Shown piece after piece: positions 1 through 64,000 of a DNA stretch of 64,000 nucleotides. The notes under the pieces are model-generated. The model was not told the origin of the DNA. It worked only from the letters and a program-made list of their open reading frames with translations, and did no database searches. Location: positions 1,263-65,262 of the forward strand of contig CAZEGV010000004.1 in NCBI GenBank assembly GCA_964511645.1. The letters run 5' to 3'. Positions within the stretch are counted from its first letter, which is position 1. The number at the start of each line of letters is the position of its first letter. Position numbers and translations under genes: made by a program. The stretch comes from an uncultured Cytophagales bacterium. Its GTDB lineage: Bacteria; Bacteroidota; Bacteroidia; Cytophagales; JAAEPT01.

Positions 1-1009
1 TCCATTGAGAAAGTGGTCTTGTATACCCTAAAGCAGAACCCATAATAGGAACCCAATCACCATGTCCTGTGTAATAATTACTTGCTGGTCTACTTATAGA
101 CCAAGTGTTACCATCGTGTTTTAAGGAAAGTGTGTGTCCGATTTCATGACTTGTTGCGGTAGCAGTATGCGGTGTGCTAAGTAAATCAGCATCTATAAGT
201 GCGGCGACGTCGTTTCCCCAAGAAGGGGTAATTGCAAGCCCTTTCCATGTGTGGGCTTTGGGTTGATAACCTATAATTGCTCTTTGCCTTTTTGCTTTAG
301 CGTAAGAATTAAATACGGTTAAACTTGTTGTTACATTGAAATTCCAAATGAGAAAGTCTTCAGATACCTCTTCCCAGATTTCATAAATTTGCGTATCAGT
401 TAAGTTAGCGTCATTCATTTTAATGTAGCCATACTGAGCTTGAGCCCAATATGCTCCTAGATTAGCCTCTCCGTCGGTGTCGATATAAATACAGTTAGGT
501 GCTCCTGGGAAACTTTCCAATTTTAGCACATCGGTATAGGTATCCATGTTTCCATAACGTTTTGAAGTACCTTTTTTACTTGTATGATTTTTAACTTTGG
601 TGTTTTCATAACAAGATGAAAGAAATTTGGTGATACTAACTTCAGTTGCTTTTATCTCCCCCAATTTATCAGTAGAAATCTCATAGGATTTTTCGCCTAA
701 CCAATGCCCTGTAAAACCGTTGTTTTCGAAACGAATATTTGAAACAATACCGGTTTCAGCATCGGAAACGATGAAGAAATGCTCGCCATCAGGATGTTTG
801 TTTATTGACCAATTAGTGAGATGAAGTTTGTTGGTGATTTTTAACACACTTGGACTATTTTTACTGAGGTTTAACCTGTTCTTTTTTAACTTTAAAGAAT
901 AGATAGAAAGAGTGTCTGCATAACCTTTTGCTTCGGCTAGATTTTTATTTTGTGAAAATAGAGTAATTACACTGAATAAAAGAGCTGTTAGAAAGTACTT
1001 TTTTTTCAT
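1..1009 (-). CDS. secreted zinc metalloprotease, metzincin/reprolysin-like (C-terminal part lies outside the window)
   Basis: My translation of the minus strand from ATG at 1009-1007 gives a signal-like N-terminus, MKKKYFLTALLFSVITLFSQ. The frame stays open to base 1. The zinc motif HEIGHTLSLKHDG (HExxHxxxxxH) is encoded around 112-150. It is absent from the ORF track because it is edge-truncated. Confidence 0.7.
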   Translation of the reverse strand, partial: MKKKYFLTALLFSVITLFSQNKNLAEAKGYADTLSIYSLKLKKNRLNLSKNSPSVLKITNKLHLTNWSINKHPDGEHFFIVSDAETGIVSNIRFENNGFTGHWLGEKSYEISTDKLGEIKATEVSITKFLSSCYENTKVKNHTSKKGTSKRYGNMDTYTDVLKLESFPGAPNCIYIDTDGEANLGAYWAQAQYGYIKMNDANLTDTQIYEIWEEVSEDFLIWNFNVTTSLTVFNSYAKAKRQRAIIGYQPKAHTWKGLAITPSWGNDVAALIDADLLSTPHTATATSHEIGHTLSLKHDGNTWSISRPASNYYTGHGDWVPIMGSALGYTRPLSQW

Positions 1010-1168
1010 ATCCTTGTTTTTAGTTTTTTTTTTTAAATTTAAGTCTCGCCTTGCTGTCTTCAGTTCTGTATCTTGCGTTACTTCTAAATGCAATATAGTA
1101 ATAAAATCAGAAAAAAAAAACGTAACTGAGATGAGAGGATTCCAAAATGAATGATGGAATGGTCTATA

Positions 1169-1231
1169 GGCTAAGGGTATTCAGGCACATCAGTCAAACC
1201 GTCTTATGAGCATCCTTCACGGGTTAAGACC
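1169..1231 (-). repeat. possible short, degenerate copy of the dispersed intergenic repeat family, lacking the central hairpin
   Basis: The minus-strand reading ..gctcataagacgg..gatgtgcctgaatacccttagcc resembles copy E (gcttcataaggtcggg..ggatgccactaccatccctaagcc). It is enclosed by an 8-bp inverted repeat aatggtct/agaccatt. Confidence 0.3.
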
Positions 1232-1493
1232 ATTACAAAACCTTATAATCATCTCCCCCTTTTTATATCCGATTTTTTTTGAGGTAAATATAAGTGTAGA
1301 AATAACCCTGTTTGAGCTATAAAGAAAAAATCAGCGAAGATAAACTAATCTACAACATATGTCTTTGATAAAATCTTGCCTACTAAAAGTAAACAACTAA
1401 ACAGTAAAAATCTAAATCATTTTTATTTCAAAAGATTACAATGATATCCATTTATTTTTGTAATATAGATTTTCAACCACAACTATTATTTTA

Positions 1494-3293
1494 GTGAAAA
1501 TAGCAGCAGCATCCCTTAATCAGACCCCAATAGACTGGGAAAACAACAAAAAAAACATTCTTGAAGCCATACACCAAGCTCAAAAAAAGAAAGTTGATTT
1601 ACTTTGCCTACCCGAACTTTGTATCACAGGCTACGGTTGTGAAGATATTTTCCTAAGCGATTGGGTTTACGAAAAAGCTGAGCAAGTTTTATTAGAAATT
1701 GTACCAGAAGTAACCAACATTACAGCAGTAATTGGGCTACCAATACTACGAAACGGAAAACGTTATAATACTGCATGTATTATAACAAATAAAAAAATAA
1801 AAGGATTTCACGCCAAAGTATTTTTGGCAAATGACGGAATTCATTACGAAAAACGTTGGTTTACTCCTTGGGTAAAAGGTCGCAAACATTTTTACACAAT
1901 AGACAATAACAGAGTACCTTTTGGAGAATACATTTACGAACTATACGGCAAGCGTGTAGGCATTGAGATTTGTGAAGACGCTTGGCATATAGAACGACCA
2001 GGATTACGCTACGATTATGAAGGCGTAGACATTATCCTCAATCCTAGTGCAAGTCACTTTGCCTTAGACAAAACAGACATCCGAAAAAAAATAGTAGAAG
2101 ACGCTTCCGCTAAATTTACTTGTACTTATGTATACGCCAATTTACTAGGAAACGAAGCAGGAAGAACCATTTATGATGGAGAAATCTTCTTTGCCGAACA
2201 AGGGGAAATAATAGGCAGAAATCAGCTTTTATCTTTCCAAAACGTCAACTTAATGGTATCTGACGAATTAGAAACTGCACCTTACCTATCCAAAGAAGAG
2301 CAATTCAGAGATGCCGTTTGCCTAGGATTATTCGACTATTTACGCAAAAGCAAAACCAAATCATTCATCCTATCACTTAGCGGAGGCGCCGACTCATCAG
2401 CCTGTGCCGTACTGGTTTACCTTATGCTTCAGAAAGCAATACAAGAGCTAGGATTTGATTTGACTTGCAAAAAAATAGGTCTAATATTTTCATCCGAAAA
2501 AGAACTCTATTCCAAAATGCTAATCACAGCATATCAAGCCACCAAAAACTCTGGAAACGAAACATTTACAGCAGCGAAAAAATTAGCAAATTCTATTGGA
2601 GCTACTTTTTATAACTGGGAAATTGACGATGAAGTAAACTCTTACACCCAAAAAATAGAAAACGCAATAGGCAGAAACCTAACTTGGACAACCGATGACA
2701 TCACCTTACAAAATATCCAAGCACGTACCCGATCACCAATTATATGGATGCTTGCCAATATTTATCACGGACTTTTGCTCACCACATCCAACCGAAGTGA
2801 AGGCGATGTAGGTTATGCCACAATGGACGGAGACACCAGTGGGAGCATAGCTCCAATAGCAGGAATCGATAAAGATTTCTTACGTAAATGGCTCGTATGG
2901 GCAGAAAAAAAAGAAAACCTATCAGGGCTATCTTACGTCAACAACCTTGAACCTACCGCAGAATTACGACCTCAAGACCAACACCAATCTGACGAAGATG
3001 ACCTAATGCCCTACCACATCATGAAAGAGATAGAAAAACTAGCTATTGGGAAATACAAATCCCCCATTGATACCTATCAATTATTACAAAACAAGAACCT
3101 TTGCCAAGCAGATTTATTAAAAACATATATTAAAAAATTCTTCCGACTGTGGTCATACAACCAATGGAAAAGAGAACGACTAGCACCAAACTTTCACTTA
3201 GACGAATTTAATATTGACCCTCGCTCATGGTATCGTTTTCCGATACTTAGTGGCTCGTACCAAGAAGAACTATCAGCGTTAGACAAATATTAG
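1494..3293 (+). CDS. nadE: glutamine-dependent NAD+ synthetase
   Basis: 599 aa with a GTG start. The N-terminal CN-hydrolase domain shows CLPELCITGYGCEDIF. The C-terminal NAD synthase domain carries the PP-loop SLSGGADSS. Confidence 0.9.
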   Translation: MKIAAASLNQTPIDWENNKKNILEAIHQAQKKKVDLLCLPELCITGYGCEDIFLSDWVYEKAEQVLLEIVPEVTNITAVIGLPILRNGKRYNTACIITNKKIKGFHAKVFLANDGIHYEKRWFTPWVKGRKHFYTIDNNRVPFGEYIYELYGKRVGIEICEDAWHIERPGLRYDYEGVDIILNPSASHFALDKTDIRKKIVEDASAKFTCTYVYANLLGNEAGRTIYDGEIFFAEQGEIIGRNQLLSFQNVNLMVSDELETAPYLSKEEQFRDAVCLGLFDYLRKSKTKSFILSLSGGADSSACAVLVYLMLQKAIQELGFDLTCKKIGLIFSSEKELYSKMLITAYQATKNSGNETFTAAKKLANSIGATFYNWEIDDEVNSYTQKIENAIGRNLTWTTDDITLQNIQARTRSPIIWMLANIYHGLLLTTSNRSEGDVGYATMDGDTSGSIAPIAGIDKDFLRKWLVWAEKKENLSGLSYVNNLEPTAELRPQDQHQSDEDDLMPYHIMKEIEKLAIGKYKSPIDTYQLLQNKNLCQADLLKTYIKKFFRLWSYNQWKRERLAPNFHLDEFNIDPRSWYRFPILSGSYQEELSALDKY

Positions 3294-3405
3294 GAGCTTC
3301 CCTCACTCGCTAAAAACGCTTCATAAGGTCGGGCTGTTCGTTATATCTTTTTTATTTGTATATTGTATAAAAGATAAAAAAGGATGCCACTACCATCCCT
3401 AAGCC
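3294..3405 (+). repeat. dispersed intergenic repeat, copy E (gagcttccc..ggtcgggct..hairpin..atccctaagcc)
   Basis: Shares the conserved blocks GGTCGGGCT and ATCCCTAAGCC with the copies at 8462, 26291, 34083 and 36682. It starts at the base after the nadE TAG. Confidence 0.75.
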
Positions 3406-3428
3406 ACACACGTAAAAAAACAACTACG

Positions 3429-5666
3429 ATGAAGCATCTATTAGTTTTTCGCATAACTCTTATCCTTATCACAGGAACCTGTTTCTCTCAAAGACCTCCA
3501 TATATTATTGTTGATCAATTTGGTTACCTCCCAGAAGCAAAAAAAATAGCCGTACTCAAAAACCCACAAACAGGCTTTGACAACAGTAATACTTACACAC
3601 CAAGCCCAACAATATCACTCATCAACAAAACCACCGGCTCTACAATCTTTACCGCTAGTCCACAAATATGGAATAACGGTAATACAGACCCATCTTCAGG
3701 AGACAAAGTATGGAGATTTGATTTTAGCTCCATCACCACAATAGGTGAATACTACATCCAAGATATCGCCAACAACGAAACATCTTACACTTTTGTAATA
3801 TCCGACACCGTTTATAACGCTGCACTCAAACACGCCTTTAGGTATTTTTATTATCAACGTTCTAACTTCTCCAAAGAAGCTCAATATGCAGGAAATTGGA
3901 CTGACGGGATAGACCATATGGGTCCTCTTCAAGATGCCGAATGTAGGTTATATTCTACCAAAACAGACATTTCAACCCAGCGTGACTTACGTGGTGGTTG
4001 GTATGATGCTGGCGATTATAACAAATACACATCATGGACAGCCGACTATATCATCCAACTCTTAATGACATACAAAGAAAACCCAAGCATCTGGACAGAT
4101 GATTTTGGTATTCCAGAATCAGAAAATGGAATTTCAGACCTCTTGGATGAAATAAAATACGGATTAGACCATCTTTTACGGCTTCAAGAAAGCAATGGAG
4201 GATTATTATCAGTAGTCTCTTGCGGAGATGCAAGTCCACCTAGTACCGCAACAGCTCAAAGCCTTTATGGACCTGCTACAACTAATTCCTCACTAATGGG
4301 AGCTTCAGCTTTTGCACTAGCAGCTACCATTTACACTGATAACACCTATAATCAAACACTTAAAATCGCAGCAGAAAATGCTTGGAGTTTTGCTATTGAC
4401 AACCCCAATCTAAAATTCTACAATAATGACGCAACTTACGGCACACAAGGAATAGCAGCAGGGCAACAAGAAGTAAATGATTACAAAAGGGCAATGTCCA
4501 AACTAAAAGCAGCAGCTTACTTATATGCCGCTACAGGAAACAACACTTACAAAATATTTTTTGAGAATAATTACACTAATGCTCATATGATTCAATGGTA
4601 CTATGTATATCCATTTGAGGCTCAAATACAAGATATGCTTTTGTACTACGCCTCTCTTACCGGAATAAATAACACCGTTTCAAACACCATCATATCACGG
4701 TATCAAGCAGGCATGGATAAAGACGAAATCTTTATTGCTTATGACAATGACAACGACTCTTATCTATCTCACCTCAAAGATTACACTTGGGGTAGTAATG
4801 GGCAAAAATCAAAAGTAGGCTTAGAATACATGAACCTTATCAATTATAACATTTACACCGCACGCCATACTGATGCCAAAAATGCAGCTTCGCATTATAT
4901 ACACTACCTACACGGAGTTAATCCTAAAAACATAAGCTACCTCACTAACATGAATAATTTGGGGGCTGAAAACTCGGTCAATGAAATTTTTCATTCTTGG
5001 TTTAATGATGATAACCCATTATATGATAGAGTTGGCGTATCTACTTATGGTCCAGCTCCTGGCTTCCTAGCAGGCGGTCCCAACCCTAATTATAGCATAG
5101 ACGGGTGTTGCCCTAATGATTGTGATGGAGTTGCTAATAATGCAAAATGTTTATCCGAAGATTTAAGTATCATCTTAAATCAACCCGATCAAAAGTCTTA
5201 TAAAGACTTTAACAACTCTTGGCCATTAAATTCATGGGAAGTAACTGAAAATAGTAATAATTATCAAGTGCACTACCTAAGATTATTAGCCAATTTCATT
5301 AAAAAACCTGACTGCAATGGTGACAAGGGAGGTACAGCAATTGTTGATTCTTGCGGAACTTGTGTAGAAGGTAATACAGGGATAACAGGGATATATAACC
5401 CTAACTTATGTATTACAGGAATTAAAGAATATAAACACCGTTTTTCCTTTTCAGTTTACCCCAACCCTATTAACGATGAGATTACCCTTTCTAGCTCTAT
5501 ACCAGGCATTAGTGAAGTATCCGATGTAAAGGGGAATTTAAAAGCGACATTGGGCATCGGTAACTCAAACAAAAAAATAAATCTATCAAATTGGGAATCA
5601 GGGATTTATATATTCAGAATAAGTACTTCAAAAGGTAATCAAACTATCAAAATCACTAAACTTTAA
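3429..5666 (+). CDS. glycoside hydrolase family 9 endoglucanase-like enzyme with a T9SS C-terminal sorting domain
   Basis: GH9-type motifs RGGWYDAGDYNKY and HYLHGVNP are present. The signal-peptide start is MKHLLVFRITLILITGTCFSQ at 3429. The C-terminus (VYPNPINDEITL...GIYIFRI...KITKL) resembles a Por_Secre_tail domain. The ORF-track start at 3384 lies inside the repeat and is probably spurious. Confidence 0.8.
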   Translation: MKHLLVFRITLILITGTCFSQRPPYIIVDQFGYLPEAKKIAVLKNPQTGFDNSNTYTPSPTISLINKTTGSTIFTASPQIWNNGNTDPSSGDKVWRFDFSSITTIGEYYIQDIANNETSYTFVISDTVYNAALKHAFRYFYYQRSNFSKEAQYAGNWTDGIDHMGPLQDAECRLYSTKTDISTQRDLRGGWYDAGDYNKYTSWTADYIIQLLMTYKENPSIWTDDFGIPESENGISDLLDEIKYGLDHLLRLQESNGGLLSVVSCGDASPPSTATAQSLYGPATTNSSLMGASAFALAATIYTDNTYNQTLKIAAENAWSFAIDNPNLKFYNNDATYGTQGIAAGQQEVNDYKRAMSKLKAAAYLYAATGNNTYKIFFENNYTNAHMIQWYYVYPFEAQIQDMLLYYASLTGINNTVSNTIISRYQAGMDKDEIFIAYDNDNDSYLSHLKDYTWGSNGQKSKVGLEYMNLINYNIYTARHTDAKNAASHYIHYLHGVNPKNISYLTNMNNLGAENSVNEIFHSWFNDDNPLYDRVGVSTYGPAPGFLAGGPNPNYSIDGCCPNDCDGVANNAKCLSEDLSIILNQPDQKSYKDFNNSWPLNSWEVTENSNNYQVHYLRLLANFIKKPDCNGDKGGTAIVDSCGTCVEGNTGITGIYNPNLCITGIKEYKHRFSFSVYPNPINDEITLSSSIPGISEVSDVKGNLKATLGIGNSNKKINLSNWESGIYIFRISTSKGNQTIKITKL

Positions 5667-5732
5667 AACCTCCTTTTTATTAATTTAATTTTTGCTATTT
5701 TAGGTTAAATTGGTTTATATGTGATAAAGAAT

Positions 5733-5740
5733 TATCTTTG
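5733..5740 (+). promoter_or_regulatory. Bacteroidota -7 promoter element (TAnnTTTG): TATCTTTG
   Basis: Exact match to the established Bacteroidota sigma-A -7 consensus, about 50 nt upstream of the E2 start codon. Confidence 0.4.
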
Positions 5741-5789
5741 TAAAATTACATGAGTGATAACTAGTATTCCAAAAATTTAAAATTACAAT

Positions 5790-7118
5790 ATGGCTATAGT
5801 AGAGGTTCGTATGCCCAAAATGGGAGAAAGTGTGATTGAAGGCACCATTTTGAAATGGATGAAGGGAGTTGGTGATAAGATCAATGAAGACGACTCTTTA
5901 CTAGAAGTAGGTACAGACAAAGTAGATACCGAAATACCGGCACCTAGTGATGGTGTTATTAAAACTTTACTCTACAAAGAAGGTGACGTCGTGCAAGTAG
6001 GACTTCCTATTGCTGAGATAGAAACCAACGGAACAGTAGCAACACCTAAACCCTCTCCTGCTATAGATAGTGCACCTATACAAAAATCAAATAACGACAT
6101 ACCTGGAACTGAGCTACTACAACCAATCACAGAAGTTACAACACCTGTAAACTTAAACGGTAGCAACAATGGATTTTTCTCTCCTTTGGTACTCAATATT
6201 GCCAAAAATGAAGACATATCATTTGAAGAATTAAGCAAAATAGCGGGAAGCGGAAAAGATGGAAGAGTTACTAAAAAAGATATTCTCAGCTTAGTTGAGA
6301 ATAAATCTAACAATGTCCCAATCACTGCTCAAGTAGAAACTACTAAATCAATCATATCTTCTCCTGCAACACCTGTATCGTCACCAGCTAAGTCGATAAG
6401 CGGAGAACATGAAATAATAGAAATGGGGCGTATGCGTCAGATAATTGCCAAAAGAATGGTAGAATCGATGCAAATCGCACCTCACGTTACTTCTTTTGTA
6501 GAAGCAGATGTCACCAATGTAGTTTTCTGGAGAAATAGACTCAAAACACATTTTAAAGAAAAAGAAGGTGTAGCTTTAACACTAACACCGTTATTTATAG
6601 AAGCCGTAGTAAAGTCTCTCAAAGACTACCCTATGATGAACGTATCGGTAGATGATAGCGGTAGCCGTATTATTGTCAAAAAAGACATTAATATAGGTAT
6701 TGCCGTAGCTTTACCTAGTGGAGACTTAATTGTGCCTGTTATTCATAATGCTGACCGATACAATCTCGTGGGGCTTACTACAAAGGTAAATGATTTAGCT
6801 AGACGTGCTAAACAAAACCAACTAAGTCCAGACGACCTACAAGGCGGCACATACACTATCTCAAATATGGGTTCTTTTGGCAATGTAATGGGTACACCTA
6901 TACTTGTACAACCTCAAGTAGGTATTTTGGCACTTGGTGCGATACAAAAGAAACCCGCAGTAATAGAAACTGACCAAGGAGATACTATTGGAATTAGACA
7001 TATGATGTACTTATCACATACTTATGATCACAGAGTAGTTGATGGTTCTTTAGGAGGGATGTTCGTACGAAAAGTAGCTGACTATCTTGAAGGGTTTGAT
7101 TTAGACAGAGAGGTTTAA
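5790..7118 (+). CDS. 2-oxo acid dehydrogenase E2 component (dihydrolipoamide acyltransferase)
   Basis: Lipoyl domain (EVGTDKVDTEIPAPSDG), a peripheral-subunit-binding segment (SPLVLNIAKNEDISFEELSKIAGSGKDGRVTKKDI) and a catalytic domain with HTYDHRVVDG. Confidence 0.85.
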   Translation: MAIVEVRMPKMGESVIEGTILKWMKGVGDKINEDDSLLEVGTDKVDTEIPAPSDGVIKTLLYKEGDVVQVGLPIAEIETNGTVATPKPSPAIDSAPIQKSNNDIPGTELLQPITEVTTPVNLNGSNNGFFSPLVLNIAKNEDISFEELSKIAGSGKDGRVTKKDILSLVENKSNNVPITAQVETTKSIISSPATPVSSPAKSISGEHEIIEMGRMRQIIAKRMVESMQIAPHVTSFVEADVTNVVFWRNRLKTHFKEKEGVALTLTPLFIEAVVKSLKDYPMMNVSVDDSGSRIIVKKDINIGIAVALPSGDLIVPVIHNADRYNLVGLTTKVNDLARRAKQNQLSPDDLQGGTYTISNMGSFGNVMGTPILVQPQVGILALGAIQKKPAVIETDQGDTIGIRHMMYLSHTYDHRVVDGSLGGMFVRKVADYLEGFDLDREV

Positions 7119-7134
7119 TAGCATCAAACCTCTC
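7108..7134. terminator. hairpin between convergent genes (gagaggttt / aaacctctc)
   Basis: A 9-bp perfect stem overlaps the E2 stop codon in the 28-nt gap between convergent genes. There is no clear T-tract. Confidence 0.35.
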
Positions 7135-7146
7135 GTCTTATAAAAA

Positions 7147-8400
7147 TTAACGTGTTCTAATCGCTTTCACAAATACCCCCTGACTATCTTTTGTGTCATA
7201 AATCTCAATAATCCCTTCAGCATCCAATCCTCTTGCGATAGAATAAGCTGGACCAAAGGCATAACCTTTTTTCGGTAAATCAGATTTTACAAAATGTTGT
7301 AAGTCAACAAAACCACTTGATTTGCTTTCTACTTCTTTTAACTCTTTCACCAAACCTTCTTTAGATATAATATTAAAAGCATCAAGTGACACTTCTTTTA
7401 CTGGCTGTGGTTTCTTCTCTACTACTTGTTGAACAGAAGCTGCTGGAGTTATTACTTCTTTAACTTCAGTTATTGGGTTTAGCTTTACACTAATTGGTTT
7501 AGCAACTGTTACTTTCTTTACTTGAGCCTGTGGCTTAATTTTAACAACTTTTACTTTTGCTGTTTTTTTCTTTACCGCTTTGGTTGTAGCTACTACTTTT
7601 TTAGGTTTAGCGGTAGGTGTACTTTTCTTCACTATACTTGTTGTGGGTTTTACTACTTGTTTTGAAATAACTGCAGTTACCTCTTTAGCTAATTTCTCAG
7701 CATCTTTTAAGTCCTTAGAAGAAGGGAATCCAGCATAATGCATGTCATTTAATTCCTTCCACTTATTCAATACTTTTTTATTTGGGAATGCTAGATCTAA
7801 TATTTTGGTATTATTTAATAAGTCTCTAAGCTCTTCCTTAGTGGTTAGTGAAATACTTAAGTCTATCAATCCGTTAGACGTTCTTTCTTTAACATGCCCA
7901 GAGATTATCTTTTTTGATTTTGATTCCCACCATTTTGATCCTTCTCCTTCTGCACAAAATTTACTTAGGCTATTTCTAATTGCAACTTCTAGTTGGTTGA
8001 CAAGTGGGGAGATTGATAATGAAACGTGGTCAGAAACTTCGTCTACTAATAATTGAATATTTGTAAATCCTAGTTTTTTACGGACATGAGTTAATAAATC
8101 ATGGCGAAATGAGTCTAGTTTGGCTAAACTTGTACTTGATAAACTAATAATAAAATGCTCGCTTCCTTTTGAAGTTTCTTGTATTTTTAAGTTAATCCCT
8201 AGCTTTTTATCTTGTATAACACTTTCTTTGGTGGTGTTTTTTAAAACTGCATTAGTCCATAATTTGTCTGAGTAGCACAATGCCATTGCTAATGATCTGA
8301 ATGTTTTAATTTCTGATTTCCCTGATGTGTCAGAGATCAATATTTCGTATTGGAATGTTTGGTTTTTGTTTATCATAGCTTTTTTTTTAGACTTGCTCAC
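7147..8400 (-). CDS. hypothetical protein with an unknown N-terminal region, a Lys/Val/Pro-rich histone-H1-like linker and a small C-terminal globular domain
   Basis: 417-aa ORF with a GTG start (alternative ATG at 8376). The low-complexity stretch is KPKKVVATTKAVKKKTAKVKVVKIKPQAQVKKVTVAKP. I recognise no family motif with confidence. Confidence 0.65.
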   Translation of the reverse strand: MSKSKKKAMINKNQTFQYEILISDTSGKSEIKTFRSLAMALCYSDKLWTNAVLKNTTKESVIQDKKLGINLKIQETSKGSEHFIISLSSTSLAKLDSFRHDLLTHVRKKLGFTNIQLLVDEVSDHVSLSISPLVNQLEVAIRNSLSKFCAEGEGSKWWESKSKKIISGHVKERTSNGLIDLSISLTTKEELRDLLNNTKILDLAFPNKKVLNKWKELNDMHYAGFPSSKDLKDAEKLAKEVTAVISKQVVKPTTSIVKKSTPTAKPKKVVATTKAVKKKTAKVKVVKIKPQAQVKKVTVAKPISVKLNPITEVKEVITPAASVQQVVEKKPQPVKEVSLDAFNIISKEGLVKELKEVESKSSGFVDLQHFVKSDLPKKGYAFGPAYSIARGLDAEGIIEIYDTKDSQGVFVKAIRTR

Positions 8401-8461
8401 TTGAACAGCTTTTCAAAATAAGTATAATATTTAATTTAACCAAGAAAAATAGGATAGAAAT

Positions 8462-8547
8462 GGCTTAGGGATTGACGTGGAAATCCTTCCCGATTTTTTT
8501 TCGGGAAGATTGGGAACAAAAAGCCCGACCGACAGGGAAGCCCCCAA
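8462..8547 (-). repeat. dispersed intergenic repeat, copy A
   Basis: Plus strand reads ggcttagggattgacgtggaaatccttcccgatttttttttcgggaagattgggaacaaaaagcccgaccgacagggaagccccc. This is the reverse complement of the C/D/E orientation. Confidence 0.8.
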
Positions 8548-8561
8548 TTTTCAAATCTAAA

Positions 8562-11030
8562 CTACAAAGTAACCAAGATAGCTGCTTTTATAGTTAAATT
8601 TTGTGCTTTGGGTAGGTCTGTATAACTCAGCCTGTGATAGATTTGTACACGTAAGAATTTAAAAATATTTTCTAATCCATAACCAATTTCAGCATAAGGC
8701 TTAGCTTCCAATGTGTTCAATTTCAAATTTCCAGATGCATCTAGCTTTTTATTGATTTCAGATAGCCCTCCCCAAACAATATTGGAGGTCATTACGGCAC
8801 GCCACTTAAGCTTTTTGATTAAAGGAATTCTATTCATAAAAAATCCATCAAATCGATGAACGTGAGTAAACTGAATATATTCATCTGAAGCAAATTCAAA
8901 AAAGTTCATTGTATTATTGGCATATACCGAATAGAAAGGGGTAGGGTTTCCTAAATGAACTTTGAGTAAATGTAAAGGTACGGGATTGAAAATTTTACCT
9001 CCTTTAATCCAAAATTTAGTTCTCCCGAATCCTCCTAAGCCTATTTTCTTAAACACAGTCAAGTCCAACCTGTGGTATTCTAAATCACTACCTAATACTC
9101 CGCTTGCTCCATAGGTATAGTCAAGGTCAAAAGTAGGCCATTTGGAACCTCCCAGACGCTTTCTATTGATTCCATTTACAGCATAAACTTCATTCTTGGC
9201 AAATCTTAAGCTTGTTACTATTTCGTTGGTTGTTAGGTTTGATTTGATTTCTGATTGGTTATTTGGGTTATGATAGGCGTAGTTAAATAAAGGGCTTTTT
9301 TCGTTATGTTTTAATTTTATTTTGGTAGAGAAATGCCTATTTAGCTGTCTGTAAATAGATACACTTTGCTCATTGTTCCACATTGCACCGCTCTGAGTCC
9401 CCCATTTTGTAAAGATATCAAAAAGCTCACTTTGTACTAAACCTGTAATGCCTAATAAGTCTATTTCATTTTTGGATGCAAATTGTAATTCTGTCCATGG
9501 TTTTCTGTGTACAATAATCTTAACTTTTGCTCCATACTTCCAAGCATTGTCTCCTGTTCCGTAAGCTGTATATCCTTGTAGTTGTATGTTGCTACTGAAT
9601 TCATTAAATGTTTTAAAACCTAATCTTAAGCGATGTTTTTCAATAGTATTATAGGCGTACAATCTACTGTATGTCCCTAACCATATTTTTTTGTTTAATA
9701 TTGGGTAACGTCCACCAAATACGGCATCTATGATGTCTAAATATGATTTCACAATTGGTGAATCACTTACTTCTTTTACTAATTCATTTGCACGAAGTTC
9801 ATCGGCAGTAAGGGAATCTGCTCTGTTTTCTTTCCAAAATTTTTCTGATTTATCTCTTCTGTCATCTGCCAAATCAAGACCATATTCAAAGTGTTTATCA
9901 GGAAACTCATCTATCAATTTAACATTTGAATAAGCGGTACGGGTTCTTATAAGTAAACCTGTCATGTTTTTACTCAGCTCCTTCACTCCTACTTCTAGGT
10001 AAGTGTCTTTAGGGAACCAAAAACTTTCTTCTGATTTTTTCCATTCCCTATTGATTGAGAGTTTGTCGATAAAATTAAGATTAGCCGTTTCCTGTAGCTT
10101 CATTTCTAACCTACGGATTGCATAATCACTATAACCGATATACATCTCACCAACAAAAGCTAAGTCTTGGGCTCTTTTGGGTCTAAATTTGATATAATAG
10201 ACGGAATCTCCTTGATATATTATACTTGTATCTAGTAGCATGTATTTATAATTAGATTTCCAAAAGGCCGATACTGGTGAGAGTAATTCTTTTCCAAATG
10301 CTGTAATCGTATTGTCGTACAAATTAAATTGCTGATATGATGCTCCTACAAATTGAGATACCAAACCACCGTCTTCAATCCCTAAACCACTTGCTTTGGT
10401 GGCTACTACGGTTTCTTTTTGAGTGTAAGGGTTGTTTTTAGCTGAAAATTTTGACACTGTTTCAAAGATGTAAATTGGTAACAAGTCATTTCCATCTTCA
10501 TCCTTTAGCAAGTCTAACTCTTGTACAGCCTCTCCTATTTTTTGTAAGATTTTTTTTTCTTTAAATTTTTCGGTGATATTATCTGCGTCAACTTCTATCC
10601 TACTGTAACTATCATATTTATAACCCGATGACTTACTATAATCATTTTGTTTTTTATATCTGTTAATCTCTCTTAATACATTAAAAGCAGGGTTCTCGGC
10701 AGCCACTAAAACTACTTTCTCTAATTCTACGGCATCTTCTCCTGTGTAAATGTCAATTATCTGAATAGACTCATTCGTTACGTAAATAGATTTAGGTTTT
10801 ATTCCAAAGGCAAGTACCCGCAAGCTATCATCTCCAGATGGCAATGAGATGCTGTACTTCCCATCTATATCAGTTTGGGTAGTTTTACTTGTTTTTACAG
10901 ATTTGATTGTAGCAAATGGCAAAGTAGATTCTCCATCTTGGGCATATACCACACCTGATACGTTCACCTGAGCCAAAGAAGCTAGAGATACGCAAAAAAT
11001 AGCTATAATTAATAATACTTGTTTTCTCAT
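8562..11030 (-). CDS. DUF5686-like protein with an N-terminal carboxypeptidase-regulatory-like domain (predicted outer-membrane associated)
   Basis: Signal peptide MRKQVLLIIAIFCVSLASLAQ, then a CarboxypepD_reg-like segment (VSGVVYAQDGESTLPFATIKS..TDIDGKYSISL). The ATG at 11030 overlaps the trmH TGA (ATGA). The ORF-track start at 11087 is probably too long. Confidence 0.65.
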   Translation of the reverse strand: MRKQVLLIIAIFCVSLASLAQVNVSGVVYAQDGESTLPFATIKSVKTSKTTQTDIDGKYSISLPSGDDSLRVLAFGIKPKSIYVTNESIQIIDIYTGEDAVELEKVVLVAAENPAFNVLREINRYKKQNDYSKSSGYKYDSYSRIEVDADNITEKFKEKKILQKIGEAVQELDLLKDEDGNDLLPIYIFETVSKFSAKNNPYTQKETVVATKASGLGIEDGGLVSQFVGASYQQFNLYDNTITAFGKELLSPVSAFWKSNYKYMLLDTSIIYQGDSVYYIKFRPKRAQDLAFVGEMYIGYSDYAIRRLEMKLQETANLNFIDKLSINREWKKSEESFWFPKDTYLEVGVKELSKNMTGLLIRTRTAYSNVKLIDEFPDKHFEYGLDLADDRRDKSEKFWKENRADSLTADELRANELVKEVSDSPIVKSYLDIIDAVFGGRYPILNKKIWLGTYSRLYAYNTIEKHRLRLGFKTFNEFSSNIQLQGYTAYGTGDNAWKYGAKVKIIVHRKPWTELQFASKNEIDLLGITGLVQSELFDIFTKWGTQSGAMWNNEQSVSIYRQLNRHFSTKIKLKHNEKSPLFNYAYHNPNNQSEIKSNLTTNEIVTSLRFAKNEVYAVNGINRKRLGGSKWPTFDLDYTYGASGVLGSDLEYHRLDLTVFKKIGLGGFGRTKFWIKGGKIFNPVPLHLLKVHLGNPTPFYSVYANNTMNFFEFASDEYIQFTHVHRFDGFFMNRIPLIKKLKWRAVMTSNIVWGGLSEINKKLDASGNLKLNTLEAKPYAEIGYGLENIFKFLRVQIYHRLSYTDLPKAQNLTIKAAILVTL

Positions 11031-11689
11031 TTTTCCAAAAACTGTTCTTCCAGTTGAGCAGCACTTTTTACTATTCTTTTGTACCACTTCAAAGTTAACT
11101 CTTTTCTTTCCTCTTCCGAAAGATAAAAATTAATTTTTTCATTTCTCATCTTAAAAGACAAGTGTTGCATACAAAGGGCCGCACTTACCGAGATATTAAA
11201 ACTTTCGGTAAAGCCATACATAGGGATTTTTACAAACTCATCTGCCTCAGTTCTCACCTCATCGCTAATACCTTCTTGCTCTGTACCAAAGACCAAAGCA
11301 AAAGGTGTAGACACGTCAAAATCATCCAAATCTATATCATCAGTATGTGGAGTGGTGGCTACAATTCTATAACCTTTCTTTTTGAGTTTCTGTAAGGTTT
11401 CTACCGTTGCACTTTCTTTATTTTCGTTACTGTATTGATGTAAATCAATCCATTTGGAAGACCCTAGCACAACTTTAGGATTCAATTCGTACTTGAATTT
11501 ATTTTCGATAACATGTAAATCCTGTACTCCAAAACAATCACACGTTCTGATTACAGCACTAGCATTATGGGGCTGAAAAATATCTTCTAGCACAATAGTC
11601 ATGTGACGTGTACGCTGAGATAAAACTTTTTGTATTTTACCTTTTTTATTGTCTGTAATAAATGTTGCCAAGTATTCTGTAAATGTCAT
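11027..11689 (-). CDS. trmH: tRNA (guanosine-2'-O)-methyltransferase, SpoU/TrmH family
   Basis: 220 aa. LEDIFQPHNASAVIRTCDCFGVQDLHVI and the C-terminal SpoU knot motifs (FGTEQEGIS, IPMYGFTESFNISVSAA) are present. Confidence 0.8.
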   Translation of the reverse strand: MTFTEYLATFITDNKKGKIQKVLSQRTRHMTIVLEDIFQPHNASAVIRTCDCFGVQDLHVIENKFKYELNPKVVLGSSKWIDLHQYSNENKESATVETLQKLKKKGYRIVATTPHTDDIDLDDFDVSTPFALVFGTEQEGISDEVRTEADEFVKIPMYGFTESFNISVSAALCMQHLSFKMRNEKINFYLSEEERKELTLKWYKRIVKSAAQLEEQFLEK

Positions 11690-11700
11690 CTTAGAACTAT

Positions 11701-14421
11701 TTAAAACAAGCTTGTTTGCCCATTATCATCTCCTACATCCTTCTTTTTTGGCGACAAGTCTATTGTGTCTCCTGTTTCAATTCTCTTTTCTTCTTTTTTT
11801 GCTTCCGCTAAAATGTCAGATTTGGATTTTTCTTCTTGTTTAGTTTCAGGCTTAACTACTTTCTCAGCTTTGGTTACTGATTGAATTTCCTCAGCTGAAG
11901 CCTCTTCTCTCTCTTCCTCTTGAGGTGATAGTAGCTCTACTTTTACAACCTTCTCATTACTTAGCTTGTTACCAATTGCCTTCCATCCTTTTACGTCTAT
12001 AATAGACACTAAACTAAGTTCTTGAGTATCATGCTTACGTCCGTCTCGGTAAGTAAGCGACACTATGGGATTAACATGAGCCGACACTACAAGTGCTTTG
12101 GAGCTATTCTCATCCGTCACAAGGCTAAATTTCTTATTTGCAGTAGTAGTTTCTATCTTGAACCTTTTGACATAATGATTTTTACTCCCTCCATCATAAT
12201 GCACCATAGAGAATACTTTATCTAAAGAAAAACGTGTAATCAACAAGAGATTTTTATTGTCATATCGGTTCACCAAATCATAAGAACTTAATTCATAATC
12301 TCCATTTTTGTAGAATGCAATAATATGATCATCTCCATCAAATTCACCTACATAAATTCCTCTATTTTCGGTATTGATCCTACCTACCGTATCATCATAC
12401 CAAATTTTAATTCCCGACAAGGTAGACACTCCTTTAGATTTTTGTTCCACTCTACGCACAGGGTATTTCGTCAATCTATTTCCTCCAGCTCCTCTTCCTT
12501 TTATCGCTAAATTTTTAAAATCAAAATCAAACACTTTTTTCTTTGCTGTACAGCCAGAAGTCAGATAAGTTGTAATTATTTCTGCCTCTCCATTAGGGTT
12601 TGCAGAGAAATAAAGCACTTTAGAGCGGGCATTCCCTTTGGTCAAATCATATTCTTTATCTCTAGTAATACTCGTAACGGCAAACCGCTTGACCATTGTA
12701 GCTCCATTACCTCCTTCTAAATATGCCAGATTATACACCATTCGATCATCCCCTTTTTTCCATACCTGAGCATGAATGATGTCTTTTCCTACAAAAGTTT
12801 TGTCAGAAATACGTGTGACCATCATTTTTCCATCCTTACGGAAAACAACAATATCATCAATATCTGAACAATCACTCACAAACTCATCTTTCTTTAAAGA
12901 CATCCCTACAAACCCTTCTTTATAATTGACATAAAGCTTGGCATTATTAGCTACTACCCGCTTAGCCGATATGGCTTCAAACTCTGTAAGAATAGTTTTA
13001 CGTTGCTTATCCTTACCAAACTTATCAAGTAAGTTTTGATAGTAAGCGATAGTATAATCTATAATATTAGCTAAGTTATACTCTACCTTATCAATTTCCT
13101 CTTGTAAAGTAATCATTCTTTCGTCTTCACGTTTGATGTCTACACGGGTAATTGAGCTTAAAGGCTTATCTACTAACTTTTTGAAATCTTCTGGTTGAAT
13201 TTCTCTATAAAACTGCGATAAGTATTTATCAAATAGCTCATAAAGCACTTTTACAGTATCGTCAAATGTAGAAGAGCCTTCATATCTAGCATCTTTGTAC
13301 ATACCATCTACTATAAATATCTTTAGTAAGGTTGTAAAAAAAATTCTTTCTTGTAATTCTAATTTTTTAATTTCTAACTCACGTCTCAATAAATCTACCG
13401 TCTGCTCGGTACAGATCCTTAACATCTCACTAGACCCCATAAACACGGGTTTATCATCAATAATTACACAATTATTGGGAGATATAGACACTTCGCAATC
13501 AGTAAAGGCATATAAGGCATCTATCATCACATCTGGCGAAACCCCTGTACCTAACTGAATCTCTAACTCAACGTATTTGGCAGTATTGTCTATTACCTTT
13601 TTGATTTTGATTTTTCCTTGGTCATTGGCTCTAATGATAGAGTCAATCATACCCGATGTATTTATACCATAAGGGACACTTTTAACTAAAATCGTTTTTT
13701 TATCGGCAATTTCAAGGTCTGCCCTAACCCTTATTTTCCCTCCTTTGAGTCCGTCATTATAGTTAGAGACATCTGCTGTACCTCCTGTCGAAAAATCTGG
13801 ATATATTTTAGGCTTCTTTCCTTTTAGTACCGCAATAGAGCCTTCACATATTTCACAGAAATTATGAGGCATTATTTTGGTAGCAAGACCTACAGCAATC
13901 CCCTCTACTCCTTGTGCAAGTATTAATGGAAACTTAACGGGTAATCCTGTTGGTTCTTTTTTACGACCATCATAAGACAGTTGCCAGTCAGTAGTTTGAG
14001 GATTAAATACAATGGCGTGAGCAAGTTTAGACAAGCGAGCTTCTATATAACGAGCTGCTGCTGCTCTATCTCCTGTACGGGTATCTCCCCAGTTACCTTG
14101 GGTTTCTAATAATAAATCTTTTTGACCTAAGTTTACGATAGCATCTCCAATAGCGGCATCTCCGTGCGGATGATACTGCATTGTATGCCCAATTACATTA
14201 GCTACTTTGTTGAACCTTCCATCATCCATTTCTTTCATAGAGTGAAGAATACGGCGTTGTACAGGCTTAAGTCCATCTCCAATAGCTGGCACTGCTCGCT
14301 CCAAAATCACATACGAAGCATACTCCAAAAACCAATTTTCATACATCCCCGAAACGGGAACAACATGATGGATTTGTTCATCTTCTGAGTGGTCTAATTC
14401 ATTTTCGTCAAACTCTGCCAT
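11701..14421 (-). CDS. parC: DNA topoisomerase IV subunit A (type IIA topoisomerase A subunit)
   Basis: 906 aa. GLKPVQRRILH and YHPHGDAAIGDAIVNLGQ are present, with the active-site region AARYIEARL. The length and acidic/lysine-rich tail fit a Bacteroidota ParC. Confidence 0.85.
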   Translation of the reverse strand: MAEFDENELDHSEDEQIHHVVPVSGMYENWFLEYASYVILERAVPAIGDGLKPVQRRILHSMKEMDDGRFNKVANVIGHTMQYHPHGDAAIGDAIVNLGQKDLLLETQGNWGDTRTGDRAAAARYIEARLSKLAHAIVFNPQTTDWQLSYDGRKKEPTGLPVKFPLILAQGVEGIAVGLATKIMPHNFCEICEGSIAVLKGKKPKIYPDFSTGGTADVSNYNDGLKGGKIRVRADLEIADKKTILVKSVPYGINTSGMIDSIIRANDQGKIKIKKVIDNTAKYVELEIQLGTGVSPDVMIDALYAFTDCEVSISPNNCVIIDDKPVFMGSSEMLRICTEQTVDLLRRELEIKKLELQERIFFTTLLKIFIVDGMYKDARYEGSSTFDDTVKVLYELFDKYLSQFYREIQPEDFKKLVDKPLSSITRVDIKREDERMITLQEEIDKVEYNLANIIDYTIAYYQNLLDKFGKDKQRKTILTEFEAISAKRVVANNAKLYVNYKEGFVGMSLKKDEFVSDCSDIDDIVVFRKDGKMMVTRISDKTFVGKDIIHAQVWKKGDDRMVYNLAYLEGGNGATMVKRFAVTSITRDKEYDLTKGNARSKVLYFSANPNGEAEIITTYLTSGCTAKKKVFDFDFKNLAIKGRGAGGNRLTKYPVRRVEQKSKGVSTLSGIKIWYDDTVGRINTENRGIYVGEFDGDDHIIAFYKNGDYELSSYDLVNRYDNKNLLLITRFSLDKVFSMVHYDGGSKNHYVKRFKIETTTANKKFSLVTDENSSKALVVSAHVNPIVSLTYRDGRKHDTQELSLVSIIDVKGWKAIGNKLSNEKVVKVELLSPQEEEREEASAEEIQSVTKAEKVVKPETKQEEKSKSDILAEAKKEEKRIETGDTIDLSPKKKDVGDDNGQTSLF

Positions 14422-14481
14422 AGAAATACCCTAAATTGTCTTAAATTGCGATAAATATATAAAATCAATCCTATAAGCACT

Positions 14482-14868
14482 ATGTTTCAGAAAGCATTAT
14501 TATCCACAGTTTACGCAAGTCTCTTATTTTCATTCTTTATATTATCTTCTTGTAGTAGTAAATATGAGCTGGAAGGCTTCGATAGTGAACTATGGAAAGC
14601 AGAACATAGCGGATGTAGAAGTCACCGCCTTGAGTTAGCAAAGGTGTTATTAAAGCATAAAAACGAGCTAATTGGCTTACCTAGTAGAGATAATCTAGCC
14701 TTACTTGGTAGACCTAACCAAAAGTCTTTGGGTAGAAAAATGAACAAAGTATATATCTATATAATTAGTCCTGATGAATCTTGCTCAAAAAACTCCTCCA
14801 CACGAAAAAAAGCTTTACATGTAGAGCTAGAAGCTTTGGGTAGAATAAAGTTGATGATGATAAAGTAA
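14482..14868 (+). CDS. small lipoprotein, unknown function
   Basis: 128 aa. Signal peptide with lipobox FFILSSC. Confidence 0.55.
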   Translation: MFQKALLSTVYASLLFSFFILSSCSSKYELEGFDSELWKAEHSGCRSHRLELAKVLLKHKNELIGLPSRDNLALLGRPNQKSLGRKMNKVYIYIISPDESCSKNSSTRKKALHVELEALGRIKLMMIK

Positions 14869-15306
14869 TTAAGACATCGGAAAATCCAACATCTCTCCCA
14901 TTCCTATTGTAAATATCCATACTCCATAAAGAGAATGCTCTAAACTGGTCGGTACTATAGACTTTGTTTTGGAATAAGTATAGGGAAATAGTAGTCCGCC
15001 AAAAAAAGTAAAGGCTAAAACTAAGGCATTTACTACAATCACCATCCATTTTTGATTAAACAATGATTCATACCTGTAAAAGAAAAATGTCCTATAAAGA
15101 AGCTCCTGAGGTAATACAGAAAATAAACTATAAATGACAATGATCCCAAGCCACATCGGTATATTGTTAAGAGGAACAGTAAATAGTTTGTCAGGAATCG
15201 CAAGAAAAACATAAAGAAACAAGCCTACCCCTAAAAACAAAAAACTTAACATTCTCTTAATTCCTTCAGAAGAAAATGTCCAATTATACAACCGATGCTT
15301 GTACAT
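14869..15306 (-). CDS. CPBP/Abi-family intramembrane protease-like membrane protein (motifs degenerate, N-terminus uncertain)
   Basis: 145-aa multi-TM ORF. PQELLYR resembles the EExxxR motif and LEHSLYG resembles the HxxxN/D motif. The frame stays open for 38 further codons upstream to the TAG of the preceding gene. Confidence 0.45.
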   Translation of the reverse strand: MYKHRLYNWTFSSEGIKRMLSFLFLGVGLFLYVFLAIPDKLFTVPLNNIPMWLGIIVIYSLFSVLPQELLYRTFFFYRYESLFNQKWMVIVVNALVLAFTFFGGLLFPYTYSKTKSIVPTSLEHSLYGVWIFTIGMGEMLDFPMS

Positions 15307-15420
15307 ATAATACCCGCATATTATGATTGGAGGTAATAGTGCTAGTATTTTAGATAAATAGGAATGTCTAACAAAAGAAATAGCAGAGTTAGGACAAACA
15401 ATCCTATTATTTCTAATACC

Positions 15421-16179
15421 CTAAGCATTTCTACCTATTATGTTGTCGCAAAATATTGCTGTGGCTATTCCTGCATTCAACGACTCCGCTCCGCCAATTC
15501 TAGGTATTGTCACTTTATTTGACACACAAGACATCAACTCTTCGGACACTCCTTTTGACTCATTTCCAATAATAATAAAACCTCCTTTGTTACCTGAATT
15601 CATTTTATAAATACTTTCTCCTTCCAAATAAGCTGCGACAATAAACTCGCCTTTATATTGAGTCAAAACTTCTTTTAAGTCTTCATAAAAAATAGTAACT
15701 CTTGAAAAACTTCCCATTGTAGCTGCAATTACTTTAGGGTTATAAACATCTACTGTTTCGGTAGAGCAAAGCACTTTTTTTATTCCGTACCAATCTGCTA
15801 TTCTTAAAATTGTCCCCAAATTACCTGGGTCTCTGATGTCGTCCAGAACCAATACATACTCTCCTTTTTCATATGTAAAATCAATCTTTTCAGGCATCCT
15901 CACTACTGCCAAAGCAGATGAATTAGTCTCAAAAGTCCCTAACTTCTCTAGCTCTGATATTGTTACCACCGCAAGCTCTTGACTATTGCTTTTCTCTATC
16001 AAAACATGATGAAGAGTTTTGAACTCTTCTGTTACTAATAATAAGTCAATATCTAGTGTAGAAAAACTTAATAATTCTAATACACTTTTTGTACCTTGCA
16101 CGATAAAGGACTGATATTCTTTTCTAAATTTCTTACGCTGAAGAGAATTAATGATTTTAACTTGACGATTCGTAATCAT
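15421..16179 (-). CDS. RNA 2'-O-methyltransferase, TrmH/SpoU family (RlmB-like)
   Basis: 252 aa. An N-terminal substrate-binding region (NRQVKIINSLQRKKFR) is followed by the SpoU methylase motifs DDIRDPGNLGTILR, IIGNESKGVS and IPRIGGAESLNAGIATAI. Confidence 0.8.
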   Translation of the reverse strand: MITNRQVKIINSLQRKKFRKEYQSFIVQGTKSVLELLSFSTLDIDLLLVTEEFKTLHHVLIEKSNSQELAVVTISELEKLGTFETNSSALAVVRMPEKIDFTYEKGEYVLVLDDIRDPGNLGTILRIADWYGIKKVLCSTETVDVYNPKVIAATMGSFSRVTIFYEDLKEVLTQYKGEFIVAAYLEGESIYKMNSGNKGGFIIIGNESKGVSEELMSCVSNKVTIPRIGGAESLNAGIATAIFCDNIIGRNA

Positions 16180-18651
16180 AATATACTGACCAACAATGGA
16201 TTAATATGGGTTCTACTCATTATTTTGGTATCCTTGACGCAATGTATTAGCCCCAAAAGACACTTATCTAATGATAAGTACAAAGAAAAAACCTTATTAT
16301 ACAAACAAAAAGTAAAAGGAAATAAAAAATATTCTTCTTATACCTTAGAAGAATACTTTTCTCAACAGACTAACAGGAAGATATTACTACCTCAAGTAAC
16401 TCCCTACTTAAGGGCTTATCTAAAAGGTGAAAAACGTTTTGATGTAGAGTTCGAAAAAAGAAAAAAGGATAGTTTGAAAGTGTTTTTTGAAAAAAAACTG
16501 AACGCTATATCTAACGATAATACTTTAAAAGAAAACAAAAAACTAAGAACAACACAGCGTACAATTAAAAAACGTAACAAACGCTTGTCCAAACAACAAA
16601 CAATCATAGAAGATGGTAACTGGACAATGCGTGTAGTTGGAAAAGCTCCTGCTTTTCAAGACTCTAGTGTAGTCGCACAAACAAGAGAGCAATTAATGCT
16701 ATTCTATCAATCTAACGGGTATTTTGAAGTAGACATAGATAGCGACGCAAAAATCAAACGCCGTAAAGCTTCTGTCACTTATTCAATAAGAGAAAATAAA
16801 CCCTTTCTTTTTTCTAGTCTAGAATTTTATACTAATGACTTAAAAATACAAAAAATACTAAACGAGCAACTTCCAATAAGTAAAATAAAAGTAGGGAGTA
16901 ATTATGATAGTGAGTTACTTACCCAAGAAAGAGAACGAATAGCTATCATACTCAAAGATTCGGGTTATTATAAATTAACACGTGATTATATCTTTTTCGA
17001 GGTCGATACTAGTCAGTCTTATTATGGGGCAGAAATAAAAGTTATCGTAAAAAACAACAACGGAAAACAACATCAAAGATACAAAGTGACTGATGTAAAA
17101 TTCATCATAGACCGTAAACTAATCACTAACCAACTAGACACTAATTACAAACAAATACACTACCGACACGACACTAAAAGTAAGGTATCATACAAGATGA
17201 TTGATTATCACACCAAAATTCACAGTAGTGATTATTATAGCTACACAAACACATTAAACACCCAAAACGCTTTAGGGGATCTTAAGTCGTTCAAATTCAT
17301 CAATATTAACTATTCAGAAACATCCGACTCAACCCTAAGTTGTAGAATTAGTACTAGTTCATTCCCTAAATGGGCATTTAGTAGCGAAGCTGGTGTAAAC
17401 GTAAACATCAATCAAAATCAAAATATCCCTGGGCCATTCTTTAATGTAAAATTGGTTAATAAAAAGCTAACTAAAGGCTTTGAGCGACTAGAAATTAGCG
17501 GAATTTACGGCATACAAAGCTCTTTTAGTTTTACTTCTCAACAAGCCATTAGAGTAAGAGAAGCTGGTGTAAAAACATCTCTTATCTTTCCTACTTTCTT
17601 ATTGCAAGACATCGTTTTCTCTAAAAAAACAAGACGAAAAATGAGTAATTGGAATCCCAACACTATTTTTAGTGCAGGGCTATCAGACATTGCAAGAGCT
17701 GAATACAAAAGAACGAATTTCAACCTTACTGGAAGTTATATTTGGCACAAAACCGATCAAAAAAATTACAACTTTACTCCTGTAGACCTTAATATCATCA
17801 ATACACAAGACCTTACAGCAAACTTCCAAAATTACCTTGAACAAATATCTGTAAACAATGGCGTGAATCTCAGCCAGAGTTTCATCCCTTCTTTTGTTTC
17901 TTCCATTCACCATACTTATATTTTTAATAATAATGATGTCACAAAAAACAAACGAGCTTATTTCTTAAAGGTATTAAGTGAGTCTGGCGGAACAGTAGAA
18001 ACAGCCAAACAATTATATAAAAAAGTTAGTCAAAACACCCCATTAACAGAAAATACTCGCCCCGAAAGACTAAACCTCCCCTACTATCAATTCTTAAAAC
18101 TTAATTTAGATTTTCGATTTTATCAGCCAACCTCTAGGCTTACCACGCTTAGTTTCAGACTTAATAGTGGTGTAGCTCGTGGGATTGGTCCTTGGCAAGT
18201 ACTTCCTTATGACAAATACTTTTTTGCAGGGGGTATTAATAGTATTAGAGCTTGGAACCCTCGAAGACTTGGACCTGGTTCCTACAAACAAGTTGACAAT
18301 AACGGCAAGATTACATACCGTTTTGAACAACCTGGTGAACTGCTGTTAGAAAGTAGTTTAGAATGGAGACAAAAAATATTTAGCTTTGTAAATTGGGCAT
18401 TTTTTATAGATGCTGGAAACACTTGGACGATAAGAGATGACCAAAATAGACCTGGTGCACAGTTTGACCTTAATCAATTTTATAGAGAAATAGCCTTAGG
18501 AACAGGGGTAGGATTACGTTTAGATTTTTCTTTTTTAATTTTCAGATTTGATGTTGGATTTAAAGTATGGGATCCTGCAAGACAAATAATTGTCCCCTTT
18601 AAAGACCCTACTCAGCGTGTATACAATATCGGAATTGGTTACCCTTTCTAA
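16096..18651 (+). CDS. BamA/TamA-family (Omp85, surface antigen D15) outer membrane protein
   Basis: The C-terminal beta-barrel shows FFAGGINSIRAWNPRRLGPGS and ends in F. A lipoprotein-like signal LIILVSLTQC is present. The start is uncertain: the ATG at 16096 overlaps the divergent gene by 84 nt, and an alternative TTG lies at 16162. Confidence 0.7.
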   Translation: MHDKGLIFFSKFLTLKRINDFNLTIRNHNILTNNGLIWVLLIILVSLTQCISPKRHLSNDKYKEKTLLYKQKVKGNKKYSSYTLEEYFSQQTNRKILLPQVTPYLRAYLKGEKRFDVEFEKRKKDSLKVFFEKKLNAISNDNTLKENKKLRTTQRTIKKRNKRLSKQQTIIEDGNWTMRVVGKAPAFQDSSVVAQTREQLMLFYQSNGYFEVDIDSDAKIKRRKASVTYSIRENKPFLFSSLEFYTNDLKIQKILNEQLPISKIKVGSNYDSELLTQERERIAIILKDSGYYKLTRDYIFFEVDTSQSYYGAEIKVIVKNNNGKQHQRYKVTDVKFIIDRKLITNQLDTNYKQIHYRHDTKSKVSYKMIDYHTKIHSSDYYSYTNTLNTQNALGDLKSFKFININYSETSDSTLSCRISTSSFPKWAFSSEAGVNVNINQNQNIPGPFFNVKLVNKKLTKGFERLEISGIYGIQSSFSFTSQQAIRVREAGVKTSLIFPTFLLQDIVFSKKTRRKMSNWNPNTIFSAGLSDIARAEYKRTNFNLTGSYIWHKTDQKNYNFTPVDLNIINTQDLTANFQNYLEQISVNNGVNLSQSFIPSFVSSIHHTYIFNNNDVTKNKRAYFLKVLSESGGTVETAKQLYKKVSQNTPLTENTRPERLNLPYYQFLKLNLDFRFYQPTSRLTTLSFRLNSGVARGIGPWQVLPYDKYFFAGGINSIRAWNPRRLGPGSYKQVDNNGKITYRFEQPGELLLESSLEWRQKIFSFVNWAFFIDAGNTWTIRDDQNRPGAQFDLNQFYREIALGTGVGLRLDFSFLIFRFDVGFKVWDPARQIIVPFKDPTQRVYNIGIGYPF

Positions 18652-18660
18652 AAAAAAAAA

Positions 18661-19551
18661 ATGAAGACAATAAATAAAGAAGAAATCAGCTACTATTTTA
18701 AAACCTTGCAGGACAGTATCTGTAAGCAATTAGAAAATATAGAAACAAAAGCTACTTTTGAAGAAGATCTTTGGCAACGAGATGGTGGCGGTGGTGGTAG
18801 AACTAGAGTTATTCGTAATGGTAATGTATTTGCTAAAGGCGGAGTAAATTTCTCTTCCGTACATGGAAAAACACCGCAAGCAATACTTAAATCACTTAAA
18901 TTACCCCCTAATGATTTTTATGCCACAGGAGTATCTATTGTTATTCACCCACTTAACCCTCACGTTCCAATTATTCATATGAACGTCCGATATTTTGAAA
19001 TGTCTGATGGCACATTTTGGTTTGGGGGAGGCATAGATCTTACACCGATTTTTATTGATGAAAATGATTCGAAAATTTTTCATCAATCACTACAAAAGAT
19101 TTGTAATATTTATAAGGAGGGGGCTTACGCTAAATATAAAAAATGGGCAGATGATTATTTCTTTTTACCTAATAGAAATGAAACAAGAGGTATTGGTGGA
19201 ATATTTTTTGATAGAATCACTGGAGATAAAAAAGAAATTTTTGACTTTGTGAAAAATATAGGGGAATTATTTGCCCCGCTTTATTTATCTATTATTAAAC
19301 CCCATATCAACAAATCTTATAATTCTCAAGATATTAAATGGCAATCTTTACGTAGAAGTCGTTATGTAGAATTTAATTTATTATACGACAAAGGCACTAA
19401 ATTTGGATTAGACACTAATGGAAGAACAGAATCTATACTGATGAGTATGCCACCAGTAGCCGAATGGGAATACTGCTATAAAACAACGCCAAATAGTGCG
19501 GAAGAAAAAACACAATTATTATTAAAAAAAGAAATTGATTGGACTCTATAA
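18661..19551 (+). CDS. hemF: oxygen-dependent coproporphyrinogen III oxidase
   Basis: 296 aa. GGGGGRTRVIRNGNVFAKGGVNFS, IHPLNPHVPIIHMNVRYFE and RRSRYVEFNLLYDKGTKFGL are typical of HemF. Confidence 0.9.
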   Translation: MKTINKEEISYYFKTLQDSICKQLENIETKATFEEDLWQRDGGGGGRTRVIRNGNVFAKGGVNFSSVHGKTPQAILKSLKLPPNDFYATGVSIVIHPLNPHVPIIHMNVRYFEMSDGTFWFGGGIDLTPIFIDENDSKIFHQSLQKICNIYKEGAYAKYKKWADDYFFLPNRNETRGIGGIFFDRITGDKKEIFDFVKNIGELFAPLYLSIIKPHINKSYNSQDIKWQSLRRSRYVEFNLLYDKGTKFGLDTNGRTESILMSMPPVAEWEYCYKTTPNSAEEKTQLLLKKEIDWTL

Positions 19552-20105
19552 TTCAACAAATCGATCAAATAGATAAAGATTTCATCATTTATTTGATGAA
19601 ATCTCATCATGTTTATACAGATTTTGTTATGCATTGGCTGAGCGATAAAGTGATTTGGATTCCTCTTTATATGTTTATTATTTTTAAATTTTTCAAAGCC
19701 TACCCTCAGCCCCAAAATTACATCCATATTGTATTGTTAATACTTAGCGTAGTGGCTGCCAACAGTATTTCTAGTGATTTTGCCAAGCCATACTTTGAGC
19801 GATTAAGACCTTGCCATGATGAGGAAATATCTGCCTTACTAGACCTTAGCCATTGCGGAGGGAAGTATGGTTTTTTCTCTTCTCATGCTGCTAATGTATT
19901 TGCTTTAGCTACTTATGTGTTTTTAGCAATTCGTCCTTTAGGGAAATGGCTCATTCCTTGGGCTATATTGGTTTCTTTTAGTAGGATATACTTATGTGTA
20001 CATTATCCTTCAGATGTAACAATGGGTGCTGTCACAGGTGTTTTGCTAGGTGTTCTTTTCTACAAAATAAGTAGTATTATTTTTAATAAAATAAAGAACG
20101 GCTAG
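19539..20105 (+). CDS. PAP2-family phosphatase (undecaprenyl-diphosphatase-like)
   Basis: PAP2 motifs KPYFERLRP, SSHAAN and RIYLCVHYPSDV. TTG start overlaps the hemF 3' end. Confidence 0.8.
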   Translation: MDSIIQQIDQIDKDFIIYLMKSHHVYTDFVMHWLSDKVIWIPLYMFIIFKFFKAYPQPQNYIHIVLLILSVVAANSISSDFAKPYFERLRPCHDEEISALLDLSHCGGKYGFFSSHAANVFALATYVFLAIRPLGKWLIPWAILVSFSRIYLCVHYPSDVTMGAVTGVLLGVLFYKISSIIFNKIKNG

Positions 20106-20115
20106 AACTACCTTT

Positions 20116-20145
20116 TTCATTCAAAAAAATATTCTTTTGAATGAA
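20116..20145. terminator. bidirectional hairpin terminator between convergent PAP2 and ROK genes
   Basis: An 11-bp stem, ttcattcaaaa / ttttgaatgaa, flanked by T/A runs on both strands. Confidence 0.5.
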
Positions 20146-20169
20146 AATCAACAACTTTCTTTAAGAAAA

Positions 20170-21093
20170 CTAATTTACACCAATCAATGCAGCACCAAAC
20201 ACTCCTGCAGAGTCACCAAATTCATTTTTAACAACTGGTGTATACAAATCATTATGAAATACATATTTTTTTATATAATCCAAGCCTTCTGTATAAATCT
20301 CATCTACATTAGAAACTCCTCCCCCTAACACAATCACATCGGGATCTATATATTTAATTAAGTTAGAAACAGAAATTCCAAAATGATTAAAAAATTCATG
20401 CATAGTCGTTTTTGCTTGCTCACAACCATTTCTATAGTCCTCTACAATACTTGGTACACTTCGCTCTGTACCATGTGCCTTTTTATATTGAGTTTCTATC
20501 CCCGAACCTGAAATATAAGCCTCTACAATGCCTTTTGGACAATCTCCCCACTCAGCACCATTTTCATAATTAATAATAGAATGTCCCCATTCTCCAGTAT
20601 TTTCACTTAAACCTCTAATTACTTTTCCATTCACAACCAATCCACCTCCACAGCCAGTACCTATAATTACACCAAAGACCACTTCTTTCCCTTTCCCTGC
20701 ACCCATTATCGCTTCTGCCATAGCAAAACAATTGGCATCATTTTCAGCAGACAGATTATGATTCAATATTTCTTTAAGATCTTCTACAAACGGCATTCCA
20801 TTCATAAACTGAATATTACAATTTTTTAACAAACCTGTTCTTTTAGATATAGAACCAGGCATCCCAACACCTAATGTATGTGGTGTGTTATTTATTTTTT
20901 TTATCAAGTTAGAATATACAGTTTTAATTGTCCATAAGACTCCTTCATAACCTTTTTCTCTTCCATTAGGCGATCGCTCACGAAAAACCTCGTTATTATC
21001 CTTGTCAATAACAACTCCTTCTACTTTAGTTCCTCCTAAATCAATTCCTATTCTATACATATATTTTAATATCTTATCAGTTTGGGAATGCAA
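20170..21093 (-). CDS. ROK-family sugar kinase (glucokinase/N-acetylglucosamine kinase-like)
   Basis: 307 aa. The N-terminus GIDLGGTKVEG, plus VIIGTGCGGGLVVNG and a GEWGH motif, fit the ROK family. Confidence 0.8.
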   Translation of the reverse strand: MHSQTDKILKYMYRIGIDLGGTKVEGVVIDKDNNEVFRERSPNGREKGYEGVLWTIKTVYSNLIKKINNTPHTLGVGMPGSISKRTGLLKNCNIQFMNGMPFVEDLKEILNHNLSAENDANCFAMAEAIMGAGKGKEVVFGVIIGTGCGGGLVVNGKVIRGLSENTGEWGHSIINYENGAEWGDCPKGIVEAYISGSGIETQYKKAHGTERSVPSIVEDYRNGCEQAKTTMHEFFNHFGISVSNLIKYIDPDVIVLGGGVSNVDEIYTEGLDYIKKYVFHNDLYTPVVKNEFGDSAGVFGAALIGVN

Positions 21094-21110
21094 AATTGGT
21101 GAATTTTATT

Positions 21111-21118
21111 TATTTTTG
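21111..21118 (+). promoter_or_regulatory. Bacteroidota -7 promoter element TATTTTTG
   Basis: Match to TAnnTTTG, 40 nt upstream of the plsC TTG start. Confidence 0.35.
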
Positions 21119-21157
21119 AAAGTCTAAACAAGGTCTTCATTAAATTAATCGACAAAA

Positions 21158-21901
21158 TTGAAGAAATTTCTTACTAATATTTACACAATATGGGTTGTAA
21201 CTTGGTGTTTATCAGGATTTCTGCTCTGTTACCCTTTTTATTTTATATTCTTACAAAATAAAACAACTTACCCTTTAGCTCATTTTATGAATAAAGTTTG
21301 GGCAGTCTGGACTTATATAGCAAGCTTTATTTATTTCAAAGTAGAATATAAGGTACCAATTAATCACAAAGCCCAAACTTATGTTTACTGTGCCAATCAC
21401 ACTTCATATATGGATATCCCTACCTTATTTTTAGCAATCCCAGGTTATTTCAATATTCTAGGAAAAGCAGAACTAGGTAAAGTACCTTTATTTGGTTACA
21501 TGTATCGAAAATTATACATATCGGTAAACCGGCATAGTCCTGAAGCACGATACAAATCTTATATTGACGCTTTAGATTCTTTGGATCAAAACAGAAGTGT
21601 TGCTTTTTATCCCGAAGGAAAAATCCCTCATAATAATCAACACCCAAAAATGGGAGATTTTAAAGATGGACCATTTAAAGCGGCTATCGAAAAACAAATT
21701 CCTATTATTCCTATTACAATTCCTTACAATTGGATAATTTTACCCGATAAGAGTAAAAACACCCGTGTACATTGGCATAAATGCGGAATCATCTTTCATA
21801 AGCCTATAGAAACAAAAGGATTAACGTTGGATGATGTAACCAATCTTAAAAATCGCGTTTATCAAATAATGGATGACGAATTAACAAAATTGAATAAATG
21901 A
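21158..21901 (+). CDS. plsC: 1-acyl-sn-glycerol-3-phosphate acyltransferase
   Basis: HX4D motif (ANHTSYMDIP) and FYPEGK motif. An N-terminal TM helix is present. Confidence 0.8.
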   Translation: MKKFLTNIYTIWVVTWCLSGFLLCYPFYFIFLQNKTTYPLAHFMNKVWAVWTYIASFIYFKVEYKVPINHKAQTYVYCANHTSYMDIPTLFLAIPGYFNILGKAELGKVPLFGYMYRKLYISVNRHSPEARYKSYIDALDSLDQNRSVAFYPEGKIPHNNQHPKMGDFKDGPFKAAIEKQIPIIPITIPYNWIILPDKSKNTRVHWHKCGIIFHKPIETKGLTLDDVTNLKNRVYQIMDDELTKLNK

Positions 21902-22185
21902 AAATTGACAAAAAAATAGTAGAAGACATTGCTCACCTAGCTAGGTTAGAGCTATCTGAAAGTGAAAATGCTGAAATGATAAATGAGATGAGCGAAACGC
22001 TAGGTTGGATGGAAAAACTCAACGAAGTTGACACTAGCAATATAAAACCACTCATACATATGTCACAAGAAATAAATGTACTGAGGGAAGATACGCCAAA
22101 AGAAATGCTTTCACACGAAGCTGGACTCAAAAATGCTCCCAACAAAGATTCTAACTATTTTCGAGTACCTAAAGTAATTGATTAA
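21898..22185 (+). CDS. gatC: Asp/Glu-tRNA amidotransferase subunit C
   Basis: 95 aa. VEDIAHLARLELSESE..MLSHEAGLKNAP is typical of GatC. ATGA overlap with plsC. Confidence 0.9.
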   Translation: MKIDKKIVEDIAHLARLELSESENAEMINEMSETLGWMEKLNEVDTSNIKPLIHMSQEINVLREDTPKEMLSHEAGLKNAPNKDSNYFRVPKVID

Positions 22186-22187
22186 TT

Positions 22188-25100
22188 ATGAATTTTTGGA
22201 AACATTGGGCTAAAGAAGACAAAGTATTATATAGTCTTGGAATATTAACACTGCTTGCCACTATTATTTTACTATTGGTACAATATACCAATGGATTTGA
22301 ATCTTTAATTCAGCTCAAAGTACAAACCAACATTAGTAATATCACTACTATTGCCGATACTTTTAGTCAATATCTTATTGATTTTAACATAGAAGCCGAA
22401 AACTATATTGTTCACGAAACGTATCATGCAGGGGCTTTAAAACTGGCTAATACAAGCTCTATAATTTACTTAAGTCTATTGGTTTTTTCCAGTTTACTCT
22501 TTATTACAGCCATTACTCGAATCCAAAAAATACTACACTTTGCAGGATTAATGACTTTTTTTATCATCTGGATATATTTCCTCAAAATAGATATGCTCGG
22601 AGTATTTGGGTACTTCAATAAAACTTTCTTAATTGCAACACTCCTTGCTTATATTGGTACTGCTTTTTACTTCCATGCTTACGGCACACATATCTCTTTA
22701 TGGGTTCGTTTTGTTTCATTCTTTATTATTACCGCTATTTTAGGTATAATCATCGTACAATACGCTACAATCTCCGCGCCTTTTATCATGTTATCTCACT
22801 CAGTGGTCATCTACCCCACAATACTTATTATAGTGTTTTTAATACTTGTAGGAGCTGATATCCTTTCTTTTTTTAGCACAATAATTAATCAATCTAGCCA
22901 AGGCGACAAAGGAGGGTTCAACAACCTATACAAACTACTCGTTGTAGCAATCTTATACCTAGGTAATCTCATCGTTTATTACCTTAACTTTACTGGTCGA
23001 ATTGATTTTAAATTAATCTATTTTGATCCATTCATCTTAATTACAATTACTACTATTGTTGGTATTTGGGGACATAGAACCCGTAACAAATCTTTCTCTA
23101 CCACCGTCCCTTTTGACGGAATTGGTAGTTATATTTATTTATCACTTGCCATTTCATCCTTAGCATCTATTTACTTTTGTTTTGCCTCTGGAAACACTGC
23201 CATGGAACGGCTTTTTGAAGAAGCAATATTAATTACACATATCGCAACAGGTTTATTTTTCTTAATCTATTTATTAGTCAATTTCTCCAAACCCTTATTT
23301 AGAAACATTGACTTTAACCACTTGTCATATACCTTTGACGGCATTCCTTTTTTTACCAATAGAATTTCTGCCGTCATGCTCATTTTATACCTATACTCTT
23401 TTAACGGAAGCACATTCACTCATAAGTGGGCATTATTTGAAGCAGGAAAATCCTCTTACAAAGGAGTAGCTTATATGCTTAATGGAGAAGAAATGCTTGC
23501 TAAAGAAGAATTTAGCCAAGTAGCAGATTATAACGCAGGAAATCCCGTAGCTTCTTACATCATGTCTAACTACGCTTATCAAGACAGAAATTTTGATAAG
23601 TGTGAAGAATACCTTAGTCAAGTCATTGAAAAAAATCCTAGAGAATTTGCCTACATCCGCATTTCTAACCTTTACCATTACAAAGGAAACACAGAACTAG
23701 CTATAAAAACCTTAAACGAAGGATTAAAAAAATTCCCTAAAAGTAGCCATTTACATAATAATTTAGCCGTTAGGTACGAAGAAATAAATAAAATAGACTC
23801 TAGTGCTCTACACTATACGCTTGCCACAATTAGCGAACACAAAGGCTCCCCTATCGCTATAAGTAACATGCTTGCCTTGTGTATCACAAATAATTACTAC
23901 GATATAGTAGACACTTTACTCAAAAATGATTTCCCCAAAAGCATTGCTTATACCACAAACAAGATAGCAGCACTCAACTATTTTAATAAAAAAGGAAAAA
24001 GTAATATTAACCAAACATTTATTAGCGACAGCATATTAAGTCCTGTACAAATGTCATACCTACACAATTACAGCATTCGTAACCTCAATAACATCCCTAA
24101 TCAAATTTTAAAAAAAATAGATGAAATCAGTAAAAAAGAACAATTAAACACCACCAACACTGATTATCTAAAAGCCATAACTTATGCTTATAGCGGAGAC
24201 AGATGGGAGTCTCAATTTATATTTAATAGTCTATCACATAGCGACAACCCCGAAATCCAAAATTATTACAGCAGAACATTTGGATTAATTGCTTTACGCA
24301 ATAAAAATTATTCATTAGCACAACAAACCCTTCTTAAAAGTAAAAAAACACAAGTTTATTACGCCTTTGACGATGCACCCCTGGCCTATGCCATTGCTAG
24401 TTTTTCCAACGGTGACACTATTGCATTCAAATCTACGTTAGAACAAATAACCCAAACCGACAGCACACACAAAACCCTAGCAAAAGAACTACTAGCCACC
24501 ATAGATGCAAGTATATCAGACTACCTACTGATGAACGATATTCAAAAAGTATATTATCTATTATCACACCCTGACAGTGATATTTTCTTACTAAAAGGAA
24601 TCATCACACCAAACTACAAAAACTTTATTCTTAACAAATTAATCATTCAGTCACTCAAAAACAACAAGCCAAACCAAGCCAATAAATATTGGGACATAGT
24701 CCAAGACAAAAATAACCCAAGTATTATGCAAGCTCGATTAAGATTATTGTTGTACCAAAAAAAATACGGCACAGTAATATCGCTAAGTAAAAACACTAAT
24801 TATTTACTTGAACGTGCCTTAGCATTTCAGCAATCAGGCAAAATTTTAGAAGCCAAAACCATCTACGACAAAGGACTAAAAGAGCAACCACTCAATAATA
24901 AATTACTAATCTCAGCGTCCGATTTCTACGCCTATCAGCTCCATGACGACCTCACTTCTTATGATATTATATTAAAACCAGCCAGTGTAGACCAATATAA
25001 TATTGGCATCAAAAAAACGTATGTAAAACGTTGCTTAGAACAAAACTTACTTGAATTTGCAGACTCAATAATGGATGATCTTGAAAAAATGATGGGAGAA

Positions 25101-25199
25101 AAAGAATTTAACAACTTTGCATTACAAGTAAAACTAGATGTAGCAGACTATAACGCTACACTCAATCAACAATCAGAAGACGACTTCATTACCCAATAA
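22188..25199 (+). CDS. large polytopic membrane protein with a C-terminal TPR-like repeat region
   Basis: 1003 aa. The first ~400 aa are highly hydrophobic (many TM helices). The remainder is helical-repeat-like. It starts 2 nt after gatC and ends 2 nt before prfB. Confidence 0.7.
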   Translation: MNFWKHWAKEDKVLYSLGILTLLATIILLLVQYTNGFESLIQLKVQTNISNITTIADTFSQYLIDFNIEAENYIVHETYHAGALKLANTSSIIYLSLLVFSSLLFITAITRIQKILHFAGLMTFFIIWIYFLKIDMLGVFGYFNKTFLIATLLAYIGTAFYFHAYGTHISLWVRFVSFFIITAILGIIIVQYATISAPFIMLSHSVVIYPTILIIVFLILVGADILSFFSTIINQSSQGDKGGFNNLYKLLVVAILYLGNLIVYYLNFTGRIDFKLIYFDPFILITITTIVGIWGHRTRNKSFSTTVPFDGIGSYIYLSLAISSLASIYFCFASGNTAMERLFEEAILITHIATGLFFLIYLLVNFSKPLFRNIDFNHLSYTFDGIPFFTNRISAVMLILYLYSFNGSTFTHKWALFEAGKSSYKGVAYMLNGEEMLAKEEFSQVADYNAGNPVASYIMSNYAYQDRNFDKCEEYLSQVIEKNPREFAYIRISNLYHYKGNTELAIKTLNEGLKKFPKSSHLHNNLAVRYEEINKIDSSALHYTLATISEHKGSPIAISNMLALCITNNYYDIVDTLLKNDFPKSIAYTTNKIAALNYFNKKGKSNINQTFISDSILSPVQMSYLHNYSIRNLNNIPNQILKKIDEISKKEQLNTTNTDYLKAITYAYSGDRWESQFIFNSLSHSDNPEIQNYYSRTFGLIALRNKNYSLAQQTLLKSKKTQVYYAFDDAPLAYAIASFSNGDTIAFKSTLEQITQTDSTHKTLAKELLATIDASISDYLLMNDIQKVYYLLSHPDSDIFLLKGIITPNYKNFILNKLIIQSLKNNKPNQANKYWDIVQDKNNPSIMQARLRLLLYQKKYGTVISLSKNTNYLLERALAFQQSGKILEAKTIYDKGLKEQPLNNKLLISASDFYAYQLHDDLTSYDIILKPASVDQYNIGIKKTYVKRCLEQNLLEFADSIMDDLEKMMGEKEFNNFALQVKLDVADYNATLNQQSEDDFITQ

Positions 25200-25201
25200 T
25201 C

Positions 25202-26279
25202 ATGACAAAAGACCAACTAAAAAATCTCCAAAAAAGAGTAACCGCCTTAGGGCAATATCTTTGACTACGATCGCAAAAAAATAGACGTAGAAGAAGCAGA
25301 ACTCAAAACCACACAACCCGACTTTTGGAACAACTCCAAAAAAGCAGAAATAACCCTCAAAGAAATAAGAGGAATAAAAGTTTGGACAAACGGATACGAA
25401 GCCATACAAACAGCATTAGAAGACCTCGAAATACTTCACGAATTCCAAGAAATGGGAGAAATAGAAGCATTAGAAGTTGATAAAGCCTACCAAGACACCA
25501 TTACGCTTACCGAAGACCTAGAATTTAAAAGAATGCTAGGAGGAGAAGAAGACCAACTTAGTGCAATGCTTCAAATAAACCCAGGAGCAGGAGGAACAGA
25601 ATCTAACGACTGGGCATCAATCCTCATGAGAATGTACATCATGTGGGCAGAAAGTCAAGGATTCAAAGTACGGCAAGTCAACTACCAAGCAGGAGAAGTA
25701 GCAGGAATAAAATCTTGCACACTAGAAATAGACGGTGACTTTGCTTACGGTTATCTCAAATCCGAAAATGGTGTACATCGTTTAGTTCGTATCTCACCCT
25801 TCGACTCTGGCGGTCGTCGGCACACCTCATTTGCATCCGTATTTGTATACCCCGTTGTTGATAATACTATTAATATAGAAGTCAATCAAGCAGATGTAAA
25901 ATGGGATACTTTCCGATCTGGAGGAGCAGGAGGGCAAAACGTAAACAAAGTAGAAACAGCTGTAAGGTTACACTACAAAGACGATGAAATTGTAATAGAA
26001 TGCTCACAAGAACGGGCACAATTGCTTAATAAAGAGAAAGCACTCCAAATGCTTAAATCACAACTTTATCAAAAAGAAGTAGAAAAAAGAAATGCCAAAC
26101 GAGACGATGTAGAAGCCAACAAAAAAAATATAGAATTTGGCTCTCAGATTAGAAATTACGTCTTACACCCTTACAAGCTCGTCAAAGATGCCCGCACAGG
26201 GTATGAACGAAGCGATGCAAACAATGTATTAGATGGCGATATTAGCGACTTTATAAAATCATACTTAATGAGCCAATAA
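25202..26279 (+). CDS. prfB: peptide chain release factor 2, expressed through a programmed +1 frameshift (frame 0 is 25202-25261, then frame +1 is 25263-26279)
   Basis: Frame 0 reads MTKDQLKNLQKRVTALGQYL then TGA. After skipping T25262 the reading is DYDRKKIDVEEAELKTTQPDFWNN..., which joins the ORF-track fragment 25452-26279 in frame. The GGQ motif (SGGAGGQNVNK) and the RF2 SPF motif (RISPFDS) are present. Confidence 0.92.
25247..25265 (+). other. prfB +1 frameshift site with upstream SD-like GGG (TTA GGG CAA TAT CTT TGA C)
   Basis: The slippery CTT followed by an in-frame TGA C, with a G-rich element 6 nt upstream, matches the established RF2 autoregulatory site. Confidence 0.9.
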
Positions 26280-26290
26280 ATTAAAAATAA

Positions 26291-26385
26291 TTGGGGCATC
26301 CCCCTACGGGTCGGGCTTTCGCTACTCAATCTTTCCGATAAAAAAATCGGAAAAGATTTCAAACAGACCGCTCTATCCCTGATGC
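26291..26385 (+). repeat. dispersed intergenic repeat, copy C
   Basis: ggggcatcccc..ggtcgggctttcgctactcaatctttccgataaaaaaatcggaaaagatttc..atccctgatgc. It begins 11 nt after the prfB TAA. Confidence 0.8.
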
Positions 26386-26413
26386 GGTACAATGCACACA
26401 TAACAAACTAAAA

Positions 26414-27193
26414 ATGACAATATTACAAACAGCCGAACGAGTATCACACCAAGACCTATCCGATAACTTTGTTTACCAACGATCACTACTTGCCTACGTA
26501 GAAGCCGCCAAGCTAGTCAGCGGAAAAGTATTAGAGATAGGTACAGGAAGCGGATACGGGATAGACATTATCAGTCAAAACTGTGAAAAATTTGTAACTA
26601 TTGATAAATTTGTAAACGAACCACTACAAGCCCGTAAAGATTTACCAAAAAACATTGAGTTCAAACAAATCACAATCCCACCACTTACAGGTATAGAAAG
26701 CAATAGCTTTGATTTTGTTATTACATTTCAAGTAATTGAACATATACAAGATGACAACGCCTTTGTAAGCGAAATAAACCGTGTACTCAAAAAAGGAGGC
26801 AAGTTAATCGTGACCACACCCAACAAACCAATGTCCATAACCCGTAACCCTTGGCACATAAGAGAATACAGCATTGATGAATTACACACTATTTTGAAAA
26901 AAAAATTTACATCCGTAGAAAACAAAGGAGTAACAGGAAACCAAAAAATATTTGACTACTATAACAAAAACAAAGCCTCTGTACAAAAAATAACCCGTTT
27001 TGACATCTTTGATTTACAACATAAATTACCACGCCAAATCTTACAAATCCCTTACGACATCCTTAATCGAATAAACCGTAAAAAATTACTTAAAAATAAT
27101 TCAGGATTAGTTTCAGACATCAAAATGGAAGATTATAAAATCAAAGAAGTAGACAATACTTGCTTTGATTTATTTTATATCGCTACCAAATAA
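26414..27193 (+). CDS. class I SAM-dependent methyltransferase
   Basis: 259 aa. SAM-binding motif VLEIGTGSGYG and post-I/II motifs (FDFVITFQVIEH, LKKGGKLIVTTP). Confidence 0.75.
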   Translation: MTILQTAERVSHQDLSDNFVYQRSLLAYVEAAKLVSGKVLEIGTGSGYGIDIISQNCEKFVTIDKFVNEPLQARKDLPKNIEFKQITIPPLTGIESNSFDFVITFQVIEHIQDDNAFVSEINRVLKKGGKLIVTTPNKPMSITRNPWHIREYSIDELHTILKKKFTSVENKGVTGNQKIFDYYNKNKASVQKITRFDIFDLQHKLPRQILQIPYDILNRINRKKLLKNNSGLVSDIKMEDYKIKEVDNTCFDLFYIATK

Positions 27194-28557
27194 TGTCATT
27201 TCAAGACACTATCATCGCCCCTGCTACCGCACCTGGAATTGGTGCTATCGCTGTTATTCGTTTATCTGGCACAGAAGCTATAAACATTACCAAGCAAGTA
27301 TTCAGAGGGAAAGACTTAACACTTGTCAACTCTCATACCCTACATTTTGGTACAATTAGAGACGACGACAACAACATTCTTGACGAAGTGCTTGTCAGTG
27401 TATTCAAAGCACCGCACTCATTTACCAAAGAAAATATAATAGAGATTTCTACACACGGCTCTCCTTATATTGTCAAAAAAATCATACAATTACTAATCCA
27501 CAAAGGAGCAAGAACTGCCAAAGCAGGAGAATTTACCCAAAGAGCTTTTATCAACGGTCAGTTTGACCTTGCCCAAGCCGAAGCTGTAGCAGACCTCATC
27601 GCATCCGACTCAGAAATAGCACATCAAACAGCTATGAACCAAATGAGAGGAGGATTTTCTAAAAATATCAAACAACTTAGAGAGCAACTCATCCACTTTG
27701 CTTCAATGATTGAGCTAGAACTTGACTTTGGAGAAGAAGATGTAGAGTTTGCCGATAGAGAAGACCTCAAGCAACTCATCCACAAATTACTAAAGGTTAT
27801 CATCCCATTAGTGCAATCATTTGACCTTGGTAATGTCATAAAAGAAGGGATTCCCACCGTAATTGCAGGGAAGCCAAATGTAGGAAAATCCACGCTACTC
27901 AACGCCTTGCTTAATGAAGAAAAAGCCATCGTGTCAGATGTACCGGGTACTACCAGAGATTATATAGAAGATGAAATTGTAATAGAAGGTATCAAATTTA
28001 GGTTTGTAGATACCGCTGGTCTTCGTGACACTGATGATAAAGTAGAAGCCATTGGCGTAGCACGTAGTAAAGAGCAATTAAACAAAGCATCTCTTATTCT
28101 TTACCTTTTTGACGCTGAAGAGCTAGGGGATAATAACTCCTTGCAAAAGGAATTAGATGAGATTAAAACCTTAAAGATTCCGTATCTATTTATTGCTAAT
28201 AAGCTCGATACTATTAAAGAAAAAGAAATAACAAAATACACAGAAGATTTTGTGTTTATCTCGGCAAATATTGGTACTAATCTTAATAAATTAAAAGAGT
28301 TGATTCTTCAAAAAGTAGGAGCTAATAATTTTAAATCTGGAGATACAATTATTACTAACATCCGCCATTACGAAGGTTTATCACACACCCAGCAAAGCTT
28401 AGAGAAAGTACTTAAAGCCCTTAACAATAATATTACAGGCGATTTTCTTGCAATGGACATCCGCCAAGCCCTACATCACCTAGGTGAGCTTACAGGCACA
28501 ATCACAACAGATGACCTTCTGGATAATATCTTTAGTAAGTTTTGTATTGGAAAGTAG
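27193..28557 (+). CDS. mnmE: tRNA uridine-5-carboxymethylaminomethyl modification GTPase
   Basis: 454 aa. The N-terminus DTIIAPATAPGIGAIAVIRLSG, the G-domain GKPNVGKSTLLNAL..DTAGLR and the C-terminal CIGK are all present. TAATG overlap with the upstream methyltransferase. Confidence 0.95.
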   Translation: MSFQDTIIAPATAPGIGAIAVIRLSGTEAINITKQVFRGKDLTLVNSHTLHFGTIRDDDNNILDEVLVSVFKAPHSFTKENIIEISTHGSPYIVKKIIQLLIHKGARTAKAGEFTQRAFINGQFDLAQAEAVADLIASDSEIAHQTAMNQMRGGFSKNIKQLREQLIHFASMIELELDFGEEDVEFADREDLKQLIHKLLKVIIPLVQSFDLGNVIKEGIPTVIAGKPNVGKSTLLNALLNEEKAIVSDVPGTTRDYIEDEIVIEGIKFRFVDTAGLRDTDDKVEAIGVARSKEQLNKASLILYLFDAEELGDNNSLQKELDEIKTLKIPYLFIANKLDTIKEKEITKYTEDFVFISANIGTNLNKLKELILQKVGANNFKSGDTIITNIRHYEGLSHTQQSLEKVLKALNNNITGDFLAMDIRQALHHLGELTGTITTDDLLDNIFSKFCIGK

Positions 28558-29385
28558 TTATCCAAAATTAATTTCTGGGGGAGGTATCTTTTCTAAAAAT
28601 TCATTTACCTTTTTAATTAACGTCAAAATTATTCTTTTTTTCAAAGGCTTAATATTTTCATTATTATCCTCTAAATAACGAACAAACCCATTCAGACAAC
28701 AACATTCTTCAGAATGATACGGTTGTATCTCTTCGTACCTTCTACAGAAAAACCATTTTAGTTCATTAATCGCTTCACCTTTCATGTCTAATGTTCTTTT
28801 ACCAAATTTTTCGGAATCAATTTCTTTAAAAATATTTGTATTATAAAAGCTTGTAAAACTATTTATGGTTAATTTCTCTAACCTTTCTTCAAGGTTACGA
28901 ACATTTGAATTGTTTATTTCTTCAAATAATAGCTTCAAAAAAGAACCAGAGTATAAATTCGATTTCTCTTCTATTTTTTTCAATAGCACTCTTCTTATAT
29001 CTCCTTCTTTTTGATTCAATACTTTCCCTACCTGAAAGCTACAATAAAAGGATGATATATTATGGGAGTCTAGGTCTCCATCTTCCAATAATCTACTGAT
29101 ATTCTTTTCGGCTAAAGCTATAATGTCTTTTTTATCATAATCAATTAATTTTTCACTGTTCCATAATAGTAACATTTCACTAAAAGTAATCACACAGTGC
29201 ATCTCTTGAACTTTTTCATTCTTTAATGACTCGAAAACATCCTTATATAGTTGTTCAAACACCTCTTCTTCCAAAAACTCCCAACGCCCTATCTTCTCAA
29301 TCATTTTAACGCTTCCCTTGGTGAAAAACAATAAGGTCGAGAGATATCCATTTAAAAGTGCTATATCTATAAAACCCTCTTGCAT
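28558..29385 (-). CDS. hypothetical helical protein, partner of the KAP-family NTPase (or the detached C-terminal half of one)
   Basis: 275-aa ORF, 5 nt downstream of the KAP ORF and in a different frame. It is rich in Glu/Lys/Leu and has a Cys cluster (HSEECCCLNGF). I recognise no motif. Confidence 0.6.
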   Translation of the reverse strand: MQEGFIDIALLNGYLSTLLFFTKGSVKMIEKIGRWEFLEEEVFEQLYKDVFESLKNEKVQEMHCVITFSEMLLLWNSEKLIDYDKKDIIALAEKNISRLLEDGDLDSHNISSFYCSFQVGKVLNQKEGDIRRVLLKKIEEKSNLYSGSFLKLLFEEINNSNVRNLEERLEKLTINSFTSFYNTNIFKEIDSEKFGKRTLDMKGEAINELKWFFCRRYEEIQPYHSEECCCLNGFVRYLEDNNENIKPLKKRIILTLIKKVNEFLEKIPPPEINFG

Positions 29386-29390
29386 ATAAC

Positions 29391-30440
29391 TTATATAAGG
29401 ATAGAAGTTTTACAGAAATGTAAGCTATGCAGTATGTTATATTTATTAAGAAGCACATTATATTGTTTTTCATAACCCGTACTTATTATTCTTTCTTCCT
29501 TACTCAGACTGCCTACCGCTTGAAATAATTCAACATTAGTACCTCCCTTCATCTCCAGATATATAATTAAGAAATAAATTAATAAGCCTTCAATAAATTT
29601 TTTATAATTATCTGAGCCCTTGTATTCATCGCTAACAAACCCTTCAAATCGATTAAAGTCAAAAAGAAATTGTTTCAAAACACGAAGATTGTTATATTTT
29701 GCTGTTTGAAAAACATTAACTACAATCTCTTTAAATGGCTCATAATCAAAAACTTTGACATCTTTCCCAATCTCTTTAATGAAACCGTCTAATACTGTAC
29801 CAACATTGTTTTGAACCTTAAAGGTTTGTCCTATTAATTTCTCCTTTACTTTTCTATATACTTGATATCCATCATCACTGCCTCCTATTTTTATTTGGTC
29901 AGCAACAAGTATTACTTTACAACCATAATGCTCTACAAAGTCATTAATGTAGCCGAACATTGTTTCAGTGTTAATTTTACATCGTTCTAAATCATCAAAC
30001 ACTAAAATGCGTCTACCTCTCACCTTATCGGTATTCTTAAGTTCAAATATTTTAAACACATCTAAGGCATAAGATAATGTGCCATCATTTTTATTGTCAG
30101 CCGCATTAAAATCAATATCAAATTTTAATGATGATTTCAAAAGCCCCTTCCCTAATTCTTTAATGAAATTAGCACTTTTAGAGTGTAGAATTGGGTAGAT
30201 TTGAGACTTGATTTTCTCTGTAACCCTTCCCATATTCTCGATTCCATTCAGGCTTATATAAATTGGCTTCATTACAACAGAATCTCCACACTCTTCCACT
30301 TCCTTCCCCCAGCTGTCTAAAACTTTTTTAATAAAGTATGTTTTCCCACTTCCCCACTCCCCTGTTAACATCACAGCATAGCCGGGGGTCTTTAATCTTA
30401 TATAATAGTCTAAATAATCAGTAACGTGTTTATTATTCAT
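29391..30440 (-). CDS. KAP-family P-loop NTPase (soluble, short form)
   Basis: 349 aa. Walker A is GEWGSGKT (aa 27-34) and the KAP-type Walker B is ILVFDDLERC (about aa 145-154). There is no hydrophobic insert between them. Confidence 0.8.
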   Translation of the reverse strand: MNNKHVTDYLDYYIRLKTPGYAVMLTGEWGSGKTYFIKKVLDSWGKEVEECGDSVVMKPIYISLNGIENMGRVTEKIKSQIYPILHSKSANFIKELGKGLLKSSLKFDIDFNAADNKNDGTLSYALDVFKIFELKNTDKVRGRRILVFDDLERCKINTETMFGYINDFVEHYGCKVILVADQIKIGGSDDGYQVYRKVKEKLIGQTFKVQNNVGTVLDGFIKEIGKDVKVFDYEPFKEIVVNVFQTAKYNNLRVLKQFLFDFNRFEGFVSDEYKGSDNYKKFIEGLLIYFLIIYLEMKGGTNVELFQAVGSLSKEERIISTGYEKQYNVLLNKYNILHSLHFCKTSILI

Positions 30441-30783
30441 AATTCTTTATTTTCAACGAAAACATTTCTGTTATTATAAGAACAAAAAAACAACTTTACT
30501 AAAAAAAGAGTTGTGTTTTTTTTTCATTGCCTTTGTAGTACGAAAATTGTAATATTTTAAAAAGTAAAAGAATACACAAAAACAATTCTCTTAACAAAAT
30601 AGCGCTCGAATTCCTGAGTGGACGGATGCACATTCGCGAAAATCATTTGTTGTTGTTTGTACTTCAACAAGTTCAGTATGACGAAATCAGAAAACAATAC
30701 TCTCGATTAAAAATCGAGATAGACTCCCGCCAAACAGAGAGGAAGAGCCCTAAAATCTACCAATACAGCAAGTAGAAACAACA

Positions 30784-32691
30784 TTATTCTTTAACCGTCA
30801 AATCATCCCCCTCTCTAAGCACCAAGCCTTGGTCAATCAGCAAACGCAACTCCTCTATTGCTTCTTTTCCCAAAACTCGCTTAATTCCTTGTAGATTTTC
30901 TCCTAGACGAACTACTTCTAGTACTTTTAACTTTAAACCACTTGGTTTGGTGTCTCTATTCATACACTGGTCACAAATACCACAGTCAGCCAATTGATAA
31001 TCTCCAAAATATTCTCCAAAAAATACTGAACGACATTTATCAGATAAATTAAGGTATTTCCTGAACGAAACTAAACGATGATTTGCCTGCTTTTTAAGCC
31101 ATTTAAGCTTTTCTCTATCTATTCTTATGACTTGGGCATCTGCTCTAGCTTGCAAAAAGACAATCCCAGACCCTTCCAGCTTGGGTATATATTTTATCGC
31201 ACCATTTTCCACCAATTTCCTAAGAGTCATAATTGTTTTGGCATGAGACCAACCCAGTTGATTGGCTAGGTTATAATCGTCTACCTTTACAAAGTGTGTC
31301 AAAATCTCCCCCCCATAAAACCTCATTAAGACTTTAAAAAAAGCTTCATAACTTTCATTAGACACTTGCAATTTATAAATAGCTGTATTGTCTATCACTA
31401 CTTTTAGCTTTGAACTATCTTCACTAGAGTTTTGGTAACTGAGGTAATTATTACGCTCCAAAATCTTTAAAGCATGATAAGCCTCCATAGTAGGAAGTTT
31501 GTATTTTTCACAAAAAACCTCTATCCCGAAAGGAAGTTTTTCCTGTGGATGGCTGCCTACTGCTAGGTTATAATAATTACCTATAGCATGATAAACCCTT
31601 TTTATAAAATCAACATCAGGATATTGTTTATCAATCAAAGCCGACTGTGTGACTAAATCTTGGTCGTCATAAATCAATAATGCGAAAGCCTTTTGCTCAT
31701 CCCTCCCAGCACGACCTGCCTCTTGGTAATAATTCTCAAGGCTATCTCTCACTCCCCAATGCACAACCAAACGCACATTAGCTTTGTCAATACCCATACC
31801 AAATGCACTTGTACAAACGATAACGGGCACTTCTCCGCTTAACCATTGTTGCTGATGCTTGTTGCGTTGCTCAATGCTCAACCCTGCATGGTACTCTTGT
31901 GCTCTAATGCCTTTCTTTACCAAAAACTGAGTGATATTGACTGTCTCTTTACGAGTGTTGACATAAACGATAGAGCTGTACTGACCAAATCGCTTAAATA
32001 CATCTGATAACTTAGTGTATTTGTCAGCTTCTTTCCGAACTGAAAAAGAGAGATTTTCTCTTATAAATGGTGTTTTAAAAATTTGAGTTTTTGTAAACCC
32101 TAATACAATTTGTATATCTTCTACCACCTTGGGGGTAGCTGTTGCCGTTAGTGCTATGCAAGGTTTGTTTGGACAAAACTCTTTTCTAAAATCTACAACA
32201 CGAAGGTATGATGGTCTAAAATCATGCCCCCACATCGAGATACAATGTGCTTCATCCACAACAAGAATTGAGATAGAAACATACTTGATTCTATCCAAAA
32301 AAGATTTGCTACTTAAACGTTCTGGAGAAACGTATAATATTTTATTTAATCCCGAAGATACCCTAGTCCAAATCGACTCTTGCTCATCATAAGACTGACC
32401 TGCATACAGGCAACTAGCATCTATACCTTTCTCTTTAAGGTTCAGTACTTGATCTTTCATTAAAGCCACTAAAGGAGATACCACAAGCGTAATACCCTCT
32501 AGCATCAACGCAGGTAGCTGAAAGCACACTGACTTACCTGCACCAGTAGGCATCAAAGTAAGCACTTCTCCTCCATCCAGTACCGCTTGTATCACTTCCG
32601 CCTGCATAGGACGAAAATCATCATAAACCCAATATTTCTTCAAAACCTCATGCACAAGCGAAATATACAAAACCATTTGCCTTGAAATCAA
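30784..32691 (-). CDS. recQ: ATP-dependent DNA helicase RecQ
   Basis: 635 aa. FRPMQAEVI, the Walker A TGAGKS, the DEAH box (VVDEAHCISMWGHDFRPSY), a zinc-binding Cys cluster and an HRDC-like tail are present. Confidence 0.9.
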   Translation of the reverse strand: MISRQMVLYISLVHEVLKKYWVYDDFRPMQAEVIQAVLDGGEVLTLMPTGAGKSVCFQLPALMLEGITLVVSPLVALMKDQVLNLKEKGIDASCLYAGQSYDEQESIWTRVSSGLNKILYVSPERLSSKSFLDRIKYVSISILVVDEAHCISMWGHDFRPSYLRVVDFRKEFCPNKPCIALTATATPKVVEDIQIVLGFTKTQIFKTPFIRENLSFSVRKEADKYTKLSDVFKRFGQYSSIVYVNTRKETVNITQFLVKKGIRAQEYHAGLSIEQRNKHQQQWLSGEVPVIVCTSAFGMGIDKANVRLVVHWGVRDSLENYYQEAGRAGRDEQKAFALLIYDDQDLVTQSALIDKQYPDVDFIKRVYHAIGNYYNLAVGSHPQEKLPFGIEVFCEKYKLPTMEAYHALKILERNNYLSYQNSSEDSSKLKVVIDNTAIYKLQVSNESYEAFFKVLMRFYGGEILTHFVKVDDYNLANQLGWSHAKTIMTLRKLVENGAIKYIPKLEGSGIVFLQARADAQVIRIDREKLKWLKKQANHRLVSFRKYLNLSDKCRSVFFGEYFGDYQLADCGICDQCMNRDTKPSGLKLKVLEVVRLGENLQGIKRVLGKEAIEELRLLIDQGLVLREGDDLTVKE

Positions 32692-32772
32692 AAAAAGAAA
32701 ATCATTTTACCCTAAAACCATAGAATAGTTTTGGACGTTAAGTAACTTGCACGCAATTAGGACAAAAAAAGA

Positions 32773-34083
32773 ATGGCGGATAAGGTTGTAATATGGAGTT
32801 TTGAGAAGGCATTTACGTATCGTACATGTATGCACCAAATATATTTTATCAAAACAGCACTCAAGCACTCAAGAAGAGCCAAGATATGGATTGGCTTAGT
32901 TTTATTATTCAAAATCCCTTACTACACCATTAGTCGGCTATTTGGTAACCAACGATTTTTCAACTCTTATTTCAAATCCTTCCGAAACCTTAACGTAGAA
33001 GAATTTGAAACCTACATCAAAGAAGAATTAAGTGGCTACTTTACACACCACCTCAACGAATTTGTATACCCTAAAATAGAAGAGTACAAATCCTTAGGCT
33101 ACAAACAATACATTATTGGCTCATCACCAGAAATACTACTCAAGCACATAGTCAGCAGATTAGAGCTTGATGGGTATATAGGGTCAATTTTAGAGCAAAA
33201 AAAAGGGCGATTTACTAGAAAAACGACACAACGCATCGTAAGTAAATCAGAAAAAAAGAAAGCTTTTCAAAACTTACTAGAGAAGTATAAAATTAATTCA
33301 CACAACACAGAAATCATTGCTTACGGTTCTAAAAACACTGATAGCCCACTACTCAAACTTGCCAATAAATCCTATATAGTAAACCCTCAGTGTAAACTAA
33401 AACGAAAAGCAAAAAAAGAAACCTGGGAAATTATCAAAGAAAAAACTATTCCTTACCCCTACCCTAAAATCATTACTTTTAACTTCTACCTAATATTAAA
33501 AATGTGGTTGCGTAGCACCAAAGGGATTTATAACATCCCTGCCAAAGGTCCCGTCTTACTCATTGCTAATCACAGTAGCTATCTCGATCATTACACTATT
33601 GGCACACTCTCTGCTTTTTTCTTAAAAAGACGTGTACATTTTGCCGCCAAAAAAGAACATTTTATCAAAAACTGGGAAAATAAATTTCACCGTTATTTTG
33701 GTGCAATTCCCATTGATCGGGCGGCATTTCGACCATCTAGCGTTAAGAATATGATGGAAGTTTTTGATGATCAAAACATTTTACTTATCTACCCAGAAGG
33801 CACAAGAAGTCCTGACGGAAAAATGAAAACATTTAAAAAAGGTTTTTTATTTCTACAACAAAAAGCAAAAGTTCCTATTGTACCCGTGTACATTCATAAT
33901 GCACACGAACTGCTACCAAAAGGAAAAATAGTACCTAGATTTGGCAAAGATATAGAAGTAATCATAGGTGAGCAAATCTCTTATGAAGACTATCAACTTA
34001 ATAGCGAGAACGAAGATCAACTCATGGAAATGTTTAAACAAAAAGTTGCAGAACTTGAACAAAAAACATTAAAAAACAATTAG
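32773..34083 (+). CDS. fusion of a HAD-IB-like domain (catalytic motifs degenerate) and a lysophospholipid acyltransferase (PlsC-type)
   Basis: 436 aa. The C-terminal half has the HX4D motif (ANHSSYLDH) and IYPEGTRSPDG. The N-terminal half aligns by eye to SerB-like HAD-IB proteins but reads VVIWSFEKAF where DxDxT is expected. Confidence 0.65.
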   Translation: MADKVVIWSFEKAFTYRTCMHQIYFIKTALKHSRRAKIWIGLVLLFKIPYYTISRLFGNQRFFNSYFKSFRNLNVEEFETYIKEELSGYFTHHLNEFVYPKIEEYKSLGYKQYIIGSSPEILLKHIVSRLELDGYIGSILEQKKGRFTRKTTQRIVSKSEKKKAFQNLLEKYKINSHNTEIIAYGSKNTDSPLLKLANKSYIVNPQCKLKRKAKKETWEIIKEKTIPYPYPKIITFNFYLILKMWLRSTKGIYNIPAKGPVLLIANHSSYLDHYTIGTLSAFFLKRRVHFAAKKEHFIKNWENKFHRYFGAIPIDRAAFRPSSVKNMMEVFDDQNILLIYPEGTRSPDGKMKTFKKGFLFLQQKAKVPIVPVYIHNAHELLPKGKIVPRFGKDIEVIIGEQISYEDYQLNSENEDQLMEMFKQKVAELEQKTLKNN

Positions 34084-34184
34084 GGCGTTCCCACATTCGC
34101 CAAAAAAGCTCATGTGGTCGGGCTATTCGTTTCCAATCTTCCCGATGAAAAATCGGAAAGGATTTCCACTACTATCCCTTACGC
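34083..34184 (+). repeat. dispersed intergenic repeat, copy D
   Basis: gggcgttcccacattcgccaaaaaagctcatgtggtcgggctattcgtttccaatcttcccgatgaaaaatcggaaaggatttccactactatcccttacgc. It begins at the stop codon of the upstream gene. Confidence 0.8.
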
Positions 34185-34202
34185 AACCAATGAAATAACC
34201 AT

Positions 34203-34814
34203 TTAGAAAGCATTAATATTTGAAAAAACATAATATAAATCCCTCGCAATCTCTATGCTCCTTTCTTTATATTTTTCTTTTTGTAGCGAAGTACCATCAA
34301 ACACTTTAGGATCTTCAAAGATAAATAATATTTTTTGTTCCGACCCTCTCACTATTGGGCAACCATTATCAGCCCCAGAACAAGTCATCACTGCCCCAAA
34401 CCCTGATTGAGGATTAAACTCATCATCATACTTTTTAGAAAAACCAATAACAGAAGGTTCATTATCTGTATATTTAATACTATACACAGGATTCCCTTCT
34501 TCCGACAACTTCTTAATATGAAACCCTGTATCATTTAAAACCTCTACTACCATTGGGTATACCTCAGTAGCTTCCGTACCTCCAGAGTAGCAATGCACAC
34601 TATTGATATCGAAATAATAAGCCATCACCTGTGCCCATATTTGAGACAAATGACTCCGCCTAGAATTATGTGTACAAATAAAATTAAGACGGATAATTTC
34701 TTTTTTATCCACCTTAATTTGAATATAATCAATCAGTACTTGTAATACAACTTTCCTATCAATAGATAAAGTTCCTATATTAATCGTTTTCTGAATCTTT
34801 TTAAACATCTTCAT
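34203..34814 (-). CDS. arsC: arsenate reductase, low-molecular-weight phosphotyrosine-phosphatase type
   Basis: 203 aa. CX5R(S/T) P-loop FICTHNSRRS. It lies in an ars-type gene context. Confidence 0.75.
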   Translation of the reverse strand: MKMFKKIQKTINIGTLSIDRKVVLQVLIDYIQIKVDKKEIIRLNFICTHNSRRSHLSQIWAQVMAYYFDINSVHCYSGGTEATEVYPMVVEVLNDTGFHIKKLSEEGNPVYSIKYTDNEPSVIGFSKKYDDEFNPQSGFGAVMTCSGADNGCPIVRGSEQKILFIFEDPKVFDGTSLQKEKYKERSIEIARDLYYVFSNINAF

Positions 34815-34819
34815 TTATA

Positions 34820-35260
34820 TTAACAGCAACCTCCACCTGGTGTACAAGAAGTTTCCTCTTCTGCTTCAGGCACACCGCAATTATCTTTTGCTAAACAATC
34901 TGTTTGTTTTGTAGTAAGAATAAAATTTTCTCCATCAAAATCCAACCCAAATTTACCGATAGTTTCAGCTTGATACTCTACTTCAATTTCTGAATCCGAA
35001 ATACCCAGTACACGCTCTGATAATTCTATGATTTTTAATAATTTTTCTGGGTGCAAACGATGATCGTAGTCATTAGCATTCCAAAGCTGAAAATTAACAA
35101 CCTCCTCCGTTCTTACTACTCCACCACAGTCTATAAAATGCTTTGAAACTTTCCCTATTTCCGTCACATGAAAATGACTTGGCACTAAATCTCCATTCGG
35201 TAATTGAAATGCTATTTCACTTAAATTTTCTAACTGTTTTTTTACTTCTGATAATTTCAT
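34820..35260 (-). CDS. DUF6428-like protein of Bacteroidota ars clusters
   Basis: 146 aa. It sits between arsR and arsC and has a Cys-rich C-terminus (CTPGGGCC). The family assignment is from memory of ars-operon contexts. Confidence 0.5.
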   Translation of the reverse strand: MKLSEVKKQLENLSEIAFQLPNGDLVPSHFHVTEIGKVSKHFIDCGGVVRTEEVVNFQLWNANDYDHRLHPEKLLKIIELSERVLGISDSEIEVEYQAETIGKFGLDFDGENFILTTKQTDCLAKDNCGVPEAEEETSCTPGGGCC

Positions 35261-35278
35261 TTTTATGTAATTTAATAT

Positions 35279-35608
35279 TTAACAACATTTTTGTTTCGCA
35301 AGTATCATTTCAGAAATATCACCAATCATAAGTTCTACTTGTTTCCACTTATCTTGATTGATACAATAACAAATATTTTTCCCTTCTATCGCCCCTTTTA
35401 TCAATCCTACACGCTTTAGTTCTGATAAATGCCTAGAGATAGTAGGCTGAGCCAATGGTAATTCCTCTACAATATCATTACAAATACAAGACGATGTATT
35501 GGCTAAATGTAGCACAATAGAAAGCCTTGCAGGATGACCTACCGCTTTTAATATCTCTGCCATTTCGGTGATTTTAATAGAAAAACCATCTGTTTTTGTT
35601 ATTCCCAT
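35279..35608 (-). CDS. arsR: ArsR/SmtB-family metalloregulator
   Basis: 109 aa. The winged HTH reads HPARLSIVLHL..CICNDIVEELPLAQPTISRHLSELKRVGLI, with a metal(loid)-binding Cys pair before the HTH. Confidence 0.85.
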   Translation of the reverse strand: MGITKTDGFSIKITEMAEILKAVGHPARLSIVLHLANTSSCICNDIVEELPLAQPTISRHLSELKRVGLIKGAIEGKNICYCINQDKWKQVELMIGDISEMILAKQKCC

Positions 35609-35618
35609 ATTGCAATAT
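35607..35618. promoter_or_regulatory. perfect 12-bp palindrome ATATTGCAATAT overlapping the arsR start codon (possible operator)
   Basis: The sequence is self-complementary. Its position at the arsR 5' end suggests autoregulation, but it lies downstream of any likely promoter. Confidence 0.25.
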
Positions 35619-35706
35619 TAGAATATGTTTTTGACATTTGAAAGAAGATGAACAGTTTTATAAAAAAAATATCTATATTTATATATATACATCAACATTA
35701 TTTAAT

Positions 35707-36333
35707 ATGAGAACGTTTTTATACCCTCTTTTAATTCTAATACTTGCTAGTTGCAGTCCTAAGGCACAAACTCAAACTGGTTTAATAAAATTGGATACCA
35801 CTACTATTAAAGAAAAAATAATAAATGAAAATTTATTCATTACACAGTGCGACACGCTAGACAAAAGGGATTTCATCATCTCTAGAAAAAGAAAAGATTT
35901 GTTCGTTTTTAAAGAAATGACTTTTTTGTACTGTAGTCCTTCACTTAATAATGAGGTAATAGACACCTTATATCTAAACGAAAAGACTAGGTCTTGGAGA
36001 GAGTTTAGTTTAACGACAACAGCGTATTGGAGCAAACCCGATTGGTACGAAGTGTATTTCAAAAATAAAAAAGGGTATTTATTTAGCAATGATTTAGCTA
36101 ATTTACGATTAAGAGCGAGTAATGTTCTTGTAAAAGAAAACCCAGAAGGTGTCGGGGGAGTGCTACTAAAAAGTGTAGATAGCACCCACCAGTTAATTGA
36201 CACAATAAGACTCAGAAAGAGCCACGGATACGGTATACACCCATTAACTAACAACGGATTAAATTTTAGTAAAAATGTACTTAAGTATCGTACATATAGG
36301 GAAAGTTGTCCTGGGACAAGTTCTATAAGTTAG
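35707..36333 (+). CDS. lipoprotein of unknown function, terminated by an in-frame TAG that looks premature
   Basis: Start MRTFLYPLLILILASCSPKAQ (lipobox LASC) at 35707. The ORF-track TTG start at 35638 is unlikely. The stop is TAG at 36331-36333. Confidence 0.6.
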   Translation: MRTFLYPLLILILASCSPKAQTQTGLIKLDTTTIKEKIINENLFITQCDTLDKRDFIISRKRKDLFVFKEMTFLYCSPSLNNEVIDTLYLNEKTRSWREFSLTTTAYWSKPDWYEVYFKNKKGYLFSNDLANLRLRASNVLVKENPEGVGGVLLKSVDSTHQLIDTIRLRKSHGYGIHPLTNNGLNFSKNVLKYRTYRESCPGTSSIS

Positions 36334-36672
36334 ATTGCTGTAGATAAAAATGGTCAATTAAAAAACATCATTGGGTCGTATCTTGGGGAGGAGTCTTATT
36401 CAACTGTCTTTTTTCCCTTAAAATTTGGGGAAAAGATTTTCTTAGTAGAAGAGGCTGATATTAATGGCATTTTTAACCAGAACACTGGTGAGTTAAGGAT
36501 TTTCCCTTACCCAAAAGGTATAAAAGTACCTATTGAAGAATTAATAGTTGTTGTTACGGTTGACTTAGAAGAAGTTGACGATGAAGATGGTGACTTTCGC
36601 TATAACGAAGTTAATAAACGTACCCAATATTATAGGTGGGATGGTGAGAAGGCAGTTGAGGTAAAATTTTAA
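36334..36672 (+). pseudogene. 112-codon in-frame continuation of the preceding lipoprotein gene, with no start codon of its own
   Basis: My translation is IAVDKNGQLKNIIGSYLGEESYSTVFFPLKFGEKIFLVEEADINGIFNQNTGELRIFPYPKGIKVPIEELIVVVTVDLEEVDDEDGDFRYNEVNKRTQYYRWDGEKAVEVKF, ending at TAA 36670-36672. There is no in-frame ATG, GTG or TTG. Confidence 0.5.
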
Positions 36673-36681
36673 CATTAGTTA

Positions 36682-36785
36682 GGCTTAGGGATTGACGTGT
36701 AAATCCTTTTTTTTTAATCCTAAGTCAATAAAAAATAAAAAAAGATTGGGAACAGAAAGCCCGACCGTAGGGGAGAAATAGCCTC
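36682..36785 (-). repeat. dispersed intergenic repeat, copy B (central hairpin replaced by an A/T-rich one)
   Basis: Plus strand reads ggcttagggattgacgtgtaaatcc..gattgggaacagaaagcccgaccgtaggggagaaatagcctc. Confidence 0.75.
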
Positions 36786-36848
36786 TTAAGTATAACGAAA
36801 GGTAAGCTCCTAATTATTGTTTTTTTATGATTATAATCAATAATAATT

Positions 36849-36856
36849 TATCTTTG
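36849..36856 (+). promoter_or_regulatory. Bacteroidota -7 promoter element TATCTTTG
   Basis: Match to TAnnTTTG, 24 nt upstream of the nagA ATG. Confidence 0.45.
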
Positions 36857-36879
36857 CAGTCACATCGTTAAAAGATATT

Positions 36880-38034
36880 ATGAAAAAATTATTCAAAAAT
36901 GCTACAGTTCTCTCTGGAGAACATATTTTACCTCAACATTCGGTACTGGTAGATGGAGATAGAATTGTAAATGTGGCAGAAAAAATTAACGAGAGTGCAG
37001 ACACCGAAGTAATTGACCTTGATGGAGATTACTTGATGCCTGGGTTTATCGATTTACAAATCAATGGTGGTGGTGGTTCTTTTTTTACTAAGGATTTGGA
37101 TGAAAATTCTTTAGAAACCATTTATAAATCTCATCTTAAGTGCGGAACTACAAGTTATTTACCCACTCTTATTTCTACTTCTATGGAGAATATCCAGACG
37201 GGAATAAAAGTAACAAAAAAAGCAATGGAAGAAGGTAAATACGGGGTTTTAGGTTTACATATAGAAGGTCCTTTTTTTAATCCGATTAAGAAAGGTGCTC
37301 ATTTCGAAAAATTCATTCATAGCCCATCTGATGATGAAATTAATTTATTCACAAAAGACAGTGATACTATCAAATTAATGACTTTGGCACCAGAGGTAGT
37401 AAAGTCTGAGCAAATAGTTAAGCTGGTTCAGTCGGGTATAAAAGTATCTGCTGGTCATAGTAATGCTAGCTTTGATGAGGCGATAGAGGGATTTGCTGCG
37501 GGGATTACAAAAGTAACTCATTTGTATAATGCGATGTCACAATTAAATAGCAGAAACCCTGGACTTGTAGGTGCTTATCTTAATTCTAATGATACTTGGG
37601 GGGCAATTATTGTAGATGGGATTCATGTGGATTTGGCTTCGGTAAGGTTGGCTTATAGACTTAAGAAGGGACGTTTATTTTTAGTTTCTGACGCTTCTTT
37701 TATAGAGCACCCAGTAAACGAATTTGAATTTGATGGTTTCAAAATTCATTATGATAACGGGAATTATTATACTGACGATGATAAGTTGGCAGGTTCATCA
37801 ATTAGTATGCACGATGCTTTCAAAAAATGTGTGGATGAGGTAGGAATTTCTATTTTTGAAACAATGCAGATGAGTTCTACTTTCCCTGCTCGCTATTTAG
37901 GCATAGAAAATGAGTATGGACATATCAAAAAAGGTTATAAAGCTGATTTGGTAATTCTTGATAGATTTTTAGATATTAAAAAGGTAATAAAAAATGGGAA
38001 AGTCATAGAAAAAAAAGAGGCATGTCTAGTATAA
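36880..38034 (+). CDS. nagA: N-acetylglucosamine-6-phosphate deacetylase
   Basis: 384 aa. PGFIDLQINGGGG, GLHIEGPFFN, AGHSNAS and the VTHLYNAM motif are present. Confidence 0.9.
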   Translation: MKKLFKNATVLSGEHILPQHSVLVDGDRIVNVAEKINESADTEVIDLDGDYLMPGFIDLQINGGGGSFFTKDLDENSLETIYKSHLKCGTTSYLPTLISTSMENIQTGIKVTKKAMEEGKYGVLGLHIEGPFFNPIKKGAHFEKFIHSPSDDEINLFTKDSDTIKLMTLAPEVVKSEQIVKLVQSGIKVSAGHSNASFDEAIEGFAAGITKVTHLYNAMSQLNSRNPGLVGAYLNSNDTWGAIIVDGIHVDLASVRLAYRLKKGRLFLVSDASFIEHPVNEFEFDGFKIHYDNGNYYTDDDKLAGSSISMHDAFKKCVDEVGISIFETMQMSSTFPARYLGIENEYGHIKKGYKADLVILDRFLDIKKVIKNGKVIEKKEACLV

Positions 38035-38067
38035 ATATAGATTAGCTGTTATATTTGCATTCTTATT

Positions 38068-38141
38068 GGCCCCGTAGCTCAACTGAATAGAGCACTACAT
38101 TACGGCTGTAGAGGTTTCAAGTTTGAATCTTGACGGGGTCA
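38068..38141 (+). tRNA. tRNA-Arg (anticodon ACG)
   Basis: A 74-nt cloverleaf folded by hand. Acceptor GGCCCCG/CGGGGTC (one G-U pair), D arm GCTC-AACTGAATA-GAGC, anticodon arm CTACA-TTACGGC-TGTAG, T arm TCAAG-TTTGAAT-CTTGA, discriminator A. No encoded CCA. Confidence 0.9.
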
Positions 38142-38143
38142 CT

Positions 38144-38178
38144 AAAAGCTCTTCAATTAATTTTGAAGAGCTTTTTTT
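38144..38178 (+). terminator. rho-independent terminator after tRNA-Arg
   Basis: aaaagctcttcaa-ttaatt-ttgaagagcttttttt: a long perfect stem followed by a T-tract. Confidence 0.65.
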
Positions 38179-38267
38179 ATACTCTAACTTCTTTTTAAAT
38201 TACCTACACAGACGAGCTGGCATCATATTTGTTTAACTCTTTGCTTATCACCAACAAATAAGAGGCT

Positions 38268-38456
38268 ATGAGTTACACTTTTATCTTGATTCAAGAAGTA
38301 AATTGTTTTAGTGGTTACATCAGTGAAGTACCTCAGGTAAGTTTTAGAAATGAGTCTAAAACCAACCTAAAACAACAACTAAGAGGGAAATTAAAACAAA
38401 TCATAGGGGATGAAATCCTAAATGCAAAAATCAAGACTATTGTAAAATTTCCTTGA
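38268..38456 (+). CDS. small HicB-like (UPF0150-fold) protein, possible orphan antitoxin
   Basis: 62 aa. YTFILIQEVNCFSGYISEVPQVSFRNESKTNLKQQLRGKLKQII follows the HicB-like pattern (beta strands, then xG-Y-x-x-x-V-P, then a helix). No hicA-sized ORF lies adjacent. Confidence 0.35.
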   Translation: MSYTFILIQEVNCFSGYISEVPQVSFRNESKTNLKQQLRGKLKQIIGDEILNAKIKTIVKFP

Positions 38457-38457
38457 T

Positions 38458-39468
38458 TTACATTTTTTGAAGAAAGTCAATTATATCTACACCGTCTGCA
38501 TAATCACTAATTTTAGGCGATTGTGTTTGTCCCAAAAGTACAGACCCTTTTATACTTTTAATATTGCTTGCCACACATTGTAAAAATTCTTTTTGGTCTA
38601 AAACTTTCTTCTTCACCTCACCCAAGGTTTTGTACGTTTCATAAAACAATACTGAAAGAGGCGAATGCAATCCATCATCTTCTGTCACCATCAAAAAACC
38701 TGTGTCGAGATGCTCCCGCCCATTAATTAAATACACCGACTTGTGATAATTATAATTATTATCATATTTATGCTGGTAAATAACTCGGCTATAAGACTGT
38801 AATGAGTCTAGCATAAAAACAAAATCATAACCTTCTGGCACATATACCTTAGTTACATTTCGACAACCCAGACCATAATATCTAAAAATATCTTTACCTA
38901 ATGCTTCTATTTCTTCTTTGGACTCATCTCCCGACAGAACTGCTACGGATGTTCTGCTTTTTCGTATCACGTTAGGCAGTTTACTAAAATACGTCTCAAA
39001 ATATCTTGCTGTATTGTTGCTTCCTGTTGCAATTACTGCGTCTAGGTCATTCAGTACCAATTGCTCAACAAAATAAATTTTAAACTCACTTTCTATTTCT
39101 AACAAGTGATTGACCAAAAACTTAAGTAAAACTTCATCTTGTTGGCTCGGTTTTATATAAGCTTCACAACCACTCAATAAAACCATCAATAAATCATGAA
39201 ATCCTACTGCAGGAATATTTCCAGCCATTACAATTCCTATTTTTTTATCCAACGGAACCTTTAAGTCATATTGAGCCACAAAACTACTCATGTTGGATTC
39301 TTCTAATAAAACCTTGATTCCTTCTATTGCGGCGAGCACACTTTCCTCGTCAAACCAAGCGTTATGAGCATGTGTAGCATGGATTAATTCTTCTAAATCA
39401 TCTGGATGAATATGATTCAAATATCTCCCTAGACCTGACAATGCACTGATTCTATTCTTTAAATCCAC
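38458..39468 (-). CDS. acyl-CoA reductase (LuxC-like)
   Basis: 336 aa. The N-terminal pattern (LGRYL...HAHNAWFDEESV) and the size match the LuxC-like acyl-CoA reductases common in Flavobacteriia. The assignment is from memory. Confidence 0.55.
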   Translation of the reverse strand: MDLKNRISALSGLGRYLNHIHPDDLEELIHATHAHNAWFDEESVLAAIEGIKVLLEESNMSSFVAQYDLKVPLDKKIGIVMAGNIPAVGFHDLLMVLLSGCEAYIKPSQQDEVLLKFLVNHLLEIESEFKIYFVEQLVLNDLDAVIATGSNNTARYFETYFSKLPNVIRKSRTSVAVLSGDESKEEIEALGKDIFRYYGLGCRNVTKVYVPEGYDFVFMLDSLQSYSRVIYQHKYDNNYNYHKSVYLINGREHLDTGFLMVTEDDGLHSPLSVLFYETYKTLGEVKKKVLDQKEFLQCVASNIKSIKGSVLLGQTQSPKISDYADGVDIIDFLQKM

Positions 39469-39537
39469 CTTAAAATAAGTTTTATTACTTCAATAAATAC
39501 AAAACTAACATAATTTAGGTGTTTTTTTAGCTTTTAG

Positions 39538-39954
<417 letters not shown>

Positions 39955-39977
39955 AAGTTATTCACATATATACAAGC

Positions 39978-40009
39978 AAGCCTCTAGTTTTTGAACTAGA
40001 GGCTTTTTT
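39978..40009 (+). terminator. rho-independent terminator after the ferredoxin gene
   Basis: aagcctctagtt-tttg-aactagaggctt followed by ttttat. Confidence 0.65.
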
Positions 40010-40066
40010 ATTTCCTTTTATTTCGACATTTTGGGTCGAGTTAAAATTTCAAACAATACTTTATAG

Positions 40067-41257
40067 ATGAATACAGTAGACAAATATAATTTCGCAGGTA
40101 AGAAAGCAATCGTTCGTGTAGATCTTAACGTTCCTTTGGACGGGAGTTTCAACATTTCAGACGAAACACGTATAAAAGCAATAATCCCGACGGTCAAAAA
40201 AATATTATCGGATGGTGGTTCTGCAATATTAATGTCTCACTTAGGCAGACCTAAAAATGGTCCTGAAACAAAATTCTCTTTAAAACACATTGTATCCAAA
40301 CTATCAGAAGTGTTTGGTGTAAATGTGAAATTTGCTAATGACTGCATCGGTCAAGAGGCAAAAGACCTAACTTCAAACCTACAAGCAGGTGAAGTATTAC
40401 TTTTAGAAAACCTTAGATTTCACAAAGAAGAAAAAGAAGGAGATATTGGGTTTGCAAAAAAATTAGCTGATTTAGGTGCTGATGTTTATGTAAACGATGC
40501 CTTCGGAACTGCTCATAGAGCCCACGCATCTACATCTGTAATTGCACAATTCTTTACAGAAAAAATGACTGGATACGTGATGACTGCGGAGCTAGAAACT
40601 GCTGACAAAGTACTTAACCACCCAATAAGACCATTTACAGCGATTATGGGAGGTGCTAAAATCTCTGACAAAATATTAATTATCGAACAATTACTTGACA
40701 AAGTAGACAACCTTATTATAGGTGGTGGTATGAGTTATACTTTTGTAAAAGCACTTGGAGGAGAAATCGGTCAATCACTTTGCGAAAATGACAAACTAGA
40801 CTACGCTCTAGAGATTATGGAGAAAGCAAAAGAGAAAGGGGTAAATCTTATTTTACCTGACGACACTTTGTGTGGAAATGATTTCAGCAATGACTCTGAC
40901 ACCTTACTAGTAAAAAGAGGTCATATACCAGCCGAATGGGAAGGAATGGATATCGGTCCTGAAACAAGGAAGTCTTTCGCTGAAATCATAAAAGCTTCTA
41001 AGACTATCATATGGAATGGTCCAATGGGTGTGTCTGAATTTTCAAAATTTGCTCAAGGAACAATCGACATTGCTTACGCAGTAAAAGACGCTACCAAAAA
41101 TGGTGCTTTCTCTCTAATCGGAGGGGGAGATTCTGCGGCTGCGGTTAATAATCTTGGCTTTGGTGATGACGTATCGTATATCTCTACTGGTGGTGGTGCA
41201 TTACTAGAATACATGGAAGGGAAGACTTTGCCTGGTGTAGCTGCGATACAAGCTTAA
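40067..41257 (+). CDS. pgk: phosphoglycerate kinase
   Basis: 396 aa. [17 protein letters not shown]-like ([10 protein letters not shown]), the hinge and [11 protein letters not shown] motifs are present. Confidence 0.95.
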
Positions 41258-41280
41258 CCAAACTAATTTTCAAGTAAAAA

Positions 41281-41320
41281 GGACTCACAGTTTTATGAAA
41301 TTGTGAGTCCTTTTTGTTTT
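41281..41320 (+). terminator. rho-independent terminator after pgk
   Basis: ggactcaca-gttttatgaaat-tgtgagtcc followed by tttttgtttt. Confidence 0.65.
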
Positions 41321-41367
41321 GTAACAAACTATTTTTTTACTAGATTAGATACTATAATCTTTTTATT

Positions 41368-43704
41368 ATGAGCGACAAACAAGTAGACATACGCAGTCTT
41401 GAACAAAGGCTAAATAATTTACTCAAAAAACAAGACGTTTTTTTTCGAGAGATTAAAGAAATCCGACACGATATATCTTTGCTAAAAGATGGATTTTCTA
41501 TCTCAAGCCAAACAGAGCCTTCTCTAGTAAACGATAGCTTTGAATACAAACAAGCAGATACTAGCATTATCAAGCCTAGCTCACCATCTACAATGAAAGC
41601 ACCTCGTGCTAAATCTAAAGCGATGGTGCCTGACCCTATCATCAAACTACCTTCTAAAAAAGATTTAGAAAAATTCATTGGAGAAAACCTGATTAGTAAA
41701 ATTGGGATTATCATTTTGATTATCGGCGTAGGGATTGGCACAAAGTATTCTATTGAGCACAATCTTGTAAGTCCACTCACACGTATTATCACTAGCTACT
41801 TAATGAGTATTGGTTTACTCGGGTTCGGGATTAAACTTAAAAAGAAATACACCAACTACAGTGCTGTATTAGTAAGTGGAGCTATTGCCATTCTTTATAC
41901 CACCACCTTTTTGGCGTATAACTTATACGAACTCATCCCTCAACCTATTGCCTTTGTGCTCATGCTTGTTTTTACCATTTTCACGGTGATTACAGCCTTA
42001 CATTACAACAAACAAGTCATTGCACATATTGGTCTTGTTGGGGCTTATGCCGTACCTGCACTGCTAAGTAGCTGTGGAGGAAACATTATTGTATTCTTCT
42101 CCTATATCGCTTTAATTAACTTTGGGATATTACTGATATCAATCAAAAAGAATTGGAAGCCTCTTTACTACGCTGCTTTTGTACAAACGTGGTTAATATA
42201 TGCTAGTTGGCTCATCGGACAATCAAACCTTCCCGAAGATTTTAACATTGCAATTATTTTCTCAATTGTATTTTTCAGTATCTTTTATGTTACATTTCTC
42301 GCTTACAAACTACTCAAAAAAGAATGGTTCAACATTGGTGATATAGTATTGTTACTGGCTAATTCAGGCGTGTTTTATGGTATTGGAATGTACATTCTTG
42401 CAGAGCATCCTTCAGGAAAAGAATTACTTGGGATTTTCACATTAATCAATGCCCTTATACATTTTGGAGTAAGTACGTTGCTACACAAACAAAAAGCTGT
42501 AGACAAAAACTTATTGCACCTTATCACTGGTTTAGTCTTAGTGTTTATCACTATTGCCATTCCTGTGCAGCTAGATGGGAATTGGGTAACATTGATTTGG
42601 GCAGCAGAAGCATTGGTTTTATTCTCTATCGGTAGAATTAAAAAAGTTGCTATCTATGAAATCCTGTCCTACCCTCTTATAGCATTGGCTTCTTTTAGCT
42701 TAGTAGAAGATTGGGGAAATGCATACGGGTTTGTGGGTGGGCATTATACAGCTTCTACATTTTCGTTTTTATTCAATATTCATTTTGCTAGTAGTTTGTT
42801 TTGCTTAATTGCTTTAGGAACAATCACCTACCTACATTTTAAATATAAAGAAGCTTTTAAACCTCAGTTAACTCCTATCATCAGTTACGGGCTCGGTGGT
42901 CTTTTTATCATCGCTTTTTATCAAACTTTTAGGTTAGAAATAAATATGTTTTGGGATCAACTGTACTCACAATCATTTATCACACGAGGAGATACATACA
43001 GTTACAAAATCTATAACGATAACTATAAATACTTTGGGACACTGTCTATCCTTTGCTACAGCATGGTATTTCTTGGAGCATTGTCTCTTGTTAATATACT
43101 AAAAATCAAAAACAAGACACTTGGAAAAATCAATCTAGGGCTTAACGGCTTACTTATACTTGTTTTCCTTTTGCAAGGGTTGTATACAATTAGCTTGTTA
43201 CGTGACAATTATTTATTAGAAACGCCTGATTTTGAAATTGGATCAAGTGTATTTATCGTTCGATATTTATCTATTGTATTATTTATTGGTTTCGTAATTC
43301 TTAGTAAGAAGTATATTGACAAAGCATTTGTTGATGTAAAACCAAAGCTCATTATCATTAGCGAAATAGCTCTTGCCATTATCGGCCTATGGATACTAAG
43401 TAGTGAAGTGGTGCAGTGGCTAAGTTTAAATGGAATTGCTAATACTTACAAACTAGGTATTAGTATTGTTTGGGGCGTATACGCTATTATCTTAATCGGA
43501 ATTGGAGTTTGGAAAAAGAAGCCCCATATCAGAATACTCGCCTTAATCCTTTGTGCCATAGCTGTATTAAAGTTATTTATTTATGACATATCACACCTTA
43601 ACACCATACACAAAACTATTGTTTTTGTAGCTTTAGGAATAATATTACTCATCATATCATTTATTTACAATAAGTATGTTAAACATCTCGATAGTGAAAA
43701 ATAA
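41368..43704 (+). CDS. DUF2339-like polytopic membrane protein
   Basis: 778 aa. An N-terminal coiled-coil/Ser-rich soluble segment is followed by about 20 hydrophobic helices. Confidence 0.65.
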   Translation: MSDKQVDIRSLEQRLNNLLKKQDVFFREIKEIRHDISLLKDGFSISSQTEPSLVNDSFEYKQADTSIIKPSSPSTMKAPRAKSKAMVPDPIIKLPSKKDLEKFIGENLISKIGIIILIIGVGIGTKYSIEHNLVSPLTRIITSYLMSIGLLGFGIKLKKKYTNYSAVLVSGAIAILYTTTFLAYNLYELIPQPIAFVLMLVFTIFTVITALHYNKQVIAHIGLVGAYAVPALLSSCGGNIIVFFSYIALINFGILLISIKKNWKPLYYAAFVQTWLIYASWLIGQSNLPEDFNIAIIFSIVFFSIFYVTFLAYKLLKKEWFNIGDIVLLLANSGVFYGIGMYILAEHPSGKELLGIFTLINALIHFGVSTLLHKQKAVDKNLLHLITGLVLVFITIAIPVQLDGNWVTLIWAAEALVLFSIGRIKKVAIYEILSYPLIALASFSLVEDWGNAYGFVGGHYTASTFSFLFNIHFASSLFCLIALGTITYLHFKYKEAFKPQLTPIISYGLGGLFIIAFYQTFRLEINMFWDQLYSQSFITRGDTYSYKIYNDNYKYFGTLSILCYSMVFLGALSLVNILKIKNKTLGKINLGLNGLLILVFLLQGLYTISLLRDNYLLETPDFEIGSSVFIVRYLSIVLFIGFVILSKKYIDKAFVDVKPKLIIISEIALAIIGLWILSSEVVQWLSLNGIANTYKLGISIVWGVYAIILIGIGVWKKKPHIRILALILCAIAVLKLFIYDISHLNTIHKTIVFVALGIILLIISFIYNKYVKHLDSEK

Positions 43705-44893
43705 TCTACTCATCACCTTTTTATTACTAATTTCTAGTCAATTACTTAGCCAGCATTATGAAACTGAACTAAACGGGACAACACAAGGTTGGGCAAAGCT
43801 CAATATCCCAGAACACTTGTACGAGAAATCGACTAGTTCAGCGTTAAAAGATTTTAGAATTTATGGTTTAAGCAATCAAGAAGACACGATAGAAGTACCT
43901 TATATCATACAAAGCCATACTGATTTTCATTTCAGCGAAAGTGATCCTTTTAAAATAATCAACCAAGCTTCGATAAATGGTGAGTTTCTATATACGATTG
44001 TGCAAGAAATACCTAAAATCATTAACACAATACAGCTAGACATTTCTCAGAACAATTTTGATTGGAAAGTAGATATAGAAGGAAGCCAAAACCAAAAGGA
44101 ATGGTACAAGATTACTCAAAATTATCGAATCATGTCTATCGAAAATGAACTGACTGATTATAAATTCACTACTATTCGAATCCCATCTTCTCAGTACAAG
44201 TACTTCAGACTTAGAGTCAAAAGTAAAACGAAACCTACAATCACTGGTGCCACATCTCAAAAAGATTCTACTATTTTTGGTAAATACATTCAGTACACTA
44301 TACAGAACATAAAAAACTCACAAGACAAAAAGCAAAAACAAAGTGTTTATGAAATCACACTTCAGCATAAAGTTCCTTTATCGAGGTTGTCTTTTTTGAT
44401 TAATAATGAAAAAGATTATTACCGCCCATTTAGGTTATCTTACAGTAAAGACAGCGTCAGAAAGTACTATAACACCATTACTAGTGGTGTATTGCATTCA
44501 CTCAATTCAAGTCAATATGAAACAAATAATACGAGTGTCAAATACTTAAAACTCATCATTCAAAACTTTAATAACCCCCCTCTTGACATTGACTCAATTA
44601 TACTAGAGGGTGTAAGTGAAGAGATAGTGGCTCTGTTCCCAGACAATGGCACAAAATACTGGGCAGAATACGGAGATAAGAACAAAACTAGACCTCGCTA
44701 TGATATACAACACTTTGACAACACCATCCCTAAAGTAATACCAACACTTAATTTTGGTATAGAAACATATAAAAAGCCTATTTCATCACCAGAACCAAAA
44801 CCATTATTTAATCAAACATGGCTTTGGTCTATTATGCTTGTCATTATCGGAATACTCGCTTGGTTTTCGATAAAAATGCTAAAAAGCAGTTAG
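43676..44893 (+). CDS. DUF3999-like secreted protein with a C-terminal TM anchor
   Basis: 405 aa. It overlaps the DUF2339 gene (alternative GTG start at 43694 gives MKNNLLITFLLLISSQLLSQ). C-terminal TM helix WLWSIMLVIIGILAWFSI. The DUF2339/DUF3999 pairing is recalled from other genomes. Confidence 0.5.
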   Translation: MLNISIVKNNLLITFLLLISSQLLSQHYETELNGTTQGWAKLNIPEHLYEKSTSSALKDFRIYGLSNQEDTIEVPYIIQSHTDFHFSESDPFKIINQASINGEFLYTIVQEIPKIINTIQLDISQNNFDWKVDIEGSQNQKEWYKITQNYRIMSIENELTDYKFTTIRIPSSQYKYFRLRVKSKTKPTITGATSQKDSTIFGKYIQYTIQNIKNSQDKKQKQSVYEITLQHKVPLSRLSFLINNEKDYYRPFRLSYSKDSVRKYYNTITSGVLHSLNSSQYETNNTSVKYLKLIIQNFNNPPLDIDSIILEGVSEEIVALFPDNGTKYWAEYGDKNKTRPRYDIQHFDNTIPKVIPTLNFGIETYKKPISSPEPKPLFNQTWLWSIMLVIIGILAWFSIKMLKSS

Positions 44894-44917
44894 AACACAG
44901 GCAATAAACTAATCAAG

Positions 44918-45640
44918 ATGAAAGAAAAGCCTAGACTTTCTAGATTAACTGCTATCCTAACCCAGTTACAGTCAAAACAAATATTGACAGCACGAGAAAT
45001 TGCTGAAAAACATAATGTAAGTATTCGAACGATATATCGCGATATTCGAACCCTTGAAAATTCAGGGATTCCAATCATTACGGAAGAAGGCAAAGGATAT
45101 TCTTTAATGGATAGTTTTAATCTTCCGCCAGTAATGTTTACTGAAAAAGAAGCAAATGCTTTGATTACTGCGGAACAACTTATATTAAAAAATAAAGACA
45201 GATCTTTCACTATAGAATATCAAAATGCAGTTTCTAAAATAAAATCAATTTTACGCCATTCACAAAAAGAAAAAATTGAACTCTTATCTGAAAGAATATA
45301 TTTCAGAAATAACGCAGAAAATCAGAAAACAAGTGATTATTTAATGACCATTCAATCTGCTATTTCAGATTTTAAGCTTATTGAAATTGAATATCAATCT
45401 TTACACGGAGAAAACACTAAACGAACCATTGAACCTTTCGCTTTATACAGCACTCAAGAAAATTGGCTTTTAATCGCTGTATGTAAATTAAGAAATAATT
45501 TTAGGGTTTTTAGATTAGATCATATTCACAAATTGATTGTTCAAAGCCACCATTTTGAATCTCAAAAAATAACACTTCAAGAATATTTTGAAATTTGTAG
45601 AGAAAAACACCTAACAACCCCTGACATACCTTTGTCATAA
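44918..45640 (+). CDS. HTH plus WYL domain transcriptional regulator (YafY-like)
   Basis: 240 aa. The N-terminal DeoR-type HTH is RLSRLTAILTQLQSKQILTAREIAEKHNVSIRTIYRDIRTLENSGIPI. A WYL-like core (TIEPFALYSTQENWLLIAVC) is present. Confidence 0.8.
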   Translation: MKEKPRLSRLTAILTQLQSKQILTAREIAEKHNVSIRTIYRDIRTLENSGIPIITEEGKGYSLMDSFNLPPVMFTEKEANALITAEQLILKNKDRSFTIEYQNAVSKIKSILRHSQKEKIELLSERIYFRNNAENQKTSDYLMTIQSAISDFKLIEIEYQSLHGENTKRTIEPFALYSTQENWLLIAVCKLRNNFRVFRLDHIHKLIVQSHHFESQKITLQEYFEICREKHLTTPDIPLS

Positions 45641-45678
45641 CCTTCATTTACTTTTGCAATATTATAAATCATAAAAAC

Positions 45679-46137
45679 ATGGACAAAGTAACTGTTAAAG
45701 CATTTGAAGTAATCGGTATTTCAATAAGAACTACCAACGAAAACGAACAAGCAGCAAAAGACATTGGAGAATTATGGAATAAATTTATGTCGGAAGGAAT
45801 TATTGAAAAAATTCCTAATAAAGTTGATAACACTATTTATTCAATCTACACTGAATATGAAAGTGATTATACAAAACCATATACAACAGTTTTGGGTTGT
45901 AAAGTTGAGCACCTAAATGAAATACCCAACGGAATGGTTGGTAAATCTTTTAAAGAAGGGAAATATATTAACTTTTCTACTAAAGGAGACTTAACAAAAG
46001 GATTAATTATTAATAAATGGAAAGAAATATGGAAAATGGATTTAGACCGAGTTTATTCTGCAGATTTTGAAGTATTTGGAGAAAAAGCACAAAACCCAAA
46101 TGATGCAGAAATTGATATTTTAATTGCTATAAAGTAA
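45679..46137 (+). CDS. GyrI-like / AraC effector-binding domain protein
   Basis: 152 aa. FEVIGISIRTTNENEQAAKDIGELWNKF and ..DFEVFGEKAQNPNDAEIDILIAIK follow the GyrI-like small-molecule-binding fold pattern. Confidence 0.7.
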   Translation: MDKVTVKAFEVIGISIRTTNENEQAAKDIGELWNKFMSEGIIEKIPNKVDNTIYSIYTEYESDYTKPYTTVLGCKVEHLNEIPNGMVGKSFKEGKYINFSTKGDLTKGLIINKWKEIWKMDLDRVYSADFEVFGEKAQNPNDAEIDILIAIK

Positions 46138-46149
46138 TCTCTACTAAAA

Positions 46150-46518
46150 ATGATTCGAGAAACTGATAAGTATTATTTAAACAAAGAAGAACCTAATAGA
46201 AGTTGTTTACTTGCTTTAAGAGAAATTATTCTTAAGCAAGATGATGACATTTCGGAAACAAGAAAGTGGGGAATGCCTTGTTTTTGTTACAAGAAAAAAA
46301 TATTCTGCTATCTTTGGATTGACAAAAAAACAAATGAGCCTTATCTCTTAATGGTTGAAGGAAAACACTTAAACTATCCAGAATTAGAAATAGGGGATCG
46401 TTCTCGAATGAAAATATTTAGAGTAAGCCCTAATAAAAACTTACCAATTAGTTTTATTAAATCACTACTAAATAAGGCTTTAAATTTATACAGAAATGGG
46501 ACTATAAAAGCCAAGTAA
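46150..46518 (+). CDS. DUF1801 (YdhG-like) domain protein
   Basis: 122 aa. LLALREIILKQDDDISETRKWGMPCFCYKKKIFCYL is typical of DUF1801. Confidence 0.6.
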   Translation: MIRETDKYYLNKEEPNRSCLLALREIILKQDDDISETRKWGMPCFCYKKKIFCYLWIDKKTNEPYLLMVEGKHLNYPELEIGDRSRMKIFRVSPNKNLPISFIKSLLNKALNLYRNGTIKAK

Positions 46519-46616
46519 ATTCATTGTGAATAGTGTAAGGGTCTAGGTGATTGAACCAAAACTCAATTACCTAAACCCTTATTACTGCTCATACACAATT
46601 TAGATTTATCTATTTT

Positions 46617-46808
46617 TCACACAAAACACTTATCTAACACTAAGCTATGCCTGTTAGACGTAAAAGTATAATAGCACCAACCCTTGAGTTGGTTAACTTC
46701 TTTTGGACCTAACCACTTGAGTGATTTTTTTAACTCCTTCTCGAAAAGAGCCAAATCAAAACTTACTTTAGACAAAATCTTTTTAATAAACTCTAACATG
46801 TTTTTCAT
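46617..46808 (-). CDS. small hypothetical protein
   Basis: A 63-aa ORF in an otherwise empty gap. No motif recognised. Confidence 0.3.
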   Translation of the reverse strand: MKNMLEFIKKILSKVSFDLALFEKELKKSLKWLGPKEVNQLKGWCYYTFTSNRHSLVLDKCFV

Positions 46809-46960
46809 ATTTAAATCAGTGTTTTAGTTCCAACCTTACTCACACTTCAACGATAAGATAAGTGATTTAGTTCACAAACACATTCTTTTTTTCTATAAAA
46901 ACAAAAAAAAGTATCTGTCAGTTGATGAATGTTTTACAATACACACTAATTATATTATGG

Positions 46961-47833
46961 CTATATACTCTGCACTTCAGCTGGTCTGTGTATTTTCTTT
47001 ACCAAACCTTGTAATACTTTACCTGGTCCACACTCTATAAAAACTTCTGCACCGTCTTCAATCATATGTTGTACAGATTGTGTCCATTTTACTGGAGCTG
47101 TCAATTGAGCAATTAAATTCTTTTTAATTACCTCTACATCCGTTTCAGGATTTGTTGTCACATTTTGATATACTGGACAAACTGCTTTGCTAAAAGAAGT
47201 TGCGTTAATCGCTTTTGCTAACTCTACTCTTGCAGGCTCCATCATTGAACTGTGAAAACCTCCACCTACTGGTAATGGTAAAGCACGTTTAGCACCAGCT
47301 TCTTTAGCCAATTCACAGGCTTTCTCAATTCCTTCTTTACTTCCCGAAATAACTAATTGCCCTGGGCAATTATAGTTAGCCGCTACAACACCTTCTACTT
47401 GAGCACAAACATCCTCTACGGCTTTATCTTCCAAACCAAGAATGGCTGCCATTGTAGATGGATTTTGTTCGCAAGCTTTCTGCATTGCCAAAGCTCTTTT
47501 ATAAACTAGTTTTAATCCATCTTCAAAACTCAATGCACCTGCTGCTACTAAAGCCGAAAATTCACCTAAAGAATGTCCTGCCACCATACTTGGTGTAAAA
47601 TCCTCTGCTACCAATGCAGAAATTACCGAATGCAAAAATACTGCTGGCTGAGTAATATTAGTTTGTTTTAGTTCTTCGGCAGTACCTTCAAACATTACTT
47701 TTGTAATTTCAAACCCTAAAATCTTATTTGCTTGTTCAAATAATTGTTTTGCTTTCGCTGATGATTCATATAAATCTTTACCCATTCCTGAGAACTGAGC
47801 TCCCTGTCCAGGGAATATATAAGCTTTTTTCAT
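46961..47833 (-). CDS. fabD: malonyl CoA-acyl carrier protein transacylase (a longer in-frame start at 47992 is possible)
   Basis: The canonical FabD start MKKAYIFPGQGAQFSGMG is at 47833. The active site is GHSLGEFSAL. A further 53 in-frame codons run upstream to an ATG overlapping the gltX stop. Confidence 0.85.
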   Translation of the reverse strand: MKKAYIFPGQGAQFSGMGKDLYESSAKAKQLFEQANKILGFEITKVMFEGTAEELKQTNITQPAVFLHSVISALVAEDFTPSMVAGHSLGEFSALVAAGALSFEDGLKLVYKRALAMQKACEQNPSTMAAILGLEDKAVEDVCAQVEGVVAANYNCPGQLVISGSKEGIEKACELAKEAGAKRALPLPVGGGFHSSMMEPARVELAKAINATSFSKAVCPVYQNVTTNPETDVEVIKKNLIAQLTAPVKWTQSVQHMIEDGAEVFIECGPGKVLQGLVKKIHRPAEVQSI

Positions 47834-47991
47834 CTTAATTCTATTTGTTATTTTTTTATCCTCTACGTTTTTGTCCAAAAACGCATTAATTTTATCTACA
47901 TCCAATGACCTAGAGATTTTACCAAAGGCATCTATACTGATATCAAGTCCTTCAAGGTCTTTGTGTACTTTTGGTTTTTTCTCCTCTCCCA

Positions 47992-49527
47992 TTAGGCTTG
48001 TGCTTTTACTGGTAAGACTTCAATTGCTTTTTTAAGCCTAGCCGATACTTCTTTTTTTCCTATCAGCTCTAATACTGGCATTAAGTCTGGACCACTTCCT
48101 TGCCCACTTACAGCTACTCGCAATGCTTGCATCACTTTCCCTAAGCCTACTCCATGCTTTTCTAGTACTTCTACCAATTTTTCTTTTATAGTATATTCAG
48201 TAAAGTTACCCATATTAAGAATCTCTTCTGCATAATCACTAAAAACAGCTACTGCATCAGTCGTCCATTTTTTCTTTACTGTTTTGGAATCATATTCACT
48301 TGGAGCATCAAAGAAATATTTAGCTTCTGTTATCAATTCTGTAGGAAAAGTAATTCTCTCTTTTAATAATCCCGCGATAATTTCGGCTTTTTTAGCAGAG
48401 CATTCTTGTCCTTTTAAATCATCCAATAAGTATTGAGCCAATTCAACATCTGTTTGTTGACGTAAGTATTGCTGATTGAACCATTTCACTTTATCAAAAT
48501 CAAACCTAGCTCCTGATTTACCAATTCTAGCCACAGAAAACTCTTTCTCTAATTCTGCTAGTGTAAATAGTTCTTCATGCGTTCCTGGGTTCCAACCTAA
48601 TAAAGACAAAAAATTGATTACTGCTCCTTTTAAGAAGCCACTTTCTTTATACCCTTTTGATAGATTCTTAGTCTCTGGATCTATCCAATCTAATGGAAAC
48701 ACAGGAAACCCCAATTGATCGGCAGCTCTCTTGCTTAACTTCCCTTTACCGTCAGGCTTAAGGATAAGCGGAAGATGTGCAAATTGTGGCATCTCATTTT
48801 CCCATCCTAAATATTTGTATAACAAAACGTGTAACGGTGCTGATGGCAACCATTCCTCCCCACGGATTACATGCGTTATTTTCATCAAATAATCATCCAC
48901 CACATTTGCTAAATGATATGTAGGCATCCCATCCGATTTCATAATGACCTTATCATCTATTGCAGACGAATGAACCATTACCCAACCTCTTACCATATCA
49001 TTTAACCTTATTTCCTCTTTACGAGGCACCTTAAGCCTAATCACATAAGCCTCTCCAGCATCCATCTTACGCTTCACTTCATCCTCTGGCAACGTTAACG
49101 AATTCTTCATCGACATACGAGTGATAGAATTATACTGCGGTGATGCCACACGAGCCGCTTTTAGTCGTTCACGCATTTCAGTAAGCTCATCTGGAGTATC
49201 AAAAGCATAATAAGCATGCCCCTCATCCACCAACTTCTGTGCATACTGCATATACATTGGCTTCCTATCCGATTGGCGATAAGGACCTACCTCACCCGGA
49301 TTCCACGGACTTTCATCTGGTACAATACCTAACCATTCCAAAGAAGATTTGATATACTCTTCAGCTCCTTCTACATAACGTGTCTGGTCTGTGTCTTCTA
49401 TTCTTAACAAGAATTTTCCACCTTGGTTTTTGGCAAATAAATAATTGTATAATGCGGTACGAACACCGCCGATGTGTAATGCCCCAGTAGGACTGGGTGC
49501 AAATCTTACTCGTACTTCTCTACTCAT
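47992..49527 (-). CDS. gltX: glutamate--tRNA ligase
   Basis: 511 aa. The HIGH-type motif (PTGALHIGGVRTALYNY) and the KMSKS-type motif (KLSKR) are present. Confidence 0.95.
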   Translation of the reverse strand: MSREVRVRFAPSPTGALHIGGVRTALYNYLFAKNQGGKFLLRIEDTDQTRYVEGAEEYIKSSLEWLGIVPDESPWNPGEVGPYRQSDRKPMYMQYAQKLVDEGHAYYAFDTPDELTEMRERLKAARVASPQYNSITRMSMKNSLTLPEDEVKRKMDAGEAYVIRLKVPRKEEIRLNDMVRGWVMVHSSAIDDKVIMKSDGMPTYHLANVVDDYLMKITHVIRGEEWLPSAPLHVLLYKYLGWENEMPQFAHLPLILKPDGKGKLSKRAADQLGFPVFPLDWIDPETKNLSKGYKESGFLKGAVINFLSLLGWNPGTHEELFTLAELEKEFSVARIGKSGARFDFDKVKWFNQQYLRQQTDVELAQYLLDDLKGQECSAKKAEIIAGLLKERITFPTELITEAKYFFDAPSEYDSKTVKKKWTTDAVAVFSDYAEEILNMGNFTEYTIKEKLVEVLEKHGVGLGKVMQALRVAVSGQGSGPDLMPVLELIGKKEVSARLKKAIEVLPVKAQA

Positions 49528-49703
49528 AGTGACAAAATTAACGCTTTAGACTAGTTTATCAAAACTATTCTAAGTCTTAGAATAAAAAAAATATTTTTAT
49601 TCCTGAGTGCACAATATAAATCAACTAATAACTAACTGACAAATTCATCTTTTTAATACAATAATATAGCCTAGTTCACATATTGTTTGTACTTTAGTGC
49701 CTA

Positions 49704-52007
49704 ATGGGAAAACTCAAAAAAACAGCAGAAAAAATATTATATTTTTTCCCCGTACAAATCATTATTACTCATTTGCGTAAAAATCAAATTTTACTACTGT
49801 TTTGGGCTGTTCTTTTCAGTATACTCACCAATGGTTTTGGATCAAACGTAGGACTCCCTTACTTATTATTAGACCCTGAATATCTTGGTCAAGTCTCTTT
49901 TCTAAGTATGTTTATTATGGGGTCTGCTTACGGGATTTACACCATTGCTTTCTTTCTCACCTCATATATTTTAGATGCTCATAAATTTCCTTTTTTAGCT
50001 ACTGTCAAGTACCCTTTACTTAGATTTAGTGTAAACAACAGCCTAATCCCCCTTGTTTTCTTAAGTCTCTATTTAATTAAATTTTATAACTTTCAGTTAG
50101 AGTCGAGTTTTCAAAGCACTGCTAAAACCATTAAAGAAAGTATTGGGTTTTTCTCAGGATTTTCCCTTATACTTACCCTCCTATTTCTATACCTTACTTT
50201 TGCTCAAAACAGGTTTTTTAAAACCATGGTGGATAGCCTAGACTTTACACTCAAGAAAAAAAGAATTAACACCGTTCGTGTTATCAAAAAAATGAATGAA
50301 GCTCAGAAAAATAAGTTTGTGATTCGTTCATATCTCTATAATTTTTGGAAAATCAAAAAAGTAGATGCTACGGCTATATTTTTAAACAAGGAAGCTATAC
50401 TGAAAATCATTGACAGACATCACCTTAATGCAACTATTGTGCAAATTGGACTTTTTCTCTTAATTATTGGGATTGGGGTTTTTAAAGAATATAGTCTCTT
50501 ACAGATTCCTGCGGCTGCAAGTGGATTTCTTTTATTTTCTTTCTTTGTGATGTTTACTGGTGCTTTTGCTTACTGGTTTCGCAATTGGACAATTACTGGG
50601 ATTATTGCCATCCTTCTTATTTTTAATTTCTTTATGAAAAGAGATTTTTTAGACAGTCCCTACCAAGCTTTCGGTCTCAGCTATGACGAAGTAAATACAC
50701 CGTATAATCTTGACGAAATCGAAAAACAAAATTCAAAATCTCAATATGATTCAGATAAAAAAAACACATTAGAAATTTTAAATAATTGGAGAAAACAGTT
50801 CCCTAAAGCCAAAAAACCAAAAATCATATTTTTAGCGACAAGCGGAGGAGGTCAAAGGGCTGCCTTATGGACAACTCATACCTTACAATACATAGACAAG
50901 GCGTTAGACAATAAATTAATGCGACACACCAAGCTCATAACAGGGGCTTCTGGAGGACTTATTGGAGCAGCATACTATAGAGAATTATACCTCCGAAAAA
51001 TCAACAAAAAATTAGAAACCATTAACGATAACAAGTACTCTTATAATATCGCTAAAGACTTACTAAACCCTATGATTTTTTCTATCGTAGTCAATGATTT
51101 ATTTTTTCGGTACAAGAAATTTGAGTACGAAGGCAATCAGTATTTTAGTGGAAGAGGTTACACCTTTGAAAAAACATTAAACAAAAACACAAATAACATT
51201 TTAAACAAAAAAGTAAGTGACTACACAAGTGATGAGTTTACGGCAAAGATACCAATGTTGCTAATATCACCTACAATAATAAATGACGGGAGGAGATTAT
51301 ACATTTCTACTCAGCCCATTAGTTACATGAACAACGTCTCTCATAAAGAAAATAGGACTTTTGTACCTCGGCAAAAGGGAATTGATTTTAATACTTTCTT
51401 TAAAGAAAAAGGTGCAAAAAAGCTAAAATTACTATCCGCACTAAGAATGAACGCTTCTTTTCCTTATATATCTCCTTTTGTAGAGCTTCCTACGGAACCA
51501 AAAATAGAGGTGATGGATGCAGGCTTATCTGACAATTATGGTATATCGGATGCTTTGCGGTTTATGACCACATTTGAAAACTGGATAAAAGAAAATACTT
51601 CGGGAGTCATTATTGTCTCGATAAGAGATTCCGAAACCGACCCTGAAGTTGAAAAACCAGATGCTCCTTCTCTTTTCAAAAATCTATTCAACCCAATCGG
51701 AACTATCTTTAATCACTGGGAGTACATTCAAGATTTCAGTAATGATAATCAGATTGAATATGTAAGTAAATTATTCAAAAATAAATTTAATGTCATTTCT
51801 TTTTGCTACGACCCTAAGCCTCACAACTGGAGGAAACTAAAAGAGAAAGACATTGACCCAGATAGGATGGAAAAATTAAATCAGCAATCTAAAGCCTCTC
51901 TAAGTTGGCACTTAACCATCCGAGAAAAAGAAAGTATTATGCGTACGATTGAAGAAGATTACAATCAAGAAATGCTCAACAATCTTAAAAATCTATTAAA
52001 TGAATAG
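49704..52007 (+). CDS. patatin-like phospholipase with an N-terminal multi-TM domain
   Basis: 767 aa. About 300 aa of hydrophobic N-terminus are followed by the oxyanion motif SGGGQRA, the nucleophile elbow GASGG and the catalytic Asp motif DAGLSDNYG. Confidence 0.8.
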   Translation: MGKLKKTAEKILYFFPVQIIITHLRKNQILLLFWAVLFSILTNGFGSNVGLPYLLLDPEYLGQVSFLSMFIMGSAYGIYTIAFFLTSYILDAHKFPFLATVKYPLLRFSVNNSLIPLVFLSLYLIKFYNFQLESSFQSTAKTIKESIGFFSGFSLILTLLFLYLTFAQNRFFKTMVDSLDFTLKKKRINTVRVIKKMNEAQKNKFVIRSYLYNFWKIKKVDATAIFLNKEAILKIIDRHHLNATIVQIGLFLLIIGIGVFKEYSLLQIPAAASGFLLFSFFVMFTGAFAYWFRNWTITGIIAILLIFNFFMKRDFLDSPYQAFGLSYDEVNTPYNLDEIEKQNSKSQYDSDKKNTLEILNNWRKQFPKAKKPKIIFLATSGGGQRAALWTTHTLQYIDKALDNKLMRHTKLITGASGGLIGAAYYRELYLRKINKKLETINDNKYSYNIAKDLLNPMIFSIVVNDLFFRYKKFEYEGNQYFSGRGYTFEKTLNKNTNNILNKKVSDYTSDEFTAKIPMLLISPTIINDGRRLYISTQPISYMNNVSHKENRTFVPRQKGIDFNTFFKEKGAKKLKLLSALRMNASFPYISPFVELPTEPKIEVMDAGLSDNYGISDALRFMTTFENWIKENTSGVIIVSIRDSETDPEVEKPDAPSLFKNLFNPIGTIFNHWEYIQDFSNDNQIEYVSKLFKNKFNVISFCYDPKPHNWRKLKEKDIDPDRMEKLNQQSKASLSWHLTIREKESIMRTIEEDYNQEMLNNLKNLLNE

Positions 52008-54327
52008 GCTTAAAGCCAATATATTTTTATTTTTTTTAAGTGTATCCTTTTGTACTATTGCTCAGCAGTTTAAAGACATCAACACGCTTCAAAGCATACC
52101 AGTATACATTACAGGGGTCAATAAAGATTTTTTATCCCTAAACATTAGTGGGTTTACAACAAAAAAAACTAGTGACAGCGTACAAATAAATGCTTTTGGC
52201 TATCAATCTATCAAAACCACTCTTTCAGATAGCGTGATTTTCCTATCTCCTACCCTTATCGGAAACACGAATTACAGTCACCCTCAAGCAATCGAAATCA
52301 TCAAGAAAATACATCACAACAAAAAAACAAATGATCCAGAAAGAAGTACTGGTTTTGAGTATTTCTCTTATAATAAATTTTATATCTCTTCCGAGAAAAT
52401 AAAACTCAAGTCAAAACCTGTTGCTAATTTTTTACGGAAGTACTTCAGTCTCAACCTTAATATCCCTACGGTAGATGACAAACACTTTATATTAATCGAG
52501 TCAGAGTCTAAACGAAACTACAAGTCACCCATTAATGATGAGGAAACAATTATAAAGAGTAAAATCACAGGAATCAACAAGCCCAACTTCATTACTATCA
52601 ACTCGCAGGTAAACAGTCTCTCTCTTTATAAAAACTTTTTAGATATCGCAGCAAAATCATACACAAATCCCATTCCACCTACTGCTCGAAAAAGATATGT
52701 TTTTCAATTAATTGATACTATTAACACCAATACAAACCAATATTACATTATTAAATTTAACCCTAAAAAAGGGGCGAAATTTGAATCTCTATCAGGTATT
52801 ATAATTGTAAGTAAAAAAGATTGGGGTATCAAATATTTTAGTGCTAGACCCAGTATTAAAAGAGGTAAAACTACTATTTCTTATCACCAAAGCAACAATT
52901 ATCATAAAAACTATTGGTTCCCAAACACCATCCTCACTAGTATCACACCACAAAACTTAGGATCAAAAAAAAGTAGCTTTACCGCCACCAGCTTATCAAT
53001 CATTTTTAATCACAGCCGAGAGTGTAGTAAGAAAAAATTTACTGATATTGCTTTAAAATTCACACCAAAGATAGATAGTAACATAAACAGAAAAGTACCG
53101 CTTAGTAAGAAAGATCAAAACACTTATACGTTCTATAAAGGATTGGGACAAATTCACAACTTTGACAAAGTCATAAAAATAGGTGAACATCTCTATAATA
53201 AAGAAGTCTACCTTAAATACTACACAATGTTTTTTGACCAAGTAGTCAGGTACAATAAATATGAAAAATTACGCCTAGGACTAGGGATGAAAACTAACGA
53301 CAAGATATCAAAGAAAATAAACGTAGGGGGATTTATTGCTTATGGGTTTGGGGATGATAGGGCTAAGTATGGAGCAAACGTTAAGTTCAAAATTATTAAA
53401 GAAGAAGTACTTACACTCAACATAGAAACTCAAACTAATGACATAGAATCTGGAGCAAACAGCTTCATCAATTCACCTGCACAGTACTCATCTGAATGGC
53501 TTCGTAAATTAAAAGTAGCTAGAATGGATCGTATCATAACTCATAAAATAGAATTATCCAGTCACCCTATTCGCTTTCTTACTACTCAGGTTTATTTTCA
53601 GCACATCAATTACAAACCTAATTACGACTATGAATTTAACGGGTTAACTCGCTTCAAATACAATATAACTGGGCTAAACCTACGATATTCATTTGGAGAA
53701 TTATTTCTTAAAATAGAAGAAGAAAAGGTGGCCCTCAAAAATAATTTCCCTATTTTCTTTTTACACTTTAACCACGGTAAGGCTTTACAAAGTTCTATTG
53801 ATGATTTTTTTAAAGTAGAAAGCAAAATAGAATACTCTTTACAGTTCCCCACTTTTGGGACATCACTCTTTCAATTACATGCTGGAAAAAATTATAACCA
53901 GACACCTTATGTTCTTAATTTTAACGGAAAAGGAAGTAGAGAAATTGCTACTGTTGCTCATAATAGTTTTGAGACCATGAAGTATAATGAATTTACAAAT
54001 GACCAATTTCTAACCTTATACTCCACCCATAATTTCGGATACCTTAATTTTCTTCGTTGGAAAAACTTTCGACCAAAAGCCCATATAGCTTTTAACATGG
54101 GGTATGGAAAACTCAAAAACTCATTTTCGCATCAAAAAATAAATGTCCAAGATTTCTCCAAAGGCTACTACGAAGTCGGTTTTCTGATTAAAGAGCTAGT
54201 GCAAATTAAAGCCGCAGTCCTCAAAATCAACTTTGGGATTGGTATTTATCAACGTATTGGTAATTATGCTTATGCTAAAACAATTGACAATACTGTCTTA
54301 AAAATAGCTTTAGGGTTTAAACTATAA
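52000..54327 (+). CDS. DUF5686-like protein, diverged paralogue of 8562-11030
   Basis: 775 aa. Signal peptide FLFFLSVSFCTIAQ. The architecture is colinear with the other DUF5686-like ORF (for example YYIIKFNPKKG against YYIKFRPKRAQ). It overlaps the patatin gene by 8 nt. Confidence 0.6.
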   Translation: MNRLKANIFLFFLSVSFCTIAQQFKDINTLQSIPVYITGVNKDFLSLNISGFTTKKTSDSVQINAFGYQSIKTTLSDSVIFLSPTLIGNTNYSHPQAIEIIKKIHHNKKTNDPERSTGFEYFSYNKFYISSEKIKLKSKPVANFLRKYFSLNLNIPTVDDKHFILIESESKRNYKSPINDEETIIKSKITGINKPNFITINSQVNSLSLYKNFLDIAAKSYTNPIPPTARKRYVFQLIDTINTNTNQYYIIKFNPKKGAKFESLSGIIIVSKKDWGIKYFSARPSIKRGKTTISYHQSNNYHKNYWFPNTILTSITPQNLGSKKSSFTATSLSIIFNHSRECSKKKFTDIALKFTPKIDSNINRKVPLSKKDQNTYTFYKGLGQIHNFDKVIKIGEHLYNKEVYLKYYTMFFDQVVRYNKYEKLRLGLGMKTNDKISKKINVGGFIAYGFGDDRAKYGANVKFKIIKEEVLTLNIETQTNDIESGANSFINSPAQYSSEWLRKLKVARMDRIITHKIELSSHPIRFLTTQVYFQHINYKPNYDYEFNGLTRFKYNITGLNLRYSFGELFLKIEEEKVALKNNFPIFFLHFNHGKALQSSIDDFFKVESKIEYSLQFPTFGTSLFQLHAGKNYNQTPYVLNFNGKGSREIATVAHNSFETMKYNEFTNDQFLTLYSTHNFGYLNFLRWKNFRPKAHIAFNMGYGKLKNSFSHQKINVQDFSKGYYEVGFLIKELVQIKAAVLKINFGIGIYQRIGNYAYAKTIDNTVLKIALGFKL

Positions 54328-54438
54328 GTTAACCTCCCTATAAAATGAACTTTATAAGTTAAGTATGTGTTAATTTCTTATTAAAAGGGGAATTAGTAAG
54401 TTATTTTGTAATTTGGGATTGTAAAACACAAAACATAT

Positions 54439-55140
54439 ATGGGAACAGAAACAGACATCTGGTATTTCGAAAACGTTGACTTATATAATATATTTTGTCC
54501 TCACAAGGTAAAAGGAGTAGATGAAAAACATGAATTTTCTACATATAGCAAAGGCAACTATGTTTATTTTCCAGACGAACGTTCTTCTCACATCTACTTA
54601 ATAGCTGACGGAAGAATAAAAATAGGCACTTACAACACTGACGGGAAAGAAATCGTAAGAGCTATTTTATCTAAAGGTGAAGTTTTTGGAGAAAAGTCAA
54701 TATTAGGAGATCAGACATCTACCCGTAGGGAATTTGCTCAGGCAATGGACTCTAATACATCTATATGCCCACTTACTGTAGAAGATATGCAGGAGTTAAT
54801 GAAAAACAATCGGGAATTAAGTATCAAAATGACTCGTTTGATTGGTTTTAAGCTACTAAAAGCCGAACGGAGAATTGAGTCAATGGTTTACAAGGACGCT
54901 CGCACTAGAATTATAGAATTCTTATGTGATTGGGCAGACGAAAAAGGACAGAAAATAGGTTATGAAACTTTAGTAAAAGGTTTTTTTACTCACCAAGATA
55001 TTGCAAGCCTCACGGCCACGTCTCGGCAAACCGTCACAACTACTCTCAATGACCTGAGAGAAAAAAACCTACTCACTTTTGACCGTAAGAGACTATTAAT
55101 TAGAGACTTAGAAAAACTAAAAATAGAAGTATCAAAATAG
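54439..55140 (+). CDS. Crp/Fnr-family transcriptional regulator
   Basis: 233 aa. A cNMP-binding-like beta-roll (GEVFGEKSILG) and a C-terminal HTH (THQDIASLTATSRQTVTTTLNDLREKNLL) are present. Confidence 0.8.
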   Translation: MGTETDIWYFENVDLYNIFCPHKVKGVDEKHEFSTYSKGNYVYFPDERSSHIYLIADGRIKIGTYNTDGKEIVRAILSKGEVFGEKSILGDQTSTRREFAQAMDSNTSICPLTVEDMQELMKNNRELSIKMTRLIGFKLLKAERRIESMVYKDARTRIIEFLCDWADEKGQKIGYETLVKGFFTHQDIASLTATSRQTVTTTLNDLREKNLLTFDRKRLLIRDLEKLKIEVSK

Positions 55141-55143
55141 TAT

Positions 55144-56982
55144 ATGCCAGCAATCAAGCAGACATTATTTCTTCTACTTACCCGACTAGGGATTATCTTG
55201 GTCAGCATGGCTATTCTCCGCATATTCTTCACTCTATACAACCATGTATACTTTGACCTTTGGGGATGGATTGAACTAATAAAAGGACTTAGAATTGACT
55301 TAAGCTATAGCATATACGTCTTCTCTCTTTATTTTTTTACCCAAATTATTTTTCCAAATAAATTAAAGACAATCAAACTTGCCCTGTTCTTACTTGGTTT
55401 TATGCTTGTGATTATTCCTGAGTTAATAGATTGGGGATATTTTAGCTTTGTTCAAAAAAGACTCACTAAAGACGTTTTAATTTACTTAAGACCTAACGGA
55501 GAATTTTGGGCTCTCGCTCCTAAATTCATATGGGATTACAAATGGTCTCTTCTATCATTTATAATACTATTGTTCTCTGTAAAACATTTTTTTACCAAAG
55601 TAGAAAAAACATTAGCCCCAACAAGCTGGGTTCAAAAAATAGGAATTTCAATAGTATGGATTACCTTTACAATAATAGCTGGTCGTGGTGGCTTGCAGCA
55701 CCGCCCCCTAGAGCTTGCTAATGCTGTAAAAGGAGTCTCTCCTCAAAACATCCCAATTGTACTAAACTCAGGATTTTCATTATTCTCTTCCTTCTTTGTA
55801 GGTGGAGTTCAACCTGTTCACTACATGAGTACAGATGAAGCTCAAAGCTACTTTTCTCCTCAAAAACACAGTAAAAAAGACACAAATACTCACTTTAAGC
55901 CTAATATTGTTATTCTTATTCTCGAAAGTTTCTCTCAAGAATACATTGGGTATTACAATCATTCAAGTAATTCGTACACTCCCTTTTTGGATTCATTATT
56001 AAAAAAATCAATCACTTATAAAAGAGCTTACGCTAATGGAAAACGTTCCGTAGAAGCCGTACCAGCAATTTTGGCAGGCCTACCTTCTCTTATGTCTGAT
56101 CCTTATATATTTTCTAGTTATGCTACAAACTCTATTAGAGCATTGCCTAGTATCCTCAAAGAGTATGGTTATAACACAAGCTTTTATCATGGTGGTCATA
56201 ATGGCACAATGGGTTTTGACGGATTCTGTACTGCAGCAGGGATAGATGATTACTATGGATACAATGAATATACTGGTGATAAAAAAAAAGACTTTGATGG
56301 GAATTGGGGAATCTTTGATGAACCTTACCTACAATACTTCGCTAAAGATTTATCTCAAAAAAAAGAACCGTTTTTCTCTAGTTTATTTACATTATCATCC
56401 CATCATCCTTACACAATACCTCATCAGCATAAAGGAAAATTTAAAAAAGGAACTTTAGACATCCACCAATCTGTTAGATATGCTGACTATTCTTTACAAC
56501 AATTTTTCAAAAATGCTTCCAAAAAATCATGGTTCAAAAATACCATCTTTATCCTTACAGCAGATCATACTGCACAAGCCAGTTCTCACGAATATGGAAA
56601 CATAGAAGGGAAATACCGCATTCCTTTAGCTATATATAACCCTACAAATTTAAAAATAAAACTCAACACCAATCAAATCACTCAGCAATCCGACATTATG
56701 GCGATTGCTCTAACTATACTAGGAAAAGAAAATAACTACCTAAGCTTTGGAAACAACTTAGGTCAGGAAGAAAACTGGGCAGTAATGTACAATGACAATA
56801 AAGTACAACTTATTACAAAACAACACGTTATACAAATAGATTATGAAGGAAAGCATCAAACATTCAAACTAAAAAAAGACGGACGACTCAAGAAAGTAGA
56901 AGGACAAGAAAAAGATATTCAAATCCTAAAATCAATTATGCAACAATACACTAGTGCTCTAATCAAAAATCAATTAAAATGA
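55144..56982 (+). CDS. LTA synthase-family / sulfatase-like membrane-anchored phosphotransferase
   Basis: 612 aa. Five N-terminal TM helices are followed by an alkaline-phosphatase-superfamily domain (NIVILILESFSQEY, SLFTLSSHHPY, ILTADH). Confidence 0.8.
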   Translation: MPAIKQTLFLLLTRLGIILVSMAILRIFFTLYNHVYFDLWGWIELIKGLRIDLSYSIYVFSLYFFTQIIFPNKLKTIKLALFLLGFMLVIIPELIDWGYFSFVQKRLTKDVLIYLRPNGEFWALAPKFIWDYKWSLLSFIILLFSVKHFFTKVEKTLAPTSWVQKIGISIVWITFTIIAGRGGLQHRPLELANAVKGVSPQNIPIVLNSGFSLFSSFFVGGVQPVHYMSTDEAQSYFSPQKHSKKDTNTHFKPNIVILILESFSQEYIGYYNHSSNSYTPFLDSLLKKSITYKRAYANGKRSVEAVPAILAGLPSLMSDPYIFSSYATNSIRALPSILKEYGYNTSFYHGGHNGTMGFDGFCTAAGIDDYYGYNEYTGDKKKDFDGNWGIFDEPYLQYFAKDLSQKKEPFFSSLFTLSSHHPYTIPHQHKGKFKKGTLDIHQSVRYADYSLQQFFKNASKKSWFKNTIFILTADHTAQASSHEYGNIEGKYRIPLAIYNPTNLKIKLNTNQITQQSDIMAIALTILGKENNYLSFGNNLGQEENWAVMYNDNKVQLITKQHVIQIDYEGKHQTFKLKKDGRLKKVEGQEKDIQILKSIMQQYTSALIKNQLK

Positions 56983-58301
56983 AAACATTAAGGAGAATAG
57001 GTAGAGTACTATTAGGACTTTTTTTTCTAGTTACCCTTACGGTAAAACAAATTGATTTCTCTCCTGTACAAACAAAAACGTACTACCAAGAAAGTTTGGC
57101 TCAAATAAAAGAGGTCAATCACGAATCCGTATCACAGTTTGTACAAGTAGGATACGGAAGAAGCTCAATTATGCCTAACAGAGATGAGTTTACTGTCGTA
57201 GGGCACAGAAAAAGAGGAAAAACTACAACTGTAATGGACTCGCTGGCTGTAAACGTCATCCTACTAAATAAAGAAACTATTTTCATCTCCTATGATTTGA
57301 TTATGATTGTTCCTAAATTCAAAAAAGAAGTCACTTTTTTTATTAACGAAAAACACCCTAATATAAAAAACATTTATTTCTCTACCACTCACACTCATAA
57401 TGGCCTAGGGGGGTGGGGAGACAAATTCTTAACGGCTTTCTTATTAGGGAAATATGATAATGAGCAATCTCAACACATCTCTAATCAAACCATTAAAGCC
57501 ATTGTAACAGCTCACAAAAATACCACATCTGCTAGCTTTAATTATTCCCAAAAATCATTTCCTCATCATATTTCCAATCGAATATATGACGATGACAATG
57601 TAGATCCTTATTGGAGATCTTTAGTTTTTACAGATTCCTCTAATCAAAAGATTATATTAAACACTTACCAAGCCCATGCTACTCTCGTCGAGTCCGACAC
57701 AATGATCATCTCTAGAGATTATCCTGGTATGGTTAATGACAAATTAGAAAAAGATACTAACATCATATTTTCTATGTATATGGCGGGAGGAGTAGGCAGT
57801 CATCACCCTCATTGGGACAATTACGGTATCAAAGCACTAAAATCTTATACCTCTTCTATTGCCGACACATTAGTAAACACGTTCTCTAATGAAGAAAGAA
57901 AATTTCAAAATATTGATTTTAATTTTCATACAATAAAACTAAGATTAAACGACCCTGTCTTTAGAATCACACAAAAACTTCAGTTACGCTCTTGGCTATT
58001 TAGCTTGGGCTTGGGCAAAGAAAAAAGTGTAACCATTGATATTTTAAAAATCAATAATACCTATATGATTTCTACCCCTTGTGATATTAGTGGTGAAATT
58101 ACTCGTGAGCTCAATACTCAATTTCCTAATAAAAACATCATACTCACCAGCTTTAACGGGCAATACATTGGTTATATTACTCCAGACCATTATTATATTG
58201 AAAATAGTTATTTTGAAATGATGGAAATGAATTGGTACGGGCCTGGAAACGGTCAATATTTCTACGATGCTATCTCAACTTGGCTTAGTGCTGAAAAATA
58301 A
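56979..58301 (+). CDS. neutral/alkaline ceramidase-like hydrolase (tentative)
   Basis: 440 aa. ATGA overlap with the upstream gene. The STTHTHNGLGG motif resembles the His-rich metal site of neutral ceramidases. Confidence 0.45.
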   Translation: MKTLRRIGRVLLGLFFLVTLTVKQIDFSPVQTKTYYQESLAQIKEVNHESVSQFVQVGYGRSSIMPNRDEFTVVGHRKRGKTTTVMDSLAVNVILLNKETIFISYDLIMIVPKFKKEVTFFINEKHPNIKNIYFSTTHTHNGLGGWGDKFLTAFLLGKYDNEQSQHISNQTIKAIVTAHKNTTSASFNYSQKSFPHHISNRIYDDDNVDPYWRSLVFTDSSNQKIILNTYQAHATLVESDTMIISRDYPGMVNDKLEKDTNIIFSMYMAGGVGSHHPHWDNYGIKALKSYTSSIADTLVNTFSNEERKFQNIDFNFHTIKLRLNDPVFRITQKLQLRSWLFSLGLGKEKSVTIDILKINNTYMISTPCDISGEITRELNTQFPNKNIILTSFNGQYIGYITPDHYYIENSYFEMMEMNWYGPGNGQYFYDAISTWLSAEK

Positions 58302-58371
58302 TCTCTTCTTATTCTTAATAAGAAAAAATATCATATACTATATTCTTAACAATAACTATAAAATTATAACT

Positions 58372-59019
58372 ATGAAAAACGCAAGTAAAGTATTAAGCTT
58401 AGTATTTGTGCTAGGTGCAATGTCATTAAGTGCTCAAAGTATTAACAAAGACAAAGTAAAAGGCTATGAAAAAAATGCTGACAAAACTAAGAATGACATA
58501 GAAAACAAGTTAGACAAAGAAACTACAGCAAAAGTAAAGGGTTACAAAAAAAGTACTGGTAAAATAAAAGCAAAAGGAATCAACAAAGAGCGAAGTGCTG
58601 AATTTCTAAAAAAGAAAGAGCAGTTTAAACAAGCCAAGACTGCACACAAAGCTAAAAAAGCGTTAATGAAAGGAGATGTAAAAGAATTAAGAACTTTATT
58701 AAAATCCGAGAAAGAAGACACTACAGTAGATGTTGCGAAAAAACTAGCTTTAGCAGAAGAAATCAAAGCTCAGAGAGACGAATTATTGATTGGTATGAAA
58801 TTCAAAGAAGAAAAACTGGCTAGCATGAAAGCTAGAATTGCTAGGGTTGAAAAAAAAATAGCTGAAAATCTTAAAAATTTATCTCCAGAAAAAATCACAG
58901 AGGCAAAAGGACTTTTAGAAAAAGCCAATACTAGGATAGCGAAATACGGAAACAATATCACTAAAGAAAAAACACGGCTAAACGGTTTAGACAAACTGCT
59001 TAACAGAGCAACTAAATAA
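58372..59019 (+). CDS. secreted lysine-rich coiled-coil protein
   Basis: Signal peptide MKNASKVLSLVFVLGAMSLSAQS at 58372. The rest is K/E/A-rich heptad-like sequence. The ORF-track start at 58267 is unlikely. Confidence 0.55.
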   Translation: MKNASKVLSLVFVLGAMSLSAQSINKDKVKGYEKNADKTKNDIENKLDKETTAKVKGYKKSTGKIKAKGINKERSAEFLKKKEQFKQAKTAHKAKKALMKGDVKELRTLLKSEKEDTTVDVAKKLALAEEIKAQRDELLIGMKFKEEKLASMKARIARVEKKIAENLKNLSPEKITEAKGLLEKANTRIAKYGNNITKEKTRLNGLDKLLNRATK

Positions 59020-59038
59020 TATTCTCCTTTCACAAAAC

Positions 59039-59071
59039 AGCGTCCGTTGCTAATTAACGGATGCTTTTTTT
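59039..59071 (+). terminator. rho-independent terminator (agcgtccgtt-gctaatt-aacggatgct followed by ttttttt)
   Basis: A 10-bp stem with one G-U pair, followed by a 7-T tract that ends at the base before the next ATG. Confidence 0.55.
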
Positions 59072-59665
59072 ATGGCTTACTACAAATCCGATAGAGCTTT
59101 TACCGATTACGTACACAGTAGATTGGCATTACCCAATATTTATCAGCGTATAGGTTATATTCCTTTTGACTTACCCCCTAGATTAAGTCAAACCTTAGAC
59201 ATTACCAATGGAATAGACTATTCATTTCGAACTCAAAAAGGTGAATTTATCACCATTCAAGAGCGATTTAGAGCTTCTAGGTATTCTAGCTATAACGACA
59301 TCACATTTAGGTACAGGAGGGACAATAATCCCTTTTCCGATAGACGAGAATCTGAATTTTACAAAATAAAAGCAACGCATTTTTTATACGGGATTACTAA
59401 CGGGAACAAAAATGATTTTCAAAAAAGTGTAACAGGATTTCATAAGTTTTGTTTATTTAAAGTACAGCCCATTCTTCAAAAAATGGAAGCTGGAGAAGTT
59501 CTTATTAGCAACAAAATTAAACGCTCTATCATTAATGAAAAAAGATTAATTGTTCCGCATATCCAAAACCATGACGGATCATCTAGCTTTATTGCATTTG
59601 ATGTAAAAATGATGAATGAGCTTTGGGCTGACGAGGTCATTGTCTTTCAAAAAGGTTTTTTTTAA
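59072..59665 (+). CDS. hypothetical protein (orphan)
   Basis: 197-aa ORF. No confident motif. The spacing NGIDY...TIQERFR is weakly reminiscent of a PD-(D/E)xK-type core. Confidence 0.45.
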   Translation: MAYYKSDRAFTDYVHSRLALPNIYQRIGYIPFDLPPRLSQTLDITNGIDYSFRTQKGEFITIQERFRASRYSSYNDITFRYRRDNNPFSDRRESEFYKIKATHFLYGITNGNKNDFQKSVTGFHKFCLFKVQPILQKMEAGEVLISNKIKRSIINEKRLIVPHIQNHDGSSSFIAFDVKMMNELWADEVIVFQKGFF

Positions 59666-59740
59666 TCCGTTTTATTCAAAAAAAAATTCTGAGTCTTATT
59701 CTTATTGCATTTTCGTTCAAAAAGAGCGTAATTTAAAGAT

Positions 59741-61975
59741 ATGGAGTACAACCTAAGTATAAAAGAAGAGAACAAAGCAATTATCCGTGCATACCGTAAG
59801 CTTTTGCGTCATGCCAAACCAATTCTAAAAGAAGGTGACACCAAAGTAATCAAAAAAGCATTTAATGTTGCTGCTGACGCACATCGAGAGATGCGTAGAA
59901 AATCGGGAGAACCTTATATATTCCATCCAATAACCGTGGCTCAAATCTGTGTAGAAGAAATTGGGCTCGGTACAACATCTATCGTAGCCGCTTTACTACA
60001 CGATGTAGTGGAAGACACTCCTATTACCCTCAACGAAATCCAAAAGATGTTTGGCAGAAAGGTCGCTAGAATAATAGATGGTCTAACCAAAATCTCTGGG
60101 GTATTTAAAAACACAGAAGACAAACAAGCAGAAAATATTCGTAAAATCGTAATGACCATGTCTGATGATGTGCGAGTTATACTTATAAAATTAGCCGACA
60201 GACTACACAATATGCGTACGCTAGGTAGTATGCCTCGCCATAAACAACTTAGCATTTCATCCGAAACACTATACATATACTCTCCCCTAGCACATCGTTT
60301 AGGTTTGTACAGCGTCAAAACTGAATTTGAAGATTTGTACTTAAAATACACCGACCCAGAGTATTATGAACTTATCAATAAAAAAATAAGTGAGAATCAA
60401 AGTGAACGTATCACTTTTATCCGAAAATTTATCCGCCCCATACAAAAACAATTACGAGATAAATTTTTCGAGTTTACTATAAAAGGAAGATCCAAATCTG
60501 CTTATTCTATTTGGAAAAAAATGAAATCTAAAAATGTATCTTTTGACGAAGTCTATGATTTATTTGCTATTAGAATTATTATCAAATCATTAAGAGATGA
60601 CGAAAAATCAATGTGTTGGCAAGTTTACTCTGTTGTCACTGACTTCTACAAACCTAACCCCAATAGGCTCAGGGACTGGGTAACCACCCCAAAGGCAAAT
60701 GGTTACGAATCCTTACACACCACCGTGATGTCCAGAAGTGGTAAATGGGTAGAAGTTCAAATTAGAACTGAACGCATGGATGATGTAGCAGAGAGAGGAT
60801 ATGCTGCACACTGGAAATATAAAAATAACGGAAAAGATTCCCCTAAAGACCGAAAAGAGGGGCTAGACATGTGGATGAACCGTGTGCGAAATATGCTACA
60901 CACAGAAGGAAATGCCAAAGAATTTGTAGAAGAATTTAGAACCAACCTTTTTCAAGACGAAATATTTGTTTTCACCCCTCAAGGGGATTTGAATGTAATG
61001 CCTCAATCATCTACCGTGCTAGATTTTGCCTATGAAGTACACACTCAAATTGGTCACAAATGCTTGGGAGCAAAAATTAATCACAAACATGTACCCATTA
61101 ATCATATCTTATCTAATGGAGATCAAGTAGATGTACTCACGTCACCTAATCAAAAACCTTCTAAAGAGTGGTTAAACGTAATCGTAACATCCAAAGCTAG
61201 AAAGCACATTAGAGATTTCTTAAATGAAGAAAAAAGAGAACTTGCACAAAAAGGAAAAGAAATCTTACAGAAAAAATTATTGCAGTATAATATACAACTC
61301 ACCAAAAACTTGGAAAACCGTGTATGCAATATCTTTGACGAACCATCTGTCAAAGCAGTTTACGAACGAATTGGTACAGGGAAAATTGATATTGAAAAAA
61401 TCAACTCTGTGGTGGACGTGCGAAAATTTTTTCCGAAACATATTTTAACAAAAAAAGCCAAAGCATTAAAAATCCGTTTACAAAGCGGTGAAAAATTCAA
61501 TAACTCAGAATTAATATTAGGCGATGAAAGTTATAGCGGAATTCAATATGAACTATCCACCTGCTGTATGCCTATAAAGGATGATGAAATAGTAGGCATC
61601 ATATCACCTAACAAAGGGGTAATCATTCACCGTGCCTCTTGTGCTAAACTTGTAGAAACAATATCTAACTTCCCACATAAAGCCATCAAAAGCTCTTGGT
61701 CTCGACATTTTTCAGATGCATCCATGGCACGCATAAAAATTTGGGGGAAAGATAGAGCATATATCCTTATAGACTTAATTAATATTATCTCTAAGCAAAA
61801 CAACGCTTATATCCAAACAATGAAAGCATCTACAAACCAAGGTTACCTAGAAGATACTTTTGAGCTTCGTGTACAATCCAAACAACACGTAGAAACCATA
61901 ATCAAAAACCTATTAGAAGTGAAAGGAATACTTAGAGTAGATAGATATGATAACGTTGAACTAGAATACTTATAA
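59741..61975 (+). CDS. bifunctional (p)ppGpp synthetase/hydrolase, RelA/SpoT family
   Basis: 744 aa. An HD domain (HPITVAQI..LLHDVVEDT), a synthetase domain (YRSLHTTV-like YESLHTTVM, ERGYAAHWKYK), a TGS domain and an ACT-like C-terminus are present. Confidence 0.9.
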   Translation: MEYNLSIKEENKAIIRAYRKLLRHAKPILKEGDTKVIKKAFNVAADAHREMRRKSGEPYIFHPITVAQICVEEIGLGTTSIVAALLHDVVEDTPITLNEIQKMFGRKVARIIDGLTKISGVFKNTEDKQAENIRKIVMTMSDDVRVILIKLADRLHNMRTLGSMPRHKQLSISSETLYIYSPLAHRLGLYSVKTEFEDLYLKYTDPEYYELINKKISENQSERITFIRKFIRPIQKQLRDKFFEFTIKGRSKSAYSIWKKMKSKNVSFDEVYDLFAIRIIIKSLRDDEKSMCWQVYSVVTDFYKPNPNRLRDWVTTPKANGYESLHTTVMSRSGKWVEVQIRTERMDDVAERGYAAHWKYKNNGKDSPKDRKEGLDMWMNRVRNMLHTEGNAKEFVEEFRTNLFQDEIFVFTPQGDLNVMPQSSTVLDFAYEVHTQIGHKCLGAKINHKHVPINHILSNGDQVDVLTSPNQKPSKEWLNVIVTSKARKHIRDFLNEEKRELAQKGKEILQKKLLQYNIQLTKNLENRVCNIFDEPSVKAVYERIGTGKIDIEKINSVVDVRKFFPKHILTKKAKALKIRLQSGEKFNNSELILGDESYSGIQYELSTCCMPIKDDEIVGIISPNKGVIIHRASCAKLVETISNFPHKAIKSSWSRHFSDASMARIKIWGKDRAYILIDLINIISKQNNAYIQTMKASTNQGYLEDTFELRVQSKQHVETIIKNLLEVKGILRVDRYDNVELEYL

Positions 61976-62025
61976 ACACTACCAATAGTTACAGCCTTCA
62001 TATAGTTTTTACAAAAAATAAACAG

Positions 62026-62033
62026 TATATTTG
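62026..62033 (+). promoter_or_regulatory. Bacteroidota -7 promoter element TATATTTG
   Basis: Match to TAnnTTTG, 22 nt upstream of the ATG at 62055. It overlaps the ORF-track TTG start, which argues against that start. Confidence 0.45.
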
Positions 62034-62054
62034 CTTTTTAGTTTAGACCAAGAT

Positions 62055-62510
62055 ATGGCATTAGACATACAAATATTTGAAGAAGTGAAACAAATCTTCA
62101 CTTCTTTTCTTGAATCCAAAAGTTTAAGAAAAACACCAGAACGATACTCTATACTTGAAGAGATCTACTGTAAAGAAGGACACTTTAATGTTGACAATTT
62201 ATTCATTAGTATGAATAACCGTAACTACAGAGTTAGTCGTGCTACGGTTTATAACACCCTAGACTTATTAGTAGAGTGTGACTTGGTAAGTAAACATCAA
62301 TTTGGCGAAAACCTCGCTCAATACGAGAAATCTTACGGATACAAGCAACACGATCATATTCTCATGACGGATTCTGGGAAAGTATTAGAATTTTGTGACC
62401 CTCGTATTCAAACTATAAAAAGCACATTAGAAGAGATGTTTGACATAGATATCACACATCACTCTTTATATTTCTTTGCAAAAGAAAAAAAGAAAACAGA
62501 TGAAAGTTGA
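62055..62510 (+). CDS. fur: Fur-family transcriptional regulator
   Basis: A winged helix (RKTPERYSILEEIY..ATVYNTLDLLVECDLV) and a metal-site region HDHILMTDSGKVLEFCDPRI are present. Confidence 0.8.
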   Translation: MALDIQIFEEVKQIFTSFLESKSLRKTPERYSILEEIYCKEGHFNVDNLFISMNNRNYRVSRATVYNTLDLLVECDLVSKHQFGENLAQYEKSYGYKQHDHILMTDSGKVLEFCDPRIQTIKSTLEEMFDIDITHHSLYFFAKEKKKTDES

Positions 62511-62811
62511 GACTAACATACAAGGCAACAAAGTAACAGTTTCTCTAGAAGGAGACTTGATAGGTGACCAACACGGTATAGAGTTACTTACAATAATAAA
62601 CAACCTTCTCGACAAAAACTTTTTGGATTTAGAGATAGACTTCAGTGACTTACGATACATGAACAGCACAGGTCTCGGAGTGCTAATCACACTATACACA
62701 AAAGTAAAACGAGTAAAAGGATCACTAAAACTTATAAACATAAACGAGCAAATTGTACGTTTATTTGAAATTACACAATTAGATAAAATATTTGAAATTC
62801 AAGCTAAATAA
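62500..62811 (+). CDS. STAS-domain protein (anti-sigma-factor-antagonist-like)
   Basis: The start MKVETNIQGNKVTVSLEGDLIG at 62500 overlaps the fur stop by 11 nt. The DFSDLRYMNSTGLGVLI motif is typical of SpoIIAA-like STAS proteins. Confidence 0.7.
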   Translation: MKVETNIQGNKVTVSLEGDLIGDQHGIELLTIINNLLDKNFLDLEIDFSDLRYMNSTGLGVLITLYTKVKRVKGSLKLININEQIVRLFEITQLDKIFEIQAK

Positions 62812-62818
62812 TAAAAAA

Positions 62819-64000
62819 ATGGCGGTTGATATACTATTAGGATTACAGTGGGGGGACGAAGGAAAAGGAAAAATCGTAGATTACTTAGCATCTAAATATG
62901 ATGTAGTAGCTCGTTTTCAGGGAGGACCTAACGCAGGTCACACACTAGAATTTGACGGCATCAAACACGTACTACACCAAATTCCATCAGGAATATTTCA
63001 TCCTCACATTACCAATGTAATAGGGAATGGCGTAATACTATCACCTACCATATTCAAAGACGAAGCCGAAAAACTTCTCAAATACGACATAGACATCACC
63101 AAAAACCTATTAATTAGTAAAAAAGCTCAATTAATACTACCTAGTCACCAATACCTAGACGAAGCTTACGAACTAGCCAAAGGAGACAACAAAATCGGTT
63201 CTACAAAAAAAGGAATCGGACCAACTTATCAAGACAAAATCGCAAGACAAGGACTAAGAGTCGGCGACATACTCTCTACCAACTTTGAATCTAAATACAA
63301 AGCATTAGTAGAAAAACACAAAATAATTCTAGACTTCCATAACTATGATTATAACGAATTAGAAGCAAAAGAAAAGACATTTTTCTCAGCTATCGAATTC
63401 TTTAAAAAATTTCAACTAATAGACTCCGAAATATACATAAACGACTGTCTAGCAAAAGGGAAAAGTATTGTAGCAGAAGGAGCTCAAGGCTCATTATTAG
63501 ACATTGACTTTGGTACATATCCATTTGTAACCTCATCTACAACCACCGCAGCGGGTGCCTGTACAGGGCTAGGAATAGCCCCAACCAAAATCGGAAAAGT
63601 ATACGGGATATTCAAAGCCTACTGCACAAGAGTAGGGAGCGGACCATTCCCTACCGAACTATTTGACAAAGATGGAGATGACTTATGTGATGTAGGTAGA
63701 GAATTTGGATCAACAACAGGAAGAAAAAGACGTTGCGGATGGCTCGATATCCCAGCCCTCAAATATGCCATCACACTTAATGGAGTTACCGAACTATTAA
63801 TGATGAAAACAGATGTATTAGATGATTTTGACACCATCAAAGTATGTACCGCTTACAAACTCAAAGACGGCACTCAAACAGATGTGCTACCTTACGATTT
63901 GGACGAAATAGAAAGACCCGTTTATCAAGAGTTTACAGGATGGAAACAAGACCTAACCAAACAAAAATCTTTCAACACATTCCCACAAGCCCTACAAACG
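62819..64000 (+). CDS. purA: adenylosuccinate synthase (3' end outside the window)
   Basis: My translation from ATG at 62819 is MAVDILLGLQWGDEGKGKIVDYLASKYDVVARFQGGPNAGHTL. This is the canonical PurA P-loop and N-terminus, and the frame is open to the window end. It is not in the ORF track because it is edge-truncated. Confidence 0.95.
   Translation, partial: MAVDILLGLQWGDEGKGKIVDYLASKYDVVARFQGGPNAGHTLEFDGIKHVLHQIPSGIFHPHITNVIGNGVILSPTIFKDEAEKLLKYDIDITKNLLISKKAQLILPSHQYLDEAYELAKGDNKIGSTKKGIGPTYQDKIARQGLRVGDILSTNFESKYKALVEKHKIILDFHNYDYNELEAKEKTFFSAIEFFKKFQLIDSEIYINDCLAKGKSIVAEGAQGSLLDIDFGTYPFVTSSTTTAAGACTGLGIAPTKIGKVYGIFKAYCTRVGSGPFPTELFDKDGDDLCDVGREFGSTTGRKRRCGWLDIPALKYAITLNGVTELLMMKTDVLDDFDTIKVCTAYKLKDGTQTDVLPYDLDEIERPVYQEFTGWKQDLTKQKSFNTFPQALQT

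Follow-up and report, generated by a model that had tools for sequence, protein, structure and literature searches.

The 64,000-nucleotide stretch of DNA analyzed here (the window) lies on a contig that codes for GldM and Por_Secre_tail proteins of the type IX secretion system (T9SS), and whose closest named NadE homologs are from the Cytophagales. Sequence inspection located in this window the five dispersed repeats reported in the initial annotation, at the positions given there. The five copies share in alignment the blocks GGTCGGGCT, (C)AATCT, GGAT(T/G)..C and ATCCCT, and exact matching places GGTCGGGCT five times in the window, once in each copy. A covariance model (R1), built from unrelated metagenomic copies and run over the 64-kb window, recovered all five (Table 1; E-values of 6e-20 to 3e-9) and returned no further match at E<=0.01. 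The scores of the five copies, and the fact that nothing else in the window matched, identify a repeat family far beyond chance.

Table 1. Flavo-1 copies and expanded P6 hairpins in the window, with their strand and supporting scores.
Feature	Coordinates	Strand	RF01705 match	R1 score or other basis
Copy E, Flavo-1	3290..3405	(-), Rfam strand; + in the orientation of the initial annotation	61.1 bits on 3323-3409 (-)	46.9 bits on 3290-3411
Expanded P6 hairpin of copy E, CCTCACTCGCTAAAAACGCTTCATAAGG	3301..3328	(-)		stem walked
Copy A, Flavo-1, minimal form	8462..8547	(+)	48.4 bits on 8458-8534 (+)	86.3 bits
Copy C, Flavo-1 subfamily, GATTTCAAACAGACCGCTCT	26291..26385	(-)	none	75.2 bits
Copy D, Flavo-1	34080..34184	(-)	53.8 bits on 34112-34192 (-)	78.4 bits
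Expanded P6 hairpin of copy D, CCACATTCGCCAAAAAAGCTCATGTGG	34091..34117	(-)		stem walked; also in single-sequence fold
Copy B, Flavo-1	36682..36813	(+)	47.7 bits on 36673-36770 (+)	64.2 bits on 36675-36789

The initial annotation had left the family unnamed and proposed a comparison with Rfam, including Bacteroidota motifs of unknown function. This comparison matched four of the five copies to Flavo-1 (RF01705) above the gathering score of 42 bits, and the family was likewise recognized at the metagenome loci. Copy C returned no RF01705 match even at E<=1, and aligns end to end with the family under R1. Flavo-1 was first described, with no function, by Weinberg et al. 2010 (PMC2864571). Counted by occurrences, it is one of the most abundant "sRNA" families in Rfam (PMC9029176), and since 2010 it has been assigned no function and has received almost no published discussion. 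The copies described here share with it the conserved blocks AGGGAU, GGAAAUCC, AGAUUG and AGCCCGACC, the phylum and a multi-copy occurrence. The Rfam alignments and the pair counts for helices P1-P5 also show the long imperfect hairpin with conserved internal loops, a tip of variable length and covariation. Flavo-1 is known from the Bacteroidota, chiefly the Flavobacteriia, in many copies per genome, in agreement with the T9SS proteins, the Cytophagales NadE and the five copies per 64 kb seen here. It is hence near certain that the five repeats are members of Flavo-1, a high-copy structured intergenic element of the Bacteroidota.

The Flavo-1 unit extends beyond the 76 nt covered by the Rfam model. 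Both this model and the published alignment end at AGCCCGACC, with the 5' GCGUU unpaired, whereas the copies in the window and 101 others run on past this end, through an additional helix (P6), to a 3' AACGC that pairs with GCGUU. This terminal helix (P0) and the expandable P6 turn the published hairpin into a closed three-way junction. Read on the Rfam strand, the unit starts with 5'-GCGUU-A-GGGAU, continues into the long P1-P5 rod, which carries two conserved 3x3 purine loops (GNA/GNA) and whose tip varies, and ends with AGCCC-GA-CC[P6]GG-(G/U)-AACGC-CC(A/U)AA-3'. P6 is present in some form in all copies, with 2 to 15 walked pairs, and ranges from a 4-nt loop up to about 40 nt.

Compensatory changes at the ends had been noted on the basis of three end haplotypes, and the larger sample bears them out. 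The 3' arm of P0 now occurs in 18 different sequences. A model-fitted alignment comprises 101 distinct copies drawn from other genomes and metagenomes. In it the 5-bp P0 reaches 96.4% pairing, each of its five pairs shows double compensatory changes, and 95.3% of cells are paired, versus 80.7% in shuffles. An alignment made with MAFFT only yielded similar values, with P0 95% paired, double changes at four of the five pairs, 94.3% of cells paired (82.9% in shuffles) and a covariation score of 0.271 (0.074 in shuffles) that none of 500 shuffles equaled. RNAalifold recovered P0 and P6 de novo, and pair counts reveal covariation in the internal helices too. The covariation relative to shuffles and the RNAalifold P0 support the earlier proposal of selection on an RNA or single-stranded DNA structure over simple decay of a MITE. 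Loop and junction nucleotides are near-invariant across Flavobacteriia and Cytophagia. The search pattern for the metagenome sample fixed GGTCGGGCT, CAATCT and ATCCCT, whose conservation in that sample is thus by construction.

Within the window, copy A forms P0 from GGCTT (8542-8538) and AAGCC (8466-8462) and has a minimal P6 (CC-CTGTC-GG). It begins 14 nt past the stop codon (8562-8564) of ORF 8562..11087 (-), and over 64 nt its core shows 100% identity with a copy (L129) in an unrelated metagenome contig. Copy C, with P0 formed by GCATC (26296-26300) and GATGC (26381-26385), occupies the interval between prfB (stop at 26277-26279) and a methyltransferase gene that begins at 26414. It represents a subfamily with a 3' strand longer by ~7-8 nt, which Rfam at its gathering score also misses in five other copies (L025, L141, L176, L186 and L199). 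In copy D, P0 comprises GCGT (34085-34088) with ACGC (34181-34184) plus a U.U pair. The single-sequence fold of this copy is a three-way junction that includes P6, whose stem has six unbroken Watson-Crick pairs when walked from the CC/GG closing pairs. The TAG stop codon of the upstream acyltransferase ORF (32773..34083) falls within the TTAGG of the element. The same arrangement is seen in copy E, where the conserved left-end TTAGG contains the TAG stop of ORF 1494..3293 (NAD synthase), and the C-terminus of NadE is unchanged in length with respect to a 76%-identical relative (599 aa) without the element.

The end pairings that had been proposed for copies A, C and D are those observed. That of copy E holds for GCTT (3296-3299) with AAGC (3401-3404), its outermost pair being A3295.C3405 (G.U on the other strand). 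The extra module noted in copies D and E is real and corresponds to the long form of P6. It recurs in other genomes, the copy E type being found also in L143, L206, L185, L169, L192 and L223. Copy B had been delimited at 36682-36785 and in fact extends 28 nt further, to 36813. Its left end was set by homology with L216, L163, L185 and L223, which share with it a module of the form TTAGGAGC.TCCC ... GGGCTATTTCGCCC. R1 took an internal GGCT as the 5' arm, as had the initial annotation, but the true arm is AGCTT (36808-36804), preceded by the conserved TTAGG. P0 pairs GCTT (36807-36804) with AAGC (36686-36683), plus A36808.C36682, and encloses a long P6 module (36802-36765) that includes GGCTATTTCTCC. 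In the homologous copy L216 the upstream AGCAT covaries with the 3' arm ATGCC, whereas the internal GGCTA does not.

Rfam annotates the strand opposite to the orientation adopted in the initial annotation, and several lines of evidence mildly favor the Rfam strand as the one that folds. Single mismatches in P5 are G.U on the Rfam strand in 16 cases and on the opposite strand in one. Over all modeled pairs the G.U counts are 49 versus 26, and outside P5 and P3 they are even (about 25 versus 25). The Rfam strand gives the more stable fold in 106 of 117 copies, and only on this strand are the 3x3 loops purine-rich. Published Flavobacterium psychrophilum microarray data (Guerin 2021, Table S3) point the same way. 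Among 19 sampled Flavo-1 probes for the Rfam strand, nine fall in one tight expression cluster (A1747) whatever their genomic context, and 12 in a broader cluster (C143) that holds tRNA-Cys. The probe for copy 0035 reaches 14.2, with the surrounding transcript near 7, and the Rfam-strand signal is at background in copies 0001, 0006, 0008, 0015 and 0018. In this species the opposite strand is transcribed in 3' or intra-operon segments after mrcA, proC, pheS, porR and hutU, roughly one copy in two is antisense to the sole surrounding transcription, and copies 0002, 0004, 0007, 0008 and 0012 lie in divergent promoter regions.

The copies tend to lie close to stop codons. Copies occur in both orientations and most commonly start 0-15 nt past a stop codon. 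In the orientation of the initial annotation, the left end lies at a median of 14 nt from a same-strand stop (39 of 62 within 30 nt), and in copies E, D, L032, L124 and L182 the stop codon falls within the element. Counts by orientation and context were 31 versus 22 for co-directional, 23 for convergent and 10 for divergent genes, contexts that derive from crude ORF calls and include orthologous, non-independent sites. Convergent gene pairs present head-on doublets, with one copy per gene, and orientation with respect to the upstream gene shows a mild bias (62 versus 43). Conservation in the flanks ends with TT(T/A)GG on one side and a single A/G on the other, with nothing beyond 5 nt. No Bacteroidetes -7 box (TAnnTTTG) was detected in the 40 nt preceding the Rfam-strand 5' end in any of 112 copies, and terminator-like matches in a terminator scan were at chance level. 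These results do not describe an independent sRNA gene with its own promoter and terminator. Neither do they describe a Rho-independent terminator, since the main hairpins present no intrinsic-terminator site or U-tract and P5 has, on both strands, a U-run 5' and an A-run 3' of the hairpin, which pair together.

Flavo-1 behaves in other respects as a repeat. It is present in 128 copies in F. psychrophilum, and common P0, P5 and P6 variants at unrelated loci define lineage-specific subfamilies. The AAGCC/TCCCGA-type cores of the window share 93-100% identity with copies on contigs that are unrelated, and another assembly of the same organism breaks within copy A. Relatives have no element after nadE, and presence differs at an orthologous site upstream of purA. 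No exact empty site was found among the available orthologous comparisons, which are at 70-75% identity only, and no target-site duplication was detected at fixed offsets or as the longest shared word. No RAYT, Y1 (HUH) or other transposase gene, and no mobilizing or binding protein, was found beside the few copies examined in the window and at the inspected loci, where the flanking genes are housekeeping, and published REP tables list no cognate transposase.

The REP, BIME and REPIN elements of Proteobacteria, associated with RAYT (TnpA-REP), resemble Flavo-1 in being high-copy, intergenic and folded as single strands with compensatory changes, in their location at gene 3' ends and inside operons and rarely in promoter regions, and in forming inverted doublets and lineage-specific subfamilies. 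REPs, however, are simple hairpins of 20-40 nt with a GT[AG]G foot and a flanking cognate RAYT gene, whereas Flavo-1 is a three-way junction of 90-135 nt flanked by TT(T/A)GG, without a GTAG foot, and is thus not a classical REP palindrome. The REPs published for subclass 2.6 of the Bacteroidetes RAYTs are short hairpins of an unrelated type and contain no Flavo-1 blocks. The Correia (NEMIS) elements of Neisseria and the enterobacterial ERIC/IRU are likewise intergenic repeats of 100-150 nt, co-transcribed and forming long mRNA hairpins, but they carry protein-type terminal inverted repeats and, in Correia, a TA target duplication, and their structure is an inverted-repeat by-product. Neither feature is present in Flavo-1, whose helices covary. 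Single-stranded DNA elements of the IS200/IS605 type show a link to GC skew that Flavo-1 copies lack (46 versus 47 for orientation relative to local GC skew, a noisy proxy).

Our preferred interpretation, which we hold tentatively, is that Flavo-1 is a REP-like non-autonomous repeat propagated or maintained via its folded single-stranded form, any transcription being that of a passenger. The element would act as a REP-type repeat and not as a gene, being multiplied or homogenized in a given lineage through a process that recognizes the Rfam strand in its folded state, as single-stranded DNA or RNA. A putative trans-acting factor would presumably recognize the invariant loop and junction nucleotides. 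Copies would be retained at harmless sites, right after stop codons or terminators and seldom between divergent genes. Since they lack a promoter and terminator of their own, transcription would come from neighboring genes only and, where it covers the Rfam strand, the compact fold may persist as a stable RNA fragment. Near-invariant loops across classes and an abundant strand-specific RNA fit a functional RNA equally well. Rfam labels Flavo-1 'Gene; sRNA', and the junction might be cut from read-through transcripts as a true multi-copy stable sRNA. It might then work in trans, for instance by sponging up a conserved RNA-binding protein or by forming the RNA component of one, with copies in the wrong orientation silent. 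We regard this as a serious but less likely alternative. The purine-rich loops, the wobble and folding asymmetry, the signal of copy 0035 and the shared clusters speak for it, but the common array profile may reflect cross-hybridization to few transcripts, and the missing transcription signals, the antisense and background-level copies and the finding of 128-300 copies per genome, an uncommon density for an sRNA gene, speak against it, as does the absence of a link to transcribed regions reported by the original authors (PMC2864571).

The adjoining stop codons, the excess of convergent over divergent sites, the head-on doublets and the transcribed segments after genes such as mrcA would suit an mRNA element acting in cis at the 3' ends of genes or between cistrons, folding from either strand and serving, as in the REP/BIME of Escherichia coli, as a block to 3'-5' exonucleases, an RNase processing site or an insulator against read-through. 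This too is a serious alternative but appears less likely, given the mild orientation bias, the missing U-tract and the F. psychrophilum copies in divergent promoter regions. The strand marked by wobble pairs and loops mostly differs from the mRNA strand where copies are in their commonest arrangement, and a simple hairpin would suffice for stabilization, leaving the invariant loops unexplained. That Flavo-1 is an ordinary MITE, an IS deletion derivative moved via terminal inverted repeats by the transposase of that IS, with the hairpin as a by-product, is largely refuted and very hard to sustain. Copies are short, dispersed, intergenic and multi-copy with a variable interior, but the hallmarks of MITEs, protein-type terminal inverted repeats and target duplication, were tested for and not found. 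The only inverted sequence at the element ends is the 5-bp P0, which covaries instead of being conserved. The internal helices covary as well, no transposase adjoins the copies examined, no longer element has the two halves as its ends, and 'interrupted' copies are long P5 tips.

A more speculative reading, to which we give little credence, is that Flavo-1 is a bacterial counterpart of SINEs, a compact tRNA-sized three-way-junction RNA copied to DNA via an RNA intermediate. The Rfam-strand unit ends with CC(A/U)AA followed by an A-rich run, so that in the DNA a T-run comes before the unit. In many cases this is the T-tract of an intrinsic terminator or an A/T-rich stretch after a stop codon. 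Reverse transcription would prime on such T-runs. If true, this would explain together why copies sit past stop codons and terminators, why their orientation is linked to the upstream gene, why selection acts on the RNA strand, why lineage-specific subfamilies of the 'master copy' kind exist, and why terminal inverted repeats and a transposase are absent. In a weaker form of this idea, the Flavo-1 RNA could be the ligand of a putative phylum-wide RNA-binding protein.

For this window the result is an ordinary one, adding five members to a known family. For the family, the analysis provides a better search model and reveals a closed three-way-junction unit devoid of its own transcription signals and clustered at stop codons in both orientations. 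Flavo-1 matches should hence not be annotated as sRNA genes by default, and the current Rfam model cuts the element short and overlooks one subfamily; in addition, these repeats break metagenome assemblies. The question shifts from the regulatory target of an sRNA to what reads the fold and how copying occurs.

Five structured repeats had been marked in the window by the initial annotation; inspection of the sequence at each site upheld their locations, and the repeats are copies of Flavo-1 (RF01705). Read in one orientation, all five present the blocks TT(A/G)GG-[5 nt]-CC, GGTCGGGCT, (C)AATCT, a variable hairpin, GGAT(T/G)..C and ATCCCT-[5 nt] (alignment A1), with GGTCGGGCT occurring exactly five times in the window, once in each copy. 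A covariance model (R1), trained on sequences from other organisms and on copy A only, detected the five copies and returned zero further matches in the 64 kb at E<=0.01. The Rfam model reported E, D, A and B above its gathering score of 42 bits, in each case on the strand opposite to the orientation of the initial annotation, and left copy C unreported even at E<=1. The 3' strand of copy C is about 7-8 nt longer (GATTTCAAACAGACCGCTCT), and the subfamily that it represents, with the signature GGATTTCAAACA(G/A)ACCGCT in this longer strand, falls below the Rfam gathering score also at five other loci (L025, L141, L176, L186 and L199). The Rfam model cuts 15-45 nt from the 3' side of every copy.

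Flavo-1 copies and other features of the window and of further loci (window positions unless a locus is named; strands as in Rfam)
Feature	Positions	Strand	R1 score (bits)	RF01705 score (bits)
Copy E	3290..3405	-	46.9	61.1
Copy A	8462..8547	+	86.3	48.4
ORF upstream of copy C	25452-26279
Copy C	26291..26385	-	75.2
Copy D	34080..34184	-	78.4	53.8
Region upstream of copy B	35638-36671
Hairpin resembling P5 region of copy C	36409-36436
Copy B	36682..36813	+	64.2	47.7
5' arm of copy B (AGCTT)	36808-36804
tRNA-Arg (ACG)	38068-38142
Terminator-like hairpin and T-tract	38144-38175
Match to ncr1015	59032-59153
purA-upstream gene pair	62031-62830
ORF of 111 aa in the same interval	62476..62811
L121, contig end inside copy A	L121 9642-9680
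L216, group II intron match	L216 10851-10960
L001, copy with P5-tip insert	L001 45-231
L079, copy with P5-tip insert	L079 111-281

Flavo-1 was defined in one descriptive sentence, with 239 representatives (Weinberg et al. 2010, PMC2864571), and the only transcriptome study discussing it found its hits "indistinctly" in sense or antisense orientation to transcribed regions and many of them untranscribed (Guerin et al. 2021, PMC9723704). The window lies within a 129,760-bp metagenome-assembled contig (ENA ERZ27262693) encoding gliding and T9SS proteins. The closest relatives of its NAD synthase are 76% and 72% identical, followed by proteins of Cytophagales at about 60%, which points to an uncultured Bacteroidota with few close database relatives. 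At 32.8 bits (gathering score 60, E 0.79), the weak resemblance of one segment to the Bacillus sRNA ncr1015 can almost certainly be put down to chance.

Covariation shows the Flavo-1 unit to be a three-way junction that extends beyond the published model. Both the alignment of Weinberg et al. (2010, PMC2864571) and the Rfam model stop at AGCCCGACC and leave the 5' GCGUU unpaired. Among the collected copies, the five bases 3' of ATCCCT take 18 forms (AACGC, CACGC, TACGC, AATGC, CATGC, AAGCC, TTTGC, ATTGC, CTTGC, TTGCC, CACCC, CACAC, AACAC, CTCGC, AACGT, ATGCC, GATGC and CGCGC), and in most copies the exact complement of this pentamer is found upstream, directly before a CC, forming a terminal 5-bp stem (P0). 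Between P0 and the core, a long rod (P1-P5) with a variable tip hairpin (P5), lies a further hairpin (P6) closed by CC/GG, which ranges from CC-N4-GG to 15-pair stems. The junction linkers are very short: 0-1 base, then two (GA on the Rfam strand), then one.

In a MAFFT alignment of 25 short copies, made with no structure fitting, pairing over the whole structure is 94.3% (82.9% in shuffled controls), and its covariation score of 0.271 (0.074 when shuffled) was reached by none of 500 shuffles. P0 is 95.2% paired in this alignment, with double changes at four of its five pairs, and RNAalifold recovers P0, P6, P1, P2 and P5 de novo. Among the 101 distinct copies of a model-fitted alignment, which is biased towards the model and counts a single inherited change many times, pairing in P0 reaches 96.4%, and each of the five pairs shows double changes. 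Single-sequence folding energies were indistinguishable from those of shuffles (z -2.5 to +0.75); the case for the structure rests on covariation. The earlier inference of a conserved structure with compensatory changes at its ends is supported, and considerably strengthened. The "extra module" proposed for D and E is also real, being one recurrent long form of P6. Copy B carries another long form, GGCTATTTCTCC, which places its true 5' arm at AGCTT and its end at 36813, beyond the extent first assigned to it; in a homologue of B (L216), it is the upstream AGCAT that covaries with ATGCC, and not the internal GGCTA. New here are P0 as an outer stem, P6 as an expansion hairpin, the subfamily missed by Rfam and the context statistics described below; the family itself was already known.

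Two likenesses were considered and dropped. Integron attC sites have GTT/AAC arms in a set order and are found in cassette arrays; the arms of Flavo-1 are in the reverse order and its copies are dispersed. A tRNA-like 3' CCA was discarded, as only 62% of copies have A at the third flank position and CCNAA describes the motif better.

Four lines of evidence together moderately favour the Rfam strand as the strand that folds, the fourth being the array data described further below. When P5 was walked inward from its anchored closing pair, in a procedure symmetric for both strands, single mismatches flanked by Watson-Crick pairs were G.U on the Rfam strand (C.A on the other) in 16 cases and G.U on the opposite strand in one. 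Over all modelled pairs, the corresponding G.U counts were 49 and 26, and were even outside P3 and P5. Minimum free energy was lower on the Rfam strand in 106 of 117 copies (mean -30.4 against -26.4 kcal/mol). Furthermore, the two conserved 3x3 internal loops have the sequence GNA/GNA when read along the Rfam strand and are pyrimidine-rich on the other; GNA/GNA loops of this size can form tandem sheared G.A pairs.

Analysis of genomic context revealed that the copies cluster at stop codons. Crude ORF calls around 117 distinct copies, some mutually orthologous and hence partly non-independent, placed 31 between co-directional genes sense to the orientation opposite to Rfam, 22 between co-directional genes sense to the Rfam orientation, 23 between convergent and 10 between divergent genes. 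The end bearing TTTGG-GCGTT lies at a median of 14 nt from a same-strand stop codon (<=30 nt in 39 of 62 cases), against medians of 81-111 nt for the three remaining kinds of adjacency. Within the window, the TTAGG of copies E and D contains the TAG stop of the NAD synthase and acyltransferase gene, respectively; copies A and C start 14 and 11 nt past a stop, B being the exception. The C-terminus of NadE is equal in length to that of its 76%-identical relative without the element, indicating that the start of copy E coincides exactly with the native stop. Two head-on copies, one per gene and 35-63 nt apart, are often found at convergent gene pairs, and several copies are located directly 3' of a terminator hairpin and T-tract. 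In F. psychrophilum, a copy lies just past the stop, with the Rfam strand antisense, at mrcA, proC, pheS, porR and hutU.

Some neighbouring features of the window were also recorded. The tRNA-Arg gene is immediately followed by a strong 13-bp terminator-like hairpin and T-tract. The ORF upstream of copy C matches the PCRF domain at positions 74-194 only, together with the RF-1 domain; the N-terminus of release factor 2 would be expected upstream in another frame, in keeping with the programmed +1 frameshift of prfB. Upstream of copy B, an ORF of 231 aa, which has no match in Pfam, terminates at 36333. The next 340 nt or so, as far as a stop immediately preceding the copy, contain no ORF of >=80 aa; a hairpin in this stretch shares 75% identity with the P5 region of copy C. 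The region may represent a disrupted gene or what is left of a decayed element.

Flavo-1 copies have no transcription signals of their own. In none of 112 copies did the 40 nt preceding the Rfam-strand 5' end contain a Bacteroidetes -7 box, scans for sigma-70-type promoters and terminators returned chance levels only, and conservation of the flanks ended at TT(T/A)GG on one side and at a single A/G on the opposite side. Searches for target-site duplications (fixed offsets; longest word common to the flanks) found nothing above shuffled pairings, and the only terminal inverted repeat seen was the covarying stem of 5 bp. The loci, L001, L079 and L113 included, gave no sign of a larger parent element, and no transposase lay beside the copies examined, whose neighbours were PriA, ThrRS, AsmA and a glycosyltransferase. 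Copy orientation was not associated with local GC skew, used as a proxy for replication (46 against 47). The apparently 'interrupted' copies at L001, L079 and L113 had suggested a larger element bounded by Flavo-1 halves; the right half lies 60-100 nt further on, and these are long P5 tips. The P5 tips of L001 and L079 (Hyunsoonleella aquatilis) hold an insert of about 80 nt with the common motif GCGTCTTTGCGAGGGAGGAACGACCGTGGCAATCTC, which looks like a different Bacteroidota repeat nested in Flavo-1.

Further copies were collected by pattern. A scan of genome contigs with GGTCGGGCT-N9-CAATCT, whose 15 fixed bases are too loose, gave at least about 12 real loci among the matches listed, the rest being mostly chance occurrences in G+C-rich genomes. 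The metagenome scan (104 loci) fixed GGTCGGGCT, CAATCT and ATCCCT only, and therefore left the element ends unconstrained. No Flavo-1 match was found in phages, and one Flavobacterium plasmid was the sole plasmid match; a single viral-contig match was a chance occurrence in G+C-rich DNA.

Several observations bear on propagation. Lineage-specific variants of P0, P5 and P6 are common to unrelated loci, and the AAGCC/TCCCGA-type cores of the window are 93-100% identical to copies in contigs otherwise unlike it. Upstream of purA, a copy is present in three contigs (L128, L140 and L142) and absent from a fourth; in joined-flank BLAST, the element-less orthologous site was too diverged for defining element ends. 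The window has the same purA-upstream gene pair with no Flavo-1 and with an extra 111-aa ORF in the interval. NadE relatives yielded no empty site, the nearest (76% and 72% identical) being non-syntenic downstream. In a separate sequencing run, a 9.7-kb contig from this organism (L121) ends inside copy A, suggesting that the repeats break short-read assemblies. As a side observation, Rfam reports a group II intron D1-D4 match (44.9 bits) on the contig L216, which also has a Flavo-1 copy; at least one host of Flavo-1 may thus possess an element with a reverse transcriptase.

Array data are available for F. psychrophilum, with 128 Flavo-1 hits in its genome; we sampled 19 Flavo-1 rows, and the interpretation is ours, the authors making no comment on probe clustering (Guerin et al. 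2021, Table S3, PMC9723704). Rfam-strand probes fell into one tight expression cluster (A1747) in 9 of the 19 and into a broader cluster holding tRNA-Cys (C143) in 12, and five of the sampled copies gave background-level signal. On agar and low-nutrient media, the clustered probes climb in signal to 10-14, from about 6-8 otherwise, independently of the behaviour of neighbouring genes and of sense or antisense placement (PMC9723704). The common profile is likely to reflect cross-hybridisation among copies, perhaps to a few abundant transcripts; even so, it implies at least one abundant RNA with Rfam-strand sequence.

We tentatively infer, at somewhat less than an even chance, that Flavo-1 is a REP-like non-autonomous repeat, propagated or homogenised via a folded single strand, tolerated at gene 3' ends and passenger-transcribed. 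A link to the Bacteroidetes RAYT subclass 2.6, described with 'atypical secondary structures' (Quentin 2018), found no support, the REPs listed for it being short, unrelated hairpins of 24-35 nt. A functional stable RNA, to which the array data and the invariant loops lend support, appears unlikely overall, and we consider a cis-acting 3'-end element, as the stop-codon adjacency would suggest, to be a rather doubtful explanation. A classical MITE is essentially excluded.

SINE-like, RNA-mediated copying primed on T-runs is quite improbable; its grounds are the A-rich 3' flank and the absence of promoter, target-site duplication, terminal inverted repeats, transposase and the like. SINE-like copying, if true, would explain the placement, strand and subfamily structure of Flavo-1 together.

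Follow-up and report, generated by a model that had tools for sequence, protein, structure and literature searches.

Two adjacent reading frames on the minus strand separate mnmE from recQ in the genome of an uncultured Cytophagales bacterium, and they raise a simple question: do they form a two-gene conflict or defence module, as the initial annotation proposed, or are they the two parts of one broken gene? The window, by which we mean the whole 64,000-nucleotide stretch of DNA that was analysed, comes from a metagenome assembly (contig k141_603269). We conclude, with a probability of roughly 0.85, that positions 28558-30440 hold one frameshifted gene of the PDC-S49 family and not two genes.

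Organization of the Locus and Its Host Genome

The upstream reading frame, ORF1 (29391..30440, minus strand), encodes a 349-aa N-terminal fragment, in which a helical region comes after the KAP NTPase domain, and ends at a premature TAA (29391-29393, minus strand). Five nucleotides from this stop and in another frame, the ATG at 29383-29385 (minus strand) opens ORF2 (28558..29385, minus strand), which encodes 275 aa counted from this first ATG and, in our reading, represents the all-α domain of the same protein. With one base restored, the interval 28558..30440 (minus strand) becomes a gene of 627 codons, which profile matches assign to the PDC-S49 family. The convergent neighbour is mnmE (27193..28557, plus strand; Pfam TrmE_N, MnmE_helical, and MMR_HSR1 on the called gene), whose TAG (28555-28557) adjoins the TAA of ORF2 (28558-28560) with zero intergenic bases. 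Upstream, on the same strand as the KAP gene, lies a recQ-type helicase gene (30784..32691, minus strand; Pfam DEAD, Helicase_C, and RecQ_Zn_bind), separated from it by a spacer of 343 nt (30441..30783, minus strand).

Our inspection reproduced the initial annotation in its coordinates and lengths for both ORFs, in the 5-nt gap and difference of frame between them, in the abutting stop codons of mnmE and ORF2, and in the length of the upstream spacer. The description of that spacer as hairpin-rich was borne out in part: it amounts to one good hairpin, which resembles a terminator and lies shortly beyond the end of recQ (30701-30719, minus strand; an 8-pair stem, then a T-rich tail), and a weaker one that overlaps it. 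An Rfam search of the spacer matched no family and the TAnnTTTG motif, when looked for, was not found there; the promoter of the KAP gene is presumably located in this segment. The host had been placed among the Flavobacteriia, a placement that does not hold: no species representative has an mnmE more than 70% identical to the local one, and the top matches are MAGs of Bacteroidia and Cytophagales (for example, Roseivirgaceae, Fulvivirga, and Marivirga).

The GC content of the local gene is 30.5%, compared to ~38% in the flanking genes, which ranks it in the lowest 2.4% of same-sized windows. Its neighbours at the mnmE-recQ locus are housekeeping genes, and low GC is the one feature that points to acquisition; no convincing flanking direct repeats were found as insertion scars. 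On this compositional basis, the copy now lying between mnmE and recQ was probably acquired horizontally. In the 80 closest genomes available (mnmE 58%-70% identical), prfB, the methyltransferase, recQ, the acyltransferase, the TPR protein, and the KAP gene are all absent within 8 kb of mnmE. Because the mnmE-recQ junction is not conserved at the available phylogenetic distance, a comparison of synteny is uninformative.

A KAP NTPase Domain without Transmembrane Segments

ORF1 matches the Pfam family KAP_NTPase (PF07693) over residues 10-265 with a score of 60.8 bits against a cut-off of 20, and gives only weak, sub-threshold matches to NACHT and other P-loop families. The Walker A motif GEWGSGKT (aa 27-34; 30339..30362, minus strand) and the Walker B/KAP signature ILVFDDLERC (aa 145-154; 29979..30008, minus strand) can be read from the sequence at the residues originally given for them. 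Across 109 sequences, G27, W29, G30, G32, and K33 of the former and D149, D150, E152, and R153 of the latter are invariant. ORF1 as a whole retains 63 of the 65 family columns that are conserved at ≥80%, and all catalytic residues are among them.

No transmembrane segment was detected in ORF1, where 19-residue Kyte-Doolittle means peak at 0.54 between the Walker motifs and at 1.42 over the whole protein. The AlphaFold2 (AF2) model has a low-confidence, hydrophilic, disordered loop between the motifs at residues 101-124. The Pfam match and the hydropathy scan therefore agree with the earlier description of a KAP-type NTPase that lacks a transmembrane insert, a trait that turns out to be common to the whole PDC-S49 family. 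With the KAP family (PF07693; Kidins220/ARMS, PifA) the local protein shares the above-gathering Pfam match, a Walker A motif, and an hhhhDDxxR-type Walker B motif, but it differs in having no transmembrane helices either between the Walker motifs or at its N-terminus; helices inserted within the NTPase domain are reportedly typical of classical KAP members, a generalization attributed to Aravind et al. 2004 and also summarized in PMC12632615. As for PifA itself, which mediates T7 exclusion by the F plasmid, the match to its PADLOC model is negligible (E 0.057, 10 bits) and is limited to the P-loop.

Both Reading Frames Match One Single-Gene Profile

The initial annotation could match the pair to no named system. 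A PADLOC search, in contrast, identified a catalogued defence candidate, PDC-S49 ("phage defence candidate, single-gene 49"; models PDLC05029, PDLC05030, and PDLC05031). ORF1 matches positions 1-349 of the 629-position model PDLC05030 (E 2e-113), and ORF2 matches positions 360-626 of the same model (E 1e-25), colinear with the ORF1 match; as encoded, the two fragments cover ~55% and ~42% of the model, respectively. The repaired 627-aa ORF spans positions 1-626 of the 629 with an E-value of 2.9e-142. Members of PDC-S49 consist of one polypeptide of ~600-660 aa, whereas the local gene as encoded yields 349 + 275 aa.

The family itself is built from single chains. More than 100 homologues are encoded as one protein each, 590-660 aa in length, nearly all of them 610-660 aa among the matches listed (n = 120), and the closest full-length homologues among these matches cover 90%-99% of the repaired protein. 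In a 14-sequence alignment, ORF2 picks up where ORF1 ends. Relatives on viral contigs consist of one full-length ORF each in ~75 of 80 cases, as do all eight of the chromosomal copies examined. A profile of the C-terminal domain alone, which scores ORF2 at 264 bits, retrieved 1,481 clusters. Among the best 150, lengths of 590-730 aa with the domain at ~340-630 predominate, and the domain is thus fused to the NTPase in these. The short proteins that carry the domain show a continuous spread of lengths, as is typical of contig-end fragments, and the two that we inspected were an in-frame-stop fragment and a remnant.

Because the model matches are colinear, the homologues are single chains, and one base restores the frame, we regard ORF2 as the normal C-terminal half of the same protein, and the proposed pairing of an NTPase with a small partner falls away. 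The repaired protein shares its length class, domain order, and solitary status with the PDC-S49 family. It differs from other members in being split by a frameshift and in its marked divergence: the closest non-identical match listed in a protein search is ≤36% identical.

Position and Age of the Frameshift

Three-frame translation confines the frameshift to a 22-nt interval (29391..29412, minus strand) whose limits are set by the terminal TAA of ORF1 on one side and by a TAA of the downstream frame on the other. The gene has lost one base within this interval relative to the reading frame of the family, a loss that shifts the frame, ends translation after residue 349, and leaves the C-terminal domain in an ORF of its own, 275 codons long. 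Each of the 43 distinct one-base insertions possible in the interval restores a 627-aa ORF, with a score of 547-551 bits against an HMM trained on the homologues alone; since these scores differ by ≤4 bits, the repairs place the indel in the interval and not at an exact site. The sequence of the interval includes an A4 tract and a stretch of TATATA, and inspection by eye found in it neither a slippery heptamer (X XXY YYZ in the ORF1 frame) nor a long homopolymer.

ORF2 has no in-frame stop codon, compared to 26 expected at random. As 6.4% of its possible substitutions would create one, the neutral divergence accumulated since the break should be below ~5.7%. This bears on the poor conservation of the C-terminal half, which keeps 5 of 11 strongly conserved columns; among the six lost residues are the two Trp of the motif DWEKLW and the single His of the motif LHIxGIL. 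We considered decay after the frameshift as the cause and rejected it, because so much neutral change would have brought stop codons into ORF2.

Other members of the family are also broken. One relative (L116) is one indel apart from an intact sequence (L109) to which it is 91.6% identical, another (L166) is broken at another site, and a third (L173) by an in-frame stop; the breaks in L116 and L173 map to model positions ~372 and ~340. In the AF2 model, the local break coincides with the beginning of helix 347-355, a confidently modelled and ordered part of the chain (pLDDT 88-95), and not with a flexible linker.

The 349-aa and 275-aa products are recorded in the protein collection under four sources (NCBI, JGI/IMG, ENA, and Logan). 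The readable contigs from ENA (MEGAHIT-style) and Logan match the window at 100% identity over the locus, and both assemblies probably derive from the same reads as the window; every copy of the frameshifted allele traces to one sample. An intact allele was found neither among 5.8 billion protein clusters nor in the metagenome contigs scanned. The protein search returned no sequence between 36% and 100% identity, and neither the same nor an intact allele came out of two scans of metagenomes, which used protein patterns in one case and, in the other, an exact DNA pattern across the junction that allowed a variable gap.

Alternative Readings of the Split

If the frameshift is real, the local copy is likely to be a recently inactivated accessory gene, and the lack of a recoding signal makes a recent pseudogene the most likely state. 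The reading with which we began, a short KAP NTPase beside an unrelated small partner protein, draws on the presence of two ORFs that gene callers annotate as two genes and on the lack of a Pfam or NCBIfam match for ORF2 alone, but the homology of ORF2 to residues ~350-630 of a single-chain family (E 1e-25; 264 bits) and the lack of a conserved neighbouring gene in any family member examined render it scarcely credible. More can be said for a functional split, in which the 349-aa NTPase and a re-initiated 275-aa helical domain would come together in trans and remain active. The restart ATG follows the stop at a distance of 5 nt, a geometry that fits translational coupling; ORF2 is fully open; the N-terminal half keeps its 63 of 65 conserved columns and every catalytic residue; and L116 and L173 are broken near the same region. 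Yet an open ORF2 is equally expected from a frameshift that is merely recent, the arrangement is not recurrent among the single ORFs that make up ~75 of the 80 viral-contig and all eight chromosomal copies, and the lesions in the broken copies are of different types and at different places (an indel, an in-frame stop, another site). The break within an ordered segment and not in a flexible linker, and the resemblance of short C-terminal-domain proteins to contig-end fragments also count against a functional split, which we consider unlikely.

An error in sequencing or assembly, in which the true gene is whole and the apparent loss of a base reflects a faulty consensus or a minor variant of the metagenome population, is slightly less probable again. 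The sequence does come from a metagenome assembly of one sample, the interval does contain the A4 run and the TATATA stretch, and ORF2 is free of decay; however, identical 349-aa and 275-aa products stand under all four sources, the readable ENA and Logan contigs agree fully with the window, and the clusters and contigs scanned held no intact allele. Short homopolymers, moreover, are not error-prone in short-read data. Programmed recoding, in which a -1 ribosomal frameshift or transcriptional slippage would yield the full-length protein and the 349-aa product would be a regulated short isoform, is less probable still. The shift needed is indeed -1, the two frames overlap over 22 nt, and the prfB gene in the window carries a true programmed frameshift, which indicates that this host does use programmed frameshifting; but the interval offers no X XXY YYZ heptamer when read in frame with ORF1, its longest candidate for polymerase slippage is the A4 run, and homologues read through in one frame with no shift at the corresponding position. 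The preferred reading remains a single PDC-S49 gene, broken by a recent loss of one base.

The C-Terminal Domain and Predicted Fold

The ~280-aa C-terminal domain is predicted to be all-α: the AF2 model of ORF2 (pLDDT 88.8) has 12 helices. A PDB search with this domain gave no match (best E 0.086). The HSEECCCLNGF cluster singled out in the initial annotation is present, although only its third Cys corresponds to a Cys of most aligned homologues; a metal site was considered and rejected, two of the three Cys being absent from all homologues in the 14-sequence alignment.

For the repaired protein, modelled with a pLDDT of 87.6, Foldseek against the PDB ranked RdrA of RADAR first (E 1.3e-4, probability 1.0), followed by ORC/Cdc6/DnaA and Apaf-1; these structural matches are globally weak (TM ~0.27). 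When solved structures were searched with a profile, the matches were limited to designed helical repeats and P-loop noise, and no solved structure showed sequence similarity to the protein. No nuclease, TIR, protease, or other catalytic module was detectable in the protein, nor were TPR or WD repeats by sequence.

PDC-S49 Genes in Mobile Contexts

Members of the PDC-S49 family occur in 46 of 5,426 complete E. coli genomes, where copies lie between gpA and the portal gene gpQ of P2-like prophages; an intact one from this site encodes WP_000552034.1 (NZ_CM132257.1, 1176163-1178055). This gpA-gpQ hotspot of P2 carries old, tin, and many defence systems (PMC9122126). Elsewhere, one copy is flanked by integrases, another by IS30-type transposases and resistance genes, and another by PRTase-CE, HNH, and NADAR genes; of the eight chromosomal contexts examined, four or five show the gene flanked by housekeeping genes alone. 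No conserved neighbouring gene accompanies any family member examined, and the family is always solitary.

In sum, PDC-S49 looks like a family of mobile conflict or defence genes, and it is the genomic context that suggests the defence role. A literature search turned up no experiment that challenged PDC-S49 with phages; among other PDC candidates put to such a test, only a subset conferred protection (PMC12881386). The initial proposal of a conflict or defence module thus stays plausible as regards the mobility of the family and its presence in the P2 hotspot and in islands, and fails as regards a module of two genes.

Discussion

KAP NTPases fused to C-terminal regions of no known function protect E. 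faecalis from phages in a Walker B-dependent manner (PMC12632615), as described in the RADS study of EF_KAP and three metagenomic relatives (PMC12632615; also PLoS Biol 2026, PMC13552941). The local gene resembles these EF_KAP-type fusions in layout, one chain in which ~300 aa without a known domain come after a KAP NTPase, but EF_KAP has two N-terminal transmembrane helices where the local protein has none, and the local copy is frameshifted. RdrA (PDB 8hr8, 8hra, and 8fnw) likewise combines a P-loop/AAA-like core with helical domains that follow it. RdrA, however, is ~830-850 residues long and forms heptameric rings, and the comparison gives a global TM-score of 0.27 and 12% identity, with no similarity at the sequence level; no PADLOC RADAR model matched the locus, and no RdrB-type adenosine deaminase gene lies nearby. 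STAND/Avs-type sensors and ORC/Cdc6/DnaA also place a helical, repeat-like C-terminal region after an NTPase, consistent with the weak fold matches to Apaf-1, ORC, and Cdc6. The local protein differs from STAND/Avs in having no recognizable N-terminal effector (nuclease, TIR, or SIR2).

By analogy with these folds (RdrA, ORC/Cdc6, and Apaf-1-type NTPases) and with the published KAP fusions, we infer a mechanism for intact members of the family. The C-terminal domain possibly acts as a sensor: this helical domain would recognize an infection cue, recognition would license NTP-dependent oligomerization of the NTPase, and the oligomeric assembly might then block phage replication.

Under the single-gene reading, the apparent two-gene defence module is an artefact of reading one frameshifted gene as two. 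Each fragment covers about half of the PADLOC profile, so a coverage-filtered run of PADLOC or a comparable program could miss or mis-call such a locus. Should the functional split prove true after all, the C-terminal domain would be a module in its own right, detachable from the NTPase, and the locus would offer a natural experiment for dissecting the PDC-S49 family. That family is widespread and mobile, is found in the P2 defence hotspot of E. coli, and combines a soluble KAP NTPase with a C-terminal domain of no recognized fold; an intact member, such as E. coli WP_000552034.1, is a far better experimental subject than the broken local copy.

Two Reading Frames Are Halves of a Single PDC-S49 Gene

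The initial annotation described two genes between mnmE and recQ, and both ORFs are present as placed: ORF1 (29391-30440, minus strand; 349 aa) and ORF2 (28558-29385, minus strand; 275 aa). The Walker A (GEWGSGKT, ORF1 aa 27-34; 30339-30362, minus strand) and Walker B (ILVFDDLERC, aa 145-154; 29979-30008, minus strand) motifs could be read straight off the sequence. ORF1 ends with a TAA at 29391-29393; the ATG of ORF2 (29383-29385) follows 5 nt past this stop in the -1 frame, and the ORF2 stop TAA (28558-28560, minus strand) adjoins the mnmE stop TAG (28555-28557), confirming the abutment originally noted. The reported lack of a transmembrane insert was also borne out: in a 19-residue hydropathy scan, the top mean was 0.54 for the inter-Walker stretch and 1.42 for the protein as a whole, and no membrane segment was predicted in either.

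The proposed arrangement of an NTPase with an unknown small partner, matching no named system, did not survive comparison with the PADLOC library. ORF1 was recognized as Pfam KAP_NTPase (60.8 bits; cut-off 20), and ORF2 had no Pfam match. ORF1 aligned to positions 1-349 (E = 2e-113) and ORF2 to positions 360-626 (E = 1e-25) of PDLC05030, a 629-position model of PADLOC's phage defence candidate, single-gene 49 (PDC-S49), and both sister models gave an identical colinear pattern. Three-frame translation revealed that the two frames are jointly open only over a short overlap; a one-base insertion within it gives a 627-aa ORF (the repaired protein) that matches PDLC05030 positions 1-626 with E = 2.9e-142. 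Searching 5.8 billion protein clusters recovered 405 relatives, with lengths of 610-660 aa for nearly all of the top 120. Among the matches listed, the closest full-length relatives, which are 28-36% identical to the repaired protein, span 90-99% of its length, and the sole identical match is a 349-aa fragment from the same contig. ORF2 picks up exactly at the end of ORF1 in a multiple alignment. A profile of the C-terminal domain, searched against 1.84 billion representatives, returned 1,481 clusters; proteins in the top 150 are mostly 590-730 aa long, with the domain joined to the NTPase at approximately residues 340-630.

Together, the colinear PADLOC matches, the alignment and the fused C-terminal-domain clusters indicate that ORF2 is the C-terminal half of an ordinary single-chain KAP NTPase. 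The "two-gene cassette" is a single frameshifted PDC-S49 gene, a divergent and broken member of an already catalogued candidate defence family.

Nature and Age of the Frameshift

Passing from the ORF1 frame to that of ORF2 requires a -1 shift, equivalent to losing a single base, and the lesion is confined to 29391-29412, between a TAA in the downstream frame and ORF1's terminal TAA. This interval admits 43 distinct single-base insertions, each of which produces the 627-aa ORF; against a homologue-only HMM the repaired versions score 547-551 bits, a spread so narrow that the exact site cannot be separated. Programmed frameshifting or transcriptional slippage at the junction is unlikely because the interval, which contains just one A4 run and a TATATA stretch, has neither an X XXY YYZ heptamer nor a long homopolymer. 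A textbook programmed +1 site, in contrast to the KAP lesion, occurs elsewhere in the window in prfB (release factor 2; 25202-26279, plus strand): translation starts at the ATG at 25202, meets CTT TGA C at codons 20-21 (25259-25265), and in the +1 frame runs unbroken into a 275-aa ORF ending at 26279, which explains why only a truncated RF2 appears in the ORF list. In the spacer that separates prfB from the methyltransferase gene, Rfam's Flavo-1 sRNA gave a match below threshold (26305-26387, minus strand; 23.9 bits versus a gathering threshold of 42, E = 0.15) that is probably due to chance.

The same two protein products are on record in NCBI, JGI/IMG, ENA and Logan sources. Both an ENA contig (129,760 bp, with a MEGAHIT-style name) and a Logan contig from read set SRR8439058 match the window over the whole locus at 100% identity, which rules out an artefact of a single assembler. 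All assemblies of the locus probably derive from one read set, so the frameshift may be a population-level polymorphism; no intact allele or second sample with the locus was found among 5.8 billion protein clusters or the metagenome contigs scanned.

ORF2 has no stops in 275 codons, where ~26 would be expected from composition; the two alternative frames have 32 and 34. Given that 6.4% of possible single-base substitutions in ORF2 would create a stop, its open frame limits neutral divergence since the break to less than ~5.7% (95% bound; median 1.3%). Therefore, either the break is recent or ORF2 is still selected. The N-terminal half retains 63 of the 65 family columns conserved at ≥80%. The C-terminal half retains just 5 of 11: the two DWEKLW-motif Trp residues and the LHIxGIL His are gone, placing it near the bottom of the 109 sequences in conservation. 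Decay after the frameshift was considered as the source of this loss and rejected, because that much neutral change would have brought stops, and ORF2 has none; divergence of the C-terminal half must instead predate the frameshift, and it reflects a divergent lineage.

A functional split, in which selection keeps the two-polypeptide form, appears quite improbable. The protein is encoded by a single ORF in ~75 of 80 viral-contig copies and in all eight chromosomal copies examined, and the other broken copies are few and dissimilar in lesion: L116 (7950-9894) differs by a 1-nt indel from L109 (intact, 91.6% identical), L166 (6697-8462) is broken at another site, L173 (2-1009) has an in-frame stop, and L172 is a truncated remnant. 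Moreover, the break in the window copy falls where helix 347-355 begins, a part of the structure modelled with confidence (pLDDT 88-95), rather than in a flexible linker. Two of the three copies L116, L166 and L173 break near the boundary between the NTPase and C-terminal domains.

Predicted Structure and Possible Mechanism

An AlphaFold2 model of the repaired protein, built with 108 homologues (pLDDT 87.6, pTM 0.73), comprises a P-loop α/β core followed by a long all-α region. A disordered hydrophilic loop is predicted at residues 101-124, the position at which classical KAP proteins instead have transmembrane helices. The top PDB match in Foldseek was RdrA (E = 1.3e-4), the ATPase that forms rings in the RADAR defence system, followed by ORC/Cdc6/DnaA initiators and Apaf-1, all with global TM-scores of just ~0.2-0.3; a profile search found no sequence match to solved structures. 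Modelled alone, ORF2 forms a bundle or solenoid of 12 helices (pLDDT 88.8) with no significant PDB match (best E = 0.086, to generic 14-3-3 and designed-repeat proteins). No catalytic effector domain was detectable in the repaired protein.

KAP-fusion proteins whose defence activity has been validated by experiment depend on an intact Walker B motif and do not act through abortive infection (PMC12632615). By analogy with these proteins and with STAND and RdrA-type NTPases, we infer that the helical domain of an intact PDC-S49 protein would sense an infection cue, that NTP-dependent oligomerisation would follow, and that the resulting assembly would interfere with phage replication.

Composition and Surroundings of the Window Copy

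The KAP gene has a GC content of 30.5% (GC3 ~27.6%), and the flanking mnmE and recQ genes ~38% (GC3 ~32%). The cassette lies two standard deviations under the window mean, in the lowest 2.4% of same-sized windows. This low GC is consistent with horizontal acquisition, and the Lys/Glu/Asn/Ile-rich composition of the protein also contributes to it. No flanking repeats, integrase or tRNA were found at the locus. Only one other stretch of the window is as GC-poor (44150-45500; minimum 28.9%). Lying downstream of a DUF2339 membrane protein gene, it covers the end of a DUF3999 gene together with genes for a WYL/HTH_11 regulator (44918-45640) and a Cass2/GyrI-like protein (45679-46137), and may likewise have been acquired.

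The 343-nt spacer upstream of the KAP gene had been called hairpin-rich: it contains one terminator-like hairpin (30701-30719, minus strand), positioned to terminate recQ, and essentially no more. At the other end, the protein tail …EKIPPPEINFG (28558-28590, minus strand) overruns the family alignment by ~8 residues to reach the mnmE stop, so the original 3′ end of the gene, plus any terminator, may have been lost or overwritten. The host had been taken for a flavobacterium, which it is not; the best mnmE matches are Bacteroidia and Cytophagales MAGs, with ≤70% identity to any species representative. None of the 80 nearest genomes carried any of the window genes checked (prfB, methyltransferase, recQ, acyltransferase, TPR protein and KAP gene) within 8 kb of mnmE.

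Genomic Contexts of the PDC-S49 Family

The settings of PDC-S49 relatives point to a mobile conflict gene. Relatives are common on IMG/VR contigs (134 confirmed), and P2-type markers occurred in 39 of the 80 loci fetched for analysis. In one group, the gene is flanked by replication gene A and portal gene Q in a P2-like prophage, whose other genes include CI/CII, Dam, terminase, scaffold and capsid; PADLOC identifies these proteins as PDC-S49 with E-values down to 5e-161. The same gene, annotated "P-loop NTPase fold protein", is present in 46 of 5,426 complete E. coli genomes. RefSeq annotation bears out the gene order: replication endonuclease, PDC-S49 gene, portal. The gpA-gpQ interval is a hotspot for anti-phage systems, where P2 carries old and tin; no KAP or P-loop system is mentioned among those tested by Rousset et al. 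(PMC9122126).

In E. coli P2-like prophages, the gene after the hotspot PDC-S49 gene encodes a 223-aa hypothetical protein (WP_000885505.1) that matched nothing in Pfam or PADLOC (both genes: L107, 7950-11089; E. coli NZ_CM132257.1, 1176163-1179251). L106-L108 share this ORF with 100% conservation, and L109 and L112-L115 lack it. It may be an accessory gene or cargo of the hotspot in its own right. A second P2-related group from IMG/VR (L135-L170) carries the PDC-S49 gene (~8001-9750) directly downstream of a cI-like repressor, at the extreme end of the viral contig, a site resembling the cI-integrase hotspot described in K139-like Vibrionaceae phages (Rousset et al., PMC9122126).

Other intact members lie between two tyrosine integrases beside a prophage-like block, or in a Riemerella island where IS30-type transposases accompany resistance genes. 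Further neighbours include PRTase-CE, HNH and NADAR genes and, elsewhere, a DUF3800 gene; like the window copy, some members stand alone amid housekeeping genes. No neighbour gene is conserved across the contexts examined; thus, PDC-S49 is a true single-gene unit. A literature search found no publication naming PDC-S49, and other PDC candidates have given mixed results when tested (PMC12881386). The window locus is a poor exemplar for testing the family. The family itself is worth experiment, given its soluble KAP NTPase, its C-terminal domain without a recognised fold and its site in the P2 hotspot.
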